Of a stretch of DNA of 64,000 nt, positions 1 to 64,000 are shown in pieces. A program made the position numbers and the translations under genes. Origin of the DNA: Vicinamibacterales bacterium (lineage in GTDB: Bacteria > Acidobacteriota > Vicinamibacteria > Vicinamibacterales > UBA8438); NCBI GenBank assembly GCA_965207665.1, contig CBDBMV010000002.1, positions 89,704-153,703 on the forward strand, in the 5' to 3' direction. The notes below the pieces were generated by a model. The model did no database searches, had not been told where the DNA came from, and saw nothing but the letters and a program-made list of their open reading frames with translations. Positions within the stretch are counted from its first letter, which is position 1; each line of letters opens with the position of its first letter.

Positions 1-188
1 ACGCGCCGAGCCGATAGAATCCACGAAGTGCTCGCATCGCTTCCCCCTGCGTTGCCATGACATCGCGAGGATACCAAACGCGCCCCGCGCAACTCCGACT
101 CCGGAAGCCATTCGCGTAGTGGCCCAGCGTCCGGAGTGTGCCAGAATGAGCGTAGGCAACTCCGGCGGACGTTTCGAGGAGGAACCGC

Positions 189-1223
189 ATGGATCGTCGA
201 TACCCGGCTTGCCGGAAAGTGACCGTATTCGCCGCCGCGCTCGTGCTCCTGGCGCCGCTGGCCGCGGCGCCGGCGGCCCAGGGTCAGGCCGATCAGAGCG
301 CGCCGCGCACGGCTTGGGGCGACCCCGACCTCCAGGGCATGTGGGACTTCCGCACGGTCACCCCGCTGGAACGGCCCGAGGAGTTCGCTGACAAGGAGTT
401 CCTGACGGCCGAGGACGCGGTGGCGCTGCGCGAGAACGAGCTCGCCAGCCGCAACGCCGACCGCCGCGGGTCGAGCCAGGCCAGCGACCTGGAGCGGGGC
501 TACAACGACTTCTGGTGGGACTACGGCTCCGAGCTGACCGAGGACCGCCGCACGTCGCTGATTGTCGACCCGCCGAACGGCCGGATGCCGCCCTTGACGG
601 CCGCGGCGGCGGCGCTGGCCAATGAGCCTCGGCGCGGCTCTCCGAAGGAGCGGATCGTGCTGGGCGTGGTGCCGTCAGGCCCCGAAGACATCGGTCTGGC
701 GGAGCGGTGCCTGGTGGGATTCAACTCCGGACCGCCGATCGTCCCGAGCTTCTACAACAACAACGTGCTGCTACTGCAAGGGCCCGGCTACGTCGTGCTG
801 CACACCGAGATGATTCACGAGACGCGCGTCATTCCCCTCGACGGGCGCCCGCACCTGCCGGCTTCGATGCGCCAGTGGCTGGGCGACTCCCGCGGGCGCT
901 GGGAAGGTGACACGCTGGTCGTGGAGACGAGGAACTTCACCGACAAGACCAGCTTCACCGGCCTGCCCTACCAACGCGGCGGCTCGACCGAGAACATGCA
1001 CCTGGTGGAGCGGTTTCGGCGGGCAAGCGCCGGCGGGCTCGTTTACGAGTTCACGGTCACGGACCCCGCGGCATGGACGCAGCCGTGGACGGCCGTCGTG
1101 CCTATGAAGCTGACGGACAGCCCGATATTCGAATACGCGTGCCACGAGGGCAACTACGCGATGTTCAACATGCTCGCCGGGTCCCGGTCCCAGGAGCGTG
1201 AGGAGGAGGAGAAGAAGCAATGA
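189..1223 (+). CDS. Secreted protein, uncharacterised paralog family (copy P1)
   Basis: 344-aa ORF with GAGGAGG upstream of the ATG and a signal-peptide-like N-terminus. All family blocks are present: PRTAWGDPDLQGMW, SLIVDPPNGRMP, ERC, EMIHETRVIPLDGRPH, WEGDTLVVET, YACHEGNY. Confidence 0.85.
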   Translation: MDRRYPACRKVTVFAAALVLLAPLAAAPAAQGQADQSAPRTAWGDPDLQGMWDFRTVTPLERPEEFADKEFLTAEDAVALRENELASRNADRRGSSQASDLERGYNDFWWDYGSELTEDRRTSLIVDPPNGRMPPLTAAAAALANEPRRGSPKERIVLGVVPSGPEDIGLAERCLVGFNSGPPIVPSFYNNNVLLLQGPGYVVLHTEMIHETRVIPLDGRPHLPASMRQWLGDSRGRWEGDTLVVETRNFTDKTSFTGLPYQRGGSTENMHLVERFRRASAGGLVYEFTVTDPAAWTQPWTAVVPMKLTDSPIFEYACHEGNYAMFNMLAGSRSQEREEEEKKQ

Positions 1224-2218
1224 CAGCTCGATTTGCCTGGATAGCGTTCGTAGTGGCCGGCGCCGTCGCGCTCGGTCCCGCGGCAGCCGCGGGCCAGACC
1301 GCGGGCGGCAGCGGGGAGATGCCCCGGACCGGCTGGGGCGACCCCGACCTGCAGGGCGTGTGGGACTTCCGGACGCTCACGCCGCTGGAGCGGCCCGACG
1401 CGCTGGGCGACCAGCAGACCTTTGCGACGGAGGAGGCGGCCGCCGAGTTCGCGGCAGTAACCGCCCATGCGCTCGATGCGGATCGCCGGGACAACGCCGA
1501 CCAGGCGTTCGGGTTCGGCAGCGATATCGAGCGCGCCTACAACCAGTTCTGGATGGACTACGGCAGCGACCTGACCGACGACCGGCGGACGTCGCTGATC
1601 GTCGATCCCCCCGACGGCAAGATCCCCTGGACCCCCGAAGGGCGCGAGCGTCCGGGCACGTTCGCCGGGGCATTCTCCGGCATGGTGACGGAAGGCCCCG
1701 AGGACCGGGCGCTCCCGGAGCGCTGCATCCTGGGCTTCAATGCCGGACCGCCGATGACGCCGAGCGCCTACAACAACAACGTGCAGTTGTTCCAGACGCC
1801 CGACACCGTGGTGATCTTCAACGAGATGGTCCACGACGCCCGCATCGTCCCGCTCGACGGGCGGCCGCACCTGGCGGATTCAGTCCGCCAGTGGATGGGC
1901 AACTCGCGGGGACGCTGGGAGGGCGACACGCTGGTTGTGGAGACCACCAACTTCCTGCGCGAGACGGCCTTCACCGGCTCCAGCGCCAACCTGCACCTCG
2001 TGGAGCGTTTCACGCGCGTCGCCGACGACGTGCTGCTGTACGAGTTCACGGCGTCGGATCCGACCACCTACACCCGGGCCTGGACCGCCCAGGTCCCGAT
2101 GCGCCTGTCGGACGGTCATCTCTACGAGTACGCCTGCCACGAAGGCAACTACGGCATGTTCAACCTGCTGGCCGGCGCGCGGGCCGAGGAGCGGGAGGCG
2201 GCCGCGGGCGGGCGGTAG
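1220..2218 (+). CDS. Secreted protein, uncharacterised paralog family (copy P2)
   Basis: 332-aa ORF whose start overlaps the P1 stop (ATGA). Same conserved blocks: PRTGWGDPDLQGVW ... YACHEGNY. Confidence 0.85.
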   Translation: MTARFAWIAFVVAGAVALGPAAAAGQTAGGSGEMPRTGWGDPDLQGVWDFRTLTPLERPDALGDQQTFATEEAAAEFAAVTAHALDADRRDNADQAFGFGSDIERAYNQFWMDYGSDLTDDRRTSLIVDPPDGKIPWTPEGRERPGTFAGAFSGMVTEGPEDRALPERCILGFNAGPPMTPSAYNNNVQLFQTPDTVVIFNEMVHDARIVPLDGRPHLADSVRQWMGNSRGRWEGDTLVVETTNFLRETAFTGSSANLHLVERFTRVADDVLLYEFTASDPTTYTRAWTAQVPMRLSDGHLYEYACHEGNYGMFNLLAGARAEEREAAAGGR

Positions 2219-2243
2219 ATCTCCGCGCTGCCGGCGCCAACCT

Positions 2244-3518
2244 ATGCGTGCCACAGCGGCGGGAATGGCCGCCGCGCTGCTCCTGGCGTGCGGCTCGGGT
2301 GACGGACGCGCCGTTTCCGGCCAGCAGCAGGCGCCTGCGGACGGCGCGGACGACCCGATCGCGGTGCTCGTCGGCCGGCTCGACCTGGAACGCTACAAGG
2401 CCATCATCAAGGGCCTGACGCAGTTCGGCGACCGCCGGCAGGGCACGCAGCGCAACCGGGACGCCGTCGACTGGATCGAAGCGCAGCTCGAGGCGGCCGG
2501 CTGCCCCACCGAGCGGCATCATTACGTCTACGATCCGCCGCCGCGGCCGGCCGACGACCGTGCCAGACCGCGCCGCGTCGCGGACGCCCCTTTGAACCCG
2601 CCCGGTCCGACTCCGACTGGCGGCCGCATTGGACGCAATGGCAGCGGTCCAGGCGGCAGCTCCATCTTCGGCTACCGGCGGCCGACCGGCGTCGTCCGCG
2701 ATCCGCTGGCCCAGCCCGACGAGGCGCTGCGTGCGCTGAACCTGGAGGAGCCGACCAACGGCGAGCGGTCGCAGGTGTACTGCACGAAGGTCGGCAGCAC
2801 GCGCCCCAGCGAGATGTACATCCTGGGAGCGCACATGGACGGCCACGGCTTCGGCGAGGGCGCCGACGACGACGCCTCGGGCACCGCGCTGGTTATGGAG
2901 CTGGCGCGCATCCTCAGCGCGCCGGACGTCGAGACCGGCGTGTCCATCCGCTTCGCGCTGTGGAACAACGAGGAGACCGGGCTCAACGGAAGCCGCGCGT
3001 ACGTCGAAGACCGCCGCGAGCAGCAGGGCATTGAAGACCCGCCCGGTTCCGGACGTTACCCCGAACCCCGCTGGCTGGGTATGATCCAGCACGACATGAT
3101 GCTATTCGACCACGGCGCGCCGGGACCGGACGGCGAGGTCAGCCCCGTTCAGCGGCGCGAGGCCGACGTCAACATCGAGTTCCAGTCGAATTCGGACCTG
3201 GCCGACGCGTCACGCGACCTTGCCTTCCGCTTCAAGGCCGCCAACGACGCCTACGCCACCGACTATCCCGCGGCCGTCGGCCCCCACATGACCAACACGG
3301 ACTCGACGCCGTTCATGAACCTCACGCCGTCGATCAGCCTGCGGGAGAACGAGCGCGGCATGCACATCGGCGCCGGCTGGAACCCCCACTGGCACCAACC
3401 CACCGACCTCTATCGGACGTACAACGACGACGACTTCCGTCTGGGACTGAACGCTGCGCAGACCACGCTGGCCGCGATAGCGGAGCTGGCCGAGGCGACG
3501 GTCGTCACACCTCGATAG
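2244..3518 (+). CDS. M28 family metallopeptidase
   Basis: Start trimmed to the ATG at 2244 (MRATAAGMAAALLLACGSG, lipoprotein-like). Zn-ligand motifs HMDGHGFGEGADDDASG and WNNEETGLNGS. Confidence 0.8.
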   Translation: MRATAAGMAAALLLACGSGDGRAVSGQQQAPADGADDPIAVLVGRLDLERYKAIIKGLTQFGDRRQGTQRNRDAVDWIEAQLEAAGCPTERHHYVYDPPPRPADDRARPRRVADAPLNPPGPTPTGGRIGRNGSGPGGSSIFGYRRPTGVVRDPLAQPDEALRALNLEEPTNGERSQVYCTKVGSTRPSEMYILGAHMDGHGFGEGADDDASGTALVMELARILSAPDVETGVSIRFALWNNEETGLNGSRAYVEDRREQQGIEDPPGSGRYPEPRWLGMIQHDMMLFDHGAPGPDGEVSPVQRREADVNIEFQSNSDLADASRDLAFRFKAANDAYATDYPAAVGPHMTNTDSTPFMNLTPSISLRENERGMHIGAGWNPHWHQPTDLYRTYNDDDFRLGLNAAQTTLAAIAELAEATVVTPR

Positions 3519-3553
3519 CCGGGCCCGGACCGACTCAACCCGCCGGGCGTTGG

Positions 3554-4507
3554 TCAGCGGACGAAGAGCGAGCCGCCGCCGAGCTCGTAGAAGACGATGG
3601 GCACGAAGTCGTTCGCGGTCCACGTCGCCTCCTGGCCCCACTGGGCGTCGTAGGCGGCCGTCGGCCGCGCGGCCATCACCCCTTCCAGGCTGCGGCCCTC
3701 GGCGATCAGCGCCTGCACCCGGTCGCGGATATCCACGGTCATATCGAGGAACCCGACGAGGGCGTCGCGGCCCACCACCTCGAGGCCGTGGCCGGGAATC
3801 ACGCGCGTCTGCGGTCCCGCCAGTGCCACCGCCGCCTCCAGCGCCTCGATGGTGCCCGCCACCGTCCCGCCGTTATAGACGTCGACAATCGGATAGCTCG
3901 TGGTGCGGAAGACATCGCCCAGGTGCAGCACGTCCGAGTCCGGGAAGTGGACGAAGGCGTCGCCGTCGGTGTGGGCCGCCGGCGCGAGAAAGGCCCGCAC
4001 GTCCTCGCCGTTGAAGTGAAAGCTCAGCGCCGAGTCGAAGGTCACGACCGGCCGCGCCCCGGCCGCCGGTTGCGGCGAGAACCGCCCGCCCCGGCGCGGG
4101 GTCCGCAGCCGCTCCAGCGCCCGCACCCGGAGATTGTCGTGGGCGAAGATCAGCACGTCCCGCCTGGCGAGCGGCTCGTTGCCGCCGATGTGGTCCGGGT
4201 GCACGTGCGTGTTGATCAGGAAGCGGATGTCGCCGTCCGACACGCGCCGCACCGCGTCGACCAGCCGCTCGGCCAGCGGCTCGAACAGGGAATCGACGAG
4301 CAGCACGCCGTCCGGCCCGGCGAAAACGCCGACGTTGCCGCCTCCGCCCGGCCGCGAGACCATGTGGACCTGGCCCGCCACCGGCACGATGGTCAGCTCG
4401 ACGCCCGCGAACCGGTCGGCCTGGTTCTGCCCGCCGGCGCTGACGGCGACGATGGCCATGCAGAGCGCGGCGAGCGCGAAGACGACGACGCGGGGTTGTC
4501 TGAGCAT
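3554..4507 (-). CDS. MBL-fold metallo-hydrolase, secreted
   Basis: Start trimmed to the ATG at 4507 (MLRQPRVVVFALAALCMAIVA). Motifs HVHPDH and HTDGD. Confidence 0.8.
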   Translation of the reverse strand: MLRQPRVVVFALAALCMAIVAVSAGGQNQADRFAGVELTIVPVAGQVHMVSRPGGGGNVGVFAGPDGVLLVDSLFEPLAERLVDAVRRVSDGDIRFLINTHVHPDHIGGNEPLARRDVLIFAHDNLRVRALERLRTPRRGGRFSPQPAAGARPVVTFDSALSFHFNGEDVRAFLAPAAHTDGDAFVHFPDSDVLHLGDVFRTTSYPIVDVYNGGTVAGTIEALEAAVALAGPQTRVIPGHGLEVVGRDALVGFLDMTVDIRDRVQALIAEGRSLEGVMAARPTAAYDAQWGQEATWTANDFVPIVFYELGGGSLFVR

Positions 4508-4521
4508 CGGACGGCTCCTTC

Positions 4522-5196
4522 CTACTGTCCCGCGCGGGCTGCCGCGTTGATGTCGTCGCTTTCCAGGATTGGCGACGACCAGCCGCGCCGCGCGACTCGA
4601 ATCATGGCCCGTCCGAAGGCCTCGCCCGTGGTCACATGCCGCGGGAGCAATAGCCGCAGGAGGGGGTAGAGCGGCCGCAGGAAGAAGTACAACGCGCGGA
4701 GCCACCGTGACCGCGGGACGGCGCCCCTGGCCGCATGGACGTACGCGGGACGAAAAATATAGGCCCCCGCGAACGGCAGTTTCAACAGGTCGTTCTCGGT
4801 CTTGCCTCTCACCCTGGCCCACATCGAACGGCCCTGCTCGCTGCTGTCGGCGCCCGCGCCGGAGACGTAGCAGAAGACGAGGCCCTGATTGTTGGCCAGG
4901 AGCGCCTCGGCCGCCGCCAGGGTGAAGTCGTACGTGATGTGGCGATAGCGGTCCTCGTTCATCCCGAGCGAAGAGACGCCGAGACAATAGAAGCACGCGT
5001 CGAACCCGGTGAGGCGCTCGCCGATTCCGGAATAGTCGGCGAAGTCGTCGTGGACGATCTGCTCGAGTTTCCCGTGCTGCACGTCGGTCGCACGGCGGCC
5101 AATCGTGAGCACGCGGCTGACTTCCGGATCAGCGAGGCACTCCAGGAGAACGCCCCGGCCAATCATGCCGGTAGCGCCGAACAGGACAATCCTCAT
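4522..5196 (-). CDS. NAD(P)-binding domain protein (atypical SDR/NmrA-like)
   Basis: Start trimmed to MRIVLFGATGMIGRGV (Rossmann GxxGxxG). 4-nt overlap with the upstream SDR gene. Confidence 0.7.
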   Translation of the reverse strand: MRIVLFGATGMIGRGVLLECLADPEVSRVLTIGRRATDVQHGKLEQIVHDDFADYSGIGERLTGFDACFYCLGVSSLGMNEDRYRHITYDFTLAAAEALLANNQGLVFCYVSGAGADSSEQGRSMWARVRGKTENDLLKLPFAGAYIFRPAYVHAARGAVPRSRWLRALYFFLRPLYPLLRLLLPRHVTTGEAFGRAMIRVARRGWSSPILESDDINAAARAGQ

Positions 5197-6047
5197 GCCC
5201 CTCCGTTGACCTCGAGATGGTCCGACACCTTGACGCCGGTAAACGACTCCGTGAATGCGACCAGCCGGCGGCATTTCTCGAGCGGATCGCCGCGCCCCAG
5301 CTTGACGGTTCGGGGTTTCTCCAGGTGGAACGCCCGGCCGGCCACGTCGGGAGCATCCGTCTGACGGATATGCGAGACCAGCCGCTTGCCGGCCTCGTCC
5401 GGCTCGATCATGCCGAACAGTCTGGAAAGCAGCCGGATCGGCCACGCCTGCTCCCGGATCTGCCGCGTGTTGACCACTCCGGGAGTCACCATCTCGTGCG
5501 GCACGGTCGTGAGCGCCAGCTCGTGCAGGTAGTGCACCAGATATGTATCCGCGGTATTGGCCAGCGACGTCGCCTTGAGGATGCCGAAGCGCGGATCGGA
5601 AAGGCTGTCGTAGGGAATGTCGGAAGCGAGCAGCGTCCCGCCGACATGCACGACGCGGGCCTGGTCTCCCGCGGCCAGCAAGGCATTCAGCTTCAGTGAA
5701 AAGAGATAGCGCGACATGTAACCGACGGCAAACGTCGTCTCGATGCCGTCCACCGTCAACGACACCTTCCTGGTCACCGCGTTGGCGTTCAGGATCAGCA
5801 AGTCCAGCGCCTGGTGGGCCGTCACGTACTCGTCCAGGAATCGCCGGGTCTCGGAAAGCACGGCCAGATCGGTCAGAAACAGCTCGTGCTGCGCGGAACT
5901 GATCGCCCGCAGCTCCGCCAGCGTCTCCTCGCCGCGTTGCGCGTTGCGGCCCAACGCGTGCACGGTATAGCCGCACCGCGCCAACTCCAGGGCTGTCGCC
6001 CTGCCAATGCCGTCCGTCGCTCCGGTCACCAACGCTGTACGAGGCAT
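5193..6047 (-). CDS. Short-chain dehydrogenase/reductase
   Basis: Start trimmed to MPRTALVTGATDGIGRA (TGxxxGxG). Confidence 0.75.
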   Translation of the reverse strand: MPRTALVTGATDGIGRATALELARCGYTVHALGRNAQRGEETLAELRAISSAQHELFLTDLAVLSETRRFLDEYVTAHQALDLLILNANAVTRKVSLTVDGIETTFAVGYMSRYLFSLKLNALLAAGDQARVVHVGGTLLASDIPYDSLSDPRFGILKATSLANTADTYLVHYLHELALTTVPHEMVTPGVVNTRQIREQAWPIRLLSRLFGMIEPDEAGKRLVSHIRQTDAPDVAGRAFHLEKPRTVKLGRGDPLEKCRRLVAFTESFTGVKVSDHLEVNGGA

Positions 6048-6172
6048 CGATTCGTCAGGGCGTGAGCCTATCAGACCCTCCGTGCATGCATGAGGGCAGC
6101 GGCGACCGGCGTGATACGCTGGCGCCGATCGATGCCTGCGATCAGCGGGCGGCCATGCCCGGGAGGACAACC

Positions 6173-6790
6173 ATGTCGAGAACGTTGAAGATCGGCGGCT
6201 CGCTAGTTGTCGGTATCGTCGTGCTGGCGCTCATCACGTTGCGCCTGGTCGGTTTCGCGCCGCAATACCTGGATCCCCGCAGCGAGGAGTTCGAGCGCGC
6301 AAACCGCATCGCCCGGCCCGGCCTGTGGCTCACGGGAGAGGTGGTCCGCGAGGTGGTAACGGACTGGGACTTCGTCAACCACCTCGACGATCCCGAGCGC
6401 CGCGACACCGTCATGCTCGAGACCCGCACTTGGTACGGCATCCCCCACTCGGTCACCATCGGCATCGTCGGCCGCGGCGACAAGCTCTACATCCACGCCA
6501 ATTCCAGCGGGTGGCGCATGCAGAGGCCCTTCCCGCACGACAAGTACTGGACCCAGAACGTGTCCCGCGACCCGCGGGTGCGCCTGAAGATAGAGGACAA
6601 GATCTACGAGGCGACCGTGGCGCTGATGACGGACCGCGACGAGGTCGCGGCCGTGCTGGGCAGGGACCCCGTAACGGTCGAAAGCGGGCCCGACGGACAG
6701 GAGCGCGTCACGGCCGTCATGCACTACTGGCGCGTGTTCCAGCGGAACGTGCCCGACTACTCTGCGGACTCGCAGGGGGTGGCGTTCTGA
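6173..6790 (+). CDS. Hypothetical membrane-anchored protein
   Basis: Internal ATG gives MSRTLKIGGSLVVGIVVLALITL (one TM helix). No family recognised. Confidence 0.5.
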   Translation: MSRTLKIGGSLVVGIVVLALITLRLVGFAPQYLDPRSEEFERANRIARPGLWLTGEVVREVVTDWDFVNHLDDPERRDTVMLETRTWYGIPHSVTIGIVGRGDKLYIHANSSGWRMQRPFPHDKYWTQNVSRDPRVRLKIEDKIYEATVALMTDRDEVAAVLGRDPVTVESGPDGQERVTAVMHYWRVFQRNVPDYSADSQGVAF

Positions 6791-6826
6791 AGGTGCCGTT
6801 GGGTGACGCGCCGGATGTAGTACCGG

Positions 6827-7738
6827 TCAAACTCCCTGAAACCAATCGGACCGGATCCGCACCCTCTCGATCATCTCAGTCTCAACGCCAAGTTCGTTTT
6901 CCTTGAGCAGGTCGCAAAGGCGATCCCCGTCTATCAGGTCGATCGCGATCGCGCCATCCCGGGTGGCCTCATCAGAGGCCTGACTGGTGAAATTACCCGT
7001 TGTGATGAACAGGCCTTTGTCAGCACGCCCCTGCAACGCGCCGCGAAAATCCCTAATCTCCTTGGCGCCGACGCTCCCCTTCCAACGCTTGCACTGGAAA
7101 TAGATCTGAAAAGAAACCAAGTTCACGCGCAGCACGCCCACACCGTCGATACCACCGTCACCGGACTTCCCACGCACTTCGACTTTGGTGAATCCCGCTT
7201 CGCGCAAGAGACGTTGTGACAGCCGCTCAAATGCATCGGGCGGCATCGCAACCAGCACTGCCACGAGCGACGACTTCCAGTCTTCAGCCTCCTCTGAGTC
7301 GCCATTCGTCGATCCAACAATAGCCGCATCAGCCGCCTTGGCTGCCTGACGCTTGGCACGTGCTCGTTCGCGCTCTTCTTTCGCAACCTGCGCATAGATC
7401 GCACCTGTTTCGTCGAGCTCCGTGATCGCTGCTCCGCTATCGGTCAGCGCCCAGACCCCACGCGAAGAGTTCACGAGTGCCTTGCCGCGTCTGAGGTATG
7501 TGCGCGCCCAGGCGAGGTAGTAACTCACCCGCGTCTGGTTTTCGTTTCGTGGCATCGTGAAGGTCTGCTCGGCTTCGGTCACGCCCTCTAAATCGACCAC
7601 CTTCTCGTCAAGCTCTTGAATAGTGGCCGATCCGCCCAAGTCCTTGAGTGCTTCGATCGTAACTAGCATCATCCCGGGCAAATCCGGCAGGCTTTCCGCG
7701 TCGATCTCAAAACGTCTCTTTACCATTGCACTGTCCAA
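6827..7738 (-). CDS. mrr: Mrr-type restriction endonuclease
   Basis: N-terminal winged-helix-like region plus a C-terminal Mrr catalytic core: GDGGIDGVG ... YFQCKRW ... GLFITTG. G+C is visibly lower than the flanks. Confidence 0.85.
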   Translation of the reverse strand: MDSAMVKRRFEIDAESLPDLPGMMLVTIEALKDLGGSATIQELDEKVVDLEGVTEAEQTFTMPRNENQTRVSYYLAWARTYLRRGKALVNSSRGVWALTDSGAAITELDETGAIYAQVAKEERERARAKRQAAKAADAAIVGSTNGDSEEAEDWKSSLVAVLVAMPPDAFERLSQRLLREAGFTKVEVRGKSGDGGIDGVGVLRVNLVSFQIYFQCKRWKGSVGAKEIRDFRGALQGRADKGLFITTGNFTSQASDEATRDGAIAIDLIDGDRLCDLLKENELGVETEMIERVRIRSDWFQGV

Positions 7739-7999
7739 ATCGTTGGAATCACATGCCTACGAACTTGTCACCATCGCATGTGGTCCCTACTATAACCGGA
7801 CCTGTCGACCCTCGTGAACCGTGCTGGGTTTCCGGGAGGCTCCGCTTCTTCGATGCATGGAGTTCGAGGAAAGACCGAGTCGGTACACGCCGATGGAACG
7901 CGACAGGGCGGCTCGAATGGTACTGGAGTTGAGACGGACCGCTATCCGGTAGTGTGCCGCACCACCCCGGAGCCCCCCTGAAATCGAAGAAAATAGCGC

Positions 8000-8575
8000 A
8001 TGGCCACGTCAAGCCTTGGCAGACTAGCAGTGGTGCTTCGTACGGGCGACGAACAGTTCCAAGGCATCGCTGACTCGCTGCGGTTGCTCGACTACTGGCG
8101 CTGGTCCGGCTCCAGTCTCATGGACAACACGGCTCGAGGGTTGCTTGCCGAGTTCCTAGTTGCGGCGGCCGTTGGCCTGCACAAAACACCCCGGACTGAA
8201 TGGGATAGCTACGACGTGCGTGCGCCGAACGGCACCACGATCGAGGTCAAGAGCGCCGCCTCCATTCAGTCGTGGGAACAGGCCGCTCCGACCCCGATCC
8301 AGTTCGGGATCGCTCCTCGTTACGGCTGGGATCCAGAGACAGGGCAGTACGGCGAGCAGCCTCGGCGCTGGGCTGATCTCTACGTCTTCTGCGTCCTCAA
8401 GGGTACGGAGCCGCTCGACATCGACAAGTGGCAGTTCTACGTGGTTCAAACGACGGTGCTCAACGAAGTGTGCGGAGACCAGAGAACTATCCGCCTGGCG
8501 CCACTCCGTCGGCTTCCACACCGGCAATGTGGTTACCGGGACTTGAAGGACGTTATCGAGAACATGGACGGGTAG
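8000..8575 (+). CDS. PD-(D/E)xK nuclease-like hypothetical protein
   Basis: 191-aa ORF with LLAEFLV ... SYDVRAPNGTTIEVKSA (D ... ExK arrangement). Divergent from mrr. Confidence 0.55.
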   Translation: MATSSLGRLAVVLRTGDEQFQGIADSLRLLDYWRWSGSSLMDNTARGLLAEFLVAAAVGLHKTPRTEWDSYDVRAPNGTTIEVKSAASIQSWEQAAPTPIQFGIAPRYGWDPETGQYGEQPRRWADLYVFCVLKGTEPLDIDKWQFYVVQTTVLNEVCGDQRTIRLAPLRRLPHRQCGYRDLKDVIENMDG

Positions 8576-8721
8576 ACAGCATCGTTGCGCGCACATCGGC
8601 GCGTACTCCGTTGCAACGATGTTGTGGCGGCGAACGTCGGATTCGAACCCGTCGCGATGTCAACTGACGGAGACTTCGCCAGATGCGAAGCGGTCAACCA
8701 ACGACCACCGGCCTCTTGTAA

Positions 8722-9042
8722 TCGGACACCGGTGGCGACGGACCGGTAGTCGTGCTACTTCACGGCGTGCTGATGAATGGCAGCCTGTGGAACGGCATCG
8801 TGGAGGGCTTGCGCGATCGCTATCGCTGCATCGTCCCGGAGCTGCCGTTCGGCGCACACAGCACGCCGATGCCGAAGGATGCCGACCTCAGCCTCGGATC
8901 GATAACCACCATGATTGCCGAGTTCCTCGTGGAGCTCGACCTGCACGACGTCACTCTGGTCTGCAACGATTGGGGCAGCGCACAGCTCGTCGTCAGCCCC
9001 GGAGGTTCGGATCGGGTCGCGAACCTCGTGCTCGTCTCCTGC
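8722..9042 (+). pseudogene. Alpha/beta-hydrolase gene fragment, truncated at both ends
   Basis: Frame reads GGDGPVVVLLHGVLMNGSLW ... VTLVCNDWGSA (nucleophile-elbow position) ... NLVLVSC. An in-frame stop lies at 8719 just upstream. The 3' part is replaced by IS3 and IS110 sequence from about 9043. Confidence 0.6.
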
Positions 9043-9107
9043 ACCAGCCGAACCGCACGCTCCCGTACCTCCGGTGAATACCGACTCGGTCTTCCCATCG
9101 ACTCCAT
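9043..9107 (-). pseudogene. 5' fragment of an IS3-family orfA (about 22 codons)
   Basis: Minus strand reads (MES)MGRPSRYSPEVRERAVRLVQE, typical of the N-terminus of the IS3/IS911 HTH transposase orfA. Similarity is lost beyond that. Confidence 0.45.
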
Positions 9108-9111
9108 CCTC

Positions 9112-10503
9112 TTAAGAAACTCCAGGCTCCACGAGTTGGCCCGTTTCTAGATGGATCAGGCCGAGACCGAGTTGTTGGGCACGGTTACGGAGATTTCGTA
9201 GGGCGCGCGTACGGTGTTGCGCTTCGTAGGCGTCGACACCCGGATCGGCGTACTCGATGTCGCCGCGCAAAACCCGGTAGACAAGTATCGCGAGCTTACG
9301 AGCCGTCGCGGTGATGGCCTTGGCCTTCCCGACACGGTAGGCGAGACGGCGGTAGTACGCCCCGAGGGCGGTGGAGGTTCTCCCGACCGACATGGCGCAC
9401 AAGCGGAGTATGGTGGCGGCACGGTTCGCAGATGGGACGGTCCGCGAGCTAATCACTCGCCCTCCGGTGATCTTGTTCTTGGGCGCGAGGGTCAGCCAGG
9501 ACGTGAAGTGCTTTGCGCTGGGCCACCGCGTCATGTCGGTGCCGATCTCGGCGATGAGTCGTAGGGCCGTATACGGCCCGATGGAGTCGATCCGTGTGAG
9601 ATCCGCGCCGCAGAGGCGGTGGAGGGGGCTGCGAATCTCGAAGCGCGGTTCGTTCTTGGTCCGCTGCCGCTGCCGCGCCGGAGAAAGCGCGTTCTCGGAA
9701 GACGCGTGCTCCGCGGCCAAGTCCCGCAGCAGGGATTCGATCGCCTCATCGCATCGGCCGATCTGATGCTGATAGCTCTCGTAGAGTTCGAGGTTTTGGC
9801 GCAGGGCAAAGACATGCTCTGGCCGATAGTTCCCGGTCAGTGCGGCGGCAATCTCGTCCTCAGACGCACGACAGCGGTAGTTGCGGTGAGCCGCGAGTGC
9901 GCCGGGGTCGGTCACGCCGCGGGCGATGTCGCGTACGATTCGTATCCCCGTCTCTCCGGTGATGTCGGTAATGACATGATGGAGCTGGACGTTCATCTGC
10001 ACCAGGGCTTTCTGAATCCGACGGACGTGCGTGGCGGCATCCTGTATCAGCGTCTCCCGATGCCGGAGGTACGCGCGGAGTGAGACCAGATCCGCTGACG
10101 GTCGGAAACTCCCGCGCAGCAGGCCGACGCTGTGCAGTTCCTGCAGCCACTGGCAGTCGATCACATCCGTCTTCCGTCCCGGGACGTTCTTCACGTGTCG
10201 GGCGTTCACCAGCACTACCTCAAAGCCTTGTGCTTCGAGCATGTCATACAGCGGGATCCAGAACACGCCGGTGGCCTCCATAGCCACCGTGTCGATGCGG
10301 CATGCCTGCAACCACTCGACCAGTTTAGAAAGCTGTGGCGTCAGCGTCCTGAAGCGACGGACCGGCTCTCGGTCCCGATCGGCCGGTACCGCCACGTAGT
10401 GATGCTGAGCCCCGCAGTCGATCCCGGCGGCGTTGGGCTTGATCTCCGGTAGTGCCGCCGCCGGCTTCTTCGTCTTCTGTGCACGAACGCGCCTGTCTGC
10501 CAT
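9112..10503 (-). CDS. IS110-family transposase (DEDD/RuvC-like N-terminal domain plus C-terminal Tnp domain)
   Basis: 463 aa: AGIDCGAQHHYVAV, VAMEATGVFW, VVLVNARHVKN ... KTDVIDCQWL; C-terminal LTRIDSIGPYTALRLIAEIG ... FTSWLTLAPKNKITGG. Confidence 0.9.
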   Translation of the reverse strand: MADRRVRAQKTKKPAAALPEIKPNAAGIDCGAQHHYVAVPADRDREPVRRFRTLTPQLSKLVEWLQACRIDTVAMEATGVFWIPLYDMLEAQGFEVVLVNARHVKNVPGRKTDVIDCQWLQELHSVGLLRGSFRPSADLVSLRAYLRHRETLIQDAATHVRRIQKALVQMNVQLHHVITDITGETGIRIVRDIARGVTDPGALAAHRNYRCRASEDEIAAALTGNYRPEHVFALRQNLELYESYQHQIGRCDEAIESLLRDLAAEHASSENALSPARQRQRTKNEPRFEIRSPLHRLCGADLTRIDSIGPYTALRLIAEIGTDMTRWPSAKHFTSWLTLAPKNKITGGRVISSRTVPSANRAATILRLCAMSVGRTSTALGAYYRRLAYRVGKAKAITATARKLAILVYRVLRGDIEYADPGVDAYEAQHRTRALRNLRNRAQQLGLGLIHLETGQLVEPGVS

Positions 10504-10766
10504 CGGATCCTCCTCCGCTCGGCGATTGGAGAGTCCGGGGGCAGGGTGCGGTTAGGAACAATCTCTTAAGCGGGATCACGCAAGCGTGTCACCAACGAGG
10601 TGGCCGCGACACATCCCTTGGACCACGCTCCCAAACGGGCTCGCCAAGCACCAGTGGAAGGGTCGGCCTCAGTCCCCGGACGCCGCCGCGACTCTACCCC
10701 AGCATGCCGCGAGAGAACCCCGGTTTCTTTGATTTCAGGTGTCGGGCGTCGCGCCCCGTACGGCGG
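10504..10766 (-). ncRNA. Candidate bridge-RNA-encoding 5' non-coding end of IS110 copy 1
   Basis: 263 nt without a credible ORF, upstream of the transposase gene. Contains 8-mers identical to the element-end/core junction (ctcttaag at 10563-10570) and to the target-flank/core junction (gctcccaa at 10627-10634). Confidence 0.35.
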
Positions 10767-10769
10767 CTC

Positions 10770-12161
10770 TTAAGAAACTCCAGGCTCCACGAGTTGGCCC
10801 GTTTCTAGATGGATCAGGCCGAGACCGAGTTGTTGGGCACGGTTACGGAGATTTCGTAGGGCGCGCGTACGGTGTTGCGCTTCGTAGGCGTCGACACCCG
10901 GATCGGCGTACTCGATGTCGCCGCGCAAAACCCGGTAGACAAGTATCGCGAGCTTACGAGCCGTCGCGGTGATGGCCTTGGCCTTCCCGACACGGTAGGC
11001 GAGACGGCGGTAGTACGCCCCGAGGGCGGTGGAGGTTCTCCCGACCGACATGGCGCACAAGCGGAGTATGGTGGCGGCACGGTTCGCAGATGGGACGGTC
11101 CGCGAGCTAATCACTCGCCCTCCGGTGATCTTGTTCTTGGGCGCGAGGGTCAGCCAGGACGTGAAGTGCTTTGCGCTGGGCCACCGCGTCATGTCGGTGC
11201 CGATCTCGGCGATGAGTCGTAGGGCCGTATACGGCCCGATGGAGTCGATCCGTGTGAGATCCGCGCCGCAGAGGCGGTGGAGGGGGCTGCGAATCTCGAA
11301 GCGCGGTTCGTTCTTGGTCCGCTGCCGCTGCCGCGCCGGAGAAAGCGCGTTCTCGGAAGACGCGTGCTCCGCGGCCAAGTCCCGCAGCAGGGATTCGATC
11401 GCCTCATCGCATCGGCCGATCTGATGCTGATAGCTCTCGTAGAGTTCGAGGTTTTGGCGCAGGGCAAAGACATGCTCTGGCCGATAGTTCCCGGTCAGTG
11501 CGGCGGCAATCTCGTCCTCAGACGCACGACAGCGGTAGTTGCGGTGAGCCGCGAGTGCGCCGGGGTCGGTCACGCCGCGGGCGATGTCGCGTACGATTCG
11601 TATCCCCGTCTCTCCGGTGATGTCGGTAATGACATGATGGAGCTGGACGTTCATCTGCACCAGGGCTTTCTGAATCCGACGGACGTGCGTGGCGGCATCC
11701 TGTATCAGCGTCTCCCGATGCCGGAGGTACGCGCGGAGTGAGACCAGATCCGCTGACGGTCGGAAACTCCCGCGCAGCAGGCCGACGCTGTGCAGTTCCT
11801 GCAGCCACTGGCAGTCGATCACATCCGTCTTCCGTCCCGGGACGTTCTTCACGTGTCGGGCGTTCACCAGCACTACCTCAAAGCCTTGTGCTTCGAGCAT
11901 GTCATACAGCGGGATCCAGAACACGCCGGTGGCCTCCATAGCCACCGTGTCGATGCGGCATGCCTGCAACCACTCGACCAGTTTAGAAAGCTGTGGCGTC
12001 AGCGTCCTGAAGCGACGGACCGGCTCTCGGTCCCGATCGGCCGGTACCGCCACGTAGTGATGCTGAGCCCCGCAGTCGATCCCGGCGGCGTTGGGCTTGA
12101 TCTCCGGTAGTGCCGCCGCCGGCTTCTTCGTCTTCTGTGCACGAACGCGCCTGTCTGCCAT
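10770..12161 (-). CDS. IS110-family transposase (identical second copy)
   Basis: 463-aa product identical to 9112..10503. Confidence 0.9.
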   Translation of the reverse strand: MADRRVRAQKTKKPAAALPEIKPNAAGIDCGAQHHYVAVPADRDREPVRRFRTLTPQLSKLVEWLQACRIDTVAMEATGVFWIPLYDMLEAQGFEVVLVNARHVKNVPGRKTDVIDCQWLQELHSVGLLRGSFRPSADLVSLRAYLRHRETLIQDAATHVRRIQKALVQMNVQLHHVITDITGETGIRIVRDIARGVTDPGALAAHRNYRCRASEDEIAAALTGNYRPEHVFALRQNLELYESYQHQIGRCDEAIESLLRDLAAEHASSENALSPARQRQRTKNEPRFEIRSPLHRLCGADLTRIDSIGPYTALRLIAEIGTDMTRWPSAKHFTSWLTLAPKNKITGGRVISSRTVPSANRAATILRLCAMSVGRTSTALGAYYRRLAYRVGKAKAITATARKLAILVYRVLRGDIEYADPGVDAYEAQHRTRALRNLRNRAQQLGLGLIHLETGQLVEPGVS

Positions 12162-12424
12162 CGGATCCTCCTCCGCTCGGCGATTGGAGAGTCCGGGGGC
12201 AGGGTGCGGTTAGGAACAATCTCTTAAGCGGGATCACGCAAGCGTGTCACCAACGAGGTGGCCGCGACACATCCCTTGGACCACGCTCCCAAACGGGCTC
12301 GCCAAGCACCAGTGGAAGGGTCGGCCTCAGTCCCCGGACGCCGCCGCGACTCTACCCCAGCATGCCGCGAGAGAACCCCGGTTTCTTTGATTTCAGGTGT
12401 CGGGCGTCGCGCCCCGTACGGCGG
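12162..12424 (-). ncRNA. Candidate bridge-RNA-encoding 5' non-coding end of IS110 copy 2
   Basis: Identical to 10504..10766. Confidence 0.35.
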
Positions 12425-12427
12425 CTC

Positions 12428-12469
12428 CCAAGAAATGGAGTCTCCAGGAAACCCGGTACGGTTCATACA
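12428..12469 (-). mobile_element. IS3-family left-end remnant (terminal repeat region), separated from its orfA start by the IS110 pair
   Basis: Minus strand reads TG(TA)TGAACCGTACCGGGTTTCCTGGAGACTCCATTTCTTGG. Joining it to 9108 and downward restores GGGAGGA-N8-ATG of the orfA fragment. Confidence 0.4.
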
Positions 12470-12609
12470 AATGGTTGACGACATCTCTGTCCTCGACAAT
12501 AGTGCTGCTCTTTGTCTGAGCGATGAGAACGAAAGTCAAATTATTCAATAGCCGTGCCTTCATCGCCATCTACAGGAGGCAGGGCGGCGCACTTAGGCCA
12601 ACAATCCTA

Positions 12610-14709
12610 TCATGGCATGAGCGCGACAAAATCTGCGTACGCTGTGCGCAACCTCGCTACGAAATGGTTTCTCTCCTGCGCCTGGACGTGTCGCGTCTGT
12701 ACTGCGGTCTTCTTCTCGTACGGGTGTGATACTGGAACGTGGTTTCGCCGAGTGTTCATGTCCCGGAAGCAGCCACCTATTCTTGGACAATTCCTTGAAA
12801 ACGGTCCGTTCGCGTCCAGCGTCACTCCGAAATCAACAAGGTTTCCATCCTTGCCCACCGTGGTACAAGCTGCGCGGTGACCCGCAGCCGCTAGGTGCCG
12901 CTGTAGCGCCAAGAACACAGTTTGATTAAACGAGTTCTGACATACCAACCAAAACGATCGCCTAGCAGCGAACGTCGCCTCCGCCAGCTTTAGCATGCCG
13001 AGTGCATGGACGTACTCAGCGCCCAACAGCGTGCGCCATGATTTACCCCGTGGCACGCTGTATCGAGCGTTGAGAATCTCCGCAACGGCATCAACTTTCG
13101 GGACCGGCGACGCGGTGACGCCCAGCTCACCTAGCGTGTTCGCTACCTGCGATGGCAGCGCCGCCGTCGTTAGGCCAAACGTCGACGGGGATAACCCTCG
13201 CTCTTGCAGTGCCGCACAAACTGAAAGGCCGGGTTCAGGACTGCTGCGCCTGAGAAATATATCTACCAGCTCGTCTTTGCGATAGCTTCCATCCGGAAGA
13301 ACGGGAGCTAACACCGATTGCAGCAGCGGCACCTGGTACTTCAGCCACCGACTGAGACGACGCGACGTCACCTCCTCAGAGACGCACAGGAAGTGACACG
13401 CCCCCCATTTCTCCACGAAGTTCTCAAAGGATTTCTTTCTTGCAATACTCACGGCACGGTCGATGAAGTTGCGGAGTTCAGCCACGGTCTTCGAGGTTGG
13501 GGTCCGTACGTACCGGGCAAGCACGTGCCACGCCTCGCCACGAATGTACGGGTAGGGACTGCTTTGAACTAGATCGTGACAGAGTCGTTCGATCGGCCTG
13601 CGAAAGCCAAATCGTCCGATATAGGCAAAGAACGCATCAGCATGCTCAGGATGTCGTGTGATCAGGCGTAGGACGAATTTGAGTAGGTCCGTATCCGGAT
13701 CTGCACGGTAGAGTACAAACCGAAGCCTTGTCTTGTCAGTAACACGGTTAGGTCTCCCTGCAATCGCAGAGCGAAAAGTGCTGCGAGCATACTGCCTGTC
13801 GAGCCTTTCGCTCCCTGAGCCTTCATGTTGCGGATCTGAAATGCTCGGCAACATCCCCATCGCGTCTTCCACGCTCTGTGCACGCTTTATGGAAAACTTT
13901 CCGGTCTGGGGAATAAGGCCTCGCTCCCTACAATGGCGCTCCAGTTCAATGAGACTTGCACGAACCTCGTCCTCAGTCGCACCGAAAAGCCTAACGTCGT
14001 CAACATATCGCGTATAGCCCCGACGCTTCTGTAGGGCGCGGTCGATGGGAAAGAGGAAGCATTCGGCAAGGAAATCAGATGCTAGCGGACCTTGCGGCAA
14101 TCCATGACCGTGTCCAGACGACGCTCGGTCGGAACTCCAGACCTTTAGGCACTCTCCGAGCCATTCCAGGTCGGCACTCGACGTTCGGGGATAAATCGTC
14201 CTCAGTAGAAGCTCGTGAGAAATTGTCTCGTAAAATGCCGCCAGGTCGAAGTCGCCAACCCACCGGATACCGTCGGCGTAGTGCCTCTTAATCTGGCGCT
14301 GGAATGCCCTGTATGTGAACTGCCATTGGCGAAAGAAAAAGATGCTCTCGGGTTTCTCGAGTATGTTGCTGAACACGACCTTGAACTGGAGCGGTCGGCG
14401 TTTCTGCTGCATTCGCTTGGCCGCGAGATTGGCGAATGCCTGAAGGACGATCTGATCTTCGACTCGAAGTAGAGCAAGCGGTCGATGGAGGCCTGAGGCC
14501 TTTGGAACGTAAATGCGTTCTGGACGTTGCGGTTCAAAGGCCCGACCGATTAGGCGTTGCCGGAGGTCTGCTAGGTTCGCACTAAGCGCGACCTCGTATG
14601 CGTAGTATATGTCTCGATAGAAGCGCTTATACTGGTAATTGCTACCCGTTGTGATTCGTCGCCAAGCCAGCTCTAAATTGTTCTTGCTTGCGAGCTGGTT
14701 TATCCTCAT
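12610..14709 (-). CDS. Stand-alone reverse transcriptase with ~370-aa helical C-terminal extension (Abi/UG defence-associated RT-like)
   Basis: 699 aa with RT motifs YVPKASGLHRPLALLRVEDQIVLQA, DFDLAAFYETISH, GLPQGPLASDFLAECF and YTRYVDDVRLFG. No endonuclease or maturase motifs seen. Low-G+C context. Confidence 0.85.
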   Translation of the reverse strand: MRINQLASKNNLELAWRRITTGSNYQYKRFYRDIYYAYEVALSANLADLRQRLIGRAFEPQRPERIYVPKASGLHRPLALLRVEDQIVLQAFANLAAKRMQQKRRPLQFKVVFSNILEKPESIFFFRQWQFTYRAFQRQIKRHYADGIRWVGDFDLAAFYETISHELLLRTIYPRTSSADLEWLGECLKVWSSDRASSGHGHGLPQGPLASDFLAECFLFPIDRALQKRRGYTRYVDDVRLFGATEDEVRASLIELERHCRERGLIPQTGKFSIKRAQSVEDAMGMLPSISDPQHEGSGSERLDRQYARSTFRSAIAGRPNRVTDKTRLRFVLYRADPDTDLLKFVLRLITRHPEHADAFFAYIGRFGFRRPIERLCHDLVQSSPYPYIRGEAWHVLARYVRTPTSKTVAELRNFIDRAVSIARKKSFENFVEKWGACHFLCVSEEVTSRRLSRWLKYQVPLLQSVLAPVLPDGSYRKDELVDIFLRRSSPEPGLSVCAALQERGLSPSTFGLTTAALPSQVANTLGELGVTASPVPKVDAVAEILNARYSVPRGKSWRTLLGAEYVHALGMLKLAEATFAARRSFWLVCQNSFNQTVFLALQRHLAAAGHRAACTTVGKDGNLVDFGVTLDANGPFSRNCPRIGGCFRDMNTRRNHVPVSHPYEKKTAVQTRHVQAQERNHFVARLRTAYADFVALMP

Positions 14710-15143
14710 CGAATTTGCCGATTAACGTCCGTTGCGCAGAGCGTCGTCACACAAGGTGGTCCGGGTGCGGTTGAGGAACTCGCGTATGCCTACGCCGGCT
14801 TAGTTCATCGGGTGCAAGAGAAAGACTACATCACGGCACCACTACTGCAGCTCAGATATTCGCTACGAATACCCCGACTACCGTCACCTCCCCGACAGTC
14901 ATGTTCTCAACCTCGCCACCAACCTATTGCAGGCACCGAAACATCAACGGCCAACTGCGTAGGAACTCAAACCGAGGCTACACTGATCCGAAAAGTGCGG
15001 GATGTTCTGGATACAACCGGTGTCTAGCTATGTATATAAGCTCTCGAAAGAATATCACCGGCCAGATTCTTGCGACCGCCTCATGACCCCGTGCGATCGC
15101 GGTAGTGTTCCGACGACTCCTCGGGTCGAGATTATCTGCGCGG

Positions 15144-15575
15144 TCAACTCCTAGATGCAGCACTCGCTACGAGGAGAACCGAACCAGTGACTAGTAACGG
15201 AAGCCCCCACGAAAGCTGTACAGACTGCATCGCTATTTCGCCCAACGCTGCGAACGGATTGCCAGCGAGCTCGACTTCCATCTCAGTCCGAACGCTACTC
15301 AGCATCATCTGGAACTGAATAAACGTAAATCCAATAACAGCCAAGGAACCGAACCCGGCAATCCAGTTCCACGCATACCGTCCCATTAGCGTCGCGACAA
15401 TTGCGGACACGCCGAGGATCAAGACGATTGTGCCATCACCTTGGCCGTTTTGGAAGTACGACTGACTACCCACGAACGGCAACGTCACGATGGGTGCGAA
15501 CACGCCAACGGCACAAACGATTCCTCCCACTAGCCCCAACCAGTAACGTCTTGGCACGCCCATCGCCTCTGCCAT
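15144..15575 (-). CDS. Small integral membrane protein (about 4 TM helices)
   Basis: 143-aa ORF with four hydrophobic stretches. Same strand as the RT, upstream of it. Confidence 0.55.
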   Translation of the reverse strand: MAEAMGVPRRYWLGLVGGIVCAVGVFAPIVTLPFVGSQSYFQNGQGDGTIVLILGVSAIVATLMGRYAWNWIAGFGSLAVIGFTFIQFQMMLSSVRTEMEVELAGNPFAALGEIAMQSVQLSWGLPLLVTGSVLLVASAASRS

Positions 15576-15834
15576 ACCATTTGCCTTTCGCTCTACGCCC
15601 GATACGCCATCAACATGCTATGTACGCCTGTCGGCACGTGCCTCACTAGGACCACTATCGACGGAATGCATGCCCCTCTTCGCGAGCGGCCTCCAGTATC
15701 GAACCATTTTTTATGTCACGATCCAATGAAGGAAAACCTCACTATCCATTGACTGCCCGCACCGAGGAATCGATCCGCAGGACGCGTGCGAAGTGGCCTT
15801 CGTTCTCCCGACCAACACACGACCTAAGTTGAGT

Positions 15835-15925
15835 GGCGGAGAGGGTGGGATTCGAACCCACGTGCCGGTTTCCCGACAAGACGCTTTCGAGGCGCCCCCG
15901 TTACGACCACTTCGGTACCTCTCCG
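15835..15925 (-). tRNA. tRNA-Ser (anticodon CGA)
   Basis: Reverse complement folds as a type II tRNA. Acceptor stem GGAGAGG/CCTCTCC, anticodon loop CTCGAAA, long variable arm, T-arm GTGGGTTCGAATCCCAC, encoded CCA. Confidence 0.9.
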
Positions 15926-15989
15926 CATATTTTGACGGCGGGGGTGCGGTGGTCTCGCTCTCCCCTGCCCTACTGTCCGGCGCCTGGCG

Positions 15990-16493
15990 CTACGTGCCGG
16001 CGGCCTCGGCCGCGCGCGGCTCCGTAGCGCGCCGGCGCCGGAAGAACGCCTGCATCAGCTCGCGGCACTCGGCTTCGAGCACGCCGCCGACCGCGCTCAC
16101 GCGGTGGTTGAGCGCGGGGTTGTCGAGCGCCTGCGCTACCGACGCGACAGCGCCTGAACGCGGCTCCGGGGCGCCGTACACCAGCGTCGCGATCCGCGCG
16201 TGCACCAGCGCGCCGGCGCACATGAGGCACGGCTCGACGGTGACGTACAGCGCCGCGCCGGTGAGCCGGTAGTTGCCGAGTGCGCGTGCGGCCGACCGCA
16301 GTGCGACCATTTCGGCGTGCGCGGTCGGGTCGCTGGCACTGATCGGCTGATTGAAGCCGGCGCCGACCAACCGGCCCTCGTGCACGACCACGGCGCCGAC
16401 CGGCACCTCATCCAATTCGAGGGCTTGCAGCGCCTGGTCGAGCGCGGCGCGCATCCAGCGCTCGTGCTCGCTCGCGGCTTCGCCGGCAGCCAC
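15990..16493 (-). CDS. tadA: tRNA adenosine(34) deaminase
   Basis: HAEMVALR and PCLMCAGAL zinc-deaminase motifs; 167 aa. Confidence 0.9.
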
Positions 16494-16509
16494 GTTCCAG
16501 CCTCTAATC

Positions 16510-17082
16510 CTACTGTCCGGCTTCGTTGTCGATCCAGACGCGGATGTTGCGGCCGCCGCCGGTCACCCGGATGTCGTCGCCGGGCCGGCCGGCCAGGGCC
16601 TGCACGGCGCCCTGGATGTCCAGGCGGTCGCCGTCGGCCGCCAGCGCGGCGTCGAGCACGGCGGCGGGCAGCTCGGCCAGCATGGTCTCGCCGTCGCGCT
16701 CCGCGTTCACGGTGACCTGCTCGCCGGTCTTCTCCACGCGGACGACGGCGCCCTCGTGCTCGGCGGTGACGGGGCCCGACGCGGATTGCACCTCGGCCCA
16801 CAGATCGCGCAGCGCGTCGACGGGCAGGACCTGCCCCGAGCCCAGGTTGATCTGCCCGTTCTCGGTGATGGCGTTGGGCGCCATGGCCAGCAGCGCGCCG
16901 ACGGCGCCGACCGGCAGCGTGAGGCTGCCGGGCTCGGCGCCGGCCTCCTCCGTCTGGATGTGAAGATACGCCGGCGGGGCGCCGGGGTCCTGCGCGGACG
17001 GCGCCACCATGACGAACGCAACGGTCACTATCGCCGCGGCGGCGGCCAGGACGGCGAACAGGATGAGGGCGGCGAGGCGCAT
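16510..17082 (-). CDS. Hypothetical membrane-anchored or secreted protein
   Basis: 190-aa ORF with N-terminal hydrophobic helix [26 protein letters not shown]. No family recognised. Confidence 0.5.
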
Positions 17083-17094
17083 CGTGCGGCCGTT

Positions 17095-18729
17095 TCAGTC
17101 GCCGAGCGCGAAGGTGAAGATGGCCTGGCCGGCGGCGATGGTCACCTGCTGGCGGCCGTTCACCTGGTAGGTGATGGGCGCTGCAATCACGTTGCCGCCC
17201 AGGCGCCTGTGCCACAGGTCGTCGCCGGTCTCGGCGTCCAGCGCGATGAAGTTGCCGGTGACGGTCCCCGCAAAAGCCAGGCCTCCGGCGGTGGTCATCA
17301 CGCCCGACATCGACTTGGGCTGCACGCGGTGCTCCCAGACCACGCGGGCGGTCTGCGGGTCGATCGCGCGCACGGCGCTGACCCGGTCGTTGCGCGACGT
17401 CTGCGGCGTGTGGCTGCCGCCAATGAACAGTTGGCCCGGCACGTACTCGGATTCCGCCTGGTAGTACATCGCGCTGCCGTCGTACGCCATCGTGTAGAAC
17501 AGCCCGGTGTCGGGGCTGTAGGAGGGCGACCACCAGTTGGAGGCGCCGTTCACGTCGGGATACACCAGCCGGCCCTCGGGCGTCGGCTCCATGTTCGGCA
17601 CGCGGATGGGCCGCCCGCTGTCGTCGAGGCCCTGCGCCCAGGTCTGCACGGCAAATTCCCGCCCCTGCACGAAGCGGCCGGTCTCGCGGTCGAGCACGTA
17701 GAAGAAGCCGTTGCGGTTGGCAAACAGCATCAGCTTCTGCGTGCGCCCGCCGACCTCCATGTCGACGAGCACCGGCACCTGGCAGGCGTCCCAGTCGTGG
17801 ACGTCGTGCGGCGTGAACTGAAAGTGCCACTGGATCTCGCCGGTGTCAGCGTCGATGGCGATGACGCTGTCGGAGTAGAGATTGTCGCCCTCGCGCGCCT
17901 CGCCGTTCCAGTCGGGGCCGGGGTTGCCGACGCCCCAGTAGATGAGGTTGAGGTCCGGGTCGTACGAGCCGGTCATCCAGGTCGACGCGCCGCCGGTCTT
18001 CCAGGAATCGCCTTCCCACGTCTCGTTGCCGGGCTCGCCCGGACCGGGAATGGTGTAGGCCCGCCAGCGGCGCTCGCCCGTATCGGCGTCGTAGGCGTCC
18101 ACCCAGCCGCGAATGCCGTACTCTCCTCCGCCGGTGCCGGTGACGATCATGTCCTTCACCACCAGCGGCGCGGCCGTCATGCTGTAGCCGGCGAGGTGGT
18201 CGGCAATCTTGCGGTCCCACAGCTCGGTGCCGGTGGCGGCGTCGAGCGCGATCAGGTGCGCGTCCATGGTGGTCAGGTAGAGCCGCTCGCCGAGCATGCC
18301 GACGCCGCGGCTCTGCTTGCTGCAGCAGAGCGCCAGCGTGTCGGACAGGTCGTGCTGGTAGGTCCAGAACACGTTGCCGGTGGCCGCGTCGAGGGCGTAC
18401 ACCTCGTTCTCCGGCGTGGTGAGGTACATGATGCCGTCCTTCACCAGCGGCGTGGTCTGCACCTGGCCGAGGACGGGCAGTTGCCGCACCCAGGCGAGCT
18501 CCAGCCGGTCGACGTTGGAGCGGTCGATCTGCGCCAAGCGGCTGTGGCGTTGTGCGTGGTACTGGCCGTGATAGGTGATCCAGTTCGCGGGATCGTCGCC
18601 GGCGCGCACGATCTGCTCGTACGTCACCCCGCCGCCCTGGGCGCCGAGCGCGGCGACTGCGCAGAGCGCGGCCAGGAGTCCGAGGCAGAGCGTTCGCCGG
18701 AAGGTCTGAGTTCGCATCGAATTGGTCAT
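17095..18729 (-). CDS. PQQ-dependent alcohol dehydrogenase-like quinoprotein
   Basis: Start trimmed to the ATG at 18729 (MTNSMRTQTF, signal peptide). WITYHGQYHAQRHSRLAQI, vicinal CC (LALCCSKQSRGV) and repeated beta-propeller W motifs. ATGA overlap with the upstream cytochrome c gene. Confidence 0.8.
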   Translation of the reverse strand: MTNSMRTQTFRRTLCLGLLAALCAVAALGAQGGGVTYEQIVRAGDDPANWITYHGQYHAQRHSRLAQIDRSNVDRLELAWVRQLPVLGQVQTTPLVKDGIMYLTTPENEVYALDAATGNVFWTYQHDLSDTLALCCSKQSRGVGMLGERLYLTTMDAHLIALDAATGTELWDRKIADHLAGYSMTAAPLVVKDMIVTGTGGGEYGIRGWVDAYDADTGERRWRAYTIPGPGEPGNETWEGDSWKTGGASTWMTGSYDPDLNLIYWGVGNPGPDWNGEAREGDNLYSDSVIAIDADTGEIQWHFQFTPHDVHDWDACQVPVLVDMEVGGRTQKLMLFANRNGFFYVLDRETGRFVQGREFAVQTWAQGLDDSGRPIRVPNMEPTPEGRLVYPDVNGASNWWSPSYSPDTGLFYTMAYDGSAMYYQAESEYVPGQLFIGGSHTPQTSRNDRVSAVRAIDPQTARVVWEHRVQPKSMSGVMTTAGGLAFAGTVTGNFIALDAETGDDLWHRRLGGNVIAAPITYQVNGRQQVTIAAGQAIFTFALGD

Positions 18730-19547
18730 CTCTGTCGCAGGGAAGAGAGGTACGCCACGAGGTCGTCCAGCTCGGTGTCGTCGAGGCGCCCGGCGAAGCT
18801 GGGCATCAGCGAGACTTCCGGGCTCTCGATCTCCTCGAGGTCCGACTTCATGAACGAACGCAGGCGGCCGGCCATGTCGAGGAGCTGGACCGAATAGGAA
18901 TCCTCGTTGAGCAGCACGCCCACCGTCGGCGCGCCGTCGGCGCCGACCACGCGCACCTGGCGGAATTCCTCCTCGATGTCGCCGCCCGGATCGACGATGG
19001 ACGCCCGCAGGTGCACCGGCGAGCGGCTCCAGCCGATGGTGCTCAGCTCCGGCCCCAGCCGCCCGCCCTCGCCGCCGACGAAGTGGCAGCGCCCGCAGTC
19101 GTGGCGGACGTACAACTCCCGGCCGGCGTCGGGGTCGCCGGTCTCGGCCATCTCCGCCGGGGCGCGCAGCGAGCGGACGAAGGCGACGATCTGCCACATC
19201 TCCTGGTCCGACAGTCGGACCGACGGCATGCCGGTGTTCGGGATACCGCTCAGGATGTTCATGAAGATGGCGCGGTCGCTGTTGCCGTGGCGGTACACCT
19301 CGCGCGTCAGGTCCGGCCCGCGGTCGCCCTGGCCGTCGGCGCCGTGGCACACGGAGCAGCGCGACGCGAACAGCTCCCCGCCCACCCTGACATCCTCATC
19401 CGAGGTGTACGGATTCGCGTCGACCCCGCGCTGGGCGTCGATGGACGCCAGCGGGCGCTGCGCGGTGGCCGGCGGGGCCAGGACCAGCAGCGCCGCAACC
19501 AGCAACGCGAACACGGCGGCGGGACGCGTGAACATGCGCATCGGCAC
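18726..19547 (-). CDS. Dihaem c-type cytochrome
   Basis: Two CxxCH motifs (CSVCH, CGRCH) and a signal peptide. Confidence 0.85.
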   Translation of the reverse strand: MPMRMFTRPAAVFALLVAALLVLAPPATAQRPLASIDAQRGVDANPYTSDEDVRVGGELFASRCSVCHGADGQGDRGPDLTREVYRHGNSDRAIFMNILSGIPNTGMPSVRLSDQEMWQIVAFVRSLRAPAEMAETGDPDAGRELYVRHDCGRCHFVGGEGGRLGPELSTIGWSRSPVHLRASIVDPGGDIEEEFRQVRVVGADGAPTVGVLLNEDSYSVQLLDMAGRLRSFMKSDLEEIESPEVSLMPSFAGRLDDTELDDLVAYLSSLRQR

Positions 19548-19579
19548 AGCGAAGCTTACCTTACGAGCATAATATCGGC

Positions 19580-21565
19580 ATGCTCAGACCGGGTTCCCAA
19601 CTAAGCCGTCTTCCAGGCGCGCCAGTCACCATGATCGCCGTCCCGCTCTTGACCGTCTTCCTCAGCTTCAGCGGCACCGCGCCCGCCGCTGCGCAGCCGT
19701 CAGGCCACGACGGCGAATGGCGCAGCTACGGCGGCGGGACCGGCGGGGCGAAGTACTCCCCGCTCGACCAGATCGACGCGGACAACGTGGACGACCTGCG
19801 CATCGCCTGGCGCTGGCGCTCGGTCGACTACGACCTGGTCGACGAGAACCCGGACCTGCGTTTCAACCACACCCTGCTCGGCACGCCGCTGTTGGTCGGC
19901 GACCGGTTGTACATGAGCACCAACCTGGGCCAGTCGGCGGCCATCGATCCGGCCACCGGCGAGACGCTCTGGGTGTACCGCGCGCTGGACGACGGCGCCG
20001 GCCGGCCGCGCGGCGGCTCCACCCGCGGCGTCGCGTATTGGCACGACCCGGGCCTGGACGACGAGCGGATCTTCGTCGTCAGCGGCGAGCACCTCGTGGC
20101 GCTCGACGCGAAGACCGGCAACCCGATCGGCGAGTTCGGCGAAGGCGGCAAGGCCGACCTGCGGGCGGGCATCCCGCGGCTGGAGGAGTACCAGTGGAAC
20201 GCCCCGCCGCTGGTCTGCCGCGACACCGTCATCGTCGGCATCTACGTCAACGACGTGCCGATGAACAAGGAGCAGGCGCCCGGCTACATCCAGGGCTTCG
20301 ATGCGGTGACCGGCCGGCTGAAGTGGCAGTTCAACCCGGTGCCGCAGCCGGGCGAGCCGGGCAACGAGACGTGGGAGGACGGCTCTTGGGAGTACACCGG
20401 ATCGGCGACGGTCTGGTCGGTGATGACCGCCGACGAGGAGCTGGGCTACGCCTATCTCCCCACCGGCACGCCGACCCACAACTGGTACGGCGGCCACCGG
20501 CCCGGCGACAACCTGTTCGCCGAGAGCCTGCTCTGCCTCGACTGCGACACGGGGCGGCTGGTCTGGTACTTCCAGATGATCCACCACGGCGTGTGGGACT
20601 ACGACATCGCCTCGCCGCCGATCCTGGCCGACATCACCGTCGACGGCCGGCCGATCAAGGCAGTGGCGCAGGTGAGCAAGCAGGCGTTCACCTACGTCTT
20701 CGACCGCGTCACCGGCGAGCCGGTCTGGCCGATCGAGGAGCGCCCCGTGCCGCCGTCGGACGTGCCGGGCGAGCAGCTCTCGCCGACGCAGCCCTTCCCG
20801 ACGAAGCCCGCGCCGTTCGACCGGCAGGGCATCACCGAGGACGACCTGATCGACTTCACCCCGGAGCTGCGCGCCGAGGCGCTGGAGATCTTCAGGCAGT
20901 ACCGCTCCGGGCCGATGTTCACGCCCCCGTCCGTGCGCGACGAGTCGCCGGGCGGCACGCTGGGCACGCTGCAGCTTCCGAGCTACGTGGGTGGCTCGAA
21001 TTGGAACGGCGCGGCGTACGACCCCGACACGCAGATGCTCTACGTGCCGTCCATCACCGCTCCAATCCTGGTGTGGCTGCGGCAGCCCGACCCCACGGTG
21101 TCGAACTTCCGCTACATCCGCGGCAACCGCAACGTGTACATCGACGGCCCGCGCGGCCTGCCGCTGGTCAAGCCGCCGTGGGGCCGCATCACCGCCATCG
21201 ACCTCAACACCGGCGAGCACGTCTGGATGACGCCGAACGGCCCCGGACCGCGGGACCACATCGCGCTGCAGGACCTGGCGCTGCCGTGGCTGGGGGCGCC
21301 CGGTCGCGCGGCGCCGCTGCTGACGAAGACGCTGCTGTTCCTGGGAGACGGATCGCCGTCGCTGGTAGTCATTCCGCCGCACGGCGGGGGCAAGATGTTC
21401 CGCGCCTACGACAAGGCGACCGGCGACGTGCTGTGGCAGACCGAGCTGCCGGCCGGCACGTCAGGCGCACCCATGACGTACCTGCACGAGGGGAAGCAGT
21501 ACATCGCGGTGGCCATCAGCGACAACGAGCACGAGGGCGAGGTGATCACCCTCGCGCTGCCTTGA
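19580..21565 (+). CDS. PQQ-dependent dehydrogenase (beta-propeller quinoprotein)
   Basis: WRSYGGGTGGAKYSPLDQIDADNVDDLRIAWRW and propeller repeats. The true start may be the ATG at 19631 (MIAVPLL), which would leave a more plausible divergent intergenic region. Confidence 0.8.
   Translation: MLRPGSQLSRLPGAPVTMIAVPLLTVFLSFSGTAPAAAQPSGHDGEWRSYGGGTGGAKYSPLDQIDADNVDDLRIAWRWRSVDYDLVDENPDLRFNHTLLGTPLLVGDRLYMSTNLGQSAAIDPATGETLWVYRALDDGAGRPRGGSTRGVAYWHDPGLDDERIFVVSGEHLVALDAKTGNPIGEFGEGGKADLRAGIPRLEEYQWNAPPLVCRDTVIVGIYVNDVPMNKEQAPGYIQGFDAVTGRLKWQFNPVPQPGEPGNETWEDGSWEYTGSATVWSVMTADEELGYAYLPTGTPTHNWYGGHRPGDNLFAESLLCLDCDTGRLVWYFQMIHHGVWDYDIASPPILADITVDGRPIKAVAQVSKQAFTYVFDRVTGEPVWPIEERPVPPSDVPGEQLSPTQPFPTKPAPFDRQGITEDDLIDFTPELRAEALEIFRQYRSGPMFTPPSVRDESPGGTLGTLQLPSYVGGSNWNGAAYDPDTQMLYVPSITAPILVWLRQPDPTVSNFRYIRGNRNVYIDGPRGLPLVKPPWGRITAIDLNTGEHVWMTPNGPGPRDHIALQDLALPWLGAPGRAAPLLTKTLLFLGDGSPSLVVIPPHGGGKMFRAYDKATGDVLWQTELPAGTSGAPMTYLHEGKQYIAVAISDNEHEGEVITLALP
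21504..21561 (+). repeat. 58-bp direct repeat, copy A (3' end of the PQQ dehydrogenase CDS)
   Basis: Matches 23168..23225 with 2 mismatches, counted by eye. Confidence 0.8.
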
Positions 21566-21693
21566 CCCTGGTCCGCACCGCGCGCGCTTCCGACCCGCCG
21601 ATGCCCCGCGGCGGCGAGACGTTTGTGATGAACCCGCAGAAGGTAGAGTGCCGTGTGAGACACGTGGTGCGGGAACCTTGCTGTTGATACACG

Positions 21694-23115
21694 ATGGGAA
21701 TCGATACAAAGCGGATCCGGGTCAACAAGGAGCGCGTGCTGAAGTCTGCTGCCGATATCGGCCGCGGGGTGGCGGAGTCCGTCTCAAGCGGGTCGAAGAA
21801 GGCGCTGGACGCTACGGCAAGCGGATCGAAACGGGCGATGGCATCGGCGGCTAGCGGATCCCGCAAGGCTCTGGATTCCACGACAGCCACATCGCGGAAG
21901 GCGCTGAAGTCTGCTGCCGATATCAGCCGTGAGGTGGCGGAGTCCGTCTCAAGCGGGTCGAAGAAGGCGCTGGATGCTGCGGCGGGCAGCTCGAAACGGG
22001 CGGTGGCATCGGCGGCTAGCGGATCCCGCAAGGCTCTGGATTCCACGACAGCCACATCGCGAAAGGCGATGAAGTCTGCTGCCGATTCCGGCCGCAAGGT
22101 CGCGGGGTCGGTCTCAAGCGGGTCCAAGAAGGCACTGGACGCTACGGCAAGCGGTTCAAAACGAGCGATCGCATCGGCGGCTAGCGGGTCCCGAAAGGCT
22201 CTGGAATCAACGACGGCCGTATCGCGAGAGGCATGGAATTCGGCGTCGGTGTCGGCGGCTCGCCTGATTGGTGTGACCCAGGCCGCCTTAGCGAGCAGGT
22301 TGTCAGTCGACCTAAATTCCATGCTCGCCGGCATCGCTGAAGGTCCGGCGACAATCTACGACAAGGCCATGGACGCGGGGTATCTTGAAACCAGCATCGG
22401 TGGCGCGTATCACCGTCTGTTCGACGGGGGGCACACGATCGCGGGAGCGGCGAAGGCGGTCCAGGGTGCCTCAACCCAGGACAGCCTCATCCATGAGGGC
22501 CTCGGCTTTGTCCAGGGGATGTTCCGGGACATGACGACGGCCAAAGGTCTGCCATTGGCGAATTGGGACAAGGCGACGTATGAACACGCCGCGAGCTTCC
22601 TGGAATCGCAGTTTCAAATCAGTCGCGAGTGGTTCTACAACCTGAACACCTACAACGCAGCTGATTTGGTGGGCGGTACGATCGGCATACTCGCGGTGGT
22701 GTTCTTGTGGAATCGGGCCGACACGGAGAGCTTCAGCAGGATGGTGGGCAGCATGGGCGTGGCGGCCGGTCTCAGCGCGAATCCGCTGCTACTGGTCATC
22801 ACGGTAGTCGCCTTGGCGAGAGCCTTTCAGAGGGCCAGAACGGAGGGCAAATGGGGCGACTTCGTCGATGGATCGATACGCGGATCTGTGGTCGCAGCGC
22901 TCACGATCTTCGCAGTCGCACAGGTCACGACGCTTGGCGGCCCCGTGGGTCTGTCCTTCTTGGTAGGCCTCGTGGTCGGCATCCTCGCCAGCAAGGCCGT
23001 GTCTCACGTCAGCGTTGCCGAGATCAGCCGAGTCCTGGCTGAACGGGCCAAGGCAGCCGCAGTTGAGTTCAGGAGCCTCCGGGGCCTGACAATTCCAGCG
23101 CTACCAGCGCGATAG
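21694..23115 (+). CDS. Hypothetical protein: N-terminal 11-residue repeats plus C-terminal multi-TM region
   Basis: 473-aa ORF. Three 55-aa (165-bp) tandem repeats, each made of five 11-mers (SGSKKALDATA type). The C-terminal third has hydrophobic helices. Confidence 0.7.
   Translation: MGIDTKRIRVNKERVLKSAADIGRGVAESVSSGSKKALDATASGSKRAMASAASGSRKALDSTTATSRKALKSAADISREVAESVSSGSKKALDAAAGSSKRAVASAASGSRKALDSTTATSRKAMKSAADSGRKVAGSVSSGSKKALDATASGSKRAIASAASGSRKALESTTAVSREAWNSASVSAARLIGVTQAALASRLSVDLNSMLAGIAEGPATIYDKAMDAGYLETSIGGAYHRLFDGGHTIAGAAKAVQGASTQDSLIHEGLGFVQGMFRDMTTAKGLPLANWDKATYEHAASFLESQFQISREWFYNLNTYNAADLVGGTIGILAVVFLWNRADTESFSRMVGSMGVAAGLSANPLLLVITVVALARAFQRARTEGKWGDFVDGSIRGSVVAALTIFAVAQVTTLGGPVGLSFLVGLVVGILASKAVSHVSVAEISRVLAERAKAAAVEFRSLRGLTIPALPAR
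21739..22233 (+). repeat. 3 x 165-bp in-frame tandem repeat within the CDS
   Basis: Near-identical nucleotide units starting gaagtctgctgccgat... Confidence 0.85.
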
Positions 23116-23167
23116 CGGTGCTCCTGTCCGGACTCAGCAACGAGCGGCCTCTCCCATTGCAACGCCG

Positions 23168-23225
23168 TCGCGGTGGCGATCAGCGACAACGAGCACGAGG
23201 GCGAGGTGATCGCCCTCGCGCTGCC
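23168..23225 (+). repeat. 58-bp direct repeat, copy B (orphan copy of the PQQ dehydrogenase 3' end)
   Basis: Encodes AVAISDNEHEGEVIALALP followed by a stop, with no upstream PQQ-like reading frame. Confidence 0.8.
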
Positions 23226-23286
23226 GTAACAATGACCGTTCCGCCAAGACCGTTACCTGGCGGGGCCGTGGCCGACGCAGCGCCAG

Positions 23287-23541
23287 TCAGCGGTAGGCGT
23301 CACGGCGGCGAACGACGCGAGCGATTTCAACAACCCTGTCGTCGAAATGGTAGGAGTAGAGAACGCGCCAAGCACCTACGCGGAGGCGCCATCCCTTGCC
23401 AGGGCCCCGCAGGCGCTTGACGTCTCCAGCGCCAGTCTCTGCGTGTCGTTCGATTGCGTCAACGATGCGGGTGCGTGCCTGTCGATCCAGTTGCTTCAGG
23501 TCTTGAAGCGCTCGGGTCGATAGCGAAACCGTCCAACTCAA
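23287..23541 (-). CDS. RelE/ParE-family type II toxin
   Basis: 84 aa: DLKQLDRQARTRIVDAI ... VKRLRG ... WRLRVGAWRVLY ... VVRRRDAY. Confidence 0.8.
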   Translation of the reverse strand: MSWTVSLSTRALQDLKQLDRQARTRIVDAIERHAETGAGDVKRLRGPGKGWRLRVGAWRVLYSYHFDDRVVEIARVVRRRDAYR

Positions 23542-23801
23542 AGGTCAAGTTCCCGCTTGACCTCGTCAAGAGTGTGGGTTCGGCCGGCCGCGAAATCCTC
23601 GCGTCCCTCGTCCAGAAGACGGCGGCCTCGCTCGCTCAGTTCCTCGTCCTCTTCCTGCGCGGCTATCGCAACTCTCACCAGAGGGTCGCCATGCGCGGCC
23701 AGGTATTCAAGAAAACGCTCCGCAGCGTGGATCTCGGCTTCCGGCAGGCGATCCACGAGACGATACAGACGAGTTCTCAAATCAGCTTCCATGACTGCCA
23801 T
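23538..23801 (-). CDS. Putative cognate antitoxin
   Basis: 87-aa acidic protein directly upstream of the toxin, with a 4-nt overlap. Confidence 0.6.
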   Translation of the reverse strand: MAVMEADLRTRLYRLVDRLPEAEIHAAERFLEYLAAHGDPLVRVAIAAQEEDEELSERGRRLLDEGREDFAAGRTHTLDEVKRELDL

Positions 23802-23825
23802 GGTATCTGTCCACTCCTCCGCACT

Positions 23826-24257
23826 TTACGGCTCGGGACTGATCGGGCCTTCCGCCGGGCGCTCGGTCGTGCCCAGCTCGTAGCCCCTGTCCTTCCAGTC
23901 GTTCAGTGCGCAGAATTCGCCGGCGTTGTAACCGTTCGATCTGAAGAGCTCCGCAGCACGGGAGCCCCGGCCTCCGCCGTTTCAAAAGAAGACGAGGCGG
24001 ACGTCCTTGGGAATGTCGGACATCCGGTCCTCGAGCTCCCCTACCGGGATGTGGATGGCGCCGGGAATCGAGCCGCTGGCCACCTCGTGGTCCTCGCGCA
24101 CGTCGATCATCAGCACCTCGGCGCCGGCGTCAAGCTGCTGCTTCAGCTCGTCGATTTCCATGCGCTCGGTCTGCGCCGCCGCGGGCAGCGCCACGGCCAG
24201 CAGGCCTGCCGCGCCCAGCAACGCGAACAGCCGGAATCGTAATGGATGAAGCATCAT
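23826..24257 (-). CDS. Periplasmic single-domain rhodanese with in-frame TGA (codon 92) at the catalytic Cys position; candidate selenoprotein
   Basis: AGGAGG 7 nt upstream of ATGATG, then a signal peptide. IDVREDHEVASGSIPGAIHIP ... KDVRLVFF-TGA-NGGGRGSRAAELFRSNGY ... LNDWKDRGYEL. The same frame continues 51 more codons to the TAA at 23826. Confidence 0.6.
23946..23967 (-). promoter_or_regulatory. Candidate bacterial SECIS hairpin
   Basis: Begins 15 nt after the UGA. Stem GGGCUCC/GGAGCUC (7 bp including one G-U), 8-nt loop CGUGCUGC containing GU. Confidence 0.4.
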
Positions 24258-24267
24258 CGCGGGCCTC

Positions 24268-25227
24268 CTAGCGACTGCCGGTTTCCGCCGCCTCCAGCGC
24301 ACGCGCGCCGAGCAGGATGTTCTCCAATCCGTAGTTGCCCTCGTGGCAGGCATACTCGTATATCCCGCCTTCGAGGGTTGTCATCGGGATCGACGCCGTC
24401 CACGGCCGCGTGTATTCCTTGGGATCGGTCAGCGTGTACTGGTAGTCGATCGAGTTCTCGCCGGTCCGCGTGAAGCGCTCCACCAGACTCGTGGTCTCGG
24501 TGCCGCCGAAGACCGTACGGGCGCGTCCGTTCACGGGGCTGAAGTTGGTGGTCTCGACCACCAGCGTATCCCCCTCCCAGCGGCCGCGCGAGTCGCCCAT
24601 CCACTGCCCGATGCGGGGGTCGGGGTGCGGGCGCCCGTCCAGGGGAATGATGCGCGAGTCGTGGATCATCTCCACGTAGATCACCACGTATCCCGGCGTC
24701 TGGAAGATCTGGTAGTTGTGGTTGTAGAAGCCGGGCATCATGGCGCCGGGCATCCCGCGGGAGATGCAGCGCTCGTACTCGTTGCGGTCTTCCGGGCCGG
24801 CCGCTTCCCGGTCGCGGTACGACTCGCGGGTGGGCCGGTAGGCCGCCTCCGCGGCCGTCAGCGGCAGCTTGCCGTCCGGCGGGTCGACGATGAGCGACGT
24901 GCGCGCCATGTTCACGCCGCGCTCGACCCAGAAGTTGTTGTAGGAGCCGGTCTCGCCCGTGCCCGCCTCGATGCCACGCGCCTCGCGGGCGACGTCGGCC
25001 GCCGCGTCCCGGGATGCGCGCTCCTCGTCGGTAAGCAGCTCCCCGGCCTCCACGCTGTCCGGACGCTCCAGCGGGGTCTGCGTGGTGTTCGTCCAGAATC
25101 CCTGCAGGTCGGGGTCGCCCCACGGGGTGCGGGGCGCCGACCAGCTACCCGCCTGAGCGGCTGCAGCAACCGGCGCGAGCGCCACGACCGTCGCCGCGCA
25201 CAACGCTACGAGAATTCGGCAGGTCAT
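24268..25227 (-). CDS. Secreted protein, uncharacterised paralog family (copy P3)
   Basis: Start trimmed to MTCRILVALCAATVVALAPVAAAAQA. All family blocks present. Its stop codon overlaps the SD of the rhodanese gene. Confidence 0.85.
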   Translation of the reverse strand: MTCRILVALCAATVVALAPVAAAAQAGSWSAPRTPWGDPDLQGFWTNTTQTPLERPDSVEAGELLTDEERASRDAAADVAREARGIEAGTGETGSYNNFWVERGVNMARTSLIVDPPDGKLPLTAAEAAYRPTRESYRDREAAGPEDRNEYERCISRGMPGAMMPGFYNHNYQIFQTPGYVVIYVEMIHDSRIIPLDGRPHPDPRIGQWMGDSRGRWEGDTLVVETTNFSPVNGRARTVFGGTETTSLVERFTRTGENSIDYQYTLTDPKEYTRPWTASIPMTTLEGGIYEYACHEGNYGLENILLGARALEAAETGSR

Positions 25228-25250
25228 CTTTCCCTCCTCAACAGCCGGTA

Positions 25251-26219
25251 TCACCGGGACTGGCTGGCCGCCTGGGCCTGCTCGATGGCGCGCGCGCCCA
25301 GCAGGATGTTTTCCAGCCCGTAGTTGCCCTCGTGACAGGCGTACTCGTATATCCCGCCTTCGAGGGTGATCATCGGGATCGACGCGGTCCACGGCCGCGA
25401 GTACTCCGTGGGGTCGGTCACCGTGAACTCGTAGTCGATCGAGTTCTCGCCGGTCCGCGTGAATCGCTCCACCAGGCGCGTGGTCGGGTTGCCGCCGAAG
25501 ACGGTCAGGCCGCGCCCGGTTATCGGGGCGAAGTTGGTGGTCTCGACGACCAGCGTATCGCCCTCCCAGTGGCCGCGCGAGTCGCCCATCCACTGGCCGA
25601 TGCTGGCGTCGGGATGCGGGCGGCCGTCCAGGGGAATGATGCGGGAATCGTGGACCATCTCGACGTAGATGACGACGTATCCCGGTATCTGGAGGATCTG
25701 GTAGTTGTGGTTGTAGAAGCCGGGCATCATGGAGCCCGGCATGCCGCGGCTGATGCAGCGCTCGTACAGGTTGCGGTCCTCCGGGCCGGCCGGCTCCCGG
25801 CTGCGGTACGAATTGCGGTCCGCGCGGCGGGCGATCTCCGCGGCCGTCAACGGGAGCTTGCCGTCAGGCGGGTCGATGATGAGCGACGTGCGCGCCATGC
25901 GCACCCCGCGCTCGACCCAGAAGTTGTTATAGGAACCCGTCTCGCCCGTGCCGGGCTCGATGCCGCGGGCCTCCCGGGCGACGTCCCCGGCCGCGTCGCG
26001 CGACGCGCGTTCCTCGTCGGACAGCACGTCGCCCGCCGCCATGTCGTCCGGACGTTCCAGCGGGGTCGTCGTGGTGTTCGTCCAGAATCCCTGCAGGTCC
26101 GGGTCGCCCCACGGCGTGCGGGGCGCCGACCAGTTGTCCGCCTGGGCGGCTGCAGCGGCCGGCGCGAGCGCCACGACCGCCGCCACCGCGAATAACGCTA
26201 CGAGAATCCGGCAGGTCAT
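25251..26219 (-). CDS. Secreted protein, uncharacterised paralog family (copy P4)
   Basis: 322 aa, very similar to P3 and P5, with GAGGAGGGAAAG upstream. Confidence 0.85.
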   Translation of the reverse strand: MTCRILVALFAVAAVVALAPAAAAAQADNWSAPRTPWGDPDLQGFWTNTTTTPLERPDDMAAGDVLSDEERASRDAAGDVAREARGIEPGTGETGSYNNFWVERGVRMARTSLIIDPPDGKLPLTAAEIARRADRNSYRSREPAGPEDRNLYERCISRGMPGSMMPGFYNHNYQILQIPGYVVIYVEMVHDSRIIPLDGRPHPDASIGQWMGDSRGHWEGDTLVVETTNFAPITGRGLTVFGGNPTTRLVERFTRTGENSIDYEFTVTDPTEYSRPWTASIPMITLEGGIYEYACHEGNYGLENILLGARAIEQAQAASQSR

Positions 26220-26262
26220 CTTTCCCTCCTCCTCGCACGCGCGGATTGCCGCCCGGCCCGGG

Positions 26263-27228
26263 TCACCGGGACTGGTTGGCGGCCGCCTCCAGGGCGCGCG
26301 CGCCCAGCAGGATGTTCTCCAGCCCGTAGTTGCCCTCGTGGCAGGCGTACTCGTATATCCCGCCTTCGAGGGTGGTCATCGGGATCGACGCCGTCCACGG
26401 TCTCGTGTACTCCGCGGGGTCGGTCACCGTGAACTCGTAGTCGATCGAGTGCTCGCCGGTCCGCGTGAAGCGTTCCACCAGTCGCGCGCTCTCGTTGGCG
26501 CCGAAGATGCCAAGCGCCCGCTGGTTTACCTGAGTGACGTTGACGGTCTCGACCACCAGCGTGTCGCCCTCCCAGCGGCCGCGGGAATCCCCGAGCCACT
26601 GCCGAATCTGCGGGTCGACGTGCGGACGTCCGTCCAGGGGGATGATGCGGGCATCGTGGACCATCTCGACATAGATGGCGACGTACCCCGGCGCCTGGAG
26701 GATCTGATAGTTGTGGTTGTAGAAGCCGGGCATCATGGCGCCCGGCATGCCGCGCGAGATGCACCGCTCGAACGCGCTGCGGTCCTCGGGACCGGCCGGC
26801 AACTGGTTCCGATACGCTTCGCGGCCCGCACGGCGCGTGGCCTCCGCCGGCGTCAGCGGCAGCTTCCCGTCCGGCGGGTCGACGATGAGCGACGCGCGTG
26901 CCATGCGCACCCCGCGCTCGACCCAGAAGTTGTTGTAGGAGCCGGTTTCGCCGGTACCCGGCTCGATGCCCCGCGCCTCGCGGGCGACGTCACCGGCGGT
27001 GTCCCGGGACGCGCGTTCCTCGTCGGAAAGCACATCTCCCGCCGCCACGTCGTCCGGCCGTTCCAGCGGCGTTGTGGTGGTGTTGGTCCAGAAACCCTGC
27101 AGGTCGGGGTCGCCCCACGGCGTGCGCGGCGCCGACCAGTTGCCCGCCTGACCCGCGACGCTCACCGGCGCCAGCAACGCGACCGCCGCCGCCGCGCAGA
27201 TCGCTACGAGAATCCGGCAGGTCATCAT
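26263..27228 (-). CDS. Secreted protein, uncharacterised paralog family (copy P5)
   Basis: Start trimmed to MMTCRILVAICAAAAV. All family blocks present. Confidence 0.85.
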   Translation of the reverse strand: MMTCRILVAICAAAAVALLAPVSVAGQAGNWSAPRTPWGDPDLQGFWTNTTTTPLERPDDVAAGDVLSDEERASRDTAGDVAREARGIEPGTGETGSYNNFWVERGVRMARASLIVDPPDGKLPLTPAEATRRAGREAYRNQLPAGPEDRSAFERCISRGMPGAMMPGFYNHNYQILQAPGYVAIYVEMVHDARIIPLDGRPHVDPQIRQWLGDSRGRWEGDTLVVETVNVTQVNQRALGIFGANESARLVERFTRTGEHSIDYEFTVTDPAEYTRPWTASIPMTTLEGGIYEYACHEGNYGLENILLGARALEAAANQSR

Positions 27229-27342
27229 CCCCTCCTCACGCTTCCCGTACGCGGTTACTGGGCATGATGGATCAGGACCCAATCGCAAGCAAGGATTAGC
27301 GGCCGGTCGCCGGCAGAAATCCGGCGCTGGTCCGACGGGAAC

Positions 27343-28560
27343 TCAAGCCGCCGCCCGCACCGGCAGGTTCTCCAGGCCGCGCAGGACGACGCTGGTGCGG
27401 TACGCGGGCCGGTCGGACACCAGGCCGAGCGACGGATAGCGCTCCAGCAGCACCTCGATGGCGACGCGCCCTTCGAGGCGCGCGAGCGGCGCGCCGAGGC
27501 AGAAGTGGATGCCGCGGCCGAACGCCACGTGGTTGTTCTCGCGGCGCCCGACGTCGAGCTGGTCGGGATGGTCGAACACGGCCGGATCGCGGTTGGCGGC
27601 GCCGTTCAGCAGCAGGACGTTGTCGTCGCGCCGCAGCGGGATGCCGTTCACCTCGGTGTCCTCGAGCACCAGCCGCAGCGTGGCCTGCACGGGCGAGTCG
27701 TAGCGCAGCAGCTCCTCCACCGCCACGGGAATCCCGGCGGGGTCCTCCCGCAGGGTCTGGAGCTGCTCCGGATGCTGCAGCAGCGCGAGCATGCCGTTGC
27801 CGATCAGGTTGGTGGTGGTCTCGTTGCCGGCCACCAGCAGCAGCCGCAGCATGGCGAGCATCTCGCGCTCGGTGAGCCGATCCCCCTCCTCCTCGACGTG
27901 GACGAGCGCACTGATGATGTCGTCGCGCGGCTCCCCGCGCCGCGCCTGGATGATCGACCGGAAGTACCCGTTGAGCGACTCGCTGGCCTCGTTGGCGATG
28001 CGCAGCGTCCGCGCGTCGATAAGCGGCTCGAGGATGCGGGCGCGCCGGTTCGACCATTCCCGGAACTGCGCGCGTTCTTCCGGCGGCACACCCAGCATCT
28101 CGGCGATGACCATGACCGGGAGCGGGTTGGCGAGCCCCTCCATCAGGTCGAAGCCGGCGGGGTCCTCGGCGGCGTCGAGCAGCTCGTGCGCCATCTCCCG
28201 GATGCGCGGCTCGAGCGCGGCCACAGCCTTCGGGGTGAACGCCTTGTTGACGAGCGTGCGCAGGCGGGTATGGTCCGGCGGGTCCAGGAACAGGATGGTC
28301 GGATCCGGCATCTGCGGCAGCGAGCTGCGGCGGCGGCGCGCCGGGTCGCGCTTGCGCTGGTCGCTCGAGAAGCGCCGGAAGTCGCGCAGCACGGCGTCCA
28401 CCTCGGCGTGGCGGCTGAAGATCCACACGTCCATCAGCCGGCTGTGGTGCACGGGGTCCCGGGTGCGCAGCCGGTCGTAGAACGGATACGGGTTGCGCGC
28501 CATGTGGGCGGCCAGCGGGTTGTAGGCCACGCCGGTGCGCCAGCGCTCCGGCGCCAGCAT
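27343..28560 (-). CDS. Cytochrome P450
   Basis: Start trimmed to the ATG at 28560. I-helix LLVAGNETTTN, ExxR (EELLRYD) and haem loop FGRGIHFCLGAPLA. Confidence 0.9.
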   Translation of the reverse strand: MLAPERWRTGVAYNPLAAHMARNPYPFYDRLRTRDPVHHSRLMDVWIFSRHAEVDAVLRDFRRFSSDQRKRDPARRRRSSLPQMPDPTILFLDPPDHTRLRTLVNKAFTPKAVAALEPRIREMAHELLDAAEDPAGFDLMEGLANPLPVMVIAEMLGVPPEERAQFREWSNRRARILEPLIDARTLRIANEASESLNGYFRSIIQARRGEPRDDIISALVHVEEEGDRLTEREMLAMLRLLLVAGNETTTNLIGNGMLALLQHPEQLQTLREDPAGIPVAVEELLRYDSPVQATLRLVLEDTEVNGIPLRRDDNVLLLNGAANRDPAVFDHPDQLDVGRRENNHVAFGRGIHFCLGAPLARLEGRVAIEVLLERYPSLGLVSDRPAYRTSVVLRGLENLPVRAAA

Positions 28561-28613
28561 GACGCTGGCGAGCACGGACTGCAGTCTGCGGCGGAGCAAG
28601 GCCGGCTCTCCCG

Positions 28614-29801
28614 TCAGCCCCCGACCCGGGTGAACTTCTGGTTGCGGCGGCCGCCGGCCGTCTCGGCCAGGTACAGGTCGCCGTGGGAGTCGGCCACGAT
28701 GGTGTGCACGAAGGTGAACTCGCCGGCCATGTGGCCGGAGCGGCCGAAGCTGCCCACGATGTCGCCGCTCTCGCGCTCCAGGATCCAGATGCGGTTGCTG
28801 CCGAGGTCGACGACGAACATGTGCCGCTGCTCGGGGTCGCGCGACAGCTCGATGTCGGTGGCCCGCAGCGTTGCCTCGCCGTAGGCGGGCGGATCGATCG
28901 GGATGATCCGCTCCAGGTTGCCCACGCGGTCGAACACCTGGATGCGGTTCTGGCCGCGGTCGCAGGCATAGACCAAGCCGTCGTTGCCGAGCACGACGCA
29001 GTGCGGATGCCCGCCGCCGGTTTCGACGAACTGCCCCTCGCCGCTGCCAGCCGAGCCCCACTGGCGCAGGTAGTTGCCCTCGGCGTCGAACACCACCATG
29101 CGGTGGTTGCCGTAGCCGTCCGCCACGTAGACCGAGCCCCGCTGGCCGGTGACCGGGTCCGGCTCCGGGTCGACCGCGATGTCGGCCGGGGCGTTCAGCA
29201 GCGTGCGGCTCGTGTTATTGCCCGGCTCGCCGCAGGTGGGATACGGCGCGTTCGGACGCAGCGTGGGCGGGCCGTCGCACAGCCCCTTGGTGCCGATCTG
29301 CAGCAGCATCCGCGAGCCGTCGTTCGTCCACTTCTGGACCACGCCGTCGGAGTTGCCGGCGATCCAGATGTTGTCCATGTGGTCGACGAAGCAGCCGTGG
29401 ATGCCGTGCGGCAGCGTCGCGGCCGCGCCGTCCTCGGTCAGCGTCGGGTCGCCCCAACTGTCGGACACATTCCCCTCGCGGTCGTAGATGACCACGGGCG
29501 GCGACGGGATCGACTGGTCGCCCTCCTGGGCCAGCAGGCCGTTGGGCAGGAAGCCGCGGTTGACGGTGACGATGCGGTCGCGCGAGTCCACGCAGCTCGC
29601 GCCCACCATGCCGGTCACCCACAGGCGCTCCAGCCCGTCGGCGCCCGTCTCGGTGGGCAGCGGCTTGGGCCAGAACGGGTCGACGCGGTAGCTGGGCGCC
29701 CCGCCGCTCTGCGCCGCCGGCAGCGCCAGCAGCAGCGCGCCGCCGACCAGGACCATGGACAGACCGACCGCAATTCGCGCCGATGTTCTCTTGGGCATCA
29801 C
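28614..29801 (-). CDS. Secreted NHL-repeat six-bladed beta-propeller, PAL-like (peptidyl-alpha-hydroxyglycine alpha-amidating lyase)
   Basis: Signal peptide, then LPHGIHGCFVD ... IWIAGN, VYVADGYGNHRMVVFDAEGNYLRQWG, GQF ... HPHCVVL, ACDRGQNRIQVF and VHTIVADSHGDLYLAE. These parallel blocks I recall from the animal PAL catalytic core. Confidence 0.7.
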   Translation of the reverse strand: MMPKRTSARIAVGLSMVLVGGALLLALPAAQSGGAPSYRVDPFWPKPLPTETGADGLERLWVTGMVGASCVDSRDRIVTVNRGFLPNGLLAQEGDQSIPSPPVVIYDREGNVSDSWGDPTLTEDGAAATLPHGIHGCFVDHMDNIWIAGNSDGVVQKWTNDGSRMLLQIGTKGLCDGPPTLRPNAPYPTCGEPGNNTSRTLLNAPADIAVDPEPDPVTGQRGSVYVADGYGNHRMVVFDAEGNYLRQWGSAGSGEGQFVETGGGHPHCVVLGNDGLVYACDRGQNRIQVFDRVGNLERIIPIDPPAYGEATLRATDIELSRDPEQRHMFVVDLGSNRIWILERESGDIVGSFGRSGHMAGEFTFVHTIVADSHGDLYLAETAGGRRNQKFTRVGG

Positions 29802-29843
29802 GCCCGTATCTTACTCCCGTAGAATTCGGTGCGTGGAGGCCGC

Positions 29844-30461
29844 ATGAAGATACCGTCGAGCGCCTGGACAGCCCTTATCCTCTGCGTCGCCGCCGCGGCA
29901 ACGCTTGCGCAGGAGCAGCGCATCGCCAGCCCGGCGGGCCGCTCGGCCACCCAAGTGGGCGGCACGTACGACGAGCGCGCGGGATACGTCGGCGGACGGT
30001 GGATCGAGATCACCTACGGCCGGCCGATCCGGCGCGGCCGCGACCTGTTCGGCCCCGACGACTACCGCGAGTTCCTCAACGACGGCGCGCCCCTCTGGCG
30101 CGCGGGCGCCAACACGACGACCCAGCTCATCACCGAGGCGCCGCTGACCTTCGGCGGCCAGACGATCGAGCCCGGCACGTACACCGTCTTCATCGACCTG
30201 GCCACCGACCCGTGGACGTTTGTCGTCTCCACCTGGGCGGCGCAGCAGGAATACGACTTCGAGAACAAGGAGGCGCTCTTCGGCGCCTACTACTACACGC
30301 CGGACAAGGATGTGGTGCGGACGCCGATGCGGCAGGAGACGTCAACCTACACACACGACCAGCTCTCGTGGCAGTTCCTCGACGTGAGCGCCGGCGGCGG
30401 CCGGCTGGCGCTGTTCTGGGAAGAGGTGATCGCGTCCGTGGCGTTCACCGTCGGGGAGTGA
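29844..30461 (+). CDS. DUF2911-like secreted protein
   Basis: GGAGG upstream of the ATG at 29844. ITYGRPIRRGRDLFG ... WRAGANTTTQL ... GQTIEPGTYTVFIDL. Confidence 0.65.
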   Translation: MKIPSSAWTALILCVAAAATLAQEQRIASPAGRSATQVGGTYDERAGYVGGRWIEITYGRPIRRGRDLFGPDDYREFLNDGAPLWRAGANTTTQLITEAPLTFGGQTIEPGTYTVFIDLATDPWTFVVSTWAAQQEYDFENKEALFGAYYYTPDKDVVRTPMRQETSTYTHDQLSWQFLDVSAGGGRLALFWEEVIASVAFTVGE

Positions 30462-30470
30462 CCGCCGGCC

Positions 30471-31139
30471 TCAGGGCTCCCGCAGGATGAGCACGTCTTC
30501 GAGCGGCTTGCGGCGCAGGTCGGGCACCTGCGCGCCGGCCGCGGGATAGCCGACCGGCATCAGCAGGCACGCCGTCTCGTTGGCGGGTCGCTCCAGGATC
30601 TCCCGCAGGAAGCCCATCGGGCTGGGTGTGTGCGTCAGCGCCACCAGCCCGGCCTGGTGCACCGCGGTCAGGAACATGCCCGCCGCGATGCCGACCGACT
30701 CGGCCACGTAGTAGTGGCGGACGTGCTCGCCGTCCGGCCCCACGCCGTGGTTCTGACGGAACAGCACCACCAGCCAGGGCGCGATTTCGAGGAACGGCTT
30801 GTGCTCGTCCGTGCCCAGCGGCTCCAGCGCGCGCAACCATTCGTCGGGCATCCGCCCGCTGTAGTTTTCCTGCTCCTCGCGCTCGGCGGCGACGCGGATG
30901 CGGCGCTTGATCTCCGGGTCCGAGACCGCGACGAACGTCCACGGCTGGCGGTGCGCGCCGGAAGGCGCCGTGGACGCCGCACGCACGAGCTCCTCGATCA
31001 CGTCGGCCGGCACCGGCTCGGGACTGAAGTCGCGCACCGTGCGGCGCCGGTTCATTTCCTCGTAGAAGCGGCGCGCCCGCGCGGCGACGTCCGCCTCCTC
31101 CGGCTTCTCGTACCGCAGCGGGATCATTCTGGGCTTCAT
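30471..31139 (-). CDS. Nitroreductase-superfamily flavoprotein, iodotyrosine-deiodinase-like subfamily
   Basis: Start trimmed to MKPRMIPL. RRTVRDFSPEPVP ... TAPSGAHRQPWTFVAV ... EREEQENYSGRM ... HKPFLEIAPWLVVLF ... HYYVAESVGIA ... LLMPVGYPA aligns block by block with my recollection of animal and bacterial IYD. Confidence 0.7.
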   Translation of the reverse strand: MKPRMIPLRYEKPEEADVAARARRFYEEMNRRRTVRDFSPEPVPADVIEELVRAASTAPSGAHRQPWTFVAVSDPEIKRRIRVAAEREEQENYSGRMPDEWLRALEPLGTDEHKPFLEIAPWLVVLFRQNHGVGPDGEHVRHYYVAESVGIAAGMFLTAVHQAGLVALTHTPSPMGFLREILERPANETACLLMPVGYPAAGAQVPDLRRKPLEDVLILREP

Positions 31140-31215
31140 GACAGGTTGCGCGCGCCGCCCTCGTGGGCGATCATCGTCCATACTCGCGTAGCGGGCAACG
31201 AACCGGGAGGACGGG

Positions 31216-32187
31216 ATGCGCAGTCGAACACTCGCGGCGTTCGCGGCCGGGCTGATTGTCATCGGTTGGGGCGCGACGGCGGTCGCACAGGACACCGCGG
31301 CCGGCGCCTGGACGCCGCCCCGCACGCCGGACGGCCACCCCGACATCCAGGGCATCTGGACCAACTACGACAACACGCCGTTCGAGACGCCTGACGACGC
31401 GGACCTGGAACGCCTTGCGCCGCTCGCCTACTGGTTCCCGGGCACGAACGACCCGGACCGCCTGCGCGCGGCCGCGGCCCGCCCCAGGCAGGACGGCCAG
31501 CGGATCGGGTTCGCGGACGGCCCGTCCGCCGCGCTGCGCAATGCGCCGCGCCGGTCGATGGTGGTCGACCCGCCGAGCGGACGGGTGCCGGTGCGTCCGG
31601 AGGCCGAGGCGACACGCGACTACAACCTCGTCAACCTGACCGATTCCTGGCTGAACCACACGCCGTGGGAGCGCTGCATCACGCGCGGCGTGCCCGGCGG
31701 CATCTTCCCGGGCGGCTACGGCGCCGGCTACCAGATCCTGCAATCGTCCGCCTTCGTGGTGATCTACTACGAGATGATCCACGAGGCCCGCATCATCCCG
31801 CTCGACCGCCCGCACCTGCCGGGCGACATCCGGCAGTGGAACGGCGACCCGCGCGGCCGCTGGGAGGGCGACACGCTGGTGATCGAGACGATCAACTACA
31901 ACGACAAGGGAACCATCGGCACGAACATCGCCACGCGCGCCATCCGCGGCCTCCCACAGACCGAGGCGCTGCACCTGGTGGAGCGCCTCACGCCGTCCGG
32001 GCCCGACACGATCGACTACGAAGTGACGATCGACGATCCCGGCTCGTTCACCCGCACCTGGACCGTGGCCATGCCGCTGAACCGGGACCCGACGTACCAG
32101 ATATACGAGTACGCCTGCCACGAAGGGAACTACGGCCTGGTGAACAGCCTCAGCGCCGGGCGCGCCGAAGACGCGGCTGCACGCTAG
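31216..32187 (+). CDS. Secreted protein, uncharacterised paralog family (copy P6)
   Basis: 323 aa: PRTPDGHPDIQGIW ... VVDPPSGRVP ... ERC ... EMIHEARIIPLDRPH ... YACHEGNY. Confidence 0.85.
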   Translation: MRSRTLAAFAAGLIVIGWGATAVAQDTAAGAWTPPRTPDGHPDIQGIWTNYDNTPFETPDDADLERLAPLAYWFPGTNDPDRLRAAAARPRQDGQRIGFADGPSAALRNAPRRSMVVDPPSGRVPVRPEAEATRDYNLVNLTDSWLNHTPWERCITRGVPGGIFPGGYGAGYQILQSSAFVVIYYEMIHEARIIPLDRPHLPGDIRQWNGDPRGRWEGDTLVIETINYNDKGTIGTNIATRAIRGLPQTEALHLVERLTPSGPDTIDYEVTIDDPGSFTRTWTVAMPLNRDPTYQIYEYACHEGNYGLVNSLSAGRAEDAAAR

Positions 32188-33983
32188 TTTCCGGGCGCCG
32201 CCGGCTGCCAGGCGGGGGTGCCCTCTTCCCAGCGGTTGTCGGTCAGCGCGCGCTGGTCCGAGCCGTCGGCGTTCATGATGAACAGCTCGCCGTAGGGCTG
32301 CGGGATGTCCGACATCGGCGCCTCGTCCTTGAAGCCGTAGCGCGAGCTGCTGAACAGGATGTGCGCGCCGTCGGCCGACCACGCGGGGTGCGAGTCGTTG
32401 CCCGGCGAGGTGGTCAGCCGCCGCACGTCGCTGCCGTCGGGCCGCATGGTGTAAATGTCGAACTCGTCGTCCGCCAGCCGGCTGAAGACGATGCGGTCAC
32501 CGCGCGGCGACCAGACTGGGAAATTGTCGTAGCCGGTCGTCAGCGTCCGCACCTTGCCGTCCTTCAGGCTGACGATGCGCAGGCCGCCCGCCGTGTCGCT
32601 CCAGTAGCGGTACACCACCTCGTCGCCGGCGGGCGAGAAGCTGGGGAACCCGGCGTTGCCCTCTCCCGTGGTGAGCACCCGGCCGTCGGAGCCGTCCGCG
32701 CGCACCATCATCAGGTGCGCCGGGCGCGTGCGCGCCAGGAAGTAGTTGCCGACGCCAAACACGATCCACTCCCCGTCGGCCGACCACTGCGGCGCGAGCG
32801 CCGAGCCCTCGGCGCGGAAGATGCGCCGCGGGTCCGTCCCGTCGGTATTCCAGACCGCCAGCCCGGTGCGGTCGTCCGGGCGCCCGCGCCCGGTCCGCTC
32901 GCTCACGACCAGGTGCCTGCCGTCGGGCGACACCGCCGGGAAGCCGCTGGCGTACACCAGCTCGTAGCCCGGCTCGGCGGCCGCGATCACCTCTCCGGGT
33001 GAGCGCGGCGCCGCGATGGTTTCGATCGGCCCCTGCTGGTACACGACACGGCGGCCGTCGTGCGACCACGACGGGTTGCCGATGTCGCCCTCGCTGCCGG
33101 TCTCGCCGGAGCTGAACGCGAGCGCGGCCTGCCTTCCCGACTTGGCGAGCCAGGCGATGCGGTTGCGGTCCAGGAACTGGGGCGACAGCTTCATGCCGCG
33201 GCCCGCGGCGTGCTCGGTGCGCTCGCCGGTGGCGACGTCGACGGACACGATGCGCGAGTGCACGCCGGCCTGCAAGGGCAGCCAGCGCGCGTTGAACGTG
33301 TCGGCCACGTCCAGCTCGTAGTAGACGATGCGGCGGCCGTCGTCCGACCACTTTGGAGAGCCGGCCAGGCGGCCCTGCGGCGAGATCCGGCGCACGTCCT
33401 TCCCGTCCGCGCCCATCACGTACACGGCCGCCGGGTGGACGTGCTCCCAGCGTCCCTCCGCCTTCGGGAAGCCGCCGCCGCGGTCTGACGAGAACGCCAG
33501 CATCTCGCCGTCGGGCGACCAGCTCGGCCGGAAGTCGCCGCCCGGCACGTCCGTTACGTTGCGCACCGTGCCGGTCGCCAGCTCCAGGACGTGGATGTCG
33601 GTGGAGCCGCGCGCGCGGGTGGAGACGAACGCCAGCCGTCCGCCGTCCGGAGACAGCGCCGCCTGGTCGTCGAAGGCCGGGTCGTCGGTCAGCCGCTCCA
33701 TGCCGAGCCCGTCGGTGCGCACGCGGAAGATGTCGGCCGAGCCGTAGCGCTCGGACGTGAACACCACCCACTCGCCGTCGTGGGAGAACGACGCGTTGTA
33801 GTCGCGGTCTGTGCCGGCCAACAGCTTGCGGGGATCCGAGCCGTCCGCTTCCGCGATGTAGAGGACCGAGCGCGTCGGGCTCCACTGGTCGACGAAGATG
33901 CGGGCCTTCTCCTCCGCCGCGGCCGGGGCGGCGCAGGCCAGGAGCAGCAGCGCCGCCAGCTTGCTCGCGGATGTGCGGTTCAT
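32184..33983 (-). CDS. Periplasmic PD40/TolB-like beta-propeller repeat protein
   Basis: Start trimmed to MNRTSASKLAALLLLACAAPAAA. Many repeats of the S(P/W)DG..(I/L)(A/V)F.S.R type. Confidence 0.8.
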   Translation of the reverse strand: MNRTSASKLAALLLLACAAPAAAEEKARIFVDQWSPTRSVLYIAEADGSDPRKLLAGTDRDYNASFSHDGEWVVFTSERYGSADIFRVRTDGLGMERLTDDPAFDDQAALSPDGGRLAFVSTRARGSTDIHVLELATGTVRNVTDVPGGDFRPSWSPDGEMLAFSSDRGGGFPKAEGRWEHVHPAAVYVMGADGKDVRRISPQGRLAGSPKWSDDGRRIVYYELDVADTFNARWLPLQAGVHSRIVSVDVATGERTEHAAGRGMKLSPQFLDRNRIAWLAKSGRQAALAFSSGETGSEGDIGNPSWSHDGRRVVYQQGPIETIAAPRSPGEVIAAAEPGYELVYASGFPAVSPDGRHLVVSERTGRGRPDDRTGLAVWNTDGTDPRRIFRAEGSALAPQWSADGEWIVFGVGNYFLARTRPAHLMMVRADGSDGRVLTTGEGNAGFPSFSPAGDEVVYRYWSDTAGGLRIVSLKDGKVRTLTTGYDNFPVWSPRGDRIVFSRLADDEFDIYTMRPDGSDVRRLTTSPGNDSHPAWSADGAHILFSSSRYGFKDEAPMSDIPQPYGELFIMNADGSDQRALTDNRWEEGTPAWQPAAPGN

Positions 33984-34098
33984 GTTCCAGAGTGTATTCG
34001 GTTTCCCGTGCCCATCGGGACAGTCTTTGATATGCTTCCGGCTACCAGTCCGCGGGGGCGTACGTACGGTTGCGCCGCGCGGCGAGGAGGTATCGCTC

Positions 34099-35838
34099 AT
34101 GACCCTGCATCGTGTCGCTATTGCATGCCTGACGGCAGTCACGCTCATCGCGGCGCCCGCGCTGGCGGCCGCGGCCGACTACCACCACGTGCACATCAAC
34201 GCGTCGAGCCCAGCGAAGGGTGTCGAGTGGTATTCCGAGCACATGGAGTGCCAGCCGATCGCCGACCGCGACGACGCCGCGAACTGCGGCGGCGTGGAGA
34301 TCCTGTTCATGCCGCAGGCGACGACCGGCGGCAGCCAGGGCACCGGCATCAACCACATCGGATTCTCGTTCCCCGACCTCGACGCCAAGATGGCCGAGCT
34401 CGAGGCGGTCGGCGTGCGCGGCTCGGGCGTCAGGCTGCAGCGGTTCGAAGACGGCTCGATGGTGCGCGACATCCCGGGGCTCTTCAAGATCGCCTTCATC
34501 TTCGACCCCTGGGGCACCCGCATCGAGCTCGTCGAGGACAACGAGTACCTTGGCTTCCACCACATCCACCTGAGCGCCACGAATCCTGAGGAAACGCTGG
34601 CCTGGTACCGCGACGTGATGGGCGGCGAGCCGGCCTCGATGCGCGGCATGCTCGACGGCCTGCTGTTCGGCGACGTCTGGCTGATGGCGATGGAGCACCC
34701 CGAGGGAGCTGCGCCGGCCACCACACAGGGTCGCGCCATAGACCATGTCGCGTTCATGGTTGACGACCTCGACACGGCCGCGCCCGACATGCGTCAGCGC
34801 GGCGTGCGCTTCACGCAGGATCCGCTGGTCCCGGAGAACGCCCGCACCTCGGCCCGACAGGCGTATGTCGTCGGTCCCGACAACGTGCGCGTCGAGGTGA
34901 TCGAGACCGGATTCGCCGGCGTGGAGGTCGACCTGGCGCCCGTGGTCGCGCTGGACCAGGGGCCGTACGACGCGCCGCAGACCTCCTGGGGCGAGCCCGA
35001 CCTGCAGGGCGTGTGGCACAGCAACTCGTCGCACGGCATCCCGCTGGAGCGCCCGGAGGGCGTGGACGCGGCGGAGTTGACGCCCGAGGAAGCCGTGGCG
35101 CGGCGCGAGGGCGGCACGCTCGGCAGCATCTGGGGCTACGACCGGGAGTGGCGCGACACGACGCTGGGCTACGGCAACCAGTCCGTCTCCACGCAGGTAG
35201 CCATGGTCATCGACCCGCCCGACGGCCGCATCCCGCCGCTGACGCCGGAAGGCGAGGAGCTGGCGGCGCAGGCGCAACTGGACGCCCGGGCGTATGTACG
35301 CGGTCCGTCCGCCGGTCCAGAGGACCTGACGCCGTACGTGCGCTGCATCACGCGCGGCCTGCCGGGCATGATGTTCCCCTCGGTCTACAACAACGGCCTG
35401 CAGATCGTGCAGGGTCCCGGTTACGTCGCCATCACCAAGGAGATGATCCACGAGACGCGGGTCATTCCGACCACGCCGCAGCCGGAAGCGGGAGCGGGGC
35501 TGGAGCTCTGGCTCGGCGTACCGCAGGGCCGCTGGGACGGCGACACGCTGGTCATCGAGACGACCAACTTCAACGGCCGGTCGTCGTACCGGGGCTCCAC
35601 CGGAGACCTGAAGCTGACCGAGCGCTACCGCCGCGTCGGCCCGGGCATGCTGGAGTACCAGTTCACGATCGACGATCCGCAGGTCTGGACCCGGCCGTGG
35701 ACCGCGATGTTCCGGTTCGAGAAGGATGACGGGCAGTACGAGCTGGTCGAGTACGCCTGTCACGAAGGCAACTACGGCATGACCAACATCCTGAGCGGCT
35801 CCCGCGTCCGGGATGCCGCCGCGGAAGCCGGACGATAG
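34099..35838 (+). CDS. Fusion protein: two VOC (glyoxalase/extradiol dioxygenase-type) modules plus paralog-family domain (copy P7)
   Basis: GAGGAGG upstream of the ATG at 34099, then a signal peptide. Two HH(V/I)H(I/L) ... GINH(I/V)(G/A)F-type VOC halves, then PQTSWGEPDLQGVW ... YACHEGNY from about residue 290. Confidence 0.8.
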   Translation: MTLHRVAIACLTAVTLIAAPALAAAADYHHVHINASSPAKGVEWYSEHMECQPIADRDDAANCGGVEILFMPQATTGGSQGTGINHIGFSFPDLDAKMAELEAVGVRGSGVRLQRFEDGSMVRDIPGLFKIAFIFDPWGTRIELVEDNEYLGFHHIHLSATNPEETLAWYRDVMGGEPASMRGMLDGLLFGDVWLMAMEHPEGAAPATTQGRAIDHVAFMVDDLDTAAPDMRQRGVRFTQDPLVPENARTSARQAYVVGPDNVRVEVIETGFAGVEVDLAPVVALDQGPYDAPQTSWGEPDLQGVWHSNSSHGIPLERPEGVDAAELTPEEAVARREGGTLGSIWGYDREWRDTTLGYGNQSVSTQVAMVIDPPDGRIPPLTPEGEELAAQAQLDARAYVRGPSAGPEDLTPYVRCITRGLPGMMFPSVYNNGLQIVQGPGYVAITKEMIHETRVIPTTPQPEAGAGLELWLGVPQGRWDGDTLVIETTNFNGRSSYRGSTGDLKLTERYRRVGPGMLEYQFTIDDPQVWTRPWTAMFRFEKDDGQYELVEYACHEGNYGMTNILSGSRVRDAAAEAGR

Positions 35839-35947
35839 CGCCGGGGCGCGCCGCGCGCCTCCCTTTGCGTTCAGCGTGCCGACCGGCGCGCATCTCCACC
35901 GAGGGCGGTGGCCGCCACCCGGCGGCCCCGCCCCGTAATACCTGCCC

Positions 35948-37222
35948 GTGAACAGGACCAACCGCCGTTACATCGTGACCCTGGCCGCCGTGGCCGCCGG
36001 GATTCTCGTTGTCGGCACCCTGCTGCGGCCAGGGGAACAGTCGTTCGACGATCCGCTGCCCGCGCCGTCCCAGGCGGAGCTCAGCCGCCTGGCCAGCCTG
36101 TCCCAACGCCGCTCGGTCGACGACATGGCCGAGTACTTCGCGACCGTGGCCGGCGACCTGGAAGCGAACGTCGTGGACGTGCCGGGCCTGGACCGCAGCG
36201 GCATCGTCTGGGAGGACGGCCTCGTCCTGACCACGCGCATCGAGCCACGCTTCCCCGACGCGGCGACGGTCGGCACGCCGTCCGGCGACGTGGGCGTGGT
36301 CACGGAAGTGACCGGACCCGACCTGCCGCTTGCCGCGCTGCGCATTTCGCCGGTGGCCGGGCTGACGCCGCCGCGGCGCGGCGCGACGCGGCTGCTGTCA
36401 CGCGGCGAGTGGACCATCGCCCTGTGGTGGCGCGACCGCCGGGCCAGCTTCACGCCGGCGCACTACTTCGGCACGGCGCAGGTGCGCTGCGGCGGCCGGA
36501 CGGTCGACGAGGTGCTGACCAACGTCGCCTGGTCCCGCGAGATGGCGGGGGGCGGGCTGTTCGACCTCGACGGGAACTTGCTTGCCGTCGTCACGCCTTG
36601 CGGGGAGCGCTTCACCGCCGTCGCCGCCGACGGCGTCGCCGAGATCCTGCGCGACGCGCAGTCCCTGGAGGGACAGTTGCTGCGGCACTACGGGTTGCGG
36701 CTCGAGTCGCTCACCGTGCCCGAGCAGGAGTACTTCGCGCTCCACGCCGGGCTACTCGTGCGCGAAGTCTGGGCCGGCTACCGGGCGGACGAGGCGGGGC
36801 TGGAACCGGGCGACGTGCTGGTGGCGTTCAACACGTTCCCCGCCGCGGACATCGAGCAACTGTGGCCGCTCGTGGACGAGGCCACCCGCGGCATCTTCCT
36901 CCTGACGGTGGACCGCCACGGCGAGGTCGTCAGCATCCTGCTGCCGGCGGCGGGCGCCGCGGGCGACGACGAGGGCGAGCCCGCGGGCGCGGCAGGCCTG
37001 GTCTGGCAACCGCCGGCGCAGGGGCTGACCGTGGACACCGTCGCCGCGGACAGCCGTGCGGCCGACGCGGGCATCCGCGCCGGCGACCGACTGCTGCGCA
37101 TCGACGGCGTCGAGATCGTCGATGCGGACCAGGTGCGCGACGTCCTGGCGCCCGACCGCGGAACGGCCGCCTTCGTCGAGCTCGAACGCGCCGGCCGCCG
37201 ATTTGGCCTCCTCCTGCGGTAG
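35948..37222 (+). CDS. HtrA-like protein with two PDZ domains and a degenerate protease domain
   Basis: GTG start and TM anchor. PDZ signatures GLLVREVWAGYRADEAGLEPGDVLV and VAADSRAADAGIRAGDRLLRIDG. The protease-like region has TTRIE in place of TNxHV and AGGGLFDLDGNLLAV in place of GNSGG. Confidence 0.65.
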   Translation: MNRTNRRYIVTLAAVAAGILVVGTLLRPGEQSFDDPLPAPSQAELSRLASLSQRRSVDDMAEYFATVAGDLEANVVDVPGLDRSGIVWEDGLVLTTRIEPRFPDAATVGTPSGDVGVVTEVTGPDLPLAALRISPVAGLTPPRRGATRLLSRGEWTIALWWRDRRASFTPAHYFGTAQVRCGGRTVDEVLTNVAWSREMAGGGLFDLDGNLLAVVTPCGERFTAVAADGVAEILRDAQSLEGQLLRHYGLRLESLTVPEQEYFALHAGLLVREVWAGYRADEAGLEPGDVLVAFNTFPAADIEQLWPLVDEATRGIFLLTVDRHGEVVSILLPAAGAAGDDEGEPAGAAGLVWQPPAQGLTVDTVAADSRAADAGIRAGDRLLRIDGVEIVDADQVRDVLAPDRGTAAFVELERAGRRFGLLLR

Positions 37223-37231
37223 CGTCAGTTT

Positions 37232-38434
37232 ATGGACGAACTGACGTCTCTCGGCCTGATCCTGCTGCTCGCGCTGCTGGCCGGGCACCTGGTCAAGGTC
37301 CTGCGGATACCGGAGGTCACCGGCTACATCCTGGCCGGCATCGCGCTTGGGCCGTCCATACTGGGCTGGGTCTCGGCCGAGAACCTGCTGGCGCTGGAGG
37401 TGCTGAGCGAGGTCGCGCTCGGCCTCATCCTCTTCTCCATCGGATCCGTCTTCGAGTTCTCGCGGTTCCGGCGCCTGGGCCGCCAGTTCCTGTACCTGAC
37501 GCTCGTGGAGTCCGTGCTGGCGTCGGCGCTCGTCACCATCGGCGTCCTGGTGCTGGGTCAGCCGTGGCAGGTGGCGCTGCTGCTGGGCGCCGTCGCCATC
37601 GCCACCGCCCCCGCCTCCACGCTGATGGTCATCCGCGAGTGCGACAGCTCCGGCCCCCTGACGGACAACCTGCTCGGCATCATCGCGGTGAACAACCTTT
37701 TCTGCATCACCGCGTACGCCGGCGCGGCGGCGCTGATCGACCTCACCTCGGGCATCGGCGGGCGGTCGCTCTTCGACGCCTTGTACCTGGCGGTGTTCCC
37801 GCTGGTCTGGCAGCTCGTCGGATCCGCGGCGTGGGGCTACCTGGTGGGGATGCTGCTGGCCGGCTGGTCCACGCAGGTGAAGGAGACCGGCGAGATGCTG
37901 ATCCTGCTGGCCGGCTCCATCCTGCTCTGCGTCGGCGTGTCGCGCCTGCTGGAGCTGTCGCCTCTGGTCGCCAGCCTGGCCGTGGGGGCGACCATGGTGA
38001 ACCTGTCGCGCCGCAGCCGCCCCCTGTTCAGCACGCTGGCCGGCACCGACCCGCCGTTCTACGCGATCTTCTTCGTGCTGGCCGGCGCCGACCTGGACCT
38101 GGCGCTGGTGCCCGCGATGGGCGTGGTGGGGATGGTCTACGTGGGCGGCCGCTCGGTCGGCAAGTTCGTCGGCGCGGTGGCCGGCGCGCGCTGGCTGCGA
38201 CTCGAGCCCAGCGTCCAGCGCTACCTGGGGTTCGGGCTGCTGGCCCAGGCCGGCCTGGCGGTCGGCCTGACGCTGGCCATCGAGGCGCGCTACGAGACGT
38301 TCGGTCCGGCGGTCTCGACGGTGGTGCTGGCGTCGGTCGCGATATTCGAGATGATCGGGCCGATCAGCGCCCGCTTCGCCCTCGTGCGCTCGGGCGAAGC
38401 TTTCACCGCGCCGGGGGAGCAGGCGCCCGCCTGA
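37232..38434 (+). CDS. Cation:proton antiporter (CPA2/Kef-like)
   Basis: 400-aa polytopic protein starting LGLILLLALLAGHLVKVLRIPEVTGYILAGIALGPS. Confidence 0.8.
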   Translation: MDELTSLGLILLLALLAGHLVKVLRIPEVTGYILAGIALGPSILGWVSAENLLALEVLSEVALGLILFSIGSVFEFSRFRRLGRQFLYLTLVESVLASALVTIGVLVLGQPWQVALLLGAVAIATAPASTLMVIRECDSSGPLTDNLLGIIAVNNLFCITAYAGAAALIDLTSGIGGRSLFDALYLAVFPLVWQLVGSAAWGYLVGMLLAGWSTQVKETGEMLILLAGSILLCVGVSRLLELSPLVASLAVGATMVNLSRRSRPLFSTLAGTDPPFYAIFFVLAGADLDLALVPAMGVVGMVYVGGRSVGKFVGAVAGARWLRLEPSVQRYLGFGLLAQAGLAVGLTLAIEARYETFGPAVSTVVLASVAIFEMIGPISARFALVRSGEAFTAPGEQAPA

Positions 38435-38529
38435 GGCGCCTCGCTGGAGGAAGTTCGGCCCGGCGGCGGCGGCGGGTGGGTATATACTGGGCCATCTGAC
38501 AGTCCCGGGTTTTTTGCAAGGGGGCAGCC

Positions 38530-39519
38530 GTGTCGACAAGAAACGTTGCGCTCGCGTCCGTGCTTCTCGTTCTCCCCGCGGTTTCCGCCGCGCAGTCCGC
38601 CGCACCGGCCGGTGAAATCCCGCGCACCGCGTGGGGCGCGCCGGACCTGCAGGGGGTCTACGACTTCGGCAGCGCGATACCGCTGCAGCGGCCCGTCGAG
38701 CTGGGCGATCGGGCGGTGCTGACGGAGGAGGAGGCCGCCGTCCTGGAGCAGCGGGCCGCCGAGCTGTTCAACGACGAGGTCAACCGCGACAGCCTGACGC
38801 CGCCCAACTACAACCACTTCTGGTTCGAGTTCGGAACGACCGTGGCGGACACCCTCCAGTCGTCGCTCATCGTGGATCCGCCGGACGGCCGCATTCCGCC
38901 CGTCACCGCCGCGGAAGAGCAGCGGCGTGCGGCGCATGACGCCGCCGGCGGCTACCCGGTGCGGGTGCTGGGCGGCGGCATTGGCATGGCAGGGCCCGAG
39001 GACCGCGGCCTGGCCGAACGCTGCATCCTGGGCTTCAACGCGGGACCGCCGATCGTGCCGGCCTCCTACAACAACTACCTGCAGGTGTTCCAGACGCCCG
39101 ACCATGTCGTGATCTTCACCGAGATGGTGCACGACGCGCGCATCATTCCGCTCGACGGCCGGCCGCACCTGCCGTCCCATATCCGGCAGTGGATGGGCGA
39201 CTCGCGCGCGCGCTGGGAGGGCGACACGCTGGTCATCGAGAGCTCGAATTACACCCCCAAGCGCGGCTACAACATCAGTTGGATGAATGTGGTCGGCACG
39301 GGCGAGTCGATGCAGTTGACCGAGCGGCTGACCCGCGTGAACGCCGACATGCTGATCTACGAGTACACCTACGACAACCCGGCGATGTTCACGCAGCCGT
39401 TCAGCGCCTCGATTCCGTTGGCGCGGACCGACGAGGGCGCGGTCTTCGAGTATGCCTGCCACGAGGGCAACTACGGCATGATGAACATCCTGAGCGGCGC
39501 GCGCAGCGCCGGGGAGTGA
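38530..39519 (+). CDS. Secreted protein, uncharacterised paralog family (copy P8)
   Basis: GTG start, 329 aa: PRTAWGAPDLQGVY ... SLIVDPPDGRIPP ... ERC ... EMVHDARIIPLDGRPH ... YACHEGNY. Confidence 0.85.
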   Translation: MSTRNVALASVLLVLPAVSAAQSAAPAGEIPRTAWGAPDLQGVYDFGSAIPLQRPVELGDRAVLTEEEAAVLEQRAAELFNDEVNRDSLTPPNYNHFWFEFGTTVADTLQSSLIVDPPDGRIPPVTAAEEQRRAAHDAAGGYPVRVLGGGIGMAGPEDRGLAERCILGFNAGPPIVPASYNNYLQVFQTPDHVVIFTEMVHDARIIPLDGRPHLPSHIRQWMGDSRARWEGDTLVIESSNYTPKRGYNISWMNVVGTGESMQLTERLTRVNADMLIYEYTYDNPAMFTQPFSASIPLARTDEGAVFEYACHEGNYGMMNILSGARSAGE

Positions 39520-39543
39520 CGCGCCGGAGGACCAGGCGGCGGG

Positions 39544-40431
39544 CTAGGGCTCGACGATGAACGTCACGTCCTGGACGGTGTCGAGCCCGCCGTCGTGGGC
39601 TTCCGCCCGCAGCACGTAGGCGCCGGGCTCGGCAAAGGTCGCGTCGACCACCCAGCGGCCGTCCTCGGGCAGCGGCGGCGGCTCCCAGCCGCGCGACCAC
39701 GGCGTGTTGGCGCCGGGCCGCGGATCCTCCCACACGTTGAACTGCGGCGGATCGAAGGTGACCTGTCCCTCGCCGCGGTAGACGAACCAGGCGAAGCGCA
39801 GCCCGCTCGCGCTGTCGGGCGTGCCCCCAACGCTGCCGCTGGCCGGCGGCGGCCGCATGGGCCGCCGCTTCGGCACGCCGTCGTCGCTCGCGTGGGCCGT
39901 CAACGTCACTGGCTGGCCGACCTTGACGCGGCGCGTCGTTTCACCGTCCACCGTCAGCTCGGGCGCGACGTTGCCGGCGATGTTGTAGGCGCCGCCGGCG
40001 GGTCCTCCCGCACCGTTGTTGTTCATGATGACGATGTCATCGATGAAGTAGTCCGGCCGCAGCGTGCCGTACGCGCGCTCGGTCTGGCCGGCGCTGGTCA
40101 GCGTCCACACCACTTCCTTGTCGCCGAAGTCGGCGGGAACGCGCACCCGGAACAGGAAGCGGCTGCGCCGCGGGAGGAAACGCGTCGGCTGGCCCTGATC
40201 CGGGCCGCCCGGCTCGACGTTGTTGTCCGGGCCGATCGGCACGTCGATCGCCTTGTCCCAGTTGCGGTTCATGTAGCCGAACACGAGGTTGAACGAGCCG
40301 TCCGGGTTCTGCTCCCAGCCTTCGTAGGCGGGCGCGATGTTCTCGTACGGCGCGGGCGACACCTGGGCTTCGGCCATGCCGCCGGCGAACAGGAACACCC
40401 CGAGCGCCAGTCCGATTCTCAGCGTGGACAT
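39544..40431 (-). CDS. Hypothetical secreted protein
   Basis: Start trimmed to MSTLRIGLALGVFLFAGGMAEAQ. Lies 16 nt downstream of the haem-c/PHM-like gene. No family recognised. Confidence 0.6.
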   Translation of the reverse strand: MSTLRIGLALGVFLFAGGMAEAQVSPAPYENIAPAYEGWEQNPDGSFNLVFGYMNRNWDKAIDVPIGPDNNVEPGGPDQGQPTRFLPRRSRFLFRVRVPADFGDKEVVWTLTSAGQTERAYGTLRPDYFIDDIVIMNNNGAGGPAGGAYNIAGNVAPELTVDGETTRRVKVGQPVTLTAHASDDGVPKRRPMRPPPASGSVGGTPDSASGLRFAWFVYRGEGQVTFDPPQFNVWEDPRPGANTPWSRGWEPPPLPEDGRWVVDATFAEPGAYVLRAEAHDGGLDTVQDVTFIVEP

Positions 40432-40447
40432 CTGTGCTACTCGCCTG

Positions 40448-41899
40448 CTACTGCTGGTTGCCGTCAGCCTCGGCAGCATCCGACTCGTCGCTGGCGCCAG
40501 CCAGCGGACAGAGCGGACAGCCCGGGACGAGCTGCCCCGGCTGCAGGTCGAGCCGCTCGATCCGCTCGGCCATCGCCAGCTCGAACTCTTCGTCCGACAG
40601 CTCGATGCCGCGCCCCAGGTGCAGCAGCATCTGGTCCACCGAGCGGTGGCCCATGCCGGTCCAGTTGCGCGGGTCGGCGATGTTCTTGTTGGCCGGCGTC
40701 GTGTCGAACCAGGCCCTGGTGCGCAGGATCGTGCCCTTGGGCAGCAACGGGGCGGCATCGTCGTCGTAGGTGTAGACGGTCACCCAACTGTGGTTGTAGC
40801 CGGCGCAGTTCAGCGTCTCCACCTGCGAGCCGTAGACGGCCTCCAGGCACATCCGCACGCCCGCCGCGTGCAGGTGCGGCTCGAAGATGGTGAGCAGCGT
40901 GTTCTCCATCAGCGCCCCGAGGGCCTCGAACTCCTGGCCGGCCTCCATCCCCTTCAGGTCGATGTACGGCGTCGACGGGCCGATGCGCGTGAGCTCGAAC
41001 TTCGGCTCGTAGCCCTTGGGGTGGAACTTCAGGCCGATGTCGAGGCGGGCGATGGTATGCCGGCCGTTGGAGTGCAGGTGCGTGGAGGGGAAGTAGAACT
41101 TCGAGCCGGCCTTCAGCAGCCGTCCCGCCTCCGGATGGAAGAAGTCCGCGTTGCGGCCGACCTCGTGCACCGGCCAGCCGGCGCTGGTCGCCGCGTCCTC
41201 CGTCGGCTTGCCGTCCGCGTCCAGCGCGGTCAGCACCATGTGGTGAATGACGTAGGTGCCGCCGACCGTCTGCTTGTTGGGGGTCGGCTCCGCGTTGTTG
41301 ATCTCCTTCATCTCGATCGCGGCAACGTAGCGGTCCTCGGTCATCCCGGTCAGCACCTCGCCCGTCGGTCCCCACCAGTCGGGCGCCCGCGCGGCGACTT
41401 CGATGTCCGGCGAGGACAGGATCAGGTCGGGCTCGCCGATTTGCCATTCGCTGGCGCTGGTGAACTCCAGCGGCGGCGGCAGGTCGGCCGGGTTGCCGCG
41501 CGGCGCGCCGTTGTCCGCCCACCACGCGATCTTGGCGATCTCCTCTTCGGTCAGCGAGATATCGCCCTTGAAGCGCTGGATGCCGACGTCCTTCTCGATG
41601 TACCAGGGCGGCATGGCCTCGGGCTTGTCGCGCAGGCCGGTGCGGTGCTTGATCGACCGCGCCCACGGACGCACCTGCTCGTAGGTCAGCAGCGACATCG
41701 GCGCCACGGACTCGGGCCGGTGGCAGCGCTGGCAGCTCCGCTGCAGGATGGGTGCGATGTCCTTGTTGTAGGTGACGTCCATCGCCTCCGGTGTGGACTG
41801 GGCGGCCGCGGGCGCCGCGAACGCCAGCAGCGCCGCCGTTGCCAACACGCACAGGCTGCTCGAAACCGCAGCCGCTACGAGATGCCGATTGCGCTTCAT
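40448..41899 (-). CDS. Haem-c domain fused to a copper type II (PHM/DBH-like) monooxygenase-like domain
   Basis: Start trimmed to MKRNRHLVAAAV. CQRCH, then YVIHHMVL (HH), STHLHSNG, EPHLHAAGVRM (HxH) and a late conserved Met (VDQMLLH). Confidence 0.65.
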   Translation of the reverse strand: MKRNRHLVAAAVSSSLCVLATAALLAFAAPAAAQSTPEAMDVTYNKDIAPILQRSCQRCHRPESVAPMSLLTYEQVRPWARSIKHRTGLRDKPEAMPPWYIEKDVGIQRFKGDISLTEEEIAKIAWWADNGAPRGNPADLPPPLEFTSASEWQIGEPDLILSSPDIEVAARAPDWWGPTGEVLTGMTEDRYVAAIEMKEINNAEPTPNKQTVGGTYVIHHMVLTALDADGKPTEDAATSAGWPVHEVGRNADFFHPEAGRLLKAGSKFYFPSTHLHSNGRHTIARLDIGLKFHPKGYEPKFELTRIGPSTPYIDLKGMEAGQEFEALGALMENTLLTIFEPHLHAAGVRMCLEAVYGSQVETLNCAGYNHSWVTVYTYDDDAAPLLPKGTILRTRAWFDTTPANKNIADPRNWTGMGHRSVDQMLLHLGRGIELSDEEFELAMAERIERLDLQPGQLVPGCPLCPLAGASDESDAAEADGNQQ

Positions 41900-42062
41900 C
41901 AGACAGACCTCCGTCGTCGGCGAGGGAATGGGTTCCCTTGATGTGCATCGAAACGATACATCGAAATGCGCAAATGGCCAAACGCGTCCGGCATGATCGC
42001 AACGCAACCGCGTCGCTCGGCGGCGGCGGGTGTATGATCGACCGCGTTCCAGGAGGTGCGGA

Positions 42063-43088
42063 ATGCCGTATCGTTGCCTTGTTGCATCGTTGAGCGTCGT
42101 CGTGCTCGTCGTCCTGGCGCCGGTCGCCGCCGCGGGCCAGGAAGCGGACGGGTGGACCATGCCGAGGACGCCGTGGGGCGACCCGGACCTGATGGGCACC
42201 TACACGAACAAGACCATCACGCCGGTGCAACGTCCCGAGGAGCTGGCCGGACAGGAATTCCTCAGCGCCGAAGAAATAGAACGGCTGGAGCGCGAGCGCA
42301 TCGAGCGCAACGACCGGCTGCTGCACGCGCCGCCGCAGACGACCGTGGCGGGCGGCGACGTGGGCGCCTACAACAATTTCTGGCTGGACTTCGGCACGCG
42401 GCCGACCGAGCGTACGTCCCTGATCGTCGACCCGCCCGACGGGCGCATCCCGCCGGTCACGCCGGAATATGAAGCGTACGCGAAGCGGCGCGCCGAGGAG
42501 CGCCTGACCCGCGGAGAGGCCGACTCCTACACGGACCTGCAGCTCAACGACCGCTGCATCGTCTGGTCGGCCGGCCCGCCGATGATGCCGGGGCCGTACA
42601 ACAACACGTACATGATCTTCCAGACGCAGGACTTCATCGCCATCGAGGTGGAAATGATCCACGACACGCGGATCATCCCGCTGGACGGGCGGCCGCACCT
42701 GCCGTCGCACATCCGGCAGTACCTGGGCGACATGCGGGGCCGCTGGGAAGGCGACACGCTGGTCGTCGAAACGACGAACATCCAGCGCACCGAGGGCGAG
42801 CCCGGCGTGCAGGGCGCCGACGAGTTCGAGATCCGCGCCTCGAACGGCCGCACCGACGACACTATCCGCATCGTCGAGCGGTTCACGCGGGTCTCCGACG
42901 ACACCATCAACTACCAGTTCACGGTCGAGGATCCCAGCCGCTGGACGCGGAGCTACTCGGGCGAATTTCCGTTCGTGATGACCGACGGCAACCTGTACGA
43001 ATACGCCTGCCACGAGGGCAACTACAGCATGCCCAATATCCTGGGCGGCGAACGCGCCCTGGAAGCGGCCGGCCGGCGCTCGCGCTAG
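42063..43088 (+). CDS. Secreted protein, uncharacterised paralog family (copy P9)
   Basis: AGGAGG upstream of the ATG at 42063. PRTPWGDPDLMGTY ... SLIVDPPDGRIPP ... DRC ... EMIHDTRIIPLDGRPH ... YACHEGNY. Confidence 0.85.
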   Translation: MPYRCLVASLSVVVLVVLAPVAAAGQEADGWTMPRTPWGDPDLMGTYTNKTITPVQRPEELAGQEFLSAEEIERLERERIERNDRLLHAPPQTTVAGGDVGAYNNFWLDFGTRPTERTSLIVDPPDGRIPPVTPEYEAYAKRRAEERLTRGEADSYTDLQLNDRCIVWSAGPPMMPGPYNNTYMIFQTQDFIAIEVEMIHDTRIIPLDGRPHLPSHIRQYLGDMRGRWEGDTLVVETTNIQRTEGEPGVQGADEFEIRASNGRTDDTIRIVERFTRVSDDTINYQFTVEDPSRWTRSYSGEFPFVMTDGNLYEYACHEGNYSMPNILGGERALEAAGRRSR

Positions 43089-43117
43089 GCGCGGGTAGCC
43101 GATAACGGGGAGACACG

Positions 43118-43645
43118 ATGCGGGCAATCGGTACGGCGCTCTGTCTGATGCTTGCGGCGGGGGTCGTCACGGCCCAGGCACCGGCCTCCGGGCCGCCGAC
43201 CGCGAACCTGGCGCAGCTCATGCGCGCCATCATGTTTCCGAACTCGAACATCATCTTCAACGTTCAGGGGCAGGACCCGGCGGAGCCGAAGCCGATCTAC
43301 GAGCCCGGGAGCGGCAGCTTCTCCTGGGTCGACTGGGGCGCCGGCATCTACACCGGGTGGGAGGTTGTGGAGAACGCCGGCATCGCGATCGAGGAGGCCA
43401 CTGATCTCGTGATGAAACCCGGCCGCGTCTGCACCAACGGCCGGCCCGTGCCTCTGGAGCAGGCCGACTTCGTGACCGGCATCGGACGCCTGCGGGCGGT
43501 GGCGAGGGACGTGCAGGAAGCCGCCCGGGCGGAGGATCAGGAGCAGGTGATCGAGCTCACCACGCGCCTCGCCGAGGCGTGCTACGGTTGCCACCAAGTG
43601 CACCGCATCGCCCCGCCGGGCGGAGAGAACCGTTGCGTCCCGTAA
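43118..43645 (+). CDS. Class II c-type cytochrome (c-prime/c556-like four-helix bundle)
   Basis: Signal peptide and a single CYGCH motif near the C-terminus, the class II arrangement. Confidence 0.7.
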   Translation: MRAIGTALCLMLAAGVVTAQAPASGPPTANLAQLMRAIMFPNSNIIFNVQGQDPAEPKPIYEPGSGSFSWVDWGAGIYTGWEVVENAGIAIEEATDLVMKPGRVCTNGRPVPLEQADFVTGIGRLRAVARDVQEAARAEDQEQVIELTTRLAEACYGCHQVHRIAPPGGENRCVP

Positions 43646-43656
43646 TAGGAGGAACC

Positions 43657-44223
43657 ATGCGCGGAGAGAAAATTCTGTATCTGTTGACGGGGATCCTGAT
43701 CGGCGCGGTCGGTTTCGGCTGCGTGAGCATGCAGGTGGAGCCCACGGCGGAGGCGGAGGATGCCGGCTCGGCCGAGCTGACCGGCGCGGACCTGGCCGAG
43801 ATCCAGCAACTGGCCTCGCAGTACAGCCAGGGCAGCGACCTCGGCAACGCCGACATGTGGGTGAACGTCTTCGCCGACGACGGCATCTTCCGCATCGCCG
43901 ACTACGGCGAGTGGGTCGGCCGCGAGGAGATCCGCCAGTACCGGACCGAGACGTTCGCGCCGCGTCCGGAAAATTACAACTACCGCCACTGGAACAGCAG
44001 TTGGGTGATCCTGCCCGACGGGAATGGCGGCGCCACGGGCAAGGTGTACTGGATGGGCTTCGACCCGACCGCCGAGCCGCTCGTCGTCACCGACACCGGC
44101 ATCTACCACGACGAGTACGTCAAGACGCCGGACGGCTGGCGGATGGCGGTGCGGCACGCGATGCCCGACCCCGCCGTCGAGGGCGGCAGCGGCAGCCGGC
44201 CCGTCAGCCTGCAGAACCGGTAG
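43657..44223 (+). CDS. SnoaL/NTF2-like fold protein with N-terminal TM anchor
   Basis: AGGAGG upstream of the ATG at 43657. IQQLASQYSQGSDLGNADMWVNVFADDGIF ... YRHWNSSWVI ... DGWRMAVRH. Confidence 0.65.
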   Translation: MRGEKILYLLTGILIGAVGFGCVSMQVEPTAEAEDAGSAELTGADLAEIQQLASQYSQGSDLGNADMWVNVFADDGIFRIADYGEWVGREEIRQYRTETFAPRPENYNYRHWNSSWVILPDGNGGATGKVYWMGFDPTAEPLVVTDTGIYHDEYVKTPDGWRMAVRHAMPDPAVEGGSGSRPVSLQNR

Positions 44224-44264
44224 CTGGCCGTTACGTTCGTCAGAGTGAACCAGGGGAGGTTGTA

Positions 44265-45239
44265 ATGAATCTACGTACCATTGCTGCGCTGTTGGCGCTG
44301 TTAATCCCGCTGCTGCTCGCGCCCGCGCCCGCCGCGGCGCAGTCGGAGGCCGGCTGGAACGCGCCCAGGACGGACTGGGGCCATCCGGACCTGCAGGGAG
44401 TCTGGTCGAACAAGACCACGACGCCCCTGGAGCGTCCCGCGGACCTGGCCGGCAAGACGGAGCTGACGGACGAGGAGTGGGCGCTGCGCAACCCCGAGGC
44501 GGGCCTGAGCGACGACCGCCCGAGCGGCGACCCGGTCGGCTTCTACAACGATTACTGGCTGGAGCAGGGCGAGCTGTCGAAGGCGACCTCGCTCATCGTG
44601 GACCCGCCGGACGGCCGGCTGCCGGCGTCGACGCCCTCCGAGCAGGAGCTGCAACGCACCGCGAAGAGCTCCTACAGCTCCATCGGCGGCGCGAGCTTCG
44701 ACACCTACCTCGAGTTCAACGCCTACGACCGCTGCATCACGCGCGGCATGCCGGGGGCGATGACGCCGGGGTTCTACAACCACAACTACCAGATCCTCCA
44801 GACGCCGGACCACGTCGTGATCATGGTCGAGATGATCCACGACGCGCGCATCATCCCGCTGGACGGCAGCCCGCATCCCGATCCTTCGATACGGCAGTGG
44901 ATGGGCGACTCGCGCGGCTACTGGGACGGTGACACGCTGGTCGTCGAGAGCCGCAACTTCACCGGCAAGATCCCGCACCGCATCGGCACGGTGTCGGCCG
45001 GAAGCGAGCATCTCCACGTGGTGGAGCGGTTCACCCGCGTGGACGCTGACACCATCGACTACCAGGTGACCGTGACGGATCCCACCATCTGGACCAGCTC
45101 CTGGACGACGTCGATGCCGATGACGGTGCTGGACGGCTCGATCTACGAGTACGCGTGCCACGAAGGCAACTACTTCCTGCCGAACGCGCTGCGTGGTTCA
45201 CGTGCGGAGGAAGCGGCCATGGAGTCCGCGTCGAAGTAA
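44265..45239 (+). CDS. Secreted protein, uncharacterised paralog family (copy P10)
   Basis: Start trimmed to MNLRTIAALLALLIPLLLAPAPAAAQ. PRTDWGHPDLQGVW ... YACHEGNY. Confidence 0.85.
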   Translation: MNLRTIAALLALLIPLLLAPAPAAAQSEAGWNAPRTDWGHPDLQGVWSNKTTTPLERPADLAGKTELTDEEWALRNPEAGLSDDRPSGDPVGFYNDYWLEQGELSKATSLIVDPPDGRLPASTPSEQELQRTAKSSYSSIGGASFDTYLEFNAYDRCITRGMPGAMTPGFYNHNYQILQTPDHVVIMVEMIHDARIIPLDGSPHPDPSIRQWMGDSRGYWDGDTLVVESRNFTGKIPHRIGTVSAGSEHLHVVERFTRVDADTIDYQVTVTDPTIWTSSWTTSMPMTVLDGSIYEYACHEGNYFLPNALRGSRAEEAAMESASK

Positions 45240-45251
45240 GTAGCCGCATCC

Positions 45252-46013
45252 TTGGAGCTGTACGACGAGCTGGCGGCCTGGTGGCCGCTGCTGGATGATC
45301 CGGCCGACTACGCCGAGGAGGCCGGCGTCTACAGCGATCTGCTCGCCGGCGCCTGCGACCGGCCCATCGAGTCGCTCCTGGAACTGGGCAGCGGCGGCGG
45401 CAACAACGCGTCGCACATGAAGCGGCGCTTTGCCCGGCTCGTCCTGAGCGATCTCTCCCCCGGCATGCTGGAGGTCAACCGCGCGCTCAACCCGGAGTGC
45501 GAGCACCACCGCGGCGACATGCGGACGCTGCGCCTGAACCGCACCTTCGACGCGGTCTTCGTCCACGATGCGGTCTGCTACATGACGACGGAGGCCGACC
45601 TGCGGCGCGCCATGGAGACGGCCTGGATCCACTGCCGGGCCGGCGGCGCGGCGCTCTTCGCGCCGGACTACGTGCGGGAGAACTTCCGGGCGGGCACGAC
45701 CTCAGGCGGCTGCGACGAACGGCGCGCGCCGCATGCCGGCGAGGAATGCCCGCGCGGGTTGCGCTACCTGGAATGGGTGTGGGACCCGGATCCGTCCGAC
45801 ACGCAGTACCTGGCCGACTACGCCTTCCTGCTCAGGGAGCGCGACGGCAGCGTGCGCACCGTGCAGGACCGCCACGTCGAGGGGCTGTTCCCCCGCGAGC
45901 TGTGGCTGTCGCTGCTGGCGGAAGTCGGCTTCGAGGCGCGCAGCGTGCCGCTGGTCCTCTCTGACGTGGAGCCCGGCCGGCACGAGATGTTCGCGTGCCG
46001 GCGGCCGGGCTGA
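45252..46013 (+). CDS. Class I SAM-dependent methyltransferase
   Basis: LLELGSGGGNNASHM motif I. TTG start as in the ORF track; start uncertain. Confidence 0.7.
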   Translation: MELYDELAAWWPLLDDPADYAEEAGVYSDLLAGACDRPIESLLELGSGGGNNASHMKRRFARLVLSDLSPGMLEVNRALNPECEHHRGDMRTLRLNRTFDAVFVHDAVCYMTTEADLRRAMETAWIHCRAGGAALFAPDYVRENFRAGTTSGGCDERRAPHAGEECPRGLRYLEWVWDPDPSDTQYLADYAFLLRERDGSVRTVQDRHVEGLFPRELWLSLLAEVGFEARSVPLVLSDVEPGRHEMFACRRPG

Positions 46014-46019
46014 CAACAA

Positions 46020-46038
46020 CCGTTCGCGGGACGAACGG
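46020..46038. terminator. Hairpin between convergent genes (possible bidirectional terminator)
   Basis: CCGTTCG-CGGGA-CGAACGG (7-bp stem). No clear U-tract. Confidence 0.3.
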
Positions 46039-46052
46039 CAGCCGCGGGCTGG

Positions 46053-46541
46053 CTACTCCCCGCGGTACTCCTCTTCGGTCACCGGGCCGAACCAGGAGGT
46101 CGGTCTGTCGCCGGCGCCGCCGAGGACGGTGAGCTGCACCACGTGCTCGTCCGGCGAGGCCCCGTGCCAGTGCACGACGCCCGCGGCCGCGAAGACTGGA
46201 CTCCCGCCGGGCACCAGCTCGATGATCTCGCCGCCGCGCACCTGCGTGCGGCCGCGACCCTCTTCGGCCGCCAGGATCTGCCAGCCGCCATGGCTGTGCC
46301 AGTTCGAGCGGACCCCGGCCTCGAAGCGCAGGCGGAGCGCCCGCATGTCGGACGAGTCCGGCCGGCTCGGCTCGCCGCCGGTGAAGTTGCTCTGGACAGC
46401 CGCCGTGGTCTCCGGCTGGCCGAACACGAGGATTGCGAACACGCCCGCCGCCACGATGGCGAGCAGGATGCTCACCCGGGATTGCGCCTGCCTCATCATG
46501 TCGCTTCTCCCTCTGTCCTGCTTCTGTCGTAAGCCTAACAT
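46053..46541 (-). CDS. Cupin-domain protein
   Basis: WHSHGGWQ ... GVVHWHGA cupin motifs. N-terminal TM or signal segment; the start could be the internal MMRQAQ. Confidence 0.7.
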   Translation of the reverse strand: MLGLRQKQDRGRSDMMRQAQSRVSILLAIVAAGVFAILVFGQPETTAAVQSNFTGGEPSRPDSSDMRALRLRFEAGVRSNWHSHGGWQILAAEEGRGRTQVRGGEIIELVPGGSPVFAAAGVVHWHGASPDEHVVQLTVLGGAGDRPTSWFGPVTEEEYRGE

Positions 46542-46572
46542 CGCCGCAGGGATTGCATGGACAGGAAAATGG

Positions 46573-46601
46573 TTGACAGTCGATCCAGATAACTCTAGTT
46601 T
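46573..46601 (+). promoter_or_regulatory. Candidate sigma70-type promoter of the TonB-receptor operon
   Basis: TTGACA (46573-46578), 17-nt spacer, TAGTTT (46596-46601), within an unusually A+T-rich 60-bp stretch. Confidence 0.35.
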
Positions 46602-46630
46602 ATAAAGTAACTCTCGTTTTAAGAGTTTCT

Positions 46631-48877
46631 ATGGTTGAGAGGACTCGCCGTGGCGCGCGACTCGGACGCATCCTGTGCTGGATGATTGTCGCGCTGCCGC
46701 TAACCGGCCAGGCCGCCGTGAGTGAGACAACCCACCAGCAGGAGACCGTAATTCGGGGCGTCGTGACGGACAGGGATGGGCGGCCGCTCGCCGGCGTGCA
46801 GGTCTACATGCAGGGCAGCCAGACCCTCGAGGCAACCGATGCGCAGGGCCGCTTCGTCCTGCGCACCGGGGAGACGGGATCCCGCGTGCTCGTCGCCTTC
46901 GCTCCCGGATACTGGTCGTCGGAAGTGCTGCTCGAGCTCGACGGCTCCGCACTGGACGTCGAGGTGTTGATGGAGCCTGCCGACCTGGCGGAGACGGTCG
47001 AGGTCGCGGCGCCCGCGCCCGAAGACGCGGCTCCCTCGGTGCAGGCGTTCGAAGCCCTCGACGTCGTGCGGCTTCCGGGCGCGCAGGCCGACGTGATGCT
47101 CTACGTCCAGAACCTGGCCGGGGTGAATCAACTCAACGACGAAGCCGGGTTGTTCGTGCGCGGCGGCGATTCGAACGAAGTGCTCACGATGCTCGACGAG
47201 GCCGTGCTGTACCACCCCTACCGCTACGAGACGGTAACCGGCGGTATCCGTGGAACCGTGGATCCGTTTCTGACGAGCGGAATCGCCTTCAGTTCCGGCG
47301 GCTTTCCGGCACGGTACGGGAACGCGCTGAGCGGCGTGCTGGAGATGAGCGGCCTGGGACGGCCGGCGGCGCCCGCGGCAGGGGCGACGCTGGCGCTGAG
47401 CGGCGTTTCCGGCAATGCATCCCTGCCTGTACGCGATCAGGGCGGCGTACGCGTCTCCGGTAACTGGTCGGAGACAGGCCCGATGTTCCGCTTGAACCGG
47501 TCGCCGCGGGCGTTCACCCGCCATCCGGATTCCCGGGATGTGAACGCCAGCGGCCACTACGAATCACCGGCGCTCGGATCGTTCAAGGTGTTCGGGATGT
47601 CGCTGCGGGAGAACGTCGGCATCGAGATCGAGCGGGAAGCGTTCCGGGGCTTCCTGGAATCGGCGAATGCGAACGACCTGGCGTACCTGCGCTGGGACAA
47701 GCTGTCCGCGGGCGGATGGCGCGCGGGCGCGACGTTGGCCGTGACCGAGTACCGCAGCGGCACACATGCCGGTGCGCTCGACATCCAGCAGGCCGATCGC
47801 CGGCAGTCCTGGCGCTTCGACGTGTCCCGCATCACCGCCGCCGGGACCGTTCGTTTCGGGACCGACGGGAGCAGGTCGCGCCACGCCTTCGCGGGACGTG
47901 CGCCGCACACGAGCGTCGACGTCGGTGGCGTGCGGGGTGTGTCGTCGTTCGACGTCGCGTTCGACGACTGGCACTCCGGCTCCTACGTCGAGTTCGAGGG
48001 CGCGCCGGGAGTGCTCGTGCCAAACCTCGGCGTGCGCATCGACCGGTTCGACCGCGCCGGCGCCACCAGGATTGACCCGCGGCTGGGCCTGCTCGTCAGA
48101 ACCGGGGAACGCCAGCGGCTCCGCGTCGCCTGGGGCGTCTACCACCAGGCTCCCGGGACGGGCAGCTACTACGGCTCCTACCGCGGATCGGCTGCCCTGG
48201 AGCCGATGAAGGCGTACCACTGGGTGGGCGGCTACGAGTACGCGGCCCCGGACGAGTCGCTGCAGTTGCGTGTGGAGGCGTATTACAAGCGCTATCGTGA
48301 TCTACCGCTCGAGTACCCGGCGAGGACGTTCTCGTCCACGGGGTACGGCGCTGCCCGCGGCGTCGACCTGTACGCACGGAAGGGCTGGCGGAACCTGAGT
48401 GTGGAAGCCGTCTACGGTTGGCTGCACACCCGGCGCAGATGGACGTCGACGGTAGAGGCGTCACGCGGCCTCGACGTCCCGGAAACGGGAACGTGGACGC
48501 CCCACTTCGCGATTCCCCACGGGCTGCGCGCGACGGCGACGGTCGCGGTGACAGACACCGTGACCGCCTCGGCGAGCTGGCGTACAGCGTCCGGACGGCC
48601 ATTCACGCCCGTCGTGGCCGCGAGACCAGGCGAGCTGGGATACGTGCCGGTCTACGGCGCCATCAACTCGGACCGCGCGCCGCGCTACGAACGGCTCGAC
48701 CTCGGCATGGACATCATTACGCCGTTCGGTCCGATCCTGTTCGCCGCGGTCACGAACGCGCTGGGCCGGGACAACGTGCTGGATTACGCCTACTCGCCCG
48801 ACTACGCCGAACGCAGGCCCGTCGCGGTCGCGTTGCCGCGGGCCGTATATTTCGGAATGACGGTGTCGTTGCGCTAG
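46631..48877 (+). CDS. TonB-dependent receptor-like outer-membrane protein with carboxypeptidase-regulatory-like N-terminal domain
   Basis: IRGVVTDRDGRPLAGVQVYMQGSQTLEATDAQGRFVL, a plug-like region (VVRLPGAQADV ... FVRGGDSNEV) and a long beta-rich C-terminus. Confidence 0.7.
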   Translation: MVERTRRGARLGRILCWMIVALPLTGQAAVSETTHQQETVIRGVVTDRDGRPLAGVQVYMQGSQTLEATDAQGRFVLRTGETGSRVLVAFAPGYWSSEVLLELDGSALDVEVLMEPADLAETVEVAAPAPEDAAPSVQAFEALDVVRLPGAQADVMLYVQNLAGVNQLNDEAGLFVRGGDSNEVLTMLDEAVLYHPYRYETVTGGIRGTVDPFLTSGIAFSSGGFPARYGNALSGVLEMSGLGRPAAPAAGATLALSGVSGNASLPVRDQGGVRVSGNWSETGPMFRLNRSPRAFTRHPDSRDVNASGHYESPALGSFKVFGMSLRENVGIEIEREAFRGFLESANANDLAYLRWDKLSAGGWRAGATLAVTEYRSGTHAGALDIQQADRRQSWRFDVSRITAAGTVRFGTDGSRSRHAFAGRAPHTSVDVGGVRGVSSFDVAFDDWHSGSYVEFEGAPGVLVPNLGVRIDRFDRAGATRIDPRLGLLVRTGERQRLRVAWGVYHQAPGTGSYYGSYRGSAALEPMKAYHWVGGYEYAAPDESLQLRVEAYYKRYRDLPLEYPARTFSSTGYGAARGVDLYARKGWRNLSVEAVYGWLHTRRRWTSTVEASRGLDVPETGTWTPHFAIPHGLRATATVAVTDTVTASASWRTASGRPFTPVVAARPGELGYVPVYGAINSDRAPRYERLDLGMDIITPFGPILFAAVTNALGRDNVLDYAYSPDYAERRPVAVALPRAVYFGMTVSLR

Positions 48878-48899
48878 CTACCAGAAGAAGAGGTATCTC

Positions 48900-49670
48900 A
48901 TGCGGCGAACGGAAAGTGCGGTGTTTGCCTTCGGCATGGTCGCCCTGCTGGCGGCGCCGGCCACGGGGGCGGAGTTTGCGGAAGTCTGGCCCGGAGTCGT
49001 CGAGCGGATCGAGCGGGCGTACGTGCTGGGCGACGCCTCGGGAATGCGGTCCGCGCGAACGGCTGTCAAGGAGCTGCTGGGCTCCCAGCTGACGGACGAC
49101 CAGCGATCGATCGCGCGCTACACCGTCGCCTACCTCAACTGGCGGCTGTTCTTCCTCACGGACAGCTCGGCCGACGATGAGCGGGAGGCGCTGCTCGACG
49201 AAGCATTGGAGCTGCTGGGCGCAGATGTCGCGGAAAACGACGCCAACGCGGAATCTCACGCGCTGATGGCCAGCGTCTACGGCCTGCAGATCAGCCAGTC
49301 CCGCCTGAGAGCGGCGTTCCTCGGCACGCGGGCGGGTCGCGCGTCCGCGCGCGCCGCGGAGCTCGAACCGAATAATCCCCGCGTGCTGCTGCTCGACGGC
49401 ATCGGCAAGCTGAACACGCCCAGGGCGTTCGGCGGCGGCGAAGACCGGGCCGAGGCACTGCTGCTGCGGGCCGCCGCGGCGTTCCGCACGGAGCCGCCCG
49501 GTCGCCCGTGGCCGCGTTGGGGGCGCATCGATGCGTACGCGTGGCTGGGACAGGTTGCGGTCAGGCGTGGTGACGCGGACGCTGCACGGCGATACTACCT
49601 GCAGGCGCTCGATATCGAACCGGAGTTCGCCTGGGTGCGCCAGGTGCTGCTGCCGGCGCTGGAGCAGTGA
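48900..49670 (+). CDS. Secreted helical-repeat (TPR-like) protein
   Basis: Signal peptide and Ala/Leu-rich helical repeats, ending VAVRRGDADAARRYYLQALDIEPEF. Confidence 0.55.
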   Translation: MRRTESAVFAFGMVALLAAPATGAEFAEVWPGVVERIERAYVLGDASGMRSARTAVKELLGSQLTDDQRSIARYTVAYLNWRLFFLTDSSADDEREALLDEALELLGADVAENDANAESHALMASVYGLQISQSRLRAAFLGTRAGRASARAAELEPNNPRVLLLDGIGKLNTPRAFGGGEDRAEALLLRAAAAFRTEPPGRPWPRWGRIDAYAWLGQVAVRRGDADAARRYYLQALDIEPEFAWVRQVLLPALEQ

Positions 49671-49741
49671 CCGCGCCAGGAGCAGGGCAGGCGCGAGAGG
49701 TATGCCGCCTATATGCTTATTGCGTCATCAAGGAGGAGCAC

Positions 49742-51088
49742 GTGCGGCACGGGATAGCGCTGGCGCTCGGCGCCGGCCTGGTCGCCCTGACGGGCAGCGG
49801 ACTGCACGCCGAGGACTGGCCGCAGTGGTGGGGGCCGGACCGCAGCGGCGTCTGGCGCGAGACGGGCATCGTCGAACGCTTTCCCGAAGACGGCCTCAAG
49901 GTAACCTGGAGCGTCCCGATCGGCAACGGCTTCGGCGGGCCGGCCGTGGCCGACGGCCGCGTGTTCGTCACCGACTGGCACGAGGACCCGGAGTCGCGCA
50001 CGGTCGACGGCACCGAACGGGTGCTGGCGCTCGACGAGGAGACCGGCGAGATCCTCTGGACGTACTCCTGGGGCACGACCTACCGCACGCTCATGCTGTC
50101 GTACGCGGCCGGCCCGATGGCCACGCCGACGGTCGACGGGGACCGCGTCTACGTGCTCGGCGCCACCGGGCTGCTCTGGTGTCTCGACGTCGAGACCGGC
50201 GCCGTCATCTGGCACCGCAACTACCTCGCGGAATACGACGCCAGCATGCCGGAGACCGGCAGCTCCAGCGCGCCGCTCGTGGACGGGGACCAGCTCATTA
50301 CGGTTGTCGGCGGGGAGCCGGATGCCCTCGTCGTCTCGTTCGACAAGTACACCGGCGCGGAGTTGTGGCGGTCCCTGGAAGTGACCGGCGGCAGCCGGGC
50401 GGCGCCGATCATCTACGAGGCGGGCGGCGTCCGCCAGTTGATCATCTGGCACCCGTCTGCACTGGTGTCTCTCAACCCCGAGAACGGAGAGGTCTACTGG
50501 GAGGAGCCCTGGCAGGTCGGCGGCATGAACGTGGTCACGCCGGTCAGGTCGGGCAACTACCTGCTGGTCAGCAACTTCTACAACGGCTCGATGATGATGC
50601 GGCTCAGCAACGACCGGCCGGCCGCGACGATGATGTGGAAGGGATCGAGCCGCAGCGAATTCCCGAACGAGACCGACGGACTGCACGCCGTCATCACGCC
50701 CCCGCAGATCATCGGCGACTACGTCTACGGCGTGGGGAGCTACGGCGAGCTGCGCGGTCTCGACGCGCTCACCGGCGAGCGGCTGTGGATGAGCGGGGAG
50801 ATGACGCCCCAGTCGCGCTGGGGCGGCGCGTTCATCGTGCAACACGAAGACCGCTACTTCGTCAACAACGACGACGGCGACCTCATCATCGCGCAGTTCA
50901 CGCCGGAGGGCTACGTCGAGCTCGATCGCACGAAGCTGATCGAGGCCACTACGAGCGCAGGTTACGGTCCGCGCAGGCGGCACGACCGGCTGGTCAACTG
51001 GTGCCACCCGGCCTACGCCAACCGCCACATCGTGCAACGCAACGCGCAGCGGATCCTGCGCGCGTCGCTCGCGGCCGAAGACTACTAA
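49742..51088 (+). CDS. PQQ-like (BamB-type) beta-propeller repeat protein
   Basis: AAGGAGG upstream of the GTG at 49742, then a signal peptide. EDWPQWWGPDRSGVW ... GPAVADGRVFV and repeated propeller blades. Confidence 0.75.
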   Translation: MRHGIALALGAGLVALTGSGLHAEDWPQWWGPDRSGVWRETGIVERFPEDGLKVTWSVPIGNGFGGPAVADGRVFVTDWHEDPESRTVDGTERVLALDEETGEILWTYSWGTTYRTLMLSYAAGPMATPTVDGDRVYVLGATGLLWCLDVETGAVIWHRNYLAEYDASMPETGSSSAPLVDGDQLITVVGGEPDALVVSFDKYTGAELWRSLEVTGGSRAAPIIYEAGGVRQLIIWHPSALVSLNPENGEVYWEEPWQVGGMNVVTPVRSGNYLLVSNFYNGSMMMRLSNDRPAATMMWKGSSRSEFPNETDGLHAVITPPQIIGDYVYGVGSYGELRGLDALTGERLWMSGEMTPQSRWGGAFIVQHEDRYFVNNDDGDLIIAQFTPEGYVELDRTKLIEATTSAGYGPRRRHDRLVNWCHPAYANRHIVQRNAQRILRASLAAEDY

Positions 51089-51105
51089 TCGAGGGGAACA
51101 CCGTG

Positions 51106-52140
51106 ATGTGCAGCAGCAATATCCGTGCGGCGCGGTTCGTGATGGCGGCCGCAGTCCTGTTGTTGGGCGTGCAGGGAGCTGCCGCGCAAGTGACGGACGC
51201 GGTGGCCGCGGCCGTCGAGGGCGAAGCCTGGGTCCACCCGCGCACGCCGTGGGGCGACCCCGACCTGCAGGGCATCTGGAACAACACCGCGTGGAACGCG
51301 ACGCCCCTCGAATTTCAGACCGAGGAAGACATCGCGGAGACGGAAAGAAGGCGCAGGAATCGTCCCAGGCTCCCCGGCGCCGCCAGTGTCGGCTACGACG
51401 GCGATATCTGGGGTGAGGGCGCCCGCGCGGGGCGGGCCACGCCGCCGATCGACCTGACGCACCTGATCGTCGAACCGGCCAACGGCAAGCTGCCGGCCCT
51501 GACGCCGGAAGCGCAGCAGAGATGGGATGCCCGGCGCGAGGCCCGCAGGGGCCTTTCGCAGGACGAGCCGCGGCCGGGCGCCTGGGTCGAGGACGTCACC
51601 GTGTGGATGCGCTGCATCTCGCGCGGCCTGCCGGACGCGATGTTTCCCCGGCTGTACAACAACGTCTACCACTTCCTCCAGATCCCGGGGTACGTCGTCA
51701 TCGTCTACGAGATGATTCACGACGCCCGCATCATTCCCCTGGGCGGCGGTGCGCACCTGCCCGAGCACATGCGCCAATGGCTCGGCGACTCGCGCGGACG
51801 CTGGGAAGGCGACACGCTCGTGGTCGAGACGGAGAATTTCGTCGGCCATGAGTTCGGCCTGATTCCCCACGGCGGGGGCGGCGCCGGCACCTACCGCGGG
51901 GCGAGTAGGGCCCTGAAGCTCACCGAGCGCTTCACGCGCGTCTCGGACGAGTTCATCGACTACCGGTTCACGATCGACGATCCCTACCTCTATACGGCCC
52001 CCTGGACGGGTGCGGTTCCCCTGACGACGATCGAGAGTCCGGAGGGGATCCTGGAATACGCGTGCCACGAGGGGAACTACGCCATCGTCACCGCCCTCGG
52101 CGGCGCGCTCGCGCGCGACGCCGCTCCCGCGTCCAGGTAG
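51106..52140 (+). CDS. Secreted protein, uncharacterised paralog family (copy P11)
   Basis: Last 345 codons of a much longer artefactual ORF. MCSSNIRAARFVMAAAVLLLG signal, then PRTPWGDPDLQGIW ... EMIHDARIIPLGGGAH ... YACHEGNY. Confidence 0.85.
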   Translation: MCSSNIRAARFVMAAAVLLLGVQGAAAQVTDAVAAAVEGEAWVHPRTPWGDPDLQGIWNNTAWNATPLEFQTEEDIAETERRRRNRPRLPGAASVGYDGDIWGEGARAGRATPPIDLTHLIVEPANGKLPALTPEAQQRWDARREARRGLSQDEPRPGAWVEDVTVWMRCISRGLPDAMFPRLYNNVYHFLQIPGYVVIVYEMIHDARIIPLGGGAHLPEHMRQWLGDSRGRWEGDTLVVETENFVGHEFGLIPHGGGGAGTYRGASRALKLTERFTRVSDEFIDYRFTIDDPYLYTAPWTGAVPLTTIESPEGILEYACHEGNYAIVTALGGALARDAAPASR

Positions 52141-52231
52141 ATCCGGGGGCGGGCGAACGCCGCTTGACGGGTACGCCATCAGGTCCGAAATCGGCCAACG
52201 CGGCATCTGCTGCAACGCTATAGTGTCGGTG

Positions 52232-53743
52232 ATGCTGGATGCCGCGGTATGCGAACGGGCCCGCCTGTCGCGCGATGCGAGGTTCGACGGCCGATTCTTC
52301 ATCGGCGTCGTGACCACGGGCATCTACTGCCGGCCGACCTGCCCGGTCCAGCCGCCGGGGGCCGCCAACGTTCGCTTCTACGGCTCCGCGGCAGCCGCGG
52401 CCCAGGCGGGATTCCGTCCCTGCCTGCGATGCCGTCCCGAGACGGCGCCGGGGAGTCCGGCGTGGGCCGGATCGCCCACCACGGTGCGCCGCGCCTTGCG
52501 CCTGATAGAAGACGGGGCACTCGACGAGGGAGACGTGGGCGAGCTGGCGCTGCGGCTCGGTATCGGCGCGCGGCACCTGCGCCGGCTGTTCGACCGCCAC
52601 GTGGGCGCGTCACCGCTGCAGATTGCCTCGACCTGCCGCCTTCACCGCGCGAAGCGGCTGATCGACGCTACCGACCTGCCGTTCGACGCGATCGCCCAAG
52701 CGGCCGGGTTCGGCAGCGTCCGGCGCTTCAACCAGGTGCTGCGCGGCGTCTACGGACGCACGCCGCGCGAGCTGCGCCGACGGCGCCGCGGTGCGTCGGC
52801 GTTCGCCGAGCGGCCGGGCGGCGGATTGCGTCTCCGCCTCTACTACCGGACCCCTTACGATGCTGGAGCGCTGCTGGGTTATCTGGCGCCACGCGCGGTT
52901 CCGGGAGTGGAAGTTGTCGATGCGGCGCGGGGAACCTACCGGCGTGCGTTCCGCCTCGCGGGATTGGAGAGTTGGAACGCCGGCACCGTCAGCGTCGAAA
53001 CAGGCGGTGACGGATACCTCGCCGCCGAGGTCCGCCACGCGGACGCACGCGTGCTGTTGGACGTTGCGGCCCGACTGCGGCGGCTCTTCGACCTGGACGC
53101 CGACCCCTTGTGGCTCGGCCGCCATCTGGCTGGCGTTCCGCTTCCGGCCGCCCGCACCGAAGCGCTGTCCGGAATTCGTGTGCCCGGCGCCTGGGACGGC
53201 TTCGAGCTGGCCGTGCGTGCGGTGTTGGGCCAGCAGGTAACGGTGAAGGGCGCGACCACGCTCGCCGGCCGCCTCGTCGGCGAGCTCGGCGAAGCTCTGC
53301 CGGACCATCTGCGAGGGTCCGGCCTCGTCCGGTCGTTTCCGTCCCCCGGCGCGGTCGCCGGCTTCGACCTGTGCAGCATCGGTGTGCCGGCGGGCCGTGC
53401 GACCGCGCTGCGCAGACTGGCCGAGGCCGTCTCGGCCGGCGAGCTCGACCTCGACGCAGCAGCCGACCCTGAAGCGGCGAAAGCGCGGCTGACCGCTATC
53501 CCCGGCATCGGTTCCTGGACCGCGGAGTACATCGCGATGCGCGCGCTGCGCGACCCGGACGCGTTTCCCGCCGGCGATCTGCATCTGCGCAAGGCCGTGG
53601 GGTGCGGCGAGGCGGTCAACGCACGGGAGCTGCGGGCGATGGCCGAGGCGTGGCGCCCGTGGCGGGCCTACGCGGCGATGCTGCTCTGGCAAGACGGCAG
53701 CGCCCACCTGCCTGGAGGTTTGGATGCCCAAGTTTTTTCATGA
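52232..53743 (+). CDS. Ada-type Zn/AraC regulatory domain fused to AlkA-type DNA-3-methyladenine glycosylase II
   Basis: FFIGVVTTGIYCRPTCP ... CLRCRP (Ada Zn site), an AraC HTH region, then an HhH-GPD region (IPGIGSWTAEYIAMRAL). The start could be the GTG at 52223. Confidence 0.8.
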   Translation: MLDAAVCERARLSRDARFDGRFFIGVVTTGIYCRPTCPVQPPGAANVRFYGSAAAAAQAGFRPCLRCRPETAPGSPAWAGSPTTVRRALRLIEDGALDEGDVGELALRLGIGARHLRRLFDRHVGASPLQIASTCRLHRAKRLIDATDLPFDAIAQAAGFGSVRRFNQVLRGVYGRTPRELRRRRRGASAFAERPGGGLRLRLYYRTPYDAGALLGYLAPRAVPGVEVVDAARGTYRRAFRLAGLESWNAGTVSVETGGDGYLAAEVRHADARVLLDVAARLRRLFDLDADPLWLGRHLAGVPLPAARTEALSGIRVPGAWDGFELAVRAVLGQQVTVKGATTLAGRLVGELGEALPDHLRGSGLVRSFPSPGAVAGFDLCSIGVPAGRATALRRLAEAVSAGELDLDAAADPEAAKARLTAIPGIGSWTAEYIAMRALRDPDAFPAGDLHLRKAVGCGEAVNARELRAMAEAWRPWRAYAAMLLWQDGSAHLPGGLDAQVFS

Positions 53744-54242
53744 CTTCGATACACCCATCGGCATCCTGCGCCTGGTGGGCGACGAGCGGCATCTCGAACG
53801 CATCGACCTGCCGAACGCGGCGGCTCGCGCACCCGATGCCGAGTGGCGCGAAAAACCCGGCGCGCTGCCCGCGGCGCTGGACGCGGCGAAGCGCCAGCTT
53901 GCGGAGTACTTCGACGGGGACCGGCGCGACTTCGACCTGCCGCTCGCTCCGGACGGCACGCCGTTTCAGCTCCGGGTCTGGGAGGAGCTCCGCCGCATCG
54001 CGTACGCCGAAACCATCTCCTACGGCGAGCTGGCGCGCCGCATCGGCCAGCCGACGGCGTCACGCGCGGTGGGCGCGGCCAACGGCCGGAACCCGCTCTC
54101 CATCGTGGTGCCGTGCCACCGCGTGATAGGCGCCGACGGCACGCTCACCGGCTTTGGCGGCGGCCTGCCGGTCAAGCAGGCGCTCCTCGACCTCGAAAGC
54201 CGGGTGGCGGGCGCGCGCTTTTCGGGAGGAAATCTCCGATGA
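53724..54242 (+). CDS. ogt: Methylated-DNA--protein-cysteine methyltransferase
   Basis: IVVPCHRVIGADGTLTGFGGG active-site motif. Confidence 0.9.
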   Translation: MPKFFHDFDTPIGILRLVGDERHLERIDLPNAAARAPDAEWREKPGALPAALDAAKRQLAEYFDGDRRDFDLPLAPDGTPFQLRVWEELRRIAYAETISYGELARRIGQPTASRAVGAANGRNPLSIVVPCHRVIGADGTLTGFGGGLPVKQALLDLESRVAGARFSGGNLR

Positions 54243-55171
54243 CCAGCCTATCTGTCCGTTCGATTCCGGCGGCAGCCTGCTTTCTGCTGCTCGCGAGCAC
54301 GTCCGGCTCGGCGCAAACCGCCGAGCACTTGGCCAACGTCCACGTGGTGTTGACGGAAGGGCCGGTGGCGCACCCGGACGGAACGGTCTACTTCACGGAC
54401 CTTGCCAACGATCGGATTGTGAGGCTGGGCACGGACGGCCTGGTCTCGACGTATCGCCAGCCGGCCAACCGGCCGAACGGCCTGCGGCTCGACGCCCAGT
54501 TCAGGCTGCTCGCCGCCGAACGGGGCGACGCCGAGCGCGGCATGCCCGGCAGAATCACCCGGACCGATCTCGAGACGGGCGTCATCGAGGTGCTCGCGGA
54601 CAGCTCCGGAGCGGTGGACTTCGGCGTACCGAACGATCTGACATTCGACGCCCGCGGGCGCATCTACTTCACCGGCTCGGGCGAGGTATATCGCCTCGAC
54701 ACGGACGGCGCCGTGACCAAGATCGCCGCGTCTCCGCTGGTTCAGGGATCAAATGGCCTGATCCTGTCGCTCGACGATCGCACGCTGTACCTGGTCGAGA
54801 TCAATCGCGGCGCGGGCCTGCCGCGCCGGATTCGGGCATTCGACCTGAGCCCCGAAGGCACGCTGTCCAATCCGCGCGTCTTCCACGATTTCGCCCCGGG
54901 TCGCGGCGCGGACGGCATGGGGATCGACGTCGAAGGCAACATCTACGTCGCAGCCGGCATGAACCAGACGCGGGACACGAGCGAGACACTGGACAACCCG
55001 GCCGGCGTCTATGTCTTCTCCCCCGCCGGCGAGCTCATCAATCGGATTCCGATCCCGCAGGACACCATCACCAACCTCGCCTTCGGCGGACCGGACATGC
55101 AGACCATGTACGTGACGTCCGGCAACACCGTATTCCGGGTCGCCATGGACATCCCCGGGACCCGCCGCTGA
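54239..55171 (+). CDS. SMP-30/gluconolactonase/LRE-family beta-propeller, secreted
   Basis: ATGA overlap with ogt, then a signal peptide. EGPVAHPDGTVYFTD, PNGLRLD, SNGLILS, ADGMGIDVEGNIYVA and TNLAFGG. Confidence 0.75.
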   Translation: MTSLSVRSIPAAACFLLLASTSGSAQTAEHLANVHVVLTEGPVAHPDGTVYFTDLANDRIVRLGTDGLVSTYRQPANRPNGLRLDAQFRLLAAERGDAERGMPGRITRTDLETGVIEVLADSSGAVDFGVPNDLTFDARGRIYFTGSGEVYRLDTDGAVTKIAASPLVQGSNGLILSLDDRTLYLVEINRGAGLPRRIRAFDLSPEGTLSNPRVFHDFAPGRGADGMGIDVEGNIYVAAGMNQTRDTSETLDNPAGVYVFSPAGELINRIPIPQDTITNLAFGGPDMQTMYVTSGNTVFRVAMDIPGTRR

Positions 55172-55199
55172 GCTCGGTACGCCGCCGGCAAACCTTCGG

Positions 55200-58082
55200 C
55201 TAGAACTCCAGGCGGAGGCCCGCCCGGAAGACTCGCGGGTTCAGTATCGCGATGATCTCGTTGTAGCGAGGCCCTGAGATGGTGCGGAAGTTCAACACCG
55301 TGGCGTCGTTCAGCACGTTGAAGGCGTCGAGCAGAAGCGTGAGGCTGACGCCGCCCCGCAACATGAGCTGCTTCTCGGCCCGAAGGTCGAGGACGCCGAC
55401 GCTCGGCGCGCGCTCGTCGTACGGGTTGGCCATCACCCGCTCCGTGCCGGCGTTCGGCAGCGGCACGTTGATCTGCCGGCCGACCTGGAAGCCGCTCTGC
55501 AACCGGTAGGCGGCCGCCAGCCCGATCTCGTACGGAAACACGTAGCGGCCGGCCAGCTTGTAGTTCCAGTAGCTCGTCGCGACCCGCCCGAACCGCGTCT
55601 GGTTGGCTTGCCATTCGTACGTCGTGCCTTCGACGAAGTCGAAGCGGGCCGCCGTCCGCACGCTCGTCGAGGACGTCGTCCGCAGCGGCGCTGCGGCCCA
55701 GGTGTGCAGAAACGACGTCAGCAGCATCCAGCGGTCCGAGAACCGGCGGTTCAGCGCCACTTCGACAGTGTGGTAGTCACCGTCGGGCGACGGCAGCCCG
55801 TGCCGGCCGGGGTTGACGTAGCGCCGGTCCTCGGGGACGTCCGGCGGCCGGTCGAAGAGCTGCAGCACCTGGTCGTCGGCGGTTCCCTCGATATCGTCTG
55901 CGCCACGGTCCGCATACGCGAAGGGGATCCCGTAGGCGAACGCCCGGTTCATGTCGACGATGCCGTAGAGGTTGCGGGCATTCTTGTACACGTACGAGCC
56001 GCGGAATGACATGCCGTCCGCAATCTGCTGTTCGAAGTGGGCGGAGATCTCGTGACCGTACGCGCTGGCGAGGTCCGGATCCACGGCGACCGTTCCGGCT
56101 CCGCCCAGGGTGCCGATGCGTCGTCCGAGCTCCGGCGAGTCGGCGAGGCCGCCGCTGGGCCCCGGGTCCAGCTCGCGGTTCCCGTTCAGGTCGCGGAACA
56201 CGAACCGGGCCGCCGCCTGACCAACGGGGTTCTCGTCGTCCACGATGGTCGTGCTCGGGTTCCAGTAGAAGCGTCCCGCGAACAGCTTCACCACCGAGCG
56301 TCCCTCGCCCGTCAGGTCGAACGCGGCCCCTGCCCGTGGGCCGACGTTGGCCCAGGTCAGGACGTTGCGCGCCTCTACGTGCTGCGGCGCCCAGATGTCA
56401 GAGTGGTTCGGGGAGATGGACTGCTCCGGCCAGCCCATGACGTGGCGGTCGAAGCGCACACCGACGTTCAGCGTGAGCCGGTCGGTCACGGCCCAGGAAT
56501 CCTGGGCGAAGCCGGAGAGGAGATGGACGGTGTTCACGCCGGTGTTGGGGGTGTTGTAGATGTCCACCTCGGCCGGCGCCCCGCCCAGATCCCGATAGAA
56601 CAGGTCGCCGGGCTGCATGCGGAGGAAGCTGAGACGCTCGCGGTAGACCTCGAAGCCGACCTTCAGGGTGTGCTCGCCGCCGAAGTCGTCGGCGAAGAAG
56701 GTGGCGTTCCCGGACGCCTGCGGTTTCGTGATCGAGCGGAAGTGATAGTAGTCGAAGGCGTTCGTGTAGTCGCCGGTGGTGAGCTCCAGTCTTCCGGACG
56801 GAATCCCCTCCACGCTCGACGAGCGGGTCTGCGTCGGATACAGGGGCCAACGGTTGATCCAGTGGCTGACCTGGAGGTTCAGGAACAGCCGGTTGCTGAC
56901 GGGGTTGCGGTATTCCAGCTTCATCGGCATGTTCGCCGACTGTTGGTACCACGCCGCCTCGAGCGGACGGTCGCCGCCAAGCCCCCGCTCGGCCTGCAGC
57001 TTGGTGCGCCGGTTGAAGAACCCGACGAGCTGGCTGGCGCCGCCGAGCTGATGCGTCACCTTGGCGGTCCAGTTCTCGAGCTGCGTCGTGGCCGGGTTCG
57101 GATTCCCGATTGTCAGCTCCTCCTGGTGATTCAGCCGGTACCCGGCGTAGAACCAGGTGCGGCCGGGTCGGAGCGGCCCGCCGAGCCCGACGTTCACGTC
57201 GCTCTGGAGCGTGACCGGGTTGCCCGCCAGCAGTCCTCCCGGCGGCGCGCGGTACGGGCCCACCGCGCCGCCGCCTGCGCGCAGCGCATCGGGGACGTTG
57301 TCCGCCACCGTGCGGTCGTTCAGGAAGTCGACGTGGACGTCGCCGGTGAAGCGGTCGCCGCCCGACTTCGTGGTCAGGTTCAGGAAGGCACCCAGACCGT
57401 GCGTTTCGCCCATGTTCCCGGCGCCGCCGAGCTGGAAGTCCTCCAGGCTGCCGTAGTCGAAGTAGCCGGCGTTCCAGGCGGTCCCCTCGGTGACGTTGAT
57501 GCCTTCCAGCAGGGTGCGGTGCTGGTCGCCGAACCCGAAGGCCTGGTAGCCGGTCTGGGTGCCGGTGTTCGACCCGCCGACGTCGTAAGCCTCCATCTGG
57601 AAACCGGGCGCCTGCGCCATGGCAGCCCAGATGTCCCGCGCGTTGGGAACTTCCTCGAGTAGCTCCTCGGTGAAGTTGACGGCCGTGGTGGTAGTCCTGA
57701 CGTCCACGAGCGGCGCGGCGGCGGCGATGGTAACCATCTCCTCGACGCCGCCGATCTCCAGCGTGGCATCCACGGTCAGCGTCGTGTTGAGCACGATCCG
57801 GAGATCGTCGCGCACGACGGTGCGGAATCCCGGAAGCGAAAAGGTGACCGCGTAGTCGCCGGTCGGCAGGGCGGGGAACACGTAGCCCCCCTGGCTCCCC
57901 GTCACCACGACGCGGTCCCGGATCAGCGACGCGCTCGAGGCCGTCACGGTGACGCCTGGAAGCACCGCGCCGGTGGCGTCGGTCACCGCGCCCACGAGGC
58001 GGCCGCGCAACTCCTGCGCGCCGGCCCCGACCACCGCGACCAGCACCGCCGTCGCGGTGAGCACTACAAGGCGGCCGATCAT
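55200..58082 (-). CDS. TonB-dependent receptor with carboxypeptidase-regulatory-like N-terminal domain
   Basis: 960 aa: LRGRLVGAVTDATGAVLPGVTVTASS ... GGYVFPALPTGDYAVTFSLPGF, a long beta-barrel region and a C-terminal ...GLRLEF. Confidence 0.85.
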   Translation of the reverse strand: MIGRLVVLTATAVLVAVVGAGAQELRGRLVGAVTDATGAVLPGVTVTASSASLIRDRVVVTGSQGGYVFPALPTGDYAVTFSLPGFRTVVRDDLRIVLNTTLTVDATLEIGGVEEMVTIAAAAPLVDVRTTTTAVNFTEELLEEVPNARDIWAAMAQAPGFQMEAYDVGGSNTGTQTGYQAFGFGDQHRTLLEGINVTEGTAWNAGYFDYGSLEDFQLGGAGNMGETHGLGAFLNLTTKSGGDRFTGDVHVDFLNDRTVADNVPDALRAGGGAVGPYRAPPGGLLAGNPVTLQSDVNVGLGGPLRPGRTWFYAGYRLNHQEELTIGNPNPATTQLENWTAKVTHQLGGASQLVGFFNRRTKLQAERGLGGDRPLEAAWYQQSANMPMKLEYRNPVSNRLFLNLQVSHWINRWPLYPTQTRSSSVEGIPSGRLELTTGDYTNAFDYYHFRSITKPQASGNATFFADDFGGEHTLKVGFEVYRERLSFLRMQPGDLFYRDLGGAPAEVDIYNTPNTGVNTVHLLSGFAQDSWAVTDRLTLNVGVRFDRHVMGWPEQSISPNHSDIWAPQHVEARNVLTWANVGPRAGAAFDLTGEGRSVVKLFAGRFYWNPSTTIVDDENPVGQAAARFVFRDLNGNRELDPGPSGGLADSPELGRRIGTLGGAGTVAVDPDLASAYGHEISAHFEQQIADGMSFRGSYVYKNARNLYGIVDMNRAFAYGIPFAYADRGADDIEGTADDQVLQLFDRPPDVPEDRRYVNPGRHGLPSPDGDYHTVEVALNRRFSDRWMLLTSFLHTWAAAPLRTTSSTSVRTAARFDFVEGTTYEWQANQTRFGRVATSYWNYKLAGRYVFPYEIGLAAAYRLQSGFQVGRQINVPLPNAGTERVMANPYDERAPSVGVLDLRAEKQLMLRGGVSLTLLLDAFNVLNDATVLNFRTISGPRYNEIIAILNPRVFRAGLRLEF

Positions 58083-58113
58083 GAACCGGGGATCACTGCG
58101 CTCTGAACAAGGA

Positions 58114-58190
58114 GTGGCGCGCCCTGCAGGATTCGAACCTGCGGCCTCCTGGTTCGTAGCCAGACGCTCTATCCAGCTGAGCTAAGGGCG
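58114..58190 (-). tRNA. tRNA-Arg (anticodon ACG)
   Basis: Reverse complement is GCGCCCTTAGCTCAGCTGGATAGAGCGTCTGGCTACGAACCAGGAGGCCGCAGGTTCGAATCCTGCAGGGCGCGCCA. It gives a canonical cloverleaf with an encoded CCA. Confidence 0.9.
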
Positions 58191-58274
58191 CGGGGACCGT
58201 TGATTATAGCAACAGCCCGTCTCTGACGCCCGAGCGCTGCGACCGGTCGGGAGCGGTACAATTTCTGGATCCCG

Positions 58275-60935
58275 ATGCCCAGCCCCGCACCGCCGAACCC
58301 GGAAGTGGACCTGCGCGAGCCGCTCCTGACCTGGAACGAGGCGTTCGCGGCCGGCTCCGCCGTTGCCGGGGGCAAGGGCTGGAACCTCGCCCGCCTCGCA
58401 CGCTACGGCTTCAGTGTTCCGCCCGGCGGCGTCGTTCCTGCCTCCGTCTACGCCGGGCTGTTCCGTACACCGGACATAGCCGCCCTGGCCGCCCCGCTCG
58501 CGGCGGTGACCCTGGACGAGATCGGCAGCGACGACCTGGAGGCGCGTCTCGCCGCGCTCCGCGACCTCGTCATCCGGACGGGCCTGCCGCCTGCCGCCCG
58601 CGCGGCGGTGGACCGGTTCCTGGATGAGAGCGGGTTGGATGCTAGGCCGGTCGCGGTCCGCTCCTCCGCCGTAGCGGAGGACGGCGCCGACACGGCTTTC
58701 GCCGGCATCCACGAGAGCTATCTGGGCGTCGTCGGGCTCGACGCCGTGTGTGCGGCGGTGTCGCGATGTTTCGCGTCGCTGTGGACCCCGCGCGCCGTCG
58801 CCTACCGGCGGCGGGCGGGCGTCGCCGACGACGCCACGCCGTGCGCCGTGGTGATCTGCGAGATGGTCGGCGACCCGCGCCACGGCCCGGCGGCGGCCGG
58901 CGTCGCCTTTTCGTGCGATCCCGTGACGGGCGAGCGGCAGGTCGTGACGATCGAGCTTGCCGCGGGGACGGGAGACGCCGTCGTCCGCGGGACCGTCGCG
59001 CCGCAGCAGTACGCGGTGCGACGGATCGATCTGGAAACCGAGGTAGCGCGGCTGGACGACACCGGAGACGCGGCGGTCCTCGCAGACCGCGAGATCGAGG
59101 CGCTGGCGCGCATCGTCGTGCGGGTCCACTGGGCGCTCGGCGACGGGGACGCGCCGCAGGACGTGGAGTGGGCCTGGGACGGCCGGACGTTCTGGATGCT
59201 CCAGTCGCGGCCGGTCACCCGGCTGCCGCGCTGGACCTTTCCCGGCATTCCGACCGAGACCCCGATCTGGTCGAACGCCAACATCCGCGACTCTCTCCCC
59301 CGGCCGCTGACCATGGCCACCTGGTCGCTGCTCGATACGTCCGTGCAGGCCGTCGTCCACGCCTCGACGCAGGCGGTGGACTATCCGTTGCCGCACGGCA
59401 TGCAGGTGATGCGCCGGTTCGGCGGGCGGCCCTATTTCGATCTCGACAGCCTGCAATGGAGCCTCTACGACTCGGTCGGCATTCTGCCGGCCGACACAAA
59501 CCACATCATGGGCGGATTTCAGCCCGAGATCGCGGTGCCGGACGGGCGCCCGCTCCGCGGCCGGGCCGGCCTCGCACGCATGTGGCGGCGGCTGCTGCTG
59601 GCCCGCCGGCTGCTGTGGTTCCATCGGGAAATCCCCCCGCAGATCGATGCGCTGGTCGCACGCGCCAGGGAGGGCCGCGCGGTCGACCTCTCGACCCTCA
59701 GCGACGAGGCGCTGCTGGCGCGCTTCCGGGATGTGCAAGCACTGGGCGTCGAGTACCAGCCGGTCCTGCAGCTCGCCGCCAGCTACTGCGCCGCCTGCAT
59801 GAAGGTGGCGGAGGATTTCTTCGCGCTGGTTACCCGCCGTGACGCACAACCGCTGGTTGCTCGTCTCCTGGCGGCGTCGGGAGACGTGGCCAGCGCCGAG
59901 CATGGGTTTCGCATCCGGGAGCTCGCCGACAGCGCCGCCGGGGACGCCGCGGCGGAGGCCGCGCTGCGGGATCCCGACCCGTTCGCCTGGCGCGCGCTAC
60001 CGGCGGACACCCCGTTCCGCGTCGCGATGGAGGACTACCTGGACCGCTACGGCCACCGGGCCGTCTACGAGATGGAGCTCGCCAGCGTCCGCTGGGCGGA
60101 GGATCCGCGCTACGTGCTCGAGCAGGTGCGTTTCCACCTCGGCCACCCACCCGCGCGTGACGCGCGGTCGCGCGCCGCCGACCTGCGGCGGCGGGCGGAA
60201 ACGGAGCTGGCGGCGGTCCCTGCCTGGCTCCGGCCCATCGCGCGGCGGATTGTGGCCCGCGCCCGACTGGGCGCCGCGCTGCGGGAGAACGCCAAGTCGG
60301 GCTCGGCGGCGGCCCTCACCCTCGTCCGTCAGATATGCCTGGAGGTGGGACGACGCATGCAGACGGCCGGCCGCATCGGCGCCGCGCAAGACGTCTTTCA
60401 CCTTAGTCTTCTCGACGTCGAAGCGTGGCTGACAGGAACCTGGGACGGGAGCGGCGCGGGCGCGCTGGCCGGCGACCGTCGGGCGCGCCTTGCGGCCCAG
60501 CAGGAGCTGGAACTCCCCGGCGTGATCATGGATTCGCCCACGGCGGCGCCAGGCGCAGACGCCCGGCGGGACGCGGCGGTCGCACCCGCGCCGGACGGTG
60601 ACGCGTGGGACGGCGTGGCGGCGGCGCCGGGCGCGGCCGAAGGCGCCGCCTGCGTGCTGCGCACCCCGCATGACGGCGGCCGCATGCGCCGCAACGACGT
60701 GCTGGTGGCGCCCTCCACCGACCCCGGCTGGACGCCGCTGTTCCTGCGCGCCTCGGCGGTGGTGACGGAGACCGGCGGCTACCTGTCGCACGGCGCCGTC
60801 GTGGCCCGCGAGTTCGGGCTCCCCGCGGTGGTCAACGTGCGCGACGCCATGCACCTGATCGCCGACGGCGACCGGCTGCGTGTCGACGGCAACGCCGGCC
60901 GGGTCATCCGCATCGAACGCACCCAAGAGGTATGA
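58275..60935 (+). CDS. PEP-utilising family protein: PPDK_N ATP-grasp, central domain and C-terminal swivel phosphohistidine domain (rifampicin-phosphotransferase-like architecture)
   Basis: N-terminus GGKGWNLARLARYGFSVPPG; C-terminus LVAPSTDPGWTPLFLRASAVVTETGGYLSHGAVVAREFGLPAVV. Confidence 0.75.
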   Translation: MPSPAPPNPEVDLREPLLTWNEAFAAGSAVAGGKGWNLARLARYGFSVPPGGVVPASVYAGLFRTPDIAALAAPLAAVTLDEIGSDDLEARLAALRDLVIRTGLPPAARAAVDRFLDESGLDARPVAVRSSAVAEDGADTAFAGIHESYLGVVGLDAVCAAVSRCFASLWTPRAVAYRRRAGVADDATPCAVVICEMVGDPRHGPAAAGVAFSCDPVTGERQVVTIELAAGTGDAVVRGTVAPQQYAVRRIDLETEVARLDDTGDAAVLADREIEALARIVVRVHWALGDGDAPQDVEWAWDGRTFWMLQSRPVTRLPRWTFPGIPTETPIWSNANIRDSLPRPLTMATWSLLDTSVQAVVHASTQAVDYPLPHGMQVMRRFGGRPYFDLDSLQWSLYDSVGILPADTNHIMGGFQPEIAVPDGRPLRGRAGLARMWRRLLLARRLLWFHREIPPQIDALVARAREGRAVDLSTLSDEALLARFRDVQALGVEYQPVLQLAASYCAACMKVAEDFFALVTRRDAQPLVARLLAASGDVASAEHGFRIRELADSAAGDAAAEAALRDPDPFAWRALPADTPFRVAMEDYLDRYGHRAVYEMELASVRWAEDPRYVLEQVRFHLGHPPARDARSRAADLRRRAETELAAVPAWLRPIARRIVARARLGAALRENAKSGSAAALTLVRQICLEVGRRMQTAGRIGAAQDVFHLSLLDVEAWLTGTWDGSGAGALAGDRRARLAAQQELELPGVIMDSPTAAPGADARRDAAVAPAPDGDAWDGVAAAPGAAEGAACVLRTPHDGGRMRRNDVLVAPSTDPGWTPLFLRASAVVTETGGYLSHGAVVAREFGLPAVVNVRDAMHLIADGDRLRVDGNAGRVIRIERTQEV

Positions 60936-60994
60936 TTTGCCATTGGGCCGCCGAGATGTCCCGGCCCTCCGATGGCGCGTTTCAGGAGCTATCC

Positions 60995-62323
60995 ATGCGT
61001 TTTCGAATTGCCTTGGTAACCGCGGTCATCGGCGTGGCCGGCCTGCCAGGTGCGGGCGCCGCGCAGCCGGCCGAGAGCCCGGTCACGTTCGCCGAGCACG
61101 TGGCGCCGATCTTCTACGAGCGCTGCACGACCTGCCATCGGCCCGGCCAGGTGGGTCCGATGTCGCTGCTGACCTATGCGGACGCCCGGCCGTGGGCGCG
61201 TTCCATCCGGCAGAAGGTCGTCGGGAGAGAGATGCCGCCGTGGGATGCCGATCCGGCCATCGGCGCCTGGGCCAACGACCGCAGCCTGAGCGACGAACAG
61301 ATAGCCACCATCGTCGCCTGGGCCGACGGCGGAGCCCCGAGCGGGGACCTCGCCGCCATGCCGCCCGTGCCGGGCTACGCGGACAGCGAATGGAGCATCG
61401 GCAAGCCCGACGCGATCTTCAGCACTCCCCCGTTCGAAGTGCCGCTCGACGGCACGGTCGACTACACCTACTTCGAGGTGCCGACCAGTCTCACCGAGGA
61501 CAAGTGGGTGAGCGCGCTCCAGGTGAGGCCGGGGGCGGCGGCGGCCGTGCACCACGTCATCGTCACTGCCAGAGCGCCGCGCCCGCCCGAGGCGCCCAGG
61601 GCGAGGCGGCGCGCCACACCGGGTATTCGCATCGACCGTGACATCCTGCCGGGGCGGGAGATCGAATGGAATCCGGGGGTGGCGCAACTCGGGGACCGCG
61701 GCAAGGGGACGTCGCTCGGCGGCACGACGGTCGGCAACGACGGCGTGACGATCTTCGAGCCGGGCACCGCGCGCCTGCTGAAGGCAGGCACCACGCTCGT
61801 GTTCGAGATGCACTACACGCCGACCGGCGAGCCGCATGTCGACGAGACCCGCCTCGGGCTGGTGTTCACGGACACGCCGCCGGACCGGCAGGTGTGGACC
61901 ACCGCGATCGTGCACGGACAGTTCGTAATCCCGCCCGGCGCGCCCGACTACAAGGTCGAAGCGGATCTGACGTTCACCGAGGACGTGAAGCTGCTGAACC
62001 TGCTGCCGCATTCGCACCTGCGCGGCGTGCGCTGGGACTACGAGGCGGTGTACCCCGACGGCCGCCGGGAAGCCGTGCTCTCCGTGCCCAGCTACGACTT
62101 CAACTGGCAGATCGACTACATCTTCGACGAGCCGCTGGAGTTGCCGGCGGGGTCGAAGATCCACGCCGTGGCGCTCTACGACAACTCGGCGGCCAACCGG
62201 TCGAATCCGGACCCGACCGCCGAGGTGCGCTGGGGCGAGCAGACCGACGAGGAGATGATGTTCACCGCCCTGTCGTATCTGATCGACGACGAGGCGGAAG
62301 CGGGCACGACGCCGGAGCCCTGA
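60995..62323 (+). CDS. Haem-c domain fused to a PHM/DBH-like copper monooxygenase-like domain (second copy)
   Basis: AGGAG upstream of the ATG at 60995, then a signal peptide. CTTCH, AAAVHHVIV (HH), FEMHYTP, LLPHSHLRG (HxH) and TDEEMMF (Met ligand position). Confidence 0.7.
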   Translation: MRFRIALVTAVIGVAGLPGAGAAQPAESPVTFAEHVAPIFYERCTTCHRPGQVGPMSLLTYADARPWARSIRQKVVGREMPPWDADPAIGAWANDRSLSDEQIATIVAWADGGAPSGDLAAMPPVPGYADSEWSIGKPDAIFSTPPFEVPLDGTVDYTYFEVPTSLTEDKWVSALQVRPGAAAAVHHVIVTARAPRPPEAPRARRRATPGIRIDRDILPGREIEWNPGVAQLGDRGKGTSLGGTTVGNDGVTIFEPGTARLLKAGTTLVFEMHYTPTGEPHVDETRLGLVFTDTPPDRQVWTTAIVHGQFVIPPGAPDYKVEADLTFTEDVKLLNLLPHSHLRGVRWDYEAVYPDGRREAVLSVPSYDFNWQIDYIFDEPLELPAGSKIHAVALYDNSAANRSNPDPTAEVRWGEQTDEEMMFTALSYLIDDEAEAGTTPEP

Positions 62324-63895
62324 TCAGGAGCTCGTCTTGGCGCGCATGAGCAGCGCCGCGGCCACCGCCAGGCCGACCACGGCCGCGGTGACGGTGAACA
62401 CGTCTCCCATCGCGCCGCCAAGCGCGGCGTTCAGCGCGGCGAGGAACGTATCCGCCAGCCGCCCGCCGTCCGCTCCAGCCTCCGCGAAGGCGGCCCGCAA
62501 CCCCTCGGTCGCGGACGGGTCCAGCAGCACCCGCGGATTGTCCTTGATGGCGTCGAGCTCGCCAGCGGTGAGCACCCCACCCACGTTGCCGGGAACGGTC
62601 TGGTCGAACCTGGCCGAGAACCGCGTCGTCAACACGCCGCCCAGCACCGCGAGGCCCGCCGCACCGCTGACCAGACGGAAGAAGTGCAGCGTGGACGTGG
62701 CGATCCCCACCAGCGCGAACGGAACGGAGTTCTGCACCGCCACGCCCAGCGTCGCGAGTGTGCCGCCCATGCCCAGGCCCATGATCACGATGTAGCCGAT
62801 GGCCTGGAGATAGCCCGTCTCCTGATCCATGGTGGAGAGCAGATACACGCCCGCCGTCATCAAGCCGGTATTGACGACCGCCTGCAGCCGGTAACGCGCA
62901 CCCGTTCTGGAAAGCAACTGCCCCGAGACCACCGAGCCGGCCACCATGCCGAGCATGATGGGCGTCAGGAACGCGCCGCTCCCGGTCGCCGACGTTCCCT
63001 GCACGCCCTGGAAGAACAGCGGCGTGAACAGGATGGTCCCGTACAGCCCGAAGCAGGTCAGGAACGTGACGGCCACCGCCGCCGCGACCACGCGGTTGCG
63101 GTAGATCTCCAGCGGCATGATCGGACACGCGGAGCGCGACTCGATGGCGACGAACGCCGCGCTCATCGCCAGTCCGAACGCCAGCAGCCCGGCCACCTGC
63201 GGCGAGGCCCAGGCGTAGCGCTCGCCCGCCAGCGACAACGCGACCATCACGGCCACCACTGCGAGCGTCAGCGTGACGATGCCGGGATAGTCGAGCCCGC
63301 GGTTGCCAGCCGCGGGCGCAATGCGCGGGAAATACCGCATGAGCAGCAGCAGCACCGGGATTCCGAGGGGCACGTTGATCAGGAAAATCCAGTTCCAGGA
63401 CGCGCTGTCGGTGATGACGCCGGCGAGCACGGGACCGGCGACCGCGGCCACCGCGTAGACGAGCCCCAGCAACCCTACGTACTTGCCGCGCTCCTCGGGC
63501 GCGTACAGGTCCGCCACGGCCACCGCGCTATTCGACATGATGATGCCGCCGCCGATGCCCTGCAGGGCGCGGAAGGCGATGAGCTGCGTCATGGTCTGGC
63601 TCAGCCCGGCCGGCACCGAGGCGGCGATGAAGATGGACAGGCCCAGGACGAAGAAGATCCGGCGGCCGTGGATGTCGGCCAGGCGGCCCGCAATCGGAAT
63701 TGCGACCGTGGCCGCCACCAGGTAGGAGGTCGCCGCCCACGTGTAGCGGTCGAATCCTCCCAGGTCGGCAACGATGACCGGCATGGCCGTCGCCAGGCTC
63801 ATCTGGCTCAGCGTGGCCAGGAACATCGCCAGCATGACCACGCCCATGGTCAGCGCGCGCTGCCGCCCGGAGAGCTGGCCGTAGGGTTGCGCCAT
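62324..63895 (-). CDS. MFS transporter, DHA2 (14-TMS, EmrB/QacA-like) drug:proton antiporter
   Basis: 523 aa, about 14 hydrophobic segments, GRLADIHGRR motif A-like loop. Confidence 0.8.
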   Translation of the reverse strand: MAQPYGQLSGRQRALTMGVVMLAMFLATLSQMSLATAMPVIVADLGGFDRYTWAATSYLVAATVAIPIAGRLADIHGRRIFFVLGLSIFIAASVPAGLSQTMTQLIAFRALQGIGGGIIMSNSAVAVADLYAPEERGKYVGLLGLVYAVAAVAGPVLAGVITDSASWNWIFLINVPLGIPVLLLLMRYFPRIAPAAGNRGLDYPGIVTLTLAVVAVMVALSLAGERYAWASPQVAGLLAFGLAMSAAFVAIESRSACPIMPLEIYRNRVVAAAVAVTFLTCFGLYGTILFTPLFFQGVQGTSATGSGAFLTPIMLGMVAGSVVSGQLLSRTGARYRLQAVVNTGLMTAGVYLLSTMDQETGYLQAIGYIVIMGLGMGGTLATLGVAVQNSVPFALVGIATSTLHFFRLVSGAAGLAVLGGVLTTRFSARFDQTVPGNVGGVLTAGELDAIKDNPRVLLDPSATEGLRAAFAEAGADGGRLADTFLAALNAALGGAMGDVFTVTAAVVGLAVAAALLMRAKTSS

Positions 63896-63918
63896 CGATA
63901 TCGGTTGTCCCCGACCGG

Positions 63919-64000
63919 CTACCTGAGCGCGCTGTATCCGCGATACGCCAGGCGGGACAGGCTCGAGAACATGTGCGACGGGCTCAGCACGGGCCGCGCG
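63919..64000 (-). CDS. 3' end of an unidentified CDS (partial; runs off the window)
   Basis: Open frame ...ARPVLSPSHMFSSLSRLAYRGYSALR followed by a stop, directly upstream of the MFS gene. Too short to classify. Confidence 0.25.
   Translation of the reverse strand, partial: ARPVLSPSHMFSSLSRLAYRGYSALR

Follow-up and report, generated by a model that had tools for sequence, protein, structure and literature searches.

An expanded family of secreted bacterial proteins with a predicted calycin/FABP-like fold in Vicinamibacterales

Family genes and their neighbors in the window

The window, that is, the whole 64 kb stretch of Vicinamibacterales DNA analyzed here, carries eleven genes of one protein family, which had been singled out in a sequence-only reading as an expanded set of unplaced paralogs. 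All eleven CDS lie where that reading had put them, on the same strands, and each translates to the ~320-aa architecture described there. The copies and the neighboring genes referred to below are as follows.

189..1223, + strand: copy 1, 344 aa, signal peptide and full family domain, 457 bits against the family HMM
1220..2218, + strand: copy 2, 332 aa, 472 bits against the family HMM
2244..3518, + strand (start approximate, from the length of the L080 ortholog): M28 peptidase, Pfam PF04389, E 1.9e-23, directly downstream of copies 1 and 2
24268..25227, - strand: copy 3, 319 aa, last gene of a tandem triplet
25251..26219, - strand: copy 4, 322 aa, middle gene of the triplet
26263..27228, - strand: copy 5, 321 aa, first gene of the triplet
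27343..28600, - strand (start approximate): cytochrome P450, Pfam PF00067, E 3.3e-30, directly upstream of copies 5-4-3
31216..32187, + strand: copy 6, 323 aa, the most divergent copy, without YNxFW, 352 bits against the family HMM
34099..35838, + strand: copy 11, two VOC (glyoxalase/dioxygenase-type) domains followed by the family domain at ~34948-35838
38530..39519, + strand: copy 7, 329 aa, GTG start, 412 bits against the family HMM
42063..43088, + strand: copy 8, 341 aa, followed by a small CxxCH protein (43118-43645)
44265..45239, + strand: copy 9, 324 aa, the copy modeled with AlphaFold2
49667..51088, + strand: PQQ_2-type beta-propeller, Pfam PF13360, E 7e-32, directly upstream of copy 10
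51106..52140, + strand: copy 10, 344 aa, 359 bits against the family HMM, closing its gene run

Together, the copies occupy 10,818 bases, or 16.9% of the 64 kb, in agreement with the one sixth estimated earlier. The start of copy 2 and the stop of copy 1 overlap by 4 bases, and the order copy 1, copy 2, M28 peptidase is kept in the syntenic locus L080, where the ortholog of copy 1 is 95% identical; a homolog of the peptidase (87% identical) is found in L067. Orthologs of copies 6 and 8 are present in L026 (72% identical) and L074 (78% identical), respectively. The P450 upstream of the triplet carries the motif FGRGIHFCLG at 27493-27522. The run that ends in copy 10 consists of an outer-membrane protein (46631-48877), a TPR protein, the PQQ_2 propeller and copy 10 itself, and a homolog of the propeller (69% identical) adjoins family genes in L065. 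Proteases (M28, trypsin-PDZ and M48) and propellers (NHL, PD40 and PQQ_2) stand beside several copies. The components previously named as genomic context are for the most part there, including a TonB-type receptor, PQQ propellers, c-type cytochromes, a P450 and VOC domains, but no rhodanese was found among the window ORFs scanned. An Rfam scan of the window returned two tRNAs only.

Apart from the tandem triplet, the eleven copies share 41-57% protein identity pairwise, whereas within the triplet (copies 3-5) identity rises to 81-84% for protein and 83-86% for DNA. Such values mark them as diverged paralogs rather than assembly duplicates, and the separate orthologs of window copies in other MAGs (64-78% identical) indicate that these paralogs are old. 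At 70% GC, the window does contain numerous long spurious ORFs, a circumstance in favor of regarding the repeats as artefacts, either duplications made in assembly or false ORFs of GC-rich sequence. The probability of this is practically negligible, however, as the protein sequences of the copies are 43-59% different, their GC3 of 0.87-0.93 is of the coding type, each copy has distinct orthologs in other genomes, and family members number in the tens of thousands. The sequence divergence refutes an artefactual origin, and read mapping could call only the tandem triplet into question. An exact-sequence look-up of copy 9 gave no record. With eleven diverged copies here and a very large family beyond, the expansion proposed earlier is well founded.

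Sequence motifs and secretion

The motifs listed in the sequence-only reading are all present in an alignment of the copies, with YNxFW absent from copy 6. The N-terminal part contains PRTxWGxPDLQGxW, TPLERP, YNxFW, SLIVDPPDG, ERC and YNN/YNH..Q, and the C-terminal part contains EMIHDxRIIPLDGRPH, RQWxGDSRGRWEGDTLVVET, LVERFTR, DP...TRPWT and EYACHEGNY. The two segments in which variation had been said to concentrate, an acidic N-terminal stretch and a loop after VVETxN, are also evident in the alignment. Both the alignment and an entropy profile of 401 canonical sequences reveal variable loop and lid segments along with a conserved barrel.

A signal peptide had been assigned to each copy, which holds for the ten stand-alone copies but not for the family domain of copy 11, located behind secreted VOC domains. 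In the former, the sequence opens with a K/R residue and then a hydrophobic stretch, with a maximum hydropathy over 12 residues of 2.5-3.2, and an A-x-A/Q site lies a few residues ahead of P[RQ]T; in the latter, the signal peptide belongs to the VOC part. These sequence features support a family that is secreted by means of a Sec signal peptide and is probably periplasmic. The VOC-family fusion of the copy 11 type recurs in L046, with a VOC part 60% identical, and in L066 a VOC gene and a family gene are separate but adjacent.

Family size and predicted fold

Scanned against Pfam and NCBIfam, none of the copies and none of the divergent relatives had a match (for Pfam, no family at E <= 1), and PDB sequence searches with the canonical and superfamily profiles returned either nothing or a spurious match to a streptavidin signal peptide. 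The description of the family as unplaced is thereby upheld, as is its novelty in the sense that no full-length match to a characterized family emerges from Pfam, NCBIfam or PDB sequences. A literature search on the family motifs and on DUF6152 and DUF6644, two domains linked to the family (see below), found no relevant paper, and the source names of database members are all 'hypothetical' or empty. Counted in clusters at 50% identity, the family has 27,533, 15,102 and 3,376 representatives at E <= 1e-3, 1e-10 and 1e-30, respectively. Its members are mostly from Acidobacteriota (Vicinamibacterales and Bryobacterales), and remote ones occur in Novosphingobium. Among the fusion partners found in the search of representatives, there is a Lipocalin_5 fusion; most are uninformative.

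The fold was approached through AlphaFold2 models and Foldseek searches, checks that had been suggested along with the original description. Two proteins were modeled, copy 9 (pLDDT 82.5, pTM 0.79) and a minimal member of 247 aa (pLDDT 86.6), the subfamily of which is homologous to the canonical one (hhalign probability 100%, E 9e-46). For copy 9, the best PDB matches are SAHS1/4, CRABP2 and NanoLuc, with E of ~1e-3; those to SAHS proteins and NanoLuc range over E of ~1e-3 to 5e-2, with TM of ~0.5. The weak matches include Tp0751 and fHbp, bacterial proteins that are calycin-like and act as adhesins or inhibitors. For the minimal member, which is smaller, the matches are stronger, with 44 PDB hits at E <= 1e-3, all of them iLBP/FABP/CRBP proteins, with a probability of 1.0, TM of 0.5-0.64 per target and the entire target covered. 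In both predicted structures, strand A is followed by helices and then by 8-9 strands in an up-and-down barrel. A glycine and a tryptophan, G45 and W47, are invariant in a superfamily alignment of 36 sequences and conserved at 100% and 90%, respectively, in the 401 canonical sequences; in the model of copy 9, both fall on strand 45-48. On the strength of these models, the family can be placed among calycin/FABP-like barrels, the fold itself not being new. Sequence homology to FABPs was not detected, as hhalign against human FABP4 gives a probability of 0.8% and no Pfam lipocalin matches, so that the predicted likeness is one of fold only. Of the earlier claim of an undescribed family, therefore, the part that stands is that no named family covers these proteins, whereas the calycin/FABP fold is known. 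What emerges is a real, undescribed and unnamed bacterial family with an already known fold, and its function, discussed below, is one that we infer.

Most barrel strands are conserved on both faces in the entropy profile of the 401 canonical sequences, a pattern compatible with a barrel that is wrapped and buried, and hardly informative as to an open cavity.

Conserved cysteines and polar site

Two cysteines, C157 of ERC and C298 of EYACH, are near-invariant (>= 90%) in the superfamily alignment and 100% conserved in the 401 canonical sequences. In the predicted topology, ERC lies just ahead of strand B and EYACH just past the last strand. Divergent subfamilies retain both cysteines but have lost EMIH and carry C(V/I)E in place of CHEGNY, the C-H position being occupied by C-V-E, C-I-E, C-W or C-D. 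Given that both cysteines persist where the His and EGNY are lost, they most likely form a structural disulfide rather than a heme or metal motif. Previously, a metal or redox site and a structural disulfide had been offered as alternatives; the disulfide is favored, and a Cys-based heme or metal motif is the less likely reading, given the loss of the His where the Cys stay. Attachment of a single-Cys heme through CH is rejected on the same grounds, and no CxxCH motif is present in any of the eleven copies.

The canonical members also share a dense set of polar residues (E, H, R, E and E..CHE.N), about 99-100% conserved in the 401 sequences except for a lower value at the H of EMIH; specifically, the H of CHE is conserved at 99%, the H of EMIH at 91% and two E residues at 100%. 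Judged by strand topology in the models, both these residues and the two cysteines would be found at the barrel's lid end, where EYACHEGNY is modeled with moderate confidence (pLDDT ~69 in copy 9). The hypervariable loop, in contrast, is at the opposite end of the barrel in the copy 9 model and the entropy profile.

Genomic neighborhoods across loci

An invariable operonic association of the copies with redox and uptake components, as asserted earlier, is an overstatement, because the gene neighbors across 80 loci are heterogeneous. Of the 119 close same-strand neighbors in these loci, 55 are other family members, and the others are nearly all one-offs, comprising hydrolases, dehydrogenases and others. 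Enzymes acting on small molecules are represented by P450, esterases, amidohydrolase, metallo-beta-lactamases, and PQQ and GSDH dehydrogenases, and some neighbors, such as the P450 and a methyltransferase, are cytoplasmic. PQQ-dehydrogenase genes occur in 27 of the 80 loci, within two genes in 16 of these, and are operonic partners in only 3 of 119 cases; as raw counts, these figures represent co-enrichment and not an operon rule.

Clustering of 1,246 neighboring genes revealed no constant operon partner other than family members. It missed DUF6152 (Pfam PF19649), a small secreted protein with a mature N-terminus of HH, because the gene is short and diverse; the link came to light through a RefSeq-annotated Novosphingobium homolog. 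DUF6152 is immediately next to a family gene in 23 of 79 genome-scan loci, directly downstream 18 times, and adjoins family genes in three Novosphingobium loci as well. Conversely, all three independently picked DUF6152 genes have an adjacent canonical family gene. The arrangement recurs as a cassette of a short member, a canonical member and DUF6152, with or without two DUF6644 genes. In DUF6152, H28, H29, H55 and E76 are invariant, and the cleavage site falls between A-x-A and HH. DUF6152 is the only tight, reciprocal partner of the family, found outside the window and in many cases accompanied by DUF6644 membrane proteins in pairs. In the window itself, neither domain has a match even at E < 1. 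This partner had not been noticed in the first reading.

Proposed function and alternatives

Given the predicted fold, which resembles that of animal fatty-acid-binding proteins, a role in binding or processing small molecules seems most likely. The proteins may be secreted FABP-type barrels that do so in the periplasm, as substrate-diversified paralogs, a proposal with about an even chance of being correct. It is supported by the recurrent VOC fusion or adjacency, the Lipocalin_5 fusion and the enzyme-rich neighbors. The core would be a calycin barrel of the FABP/iLBP type, the first strand of which carries G-x-W. A long insertion (~125 residues in window copies) would occupy the position of the FABP helical lid, followed by the up-and-down barrel and a C-terminal helix, and a disulfide between ERC and EYACH would hold the C-terminal segment fast against the lid end. 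The E and H of EMIH, the D of WEGD and E..CHE.N(Y) could then make up a polar site at this end. Each paralog is envisaged to take a small, probably hydrophobic or amphipathic molecule under its own specific lid, with the polar site at the barrel mouth anchoring, or acting chemically on, a functional group common to the ligands. The paralogs would have diversified in substrate long ago and would serve the many hydrolases and oxidoreductases of the periplasm that are encoded nearby.

Several other explanations have to be weighed against small-molecule binding. The DUF6152 adjacency, reciprocal in the three look-ups, and the recurrent cassette suggest a metal-handling (e.g., copper) or metal-dependent oxidative system formed with DUF6152 and the paired 4-TM DUF6644, in which the His and Glu of EMIH and CHE bind metal or receive it from DUF6152. 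The invariant His and Glu residues of DUF6152 with its mature HH start, as well as the high conservation of the family His and Glu, are in keeping with such a system, which is possible, with a small but real chance. However, the window has neither DUF6152 nor DUF6644, the partner is adjacent to only ~8% of canonical copies, and subfamilies found in the cassette have lost the His residues. Histidine braces are known in CopC, YcnI and LPMO, and metal binding by DUF6152 would follow by analogy with these proteins; no relative in the PDB sheds light on either partner. Redox chemistry of another kind, in which the family would partner nearby PQQ dehydrogenases and c-type cytochromes or carry electrons for them by way of a single-Cys heme (CH), a copper site or a redox-active disulfide, is very unlikely. 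The PQQ-dehydrogenase counts above, the frequency of cytochrome c genes nearby and the invariant Cys-His dipeptide of canonical members speak for it, but CxxCH is absent, subfamilies with both Cys lose the His after Cys, few of the operonic partners are PQQ dehydrogenases, and the fold matches are FABP-like and not of a cytochrome or cupredoxin, the latter identity being rejected for this reason.

The proteins could also be non-enzymatic and bind other proteins, whether as periplasmic protease inhibitors, chaperones or adaptors docking on propellers or receptors, with the variable loops conferring partner specificity. This is unlikely, although several copies adjoin proteases or propellers, the weak Foldseek matches include the adhesin/inhibitor proteins Tp0751 and fHbp, and the hypervariable loop is opposite the conserved site. 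There is no constant protein partner among the 119 close neighbors, a cluster of conserved charged residues and His is seen more typically where a ligand is bound or catalysis takes place, and VOC, the recurrent fusion partner, is a small-molecule enzyme domain.

Small-molecule binding and the DUF6152 link could be combined in a broader model. The superfamily may be the core of an undescribed multi-component periplasmic system, in which heteromers of short and canonical FABP-like proteins, a His-brace-like DUF6152 and paired 4-TM DUF6644 capture small molecules, whether hydrophobic or bound to metal, and either transform these by oxidation or import them. Orphan canonical paralogs, as in the window, would be substrate-specific feeders. 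This model is speculative and more likely wrong than right by a wide measure.

Acidobacteriota abound in soils and in the sea; they are difficult to cultivate, and their annotation is poor. A family of ~27,500 clusters at 50% identity has nevertheless been without a name, a structure or a paper. The FABP/calycin fold, the probable disulfide, the polar site at the barrel mouth and the DUF6152/DUF6644 link provide first testable handles on it. If its members are periplasmic carriers or enzymes for hydrophobic substrates, they would help to explain how Acidobacteriota handle diverse organic matter, and a large bacterial branch would be added to a fold known mainly from animals.

Comparison with known systems

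The family resembles FABP, CRBP and CRABP in a predicted fold that extends over the full FABP chain, with a G-x-W first strand, a lid insertion between strands A and B and an up-and-down barrel. In contrast to these small cytosolic proteins, with which there is no sequence relation, its members are bacterial, secreted with a signal peptide and 250-345 aa long (319-344 aa for stand-alone window copies) rather than ~130 aa, and have a lid insertion of 70-125 residues, a conserved Cys pair and a dense invariant polar set. Among bacterial periplasmic calycins, the lipocalin Blc, YceI, ZinT/YodA and VtrA-VtrC are likewise beta-barrels outside the cytoplasm, with lipids, isoprenoids, bile salts or metals as ligands. 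None of them matches the family in sequence or appears as a top fold match, and they occur in single or few copies, not as tens of paralogs. PF19649 (DUF6152) and DUF6644, both uncharacterized, are genetically linked partners of the superfamily and not homologs.

Bug/TctC-type orphan periplasmic binding proteins are also known as large secreted paralog expansions scattered beside varied catabolic genes. The analogy is functional only, as these have a Venus flytrap fold and a known membrane partner, TctAB. In the PDB, the model of copy 9 is matched best by tardigrade SAHS proteins and NanoLuc/Oplophorus luciferase, which are FABP-like but do not belong to the classic family. These matches are weak, and the sequences and biology are unrelated, but SAHS proteins are secreted like the family, and NanoLuc illustrates that the fold can be catalytic.

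The eleven copies and their relatives

Translation and alignment confirmed that eleven paralogs of one secreted protein family lie within this window (G+C ~70%), as a sequence-only reading had proposed, with ten proteins 319-344 aa long and an eleventh of 579 aa encoded at the following positions:

189-1223, copy 1
1220-2218, copy 2
24268-25227, 25251-26219 and 26263-27228, minus strand, copies 3-5 (tandem triplet)
31216-32187, copy 6
38530-39519, copy 7
42063-43088, copy 8
44265-45239, copy 9
51106-52140, copy 10
34099-35838, copy 11

All motifs listed in that reading are present in the alignment. It also has two variable segments, one acidic and located behind TPLERP, the other a loop behind VVETxN. 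The copies occupy 16.9% of the window, and their third-position G+C (0.87-0.93) is in line with genuine genes of this genome. Pairwise protein identity is 41-57%, except in the triplet (24268-27228, minus strand; 81-84% for protein and 83-86% for DNA). Assembly artefact as the source of the copies is ruled out by their sequence divergence, leaving the chance that the repeats are artefactual practically nil. The ten stand-alone copies start with a basic residue and a hydrophobic stretch, followed by an A-x-A/Q site a few residues before P[RQ]T; in copy 11, the family domain lies behind two VOC domains with their own signal peptide. The VOC fusion recurs at one other locus (L046), VOC and family proteins are encoded by adjacent genes at another (L066), and other fusions of the family include a Lipocalin_5 domain. 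Copies 1 and 2 overlap by four bases where the stop codon of the former meets the start codon of the latter (1220-1223), which suggests translational coupling, and the pair is kept with its downstream M28 peptidase on L080, a 4.4-Mb metagenomic contig on which copies 1 and 2 are found in the same order at 95% identity and the neighboring M28 peptidase, metallo-beta-lactamase, and SDR genes match. The window paralogs are old: other MAGs contain orthologs of individual copies, at 64-78% identity, and only the triplet is lineage-specific.

This is a genuine and very large family, previously undescribed, although its predicted fold is already known. Neither the eleven copies nor ten divergent relatives have any match in Pfam-A or NCBIfam, profile searches of all PDB sequences gave nothing meaningful, database members are unnamed or 'hypothetical' (including the RefSeq-annotated Novosphingobium homolog), and no paper containing the family motifs was found in the literature searched. 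The initial failure to recognize a named family was thus well founded. A word-indexed search returned at least 8,000 family matches, and an exhaustive HMMER search of 1.84 billion representatives retrieved 27,533 proteins at E <= 1e-3, 15,102 at 1e-10, and 3,376 at 1e-30. At least 593 matches were confirmed in one-genome-per-species contigs, the best 80 of which come nearly all from Acidobacteriota MAGs (Vicinamibacterales, Bryobacterales), with a few from Gammaproteobacteria.

Predicted fold and conserved site

The AlphaFold2 model of copy 9 (79-sequence alignment; pLDDT 82.5, pTM 0.79) opens with a short first strand at G-x-W and a long insertion that is mostly non-regular but contains a few helices; eight antiparallel strands (174-288) follow, and a helix closes the C-terminus. 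Foldseek matches of this model in the PDB are weak (E >= 1e-3), led by the FABP-like barrels SAHS1/4, CRABP2, and NanoLuc. The model of P0320, a minimal 247-aa relative (74 sequences; pLDDT 86.6), yielded 44 PDB matches at E <= 1e-3. Each is a cellular retinol-, retinoic-acid-, or fatty-acid-binding protein, matched at probability 1.0 and target-normalized TM 0.5-0.64 over the full target. The canonical subfamily, to which the window copies belong, is clearly homologous to the minimal one (hhalign probability 100%, E 9e-46), so that the family is predicted from these matches to adopt a calycin/FABP-like fold. In this fold, the calycin G-x-W falls on strand A, and its G45 and W47 are invariant in a separate superfamily alignment of 36 sequences.

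Several subfamilies emerge when all 177 family ORFs of the window and 79 related loci are aligned and read together with the 36-sequence superfamily alignment: the canonical one, a 'YDTGQGQ' variant, and short forms of ~250-290 aa. Both cysteines (xKCY ... EFKCVE) remain in the short forms, along with G-x-S-x-G-x-WEGDTLVV, ER(Y/F), DP, and PW; the His after the second Cys, EGNY, EMIH, and the PRTPWG context are lost. The invariant Cys and His residues had been taken to indicate a metal or redox site or a structural disulfide. Retention of both cysteines together in secreted proteins, irrespective of the adjacent His, points to the disulfide; a CH heme motif, or a Cys-His pair with a metal or catalytic role, is made less likely by their persistence where the His is lost. 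In the 'YDTGQGQ' subfamily (L005 11085-13313, 14066-15214; L067 1110-4843; L074 1112-3226), EMIHDAR is replaced, EPRCHEGNY is kept, and there is an extra Cys-rich insertion; its partners in Vicinamibacterales are an 'AHWDLE' short subfamily and DUF6152.

Among 401 canonical sequences, the R-C of ERC, the E of EMIH and the following R, the W of WEGD, the E of VERF, and the E, C, H, E, and N of E-Y-A-C-H-E-G-N are 99-100% conserved, and the H of EMIH 91%, while entropy is high at residues ~59-106, 125-150, and 229-247 and in the last strand. On strand topology only, assuming the FABP-type meander backed by Foldseek, four elements would be grouped at the lid ('portal') end of the barrel: EMIH in the C-D turn, G-D in the E-F turn, ERC ahead of strand B, and EYACHEGNY following the last strand. 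The hypervariable F-G loop would be at the opposite end. The EYACHEGNY segment has moderate model confidence only (pLDDT ~69, copy 9), which would fit a site completed by ligand, metal, or partner.

Genomic neighborhoods

The following genes lie near the copies in the window:

beside copies 1-2, M28 peptidase
directly upstream of the triplet, P450; further upstream, NHL-repeat protein
beside copy 6, nitroreductase and PD40 propeller
between copies 11 and 7, trypsin-PDZ protease and Na+/H+ exchanger
beside copies 8 and 9, small CxxCH protein, SnoaL_4 protein, and methyltransferase
beside copy 10, CarboxypepD_reg outer-membrane protein, TPR protein, and PQQ_2 propeller
near copies, TonB-type receptor
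17095-19547, minus strand, PQQ propeller with two N-terminal-side CxxCH motifs (19344-19358, 19083-19097), hence a quinohemoprotein-type dehydrogenase
19580-21565, divergent from the preceding gene, second PQQ alcohol-dehydrogenase-type gene (661 aa)
within 39544-42199 (minus strand) and 60932-62323 (plus strand), cytochrome-c-type proteins with an N-terminal CxxCH domain and an otherwise unannotated body

The rhodanese reported among these neighbors was not found. A CxxCH cytochrome c protein of 460-580 aa occurs at 12 loci (including L032, L036, L041, L045, L062, and L071), often paired with a ~300-400-aa protein without Pfam match (window 39544-40758), another unnamed periplasmic module.

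When 1,246 neighboring genes from 80 loci were clustered, PQQ dehydrogenases were found at 27 loci, PSD/PSCyt (DUF1592-type) proteins at 13, TonB-type receptors at 12, and DUF1552 at 11. Redox and uptake genes are indeed nearby, but the claim that the copies always sit in operons with them is overstated, because of the 119 same-strand neighbors separated by gaps of less than 80 bp, 55 belong to the family itself, only three are PQQ dehydrogenases, and the remainder are essentially one-offs (e.g., esterases, amidohydrolase, metallo-beta-lactamases, M48, PSD1, and GSDH). Family genes cluster with one another, in stretches where many secreted enzymes are encoded.

The window also contains a low-G+C island (6800-15930; 0.57-0.64 against ~0.70):

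6827-7738, minus strand, Mrr restriction endonuclease
9112-10503 and 10770-12161, IS110-family transposases
12610-14709, minus strand, reverse transcriptase (699 aa)
15837-15924, minus strand, tRNA gene at the island end

The transposases belong to a 1658-bp unit present twice in tandem (9109-12424), with at least the first 300 bases 100% identical and identical ORF coordinates within the unit. Since an Rfam search found no group II intron RNA, the reverse transcriptase may be a defence-type or retron-type enzyme. L080 has FRG and McrBC genes at the island position instead.

Linkage to DUF6152 and DUF6644

On a Novosphingobium humi plasmid, a remote family homolog is followed by a 'DUF6152 family protein' gene, with two divergent 'DUF6644 family' genes upstream. 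Profile searches detected DUF6152 (PF19649 by precomputed Pfam matches) at 23 of the 79 genome-scan loci and all three Novosphingobium loci, in 18 cases immediately downstream of a canonical or divergent family gene. In reverse, three of three DUF6152 proteins, chosen only for their long contigs, adjoin a canonical family gene, two of them in a full cassette of short member, canonical member, and DUF6152. This cassette is recurrent in Acidobacteriota, and the DUF6152 linkage reaches Novosphingobium. Paired DUF6644 genes join the cassette in two phyla, at six acidobacterial and three Novosphingobium loci.

DUF6152 adjoining family genes: L005, L011, L015, L024, L027, L030, L032, L037, L039, L046, L053, L057, L059, L067, L070, L073, L074, L079, L081-L087
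Paired DUF6644: L024 7687-8668, 11079-12087; L036 3093-4082; L037 6028-7219; L044 4499-5564; L053 13236-13724; L064 17104-17631; L081 4930-5905; L082; L083

DUF6152 is a small secreted protein whose mature chain (~105 residues) opens with His-His, directly behind an A-x-A site; an NPH motif and a Glu are invariant. It presumably resembles N-terminal histidine-brace copper proteins such as CopC, YcnI, and LPMOs, and a histidine-brace-like protein is a lead suggested by this analogy. DUF6644 (~160 aa) has four predicted TM segments and invariant His, Lys, Trp, and Arg, and the pair might be the membrane component of the system. Neither DUF is present in the window, and no paper on DUF6152 was found. 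On the N. humi plasmid (L081 9760-16324, NZ_CP117419), a TetR regulator gene comes after the family/DUF6152 operon and, beyond it, acyl-CoA catabolism genes (ETF, ETF-ubiquinone oxidoreductase, enoyl-CoA hydratases, thiolase BktB, and MmsB), a single case compatible with a lipid-like ligand.

Proposed function

The likeliest of the readings considered is that the copies are periplasmic, disulfide-stapled FABP-like barrels that handle small hydrophobic or amphipathic molecules through a paralog-specific lid and a conserved polar site, a proposal with about an even chance of being right. The molecule would be taken under the lid, and a functional group common to the ligands would be held or transformed at the polar site in the barrel mouth. 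Because charged and His residues are so strongly conserved, catalysis or cofactor binding may be more likely than passive carriage. A metal-handling role with DUF6152 and DUF6644 would draw on the recurrent cassette and the histidine-brace analogy, and is improbable, with both partners missing from this eleven-copy window. Binding of proteins or inhibition of proteases, in a window where peptidase genes flank some copies, is somewhat less probable still, and service as redox partner of PQQ enzymes, which occur at a third of the loci and are rarely close neighbors, is very improbable.

The ligand-handling barrel thus proposed resembles by prediction the fold of the iLBP family (FABP/CRBP/CRABP), of which the present family is not a sequence member; hhalign against human FABP4 gave no sequence signal (probability 0.8%). 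Although one of many 'dark' families, it is distinguished by its size and local density (11 copies in 52 kb), by a FABP-like architecture in bacterial secreted proteins, and by a newly seen reciprocal link to two uncharacterized families.

What the first reader, a model, noticed from the sequence alone, without database searches (positions are those of the whole stretch)
9109..12427. Two identical IS110-family elements in direct head-to-tail tandem sharing a CTC core
The 1658-bp unit occurs twice with no spacer. The trinucleotide CTC is found at the left junction (9109-9111), the inter-copy junction (10767-10769) and the right junction (12425-12427). This is what is expected if CT(C) is the recombination core shared by donor and target in IS110-type recombination. 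The internal junction is equivalent to the RE-LE junction of the excised circular intermediate. In several IS families such a junction creates a strong promoter and makes tandem dimers hyperactive. The transposase stop codon (TAA, 9112-9114) abuts the element end, and all non-coding sequence (263 nt) is upstream of the gene (IS110-subgroup layout).
Basis: partly seen in the sequence, partly recalled or inferred. Interest (0 to 1): 0.6.

Follow-up and report, generated by a model that had tools for sequence, protein, structure and literature searches.

The report
Tandem pair of RNA-guided IS110 elements
Two identical copies of a small RNA-guided jumping gene sit head to tail inside the remnant of another jumping gene; the pair appears real, but such pairs are a recently described by-product of how this family recombines, so this is a tidy example and not a new kind of system.

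Summary
Window 9109-10766 and 10767-12424 are identical 1658-bp units with no spacer, and CTC stands at all three junctions. Each unit is an IS110-group element: a DEDD/Transposase_20 recombinase and a 263-nt left end encoding a bridge RNA.

Guide comparison in about 24 relatives shows the crossover core is the dinucleotide CT (AG on the coding strand). The third C is a chance match between target and element end.

The target is the left end of an IS3-family element, between the ribosome-binding site and the ATG of orfA. Uninterrupted copies in the same genome carry the core once.

The same dimer, 100% identical, occurs in an independent metagenome contig inside an intact IS3. Relatives form dimers and a trimer in two other genomes.

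The junction-promoter and hyperactivity idea is not supported. No sigma-70 match spans the junction, and a conserved -10-like box lies 70 nt inside the left end.

Tandem IS110 modules are already reported (bioRxiv 2025.10.25.684509; 2026.08.14.744561). This scan earlier saw a tandem IS110 with the same reversed guide order on other DNA (e1-4407587).

The parts
10767..12424 (-). IS110-group element, copy A (upstream copy in the coding direction), 1658-bp unit including its 3' core
   Evidence: Identical to 9109-10766. The ends are fixed by empty-site copies and by the same element in L151 and L153.
9109..10766 (-). IS110-group element, copy B (downstream copy)
10770..12161 (-). Recombinase gene of copy A, 463 aa
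   Evidence: PF01548 DEDD_Tnp_IS110 (E 1.6e-24) and PF02371 Transposase_20 (E 1.8e-12). D29, E76, D113, D116 align with IS621 D11, E60, D102, D105. T346 aligns with the catalytic S241.
9112..10503 (-). Recombinase gene of copy B, 463 aa. The TAA stop (9112-9114) lies inside the right-end donor sequence TTTCTTAAGAG.
12425..12426 (-). Core dinucleotide (AG on the coding strand, CT on +) at the left junction (target left half | element left end)
   Evidence: In relatives the target guides are variable 6-mers followed by invariant AG (AA in one subclade), and the donor guides end in the same dinucleotide.
10767..10768 (-). Core dinucleotide at the inter-copy junction. 10757-10780 reads right end - AG - left end, the sequence of the circle junction (a complete donor site).
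9109..9110 (-). Core dinucleotide at the right junction (element right end | target right half)
12189..12342 (-). Predicted bridge RNA of copy A (element nt about 83-236). Closing helix P1 is GUCCGGGG / CCCCGGAC.
   Evidence: An alignment of 25 left ends shows compensatory changes in helices P1, P2 and P5. The RNA starts about 10 nt after the conserved TAGAGT box.
10531..10684 (-). Predicted bridge RNA of copy B
   Evidence: Same as copy A.
12286..12293 (-). Left target guide UUUGGGAG (copy A; copy B at 10628-10635). It matches the target left half plus core, ..TTGGGAG.
   Evidence: In 20+ relatives the equivalent 7-mer matches 7/7 or 6/7 the DNA just outside the conserved left terminus.
12221..12228 (-). 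Left donor guide CUUAAGAG (copy A; copy B at 10563-10570). It matches the element right end plus core, CTTAAGAG.
   Evidence: The guide covaries with the right end in relatives: TTAGGAG, TTGGGAG, TTAAGAG, TTAGGAA, GGAGAG.
12314..12319 (-). Candidate right target guide CCUUCC (copy A; copy B at 10656-10661), 5' of the left target guide. It is complementary to the target right half GATGG with one mismatch.
   Evidence: Of all alignment columns scanned, this one showed the largest excess of complementarity to each element's own right flank over permuted flanks, about three times the next-best column (3.6 of 6 vs 2.1). Moderate confidence.
12349..12354 (-). Conserved -10-like box TAGAGT (copy A; copy B at 10691-10696), element nt 71-76
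   Evidence: It reads TACAAT, TAGAAT or TAGGAT in most relatives (12 of 20 shown), within GC-rich sequence.
12381..12386 (-). Subterminal inverted repeat: AGAAAC in the left end (copy B at 10723-10728), pairing with GTTTCT in the right end (10773-10778; 9115-9120)
   Evidence: Conserved in relatives.
12427..12465 (-). IS3-family element remnant, outer part of its left end (TGAACCGTACCGGG...TTTCTTGG G)
   Evidence: 92-94% identical to uninterrupted copies in the same genome. The full 1316-bp element with orfA/orfB is seen in L151 and at C2:1028456-1029770.
9025..9108 (-). IS3-family element remnant, inner part: ATG and first ~22 codons of orfA. It then breaks off against a truncated alpha/beta-hydrolase gene (8752-~9040, +).

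Best explanation
This is a real, exact head-to-tail dimer of one bridge-RNA-guided IS110-group insertion sequence. The unit is 1656 bp plus a shared 2-nt core.

The element inserted by core-for-core recombination into the left end of an IS3-family element, between the ribosome-binding site and the ATG of orfA. The target-binding guide UUUGGGAG in its left-end RNA specifies that site.

The second copy was most likely added by the element's own recombinase acting on half-sites. Each junction of a resident copy keeps one donor half: the left end at the left junction and the right end at the right junction. Either of two events gives exactly ...right end-AG-left end... with n+1 cores:
- an excision-type exchange between the left junction on one sister chromosome and the right junction on the other; or
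- re-entry of an excised circle at one of these hybrid junctions.

The dimer is a by-product and not a specialised form. Its internal junction is a complete donor site, and nothing in the sequence marks it as a junction promoter.

Shown: the structure, the family, the core, the target, the left guides and the recurrence of such arrays. Inferred: which of the recombination routes made the dimer.
For: - Exact duplication and three cores.
- Empty sites with one core.
- DEDD and Tnp domains and alignment to IS621.
- Left target guide and left donor guide match the target and the right end. Both covary with them across 20+ relatives.
- RNA helices show compensatory changes.
- The same dimer, 100% identical over both copies, is in an independent contig (ENA ERZ25069412, 417 kb) inside an intact IS3. 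Its flanks differ from ours by 1 nt on each side and its neighbouring genes are different. A single copy sits in a third contig.
- Relatives form an exact dimer in a genome of the same genus (G005, 1605-bp unit).
- In an alphaproteobacterial MAG, relatives form a dimer, a trimer whose junctions carry 3 extra left-flank bases, and a duplication of element plus 360 bp of left flank. These slipped junctions point to right-end-anchored exchange and not to homologous recombination.
- In L073 a different IS110, whose target guide is UUUAGGAG, sits exactly at the right end ...TTTCTTAAGAG of a 78% relative. This shows that circles can enter a right junction.
- Published work: tandem cargo repeats arose in about 3% of CazIS110-1 excision events. 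[quoted passage not shown] Donor-only half-match recombination was shown for IS621.
Against: - Physical proof in this genome is therefore missing.
- The canonical junction here would equally result from RecA-dependent integration of a circle into the resident copy.
- The right junction is not an outstanding pseudo-target for the target-binding loop. It scores 8 of 11, shared with about 200 sites, and 19 sites score higher.
- Two good unoccupied IS3-type targets exist in the same genome. This suggests little recent transposition here, and the dimer may have arrived ready-made.
- The two dimers in different genomes may share one origin, so they count as two assemblies but not necessarily as two formation events.
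- The right donor guide could not be located.
Confidence: 0.65

Rival explanations
1. The dimer was made by the host's homologous recombination. Either an excised double-stranded circle integrated into the resident copy through RecA, or there was an unequal exchange between sister copies. The IS recombinase played no part beyond making the circle.
For: The junction is the canonical circle junction, as this route predicts. The copies are 100% identical over 1658 bp, which makes them an ideal RecA substrate. Excision in CazIS110-1 fell about 2-fold without RecA.
Against: Arrays of relatives have junctions shifted by 3 nt or by 360 nt into the left flank while always starting at the right end. 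Homologous recombination would not produce that. The catalogued tandem units keep donor half-matches at their boundaries. Recent work finds mainly single-stranded circles for IS621, which are poor RecA partners for simple integration.
Confidence: 0.18
2. The dimer is an active (IS)2-type transposition intermediate. The abutted ends would create a strong promoter and a hyper-reactive donor that drives transposition, replicon fusion or rearrangement.
For: The internal junction is a complete donor site (right end - AG - left end). In IS621 the circle junction does rebuild a sigma-70 promoter for the bridge RNA. Read-through from the recombinase gene of copy A into copy B is not blocked by any predicted terminator.
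Against: No -35/-10 pair spans the junction. The conserved -10-like box is 70 nt inside the left end in this clade. There are only two copies in the genome despite free targets. CazIS110-1 tandem repeats reverted without yielding extra circles.
Confidence: 0.1
3. Assembly artefact: the genome has one copy, and the assembler duplicated it, for example from circle-derived or chimeric long reads.
For: Reads could not be inspected. Every tandem array seen here comes from highly contiguous assemblies, probably from long reads.
Against: An independent assembly of other DNA contains the identical dimer in another context. Arrays of relatives occur in three further genomic places, with different unit lengths and flank-specific junctions. 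Assemblers usually collapse tandem repeats and do not create them (general knowledge).
Confidence: 0.07

Closest known systems
IS621 (E. coli) and the IS110 group of bridge-RNA recombinases (Durrant et al. 2024, PMC11208160; Hiraizumi et al. 2024, PMC11208158)
   Same: - A DEDD RuvC-like domain plus a Tnp domain.
- A long left end encoding a structured RNA with a target loop and a donor loop.
- Left guides with the sense of target or donor left half plus core.
- A 2-nt core shared by donor and target.
- No terminal inverted repeats, and a short subterminal inverted repeat.
   Different: - The core is AG (AA in a subclade) instead of CT in the RNA-sense strand.
- The right target guide appears to lie 5' of the left target guide, the opposite of IS621 (LTG 50-58, RTG 77-80).
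- The residue aligned with the catalytic S241 is Thr346.
- The -10-like box is 70 nt inside the left end, not next to the junction.
- The recombinase is 463 aa against 326 aa, and only distantly related (phmmer E 9.5e-9).
Tandem IS110 modules and tandem cargo repeats (Hu et al. bioRxiv 10.64898/2026.08.14.744561; Sun et al. bioRxiv 10.1101/2025.10.25.684509)
   Same: Head-to-tail duplication of a complete IS110 unit at an occupied site, with boundaries at the element's own recombination points. Relatives show arrays that keep the right-end (left-donor) boundary.
   Different: Those reports are a survey (n=437) and an E. coli assay with CazIS110-1. Here the dimer is a natural one in a soil Acidobacterium, and it is found 100% identical in two genomic contexts. 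It is therefore not only a transient by-product.
IS1111-group elements that target ends of other mobile elements (IS4321/IS5075 in Tn21-family inverted repeats; Partridge and Hall 2003, cited in PMC11208160)
   Same: A DEDD-recombinase IS whose specific target lies in the terminal region of another transposable element.
   Different: Those elements carry the guide RNA in the right end and have long subterminal repeats. This element has the IS110-group layout and targets an IS3-family left end between the ribosome-binding site and the ATG of orfA.
(IS)2 dimers of IS21, IS30 and IS911-type elements (e.g. PMC9333248 for IS30)
   Same: Two copies are abutted so that the right and left ends meet as in the circular intermediate.
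   Different: In those DDE families the abutted inverted repeats form a promoter and a highly reactive junction. Neither is indicated here, and the chemistry (guide-RNA-directed Ser/Thr-DEDD recombination) is unrelated.

Membership tests
IS110 family (ISfinder), IS110 group | DEDD (RuvC-like) transposase domain | tested here: met
   PF01548 scores 86.9 bits against a cut-off of 29. D29, E76, D113, D116 align with IS621 D11, E60, D102, D105.
IS110 family (ISfinder), IS110 group | C-terminal Tnp domain (Transposase_20) with the conserved nucleophile Ser-Gly (S241-G242 in IS621) | tested here: inconclusive
   The domain is present: PF02371 scores 47.9 bits against a cut-off of 21.3. The aligned residue is T346-G347. 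Close relatives alternate between ..KITGG.. and ..KISGA... A hydroxyl nucleophile is kept, but it is Thr.
IS110 family (ISfinder), IS110 group | No terminal inverted repeats. Insertion leaves no duplication beyond a short core shared by donor and target. | tested here: met
   The ends CCGCCGTACG... and ...TTTCTTAAGAG are not inverted repeats. Empty sites have one AG and the occupied site has n+1.
IS110 family (ISfinder), IS110 group | Long non-coding left end and very short right end (IS110 group, as opposed to IS1111 group) | tested here: met
   The left end is 263 nt. The stop codon lies 3 nt from the right end.
Bridge-RNA recombinase systems | An RNA in the non-coding end with a loop matching the target and a loop matching the donor, both including the core | tested here: met
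   The left target guide and left donor guide match and covary with target and donor in 20+ relatives. Helices show compensatory changes. No Rfam family matched.
Bridge-RNA recombinase systems | [quoted passage not shown] | tested here: inconclusive
   An RTG signal lies just 5' of ACUGGUG (3.6 of 6 vs 2.1 for permuted flanks). No RDG signal was found.
Bridge-RNA recombinase systems | Circular intermediate, and RNA bound by the recombinase | not testable with these tools
   This needs outward PCR, long reads or RNA-seq.
IS621-type circle-junction promoter | [quoted passage not shown] | tested here: not met
   No match at 10450-10950. The conserved -10-like box is at element nt 71-76. The consensus scan may not fit acidobacterial promoters.
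Active (IS)2 dimers (IS21/IS30/IS911 type) | A hyper-reactive abutted-end junction that drives transposition | not testable with these tools
   Only indirect evidence is available: two copies in the genome despite free targets, and the published reversion of CazIS110-1 repeats.

The most novel reading that the evidence does not exclude
The dimer is not just debris but a persistent, transmissible configuration. The identical pair nested in an IS3 carrier occurs in two unrelated genomic contexts. Its internal right end - AG - left end junction is a ready-made chromosomal donor site. It could release a copy without ever vacating the locus, or it could fuse or rearrange replicons by recombining with targets elsewhere. 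That would be an (IS)2-like pathway not yet demonstrated for RNA-guided IS110 elements. It would occur in a clade whose bridge RNA has its guides in permuted order and whose recombinase uses Thr where IS621 has its catalytic Ser.
Probability: 0.15. Interest if true: 0.6.

Novelty: new member of a known kind. Interest (0 to 1): 0.3.

Why it matters
The locus is a clean natural example for current questions about IS110 elements: how they copy themselves, and what half-site recombination does to genomes. It offers the following:
- a canonical dimer, found twice in nature;
- relatives with slipped junctions;
- a heterologous element inserted exactly at a right junction.

It also gives a well-defined, programmable-looking element from Acidobacteria whose features differ from IS621: an AG core, an apparently reversed guide order, a Thr at the nucleophile position and an internal promoter-like box. 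These may interest people who mine bridge recombinases.

For genome annotation, the practical point is that the two genes are one element duplicated in place, inside a dead IS3.

Tried and rejected
- Rfam search of 8500-13000 at E<=1 found nothing.
- No further copies exist in the own genome that could define the ends. The ends were defined from empty sites and from other assemblies instead.
- A scan for a right donor guide gave no column above the permuted control. Manual candidates (GCGGC, CAUCG) did not hold across relatives.
- An alternative right target guide 3' of the left guide (CCACCUC, element nt 164-170) fits this element but not the relatives, so I rejected it.
- I tested whether the right junction is the best look-alike of the target in the genome. 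It is not: it scores 8 of 11 and 19 sites score higher. Mimicry of the target-binding loop alone therefore does not explain the dimer.
- The junction promoter scan found no hits.
- A sample of 400 genomes of the same order showed no further tandem at E<=1e-120. Only 4 candidates per genome were scored, so copy numbers are undercounted.
Full report
**Observation**

Window 9109-10766 and 10767-12424 are identical over 1658 bp with no spacer. The repeat does not extend leftwards and continues 3 bases (CTC) past the second copy, so CTC stands at 9109, 10767 and 12425. Each unit has one long ORF on the minus strand (463 aa; 9112-10503 and 10770-12161). Its TAA stop is 3 nt from the unit end, and 263 nt of non-coding DNA lies upstream. 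The window is G000:C2:89704-153703 of a 4.29-Mb, 69% G+C genome in two contigs. These are the only two copies of the element in it.

**What the unit is**

The protein has Pfam DEDD_Tnp_IS110 and Transposase_20 domains. Its only relative of solved structure is the IS621 transposase. D29, E76, D113 and D116 align with the IS621 catalytic D11, E60, D102 and D105. The residue aligned with the nucleophile S241 is T346, in ..KITGG... Among the 120 closest database homologues this position alternates between Thr and Ser.

**Target and ends**

Read on the coding (minus) strand, the left flank is the start of an IS3-family element: TGAACCGTACCGGGTTTCCTGGAGACTCCATTTCTTGG-GAG. The right flank continues it: GATGGAGTCGATGGGAAGACC, the ATG and first codons of orfA.

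Two uninterrupted copies of this end exist in the same genome (C2:2087149-2087274; C2:1028456-1028581, the latter a full 1.3-kb element). They read ...TTTC(T/C)TGGGAGG(A/G)TGG... with a single GAG. The insertion is therefore precise. It separates orfA from its ribosome-binding site and from everything upstream.

In the window only about 125 bp of the IS3 element survive (12427-12465 and 9025-9108). Beyond 9025 lies a truncated alpha/beta-hydrolase gene.

**Bridge RNA**

The left end contains UUUGGGAG (element nt 132-139), identical in sense to the target left half plus core. It also contains CUUAAGAG (nt 197-204), identical to the element's right end plus core. Both are preceded by CCCG.

I aligned the left ends of 25 elements from relatives at 47-81% protein identity. 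The alignment shows the following.
- **Target guide.** The first motif is a hypervariable 6-mer followed by invariant AG (AA in one subclade). In 20+ elements this 7-mer is found, 7/7 or 6/7, immediately outside a conserved left terminus 53-93 nt upstream.
- **Donor guide.** The second motif covaries with the right end: TTAGGAG, TTGGGAG, TTAAGAG, TTAGGAA, GGAGAG.
- **Core.** The core switches AG to AA in both guides together. The core is therefore AG on the coding strand, which is CT on the window's + strand.
- **Helices.** Helices P1, P2 and P5 show compensatory changes.
- **Right target guide.** A permutation scan found one column where the RNA is more complementary to its own right flank than to other elements' flanks (3.6 of 6 vs 2.1). 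It lies just 5' of a conserved ACUGGUG. The right target guide would then lie 5' of the left one, the reverse of IS621 (LTG 50-58, RTG 77-80).
- **Right donor guide.** None could be found.

No Rfam family matches.

**Promoter**

The consensus scan finds none across 10450-10950. What is conserved is a TAnnnT box (TACAAT, TAGAAT or TAGGAT in most relatives; TAGAGT here) at element nt 71-76. It lies about 10 nt before the first helix of the RNA. Any -35 partner would therefore also lie inside the left end. Upstream of the box is a conserved AGAAAC, the inverted partner of GTTTCT in the right end; together they form a subterminal inverted repeat. IS621 differs in this respect: its promoter is rebuilt by circularisation.

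**Is the tandem real?**

Indirect evidence is strong.
- The exact protein occurs on two other public contigs.
- On ENA ERZ25069412 ctg853333_53x_l (417 kb) the element is again a 2 x 1658-bp dimer. Both copies are 100% identical to ours. There it sits inside an intact IS3 element (orfA 106 aa, orfB 304 aa). The flanks differ from ours by one base on each side, and the neighbouring genes are unrelated.
- On ERZ24894577 ctg415518l it is single (2 mismatches), again in an IS3-type left end.
- A 79% relative in another family of the order (G050), and two of the four full-length 75-78% relatives in Vicinamibacterales MAGs (L075, L112), occupy the same kind of site.

**Recurrence in relatives**

- A 1605-bp relative forms an exact dimer in a genome of the same genus (G005).
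- In an alphaproteobacterial MAG, a 1594-bp relative forms three arrays:
  - an exact dimer;
  - a trimer whose junctions carry 3 extra bases of the left flank;
  - a duplication of the element plus 360 bp of left flank.

  All are anchored at the right end.
- In L073 a different IS110, whose target guide is UUUAGGAG, sits exactly at the right end (...TTTCTTAAGAG|) of the 78% relative.

**Mechanism**

The internal junction equals the circle junction (a full donor site). Each outer junction keeps one donor half. Published work bears on how a second copy can arise:
- tandem repeats arise in about 3% of CazIS110-1 excision events and later revert;
- tandem duplication of whole IS110 modules is common in genomes, with repeat boundaries keeping donor half-matches;
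- donor-only half-match recombination suffices for IS621 excision.

The simplest reading is that the element's recombinase joined a right junction to a left junction on sister chromosomes, or re-inserted a circle at a hybrid junction. RecA-mediated integration of a circle gives the same product and cannot be excluded for this locus. It does not explain the slipped junctions of relatives.

The right junction is only a middling look-alike of the true target (8 of 11; 19 sites score higher), so mimicry of the target loop is not the driver. Two good free targets remain unoccupied in this genome. Together with the identical dimer elsewhere, this suggests the pair may have arrived already formed, perhaps within its IS3 carrier.

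**Verdict**

It is unsupported on promoter and hyperactivity. The element is an unnamed member of a known family, and tandem IS110 modules are already described, so novelty is modest. The side observations may deserve a separate look: the Thr at the nucleophile position, the reversed guide order, the AG core and the internal promoter box.

Noticed in passing
window 9466-9468 and 11124-11126 (codon 346 of the recombinase): The residue aligned with the catalytic Ser241 of IS621 is Thr (..NKITGG..). Among the 120 closest homologues, roughly half have Thr and half Ser at this position, and all more distant relatives checked here have Ser.
   Followed up: partly
window 10621-10668 / 12279-12326 (target-binding part of the predicted RNA): The guides appear in the order right target guide, hairpin, left target guide. 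This is the reverse of IS621, as if the loop were circularly permuted. The same motif (YU-GGUG...hairpin...CCCG-guide) occurs in both the target and the donor domains.
   Followed up: partly
L066-L069 (G096, four copies): All four copies of this relative carry, as part of the repeated unit, an extra CCGTGAG just outside the conserved left terminus. That 7-mer equals the element's own target guide plus core. The element seems to have picked up a copy of its target half-site and now moves with it.
   Followed up: no
L073 3233-6500 (Vicinamibacterales MAG CBDBHJ010000009.1): A heterologous head-to-tail pair. A second IS110 (57% aa identity) has the target guide UUUAGGAG, which resembles the right end of this clade. 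It is inserted exactly at the right end of the 78% relative.
   Followed up: partly
L119, L120, L121 (alphaproteobacterial MAG CAWGGX01, MFD01716.bin.2.148): One genome holds many copies of a 1594-bp relative, including a dimer, a trimer with a 1597-bp period (3 extra left-flank bases at each junction) and a 1954-bp tandem unit that includes 360 bp of left flank.
   Followed up: partly
L071 / L072 (G292): The left flank of this relative reads like the 3' part of a tRNA gene (GGGAATCGAACCCACGACCCGCAGATTAAGAG). Its target guide UUUAAGAG would then aim at a tRNA gene.
   Followed up: no
L043 right end: The right end is followed by a second copy of CCGTTTCTTAGGAG, a 14-bp duplication of the right terminus plus core.
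   Followed up: no
L033 and L035 (G005): Two copies of the G005 element end in ...TTTCTTAGCCCGGA instead of ...TTTCTTAGGAA. L035 shares its 30-bp left flank with the tandem locus L031 but has a different right flank. The tandem in L031 has a right flank (AACCAGCTG) that fits the predicted right target guide poorly.
   Followed up: no
window 7815-7928: A second, more diverged (about 76-78%) copy of the IS3-type left end lies 1.1 kb from the dimer, between the Mrr-type endonuclease gene (6827-7738) and the 191-aa gene (8000-8575). The region looks like a graveyard of mobile-element ends next to defence genes (Mrr, and the reverse transcriptase at 12610-14709).
   Followed up: no
window 9112-9122 / 10770-10780: The last codons and the stop codon of the recombinase gene (GTT TCT TAA) are the subterminal repeat and part of the donor sequence read by the donor guide. 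Right-end variants with TTGGGAG lose this stop codon.
   Followed up: no

Follow-up and report, generated by a model that had tools for sequence, protein, structure and literature searches.

A UG19 reverse transcriptase, probably of the 'large' variant, in a tRNA-Ser-linked island: a candidate single-gene anti-phage system

Which kind of reverse transcriptase (RT) is encoded by a 699-aa open reading frame in a low-G+C island of a Vicinamibacterales bacterium, and what could its role be? Within the window, that is, the whole stretch of 64,000 nt that was analyzed, the gene occupies the following position.

12610..14709, minus strand: complete UG19 RT gene, probably of the 'large' variant (ORF list and translation, PADLOC RT_UG19, dN/dS ~0.1)

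According to the ORF list and the translation, the ORF lies exactly where a previous reading made from the letters of the DNA only (hereafter, the sequence-only reading) had placed it. It runs from an ATG to a TGA, encodes 699 aa and is on the minus strand, which that reading did not give. Every RT core motif quoted in that reading was found in the translation, namely, PKASGLHRPL (aa 69-78), VEDQIVLQA (aa 83-91), DFDLAAFYETISH (aa 153-165), LPQGPLASDF (aa 204-213) and YVDD (aa 235-238). The catalytic set is complete and consists of D155 (motif A), P205-Q206-G207, S211 and Y235-V-D237-D238. The protein matches Pfam RVT_1 (E 2e-13, aa 102-274) as well as RT_UG19 and has hundreds of full-length homologues, and its dN/dS is ~0.1; thus, the ORF is a real, intact RT gene rather than a chance reading frame. 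Compared with the closest allele, dN/dS was 0.06 for the RT, 0.15 for the helical and 0.11 for the C-terminal domain, and the gene is under strong purifying selection in all three. Among 133 diverse representatives clustered at 50% identity, the RT catalytic residues are 98-100% conserved, and R76, Q90, D155, PQG, S211, R234, D237, G628 and H662 are conserved in 100%.

The best PADLOC match of the protein was RT_UG19 (E 6e-154, 512 bits), with residues 3-696 aligned to positions 3-559 of the 562-position profile, whereas the runner-up models scored far lower (UG21, 174 bits; UG32, 136 bits) and the AbiK model matched with E 4e-10. Because RT_UG19 is the best match end to end and by a wide margin, the window RT belongs to UG19, probably in its 'large' variant, among the Class 1 UG/Abi RTs. 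This result bears out the assignment to the Abi/UG class of defence RTs proposed in the sequence-only reading and settles the group, which had been left undecided there. UG19 was defined as a Class 1 UG/Abi group by Mestre et al. 2022 (PMC9226505), with a fused C-terminal domain of unknown kind that shows very distant HEPN similarity, and with a defence role predicted on the basis of single loci, not of statistical enrichment. No experiments on any UG19 member were found in the searchable literature. The common plan of UG19-large proteins (PADLOC RT_UG19) consists of the RT, a helical domain and an extra fused C-terminal domain of remote HEPN character, encoded by a stand-alone gene that is frequently found in defence or mobile contexts, and nothing in the window RT excludes membership. 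Its sub-family, with members of 698-700 aa, is tightly conserved (66-84% identity among members) and spans Binatia, Gammaproteobacteria, Cyanobacteria, Acidobacteriota and Aminicenantes. The window RT is a typical member of an already defined group, neither a new group nor a new element class, and what this adds for the window by itself is chiefly a correct annotation.

In the RT domain, the nearest sequence similarity is to group II intron RTs/maturases and retron RTs (PDB 5hhl, 7uim and 6ar1; E 1e-26 to 1e-23), but the window RT comes without a maturase/X or endonuclease domain, intron RNA, msr/msd or a conserved neighbouring effector. A group II intron RT was rejected on a TIGR04416 score of 83 bits (cut-off, 300), with no GIIM domain in Pfam and no intron RNA in Rfam at E<=1. 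A retron was rejected on a retron_St85 score of 22.7 bits (cut-off, 235), with no Rfam match and neither flanking non-coding sequence nor a neighbour conserved in 10 loci. As for diversity-generating-type elements (DGR), the only long repeat in positions 6500-16500 is the IS110 duplication, and there is no TR/VR-like pair. The exclusion of all three classes in the sequence-only reading thus holds, with profile scores far under the cut-offs, no RNA family and no TR/VR repeats; intron RNA domains and template/variable repeats were looked for around the gene and not found. The DRT2-5 models also scored the window RT far below their cut-offs, and the Class 2 DRTs (DRT2, DRT9 and DRT10) were rejected given the weak Drt9 and Drt2 HMM matches and the lack of a conserved ncRNA beside the RT gene. 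Membership in AbiA was rejected as well: the 25 top PADLOC matches include no AbiA model, and the Foldseek alignment with AbiA (PDB 8oz7; ~675 columns) gives ~12% identity and a TM score of ~0.35-0.37, so that the resemblance is one of architecture, not of membership.

This architecture is apparent in the AlphaFold (AF2) model of the whole protein (pLDDT 88.6, pTM 0.90), in which three predicted domains, RT fingers/palm, helical alpha-repeat-like and compact C-terminal helical, follow one another.

13855..14709, minus strand: RT fingers/palm domain, aa 1-285 (Pfam RVT_1, residue conservation, AF2 model and Foldseek RT matches)
13996-14007, minus strand: YVDD, aa 235-238, within the RT fingers/palm domain
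13801..13854, minus strand: flexible linker, aa 286-303, between the RT and the helical domain (pLDDT <50 at aa 294-299)
13096..13800, minus strand: all-helical, alpha-repeat-like domain, aa 304-538 (AF2 model, Foldseek)
12613..13095, minus strand: compact helical C-terminal domain, aa 539-699, HEPN-like (domain model, Foldseek, motif conservation)
12718-12750, minus strand: motif R654-R655-N656-x5-H662-P-Y664 in the C-terminal domain

The C-terminal extension had been put at ~370 aa and described as helical; it is indeed helical in the model, but comprises ~400 aa divided between two domains (aa ~304-538 and 539-699). The first of these is purely helical and confidently modelled, shows weak HEAT_2 matches in two family members (Pfam scan) and corresponds to the alphaRep domain fused to the RT that is the hallmark of Class 1. 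Foldseek aligned the RT and helical domain with AbiK (up to 630 columns), AbiA (675), DRT4/UG15, DRT6 and Abi-P2, with E values of 1e-9 to 1e-8 against AbiK, Abi-P2, DRT4 and DRT6. In AbiK, Abi-P2, DRT4 (UG15) and DRT6 (UG12), too, the RT fingers/palm precede an alpha-repeat helical domain that replaces the thumb, a replacement that is putative in the window RT. They are single-gene defence systems with protein-primed, untemplated synthesis; in contrast to UG19-large, they are 490-600 aa long and have no extra C-terminal HEPN-like domain. AbiA of Lactococcus resembles the window RT in its three-part plan, with an RT without a thumb, a helical domain and a C-terminal HEPN carrying R-x6-H, and is also a single-gene system, which makes untemplated, protein-primed ssDNA.

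All biochemically studied Class 1 enzymes (AbiK, AbiA, Abi-P2 and DRT4) produce ssDNA in this protein-primed, untemplated manner. By analogy, the window RT would copy no RNA template but would prime on a hydroxyl residue of its own and extend untemplated ssDNA, an extrapolation across only ~12-17% identity to the other UG/Abi groups with a known mechanism. The priming tyrosines are family-specific in position (AbiK Y44, Abi-P2 Y61, DRT4 Y125) and not simply transferable to the window RT. Among the 133 representatives, the YVDD region aside, no tyrosine is invariant; conservation reaches 93% at both Y27 and Y133, and P288-S289 of the linker is fairly conserved, with S289 present in 82%. In AbiA, the priming tyrosines sit in the equivalent linker between the RT and the helical domain, and a priming role for S289 is a candidate one, next to Y27 and Y133 as the other residues that might serve. 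Phage infection would then, again by analogy, alter the fate or amount of the ssDNA. As a further step, the C-terminal domain may be a HEPN-type module in which the R655-x6-H662 dyad would act as effector, probably through RNase activity that leads to growth arrest or abortive infection; it would probably serve as a dimerisation interface too. Anti-phage defence by the window RT is a prediction, and we assign a probability of roughly 0.55 to the reading that UG19-large is a single-gene candidate anti-phage system that would combine untemplated protein-primed ssDNA synthesis with a HEPN-like effector.

The effector part of this reading depends on the C-terminal domain. Structure prediction, which had been suggested for this region, yielded a model of the isolated domain (160 aa) with a pLDDT of 95.2, and its top Foldseek neighbours in the PDB were HEPN toxins, the sacsin HEPN, ST0689 and Csm6, all of them weak (E~1, prob <=0.51, TM 0.38-0.45). 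At the sequence level, no HEPN match was obtained in Pfam scans of 30-39 family members or in a PDB profile search, and hhalign against the small RNFLAH-motif ORF of the sister locus L012 was negative. The spacing of R655-x6-H662 is identical to that of R581/H588 in AbiA. R655 (98%) and H662 (100%) are conserved in the 133 representatives on par with the polymerase active site, and their conservation holds in relatives down to 25% identity. A stand-alone form of the domain, as a 'UG19-small' partner, was sought and rejected: the profile search gave only short proteins, and the three such matches that were inspected are pseudogene pieces or contig-end fragments.

A rather unlikely alternative keeps the untemplated, protein-primed DNA synthesis but holds that the HEPN-like domain is not a nuclease, only an oligomerisation or DNA-binding scaffold that the polymerase needs, as in AbiA, and that toxicity or defence would come from the accumulation of ssDNA. 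The HEPN domain of AbiA brings about dimerisation and is required for polymerase activity, yet its R/H motif is dispensable, with R581A/H588A mutants still defending, so the conservation of R655 and H662 need not mean nuclease activity. Furthermore, in the case of DRT4, whose ssDNA product is shielded by a DNA-binding protein of the phage, accumulation of this DNA is thought to be toxic, and the HEPN fold assignment is itself weak here. However, in contrast to the dispensable motif of AbiA, R-x6-H is near-invariant in UG19 relatives, as strictly kept as the polymerase catalytic residues, which is unusual for a purely structural dyad, and the whole domain evolves with a dN/dS of ~0.11. Characterization of UG19 would distinguish two roles of a HEPN joined to an untemplated polymerase, effector or scaffold only, a question left open by AbiA; the residues singled out for function are D237/D238, R655/H662 and the priming candidates. 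Within the reading of UG19-large as a polymerase with a HEPN-like effector, a more specific and only tentative possibility is that it represents a mechanistically distinct DRT type, in which untemplated protein-primed DNA would gate an active HEPN RNase in the same polypeptide, a coupling that, if true, would be without precedent in any DRT.

The genomic surroundings of the gene bear on whether it is an immune gene at all.

6799..15832, no strand: low-G+C island between tRNA-Ser and conserved host genes (composition, L012 synteny, gene assignments)
15834..15924, minus strand: tRNA-Ser(CGA) (ARAGORN and Rfam), context, outside the system
6827-7738: Mrr-type type IV restriction enzyme, in the island
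8000-8575: ORF without an HMM match, in the island
8624-8650: tRNA-3'-like fragment, in the island
9109-12427: IS110-family tandem pair, two identical copies, in the island
15144-15575: membrane-protein ORF, 143 aa, in the island

The low G+C content noted from the sequence was confirmed (55.5% in the RT gene versus 68.9% in distant flanks), and the profile of the window runs at 0.55-0.63 over positions ~7000-16000 and at ~0.69-0.72 elsewhere. The island spans ~9 kb, with the 3' end of tRNA-Ser as one boundary: this 29-nt end is identical in L012 and is followed there by a different UG19 allele, and synteny of the host genes with L012 restarts at window position 6798, with 94.8% nucleotide identity. 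At this slot, sister genomes carry divergent RT alleles, with an RT dS of 0.94 versus 0.11-0.20 for host genes. In the preferred reading, the RT gene was acquired horizontally in a tRNA-Ser-linked island. With these defined borders, the locus is a clean, intact single-gene example from a group predicted to be antiviral. Of the neighbours listed in the sequence-only reading, the tRNA, the IS elements and the Mrr nuclease stood, whereas the second supposed nuclease (ORF 8000-8575) has no HMM match. Near relatives of the RT gene, we found BrxL, a CBASS cyclase, a caspase-like protease, AbiEii and a TIR protein, whereas at loci L004/L008, L007 and L009 the RT is surrounded by housekeeping genes and lacks defence neighbours. 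The RT family was not detected in the plasmid and phage collections searched, and IMG/VR yielded only two extended but distant matches. Pseudogenised remnants are present elsewhere, at L094 and L095.

It is improbable that the gene has no immune role and is instead either an RT, domesticated or selfish, with some other function in the cell, or a passenger decaying within the island. The defence role of UG19 is itself a prediction, some homologues reside among metabolic genes, and the remnants and the absence from the plasmid and phage collections searched would fit such a history. Yet the gene is intact and strongly constrained in all domains, sits in a horizontally acquired island alongside a type IV restriction enzyme, and shows allele turnover in the same slot that is typical of defence hot spots; moreover, many relatives have defence neighbours, and the gene is single-copy and shows neither the terminal repeats nor the target-site features that mark a mobile retroelement.

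Comparison of 10 loci from several phyla revealed no conserved neighbour gene, and none of the other RT loci contains any of the candidate partners in the island (the 143-aa membrane ORF, ORF 8000-8575, Mrr and the IS110 transposase). Nucleotide similarity among the loci ends no farther than 21 nt before the ORF and 11-40 nt past it, and alignment and BLAST of the 300-1500 nt flanks of the 10 loci detected no shared sequence beyond the ORF bar one upstream block, common to L001, L007 and L013, which was rejected as an ncRNA, being a remnant of the brxL 3' end. An RNA element embedded in the ORF was rejected as well, with synonymous codon identity of 0.37-0.64 and no strong peak (sliding window, 10 alleles). 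Rfam detected tRNAs only, both at gathering thresholds and at E<=1, and promoter and terminator counts were within ~1 standard deviation of the shuffled-sequence mean. RNA-templated synthesis, as in Class 2 DRTs and retrons, from an unrecognised ncRNA or the mRNA of the gene itself is accordingly disfavoured and highly improbable: although the RT domain is nearest to group II intron-type RTs in sequence and the upstream intergenic region is long (434 nt), even the closest alleles (80% identical inside the ORF) have no conserved flanks, the only conserved upstream stretch elsewhere is the brxL remnant, the ORF shows no local excess of synonymous conservation, Rfam gave only tRNAs, and the studied Class 1 members are all untemplated.

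Because neither a partner gene nor a flanking RNA is conserved in the 10 loci, the unit is the RT gene alone, in line with the stand-alone RT that the initial reading had described. As regards the tentative possibility of a distinct DRT type with a DNA-gated HEPN RNase, the near-absolute conservation of R655 and H662 together with that of the polymerase active site, and the complete lack of partner genes, are compatible with such a self-contained sensor-polymerase-nuclease.

The gene at 12610-14709, described in the sequence-only reading as a 699-aa reverse transcriptase (RT), is an ORF on the minus strand with an ATG start and 699 aa, and all the RT motifs quoted there were located in its translation:

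aa 69-78, PKASGLHRPL
aa 83-91, VEDQIVLQA
aa 153-165, DFDLAAFYETISH
aa 204-213, LPQGPLASDF
aa 235-238, YVDD

Pfam RVT_1 matched aa 102-274 (E 2e-13). The low-G+C setting was likewise borne out: the gene has a G+C content of 55.5% versus 68.9% in the distant flanks, and the window profile dips to 0.55-0.63 over about 7000-16000.

The PADLOC search that the same reading had called for matched the protein end to end to RT_UG19 (PADLOC-DB; E 6e-154, 512 bits; aa 3-696 aligned to positions 3-559 of the 562-position profile), followed by UG21 (174 bits), UG32 (136 bits) and UG23 (110 bits), with AbiK at E 4e-10. NCBIfam scores were far under the cut-offs for group II intron RT/maturase (83 bits versus 300) and retron St85 (23 versus 235), and reached 13-40 bits versus 200-550 for Drt2-5. 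Pfam detected no maturase domain in the protein, RNA families including those of group II introns and retrons gave no match at gathering thresholds or at E<=1, and no TR/VR-type repeat pair was found. None of the refuting conditions named in the sequence-only reading therefore applies: the RT scores as neither a group II intron RT nor a retron RT, and the gene has no recognisable intron RNA or template/variable repeats around it.

UG19 has been assigned to Class 1 of the UG/Abi RTs, and its 'UG19-large' form has an unknown domain fused at the C-terminus that is very distantly similar to HEPN (Mestre et al. 2022, PMC9226505). In that study, the defence role of UG19 is a prediction from individual loci only, and the groups tested were UG12, UG10, UG7 and UG28, not UG19; no later experiments on UG19 were found in the literature searched. 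The protein is a UG19 member, probably of the UG19-large form. The proposal of an Abi/UG-class defence RT was therefore correct as to kind (UG19, Class 1); this kind is already known and catalogued, and the gene is not a new system. It is useful mainly as a clean candidate on which UG19, whose defence role stands as a prediction, could be characterised.

A protein collection clustered at 90% identity contained 577 relatives, the best 120 of which are 66-84% identical and nearly all 698-700 aa long; named relatives come from Binatia, Gammaproteobacteria (Steroidobacteraceae), Synechococcus, Acidobacteriota and Aminicenantes. Representatives clustered at 50% identity, when searched exhaustively, gave 329 proteins at E<=1e-30, many of them full length (~700 aa) and sharing 25-45% identity. 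Plasmid and phage collections contained no relatives, and IMG/VR gave just two extended matches, both distant. Across 133 full-length representatives clustered at 50% identity, R76, Q90, D155, P205-Q206-G207, S211, R234, D237, G628 and H662 are 100% conserved, and K70, D85, H165, D223, Y235, D238, K271 and R655 are 98-99% conserved. Thus, the C-terminal dyad R655...H662, located in the motif RRNxxPxSHPY, is constrained as tightly as the polymerase active site. Compared pairwise with the closest allele, the RT, helical and C-terminal domains have dN/dS values of 0.06, 0.15 and 0.11, respectively; the polymerase site is intact and under selection.

Short proteins matching the C-terminal domain, considered as stand-alone partners, proved to be fragments or pseudogene pieces. 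Decayed UG19 genes occur in L094 and L095. In L094 (3353-5801), the sole remainder is a frameshifted part homologous to aa 322-698, directly 3' of a group II intron-type RT/maturase ORF and with a ThsB-like TIR gene nearby; in L095 (4594-5468), frameshifted pieces span aa 408-697.

An AlphaFold2 model built from a 70-sequence alignment was confident (pLDDT 88.6, pTM 0.90) and agreed with the helical C-terminal extension noted by eye, dividing it in two:

to about aa 285, RT fingers/palm
aa 286-303, disordered linker
aa 304-538, all-helical domain
aa 539-699, compact helical domain

Foldseek searches of the PDB with this model retrieved group II intron RT, AbiK, DRT4/UG15, DRT6, Abi-P2, DRT9 and AbiA (all E 1e-9 to 1e-6, TM 0.33-0.40), with up to 630 aligned columns for AbiK and about 675 for AbiA. 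When the C-terminal domain was modelled by itself (pLDDT 95.2), its best neighbours were HEPN proteins, at non-significant values (E~1, prob <=0.51, TM 0.38-0.45): the MNT-HEPN toxins 8yuf, 7ae9, 7ae2, 7ae6 and 7ae8, as well as sacsin HEPN 3o10, 5yep, ST0689 1wol and Csm6 5fsh. Sequence-profile searches of Pfam and PDB sequences gave no HEPN match. The R-x6-H spacing of R655/H662 equals that of AbiA R581/H588, and the H-x-Y that follows probably resembles the RX4HXY motif of MNT-HEPN toxins. Considering these observations together, a HEPN fold is the likely prediction for this domain.

The suggestion that the gene stands alone held up in a comparison of ten loci with usable flanks (L001, L004, L006-L013), which have no conserved neighbour gene. 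Similarity to the window at the nucleotide level is lost no more than 21 nt before and 11-40 nt after the ORF, closest allele included. Inside the ORF, synonymous-site identity lacks any strong local peak indicative of an embedded RNA element. The 143-aa membrane ORF, ORF 8000-8575, Mrr and IS110 transposase of the window are absent from all other RT loci compared. Thus, the RT gene alone is the functional unit.

An upstream block of 110-260 nt common to L001, L007 and L013 was considered as an ncRNA and rejected, as it is the 3' end of brxL (L001 ORF versus BrxL, E 1.4e-114). These brxL parts lie at 6949-7974 in L001, which keeps a truncated BrxL, and at ~5870-5980 in L007 and ~4745-4990 in L013, where remnants of only 110-260 nt persist. 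They are the trace of a BREX neighbourhood, and the RT in these loci appears to have been carried along with part of a BREX locus.

The protein combines an intact polymerase, a modelled Class 1-type helical domain and a further C-terminal domain whose R/H dyad is invariant, with no partner gene or RNA. By analogy with AbiK, AbiA, Abi-P2 and DRT4, the RT would prime on its own hydroxyl residue and make ssDNA without a template, and phage infection would alter the fate of this ssDNA; by further extrapolation, the HEPN-like domain may act as effector and/or dimerisation module. Priming residues differ by group (AbiK Y44, Abi-P2 Y61, AbiA Y298/Y303 in the linker, DRT4 Y125), so none can be assigned here; Y27 and Y133 (each 93% conserved in the 133 representatives) and linker S289 (82%) are candidates only. 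In how it would work, the UG19 protein appears closest to AbiA, with RT, helical domain and a likely HEPN domain, albeit without membership of the AbiA family; it has the polymerase and helical core in common with AbiK, Abi-P2, DRT4 and DRT6, with a third domain on top.

A serious rival holds that the HEPN-like domain is a scaffold rather than an effector, since AbiA requires its HEPN domain but can do without the motif. Templated synthesis is less likely: Class 2 systems are ncRNA-templated, which a single-gene unit without RNA does not fit, whereas it agrees with Class 1, in which none of the members studied requires an RNA. A non-defence role is also less likely. In relatives, the RT lies among metabolic genes in L004/L008, L007 and L009, and close to defence or mobile genes in several others:

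L012, AbiEii
L013, CBASS-type cyclase and IS3
L011, caspase-like protease, DUF3427 helicase, integrase and HicA
L010, Aga-nuclease-like protein and methylase S subunit
L001, BrxL and integrase fragments
L094, TIR protein

The context described from sequence was also recovered, with a tRNA gene, two IS110-family transposase genes and an Mrr-type enzyme; together with further features noticed here, these are:

6827-7738, Mrr-type enzyme (PADLOC type IV methyl-directed restriction model, E 1.7e-26)
8000-8575, plus strand, ORF of 191 aa located between Mrr and the IS110 copies
8624-8650, 27-nt tRNA-like fragment
9109-10766 and 10767-12424, IS110-family copies, 100% identical
15144-15575, minus strand, 143-aa ORF between tRNA-Ser and RT
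15834-15924, tRNA-Ser(CGA)

Locus L012, from a sister genome, aligns with window 6798-3541 through its host genes (94.8% nt identity) and has the very same 29-nt 3' end of tRNA-Ser, which places the island borders at 6799-15832. The L012 slot (1-3221 versus window 6798-15861) holds a UG19 allele of 80.5% nt identity, with dS of 0.94 for the RT versus 0.11-0.20 for four flanking host genes; the small ORF between tRNA and RT differs, and the IS and Mrr segments are missing from L012. Thus, the tRNA-Ser slot is a hot spot of allele and cargo turnover, typical of defence islands, and the difference between the two genomes indicates allele replacement. The L012 ORF (213-749, plus strand, 178 aa) contains a classical-looking HEPN motif, KTRNFLAHRFF, has no Pfam or PADLOC match and is not similar to the C-terminal domain of the RT.

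The fragment at 8624-8650 resembles a tRNA T-arm and 3' acceptor end (GGGTTCGAATCCGACGTTCGCCGCCAC on the minus strand) and is 85% identical, in direct orientation, to the tRNA-Ser 3' end (15833-15859). It may be an att-site remnant dividing the island into two modules, one containing the RT (8651-15832) and the other Mrr (6799-8623); no integrase gene is left. The 143-aa ORF has about three hydrophobic, probably membrane-spanning segments; having no family match and being absent from other RT loci, it is probably unrelated cargo. ORF 8000-8575, with no Pfam or PADLOC match, could be a PD-(D/E)XK nuclease candidate, judging from a D...E-x-K-like stretch (YDVRAPNGTTIEVKSA). The IS110-family copies form a perfect head-to-tail tandem of a 1658-bp element (9109-12427), ending 183 bp 3' of the RT stop codon, with CTC at the junction and both outer ends; the tandem recreates a circle-junction arrangement, and the identity of the copies implies very recent activity.

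Elsewhere in the window, a 473-aa ORF (21694-23115, plus strand) without a Pfam match has a highly repetitive N-terminal half (repeat type SGSKKALDA...SGSRKALDSTTA). It lies within a second, milder G+C dip (0.62-0.63 at 22001-24000), and a long antisense ORF (21546-22334, minus strand) overlaps its start.
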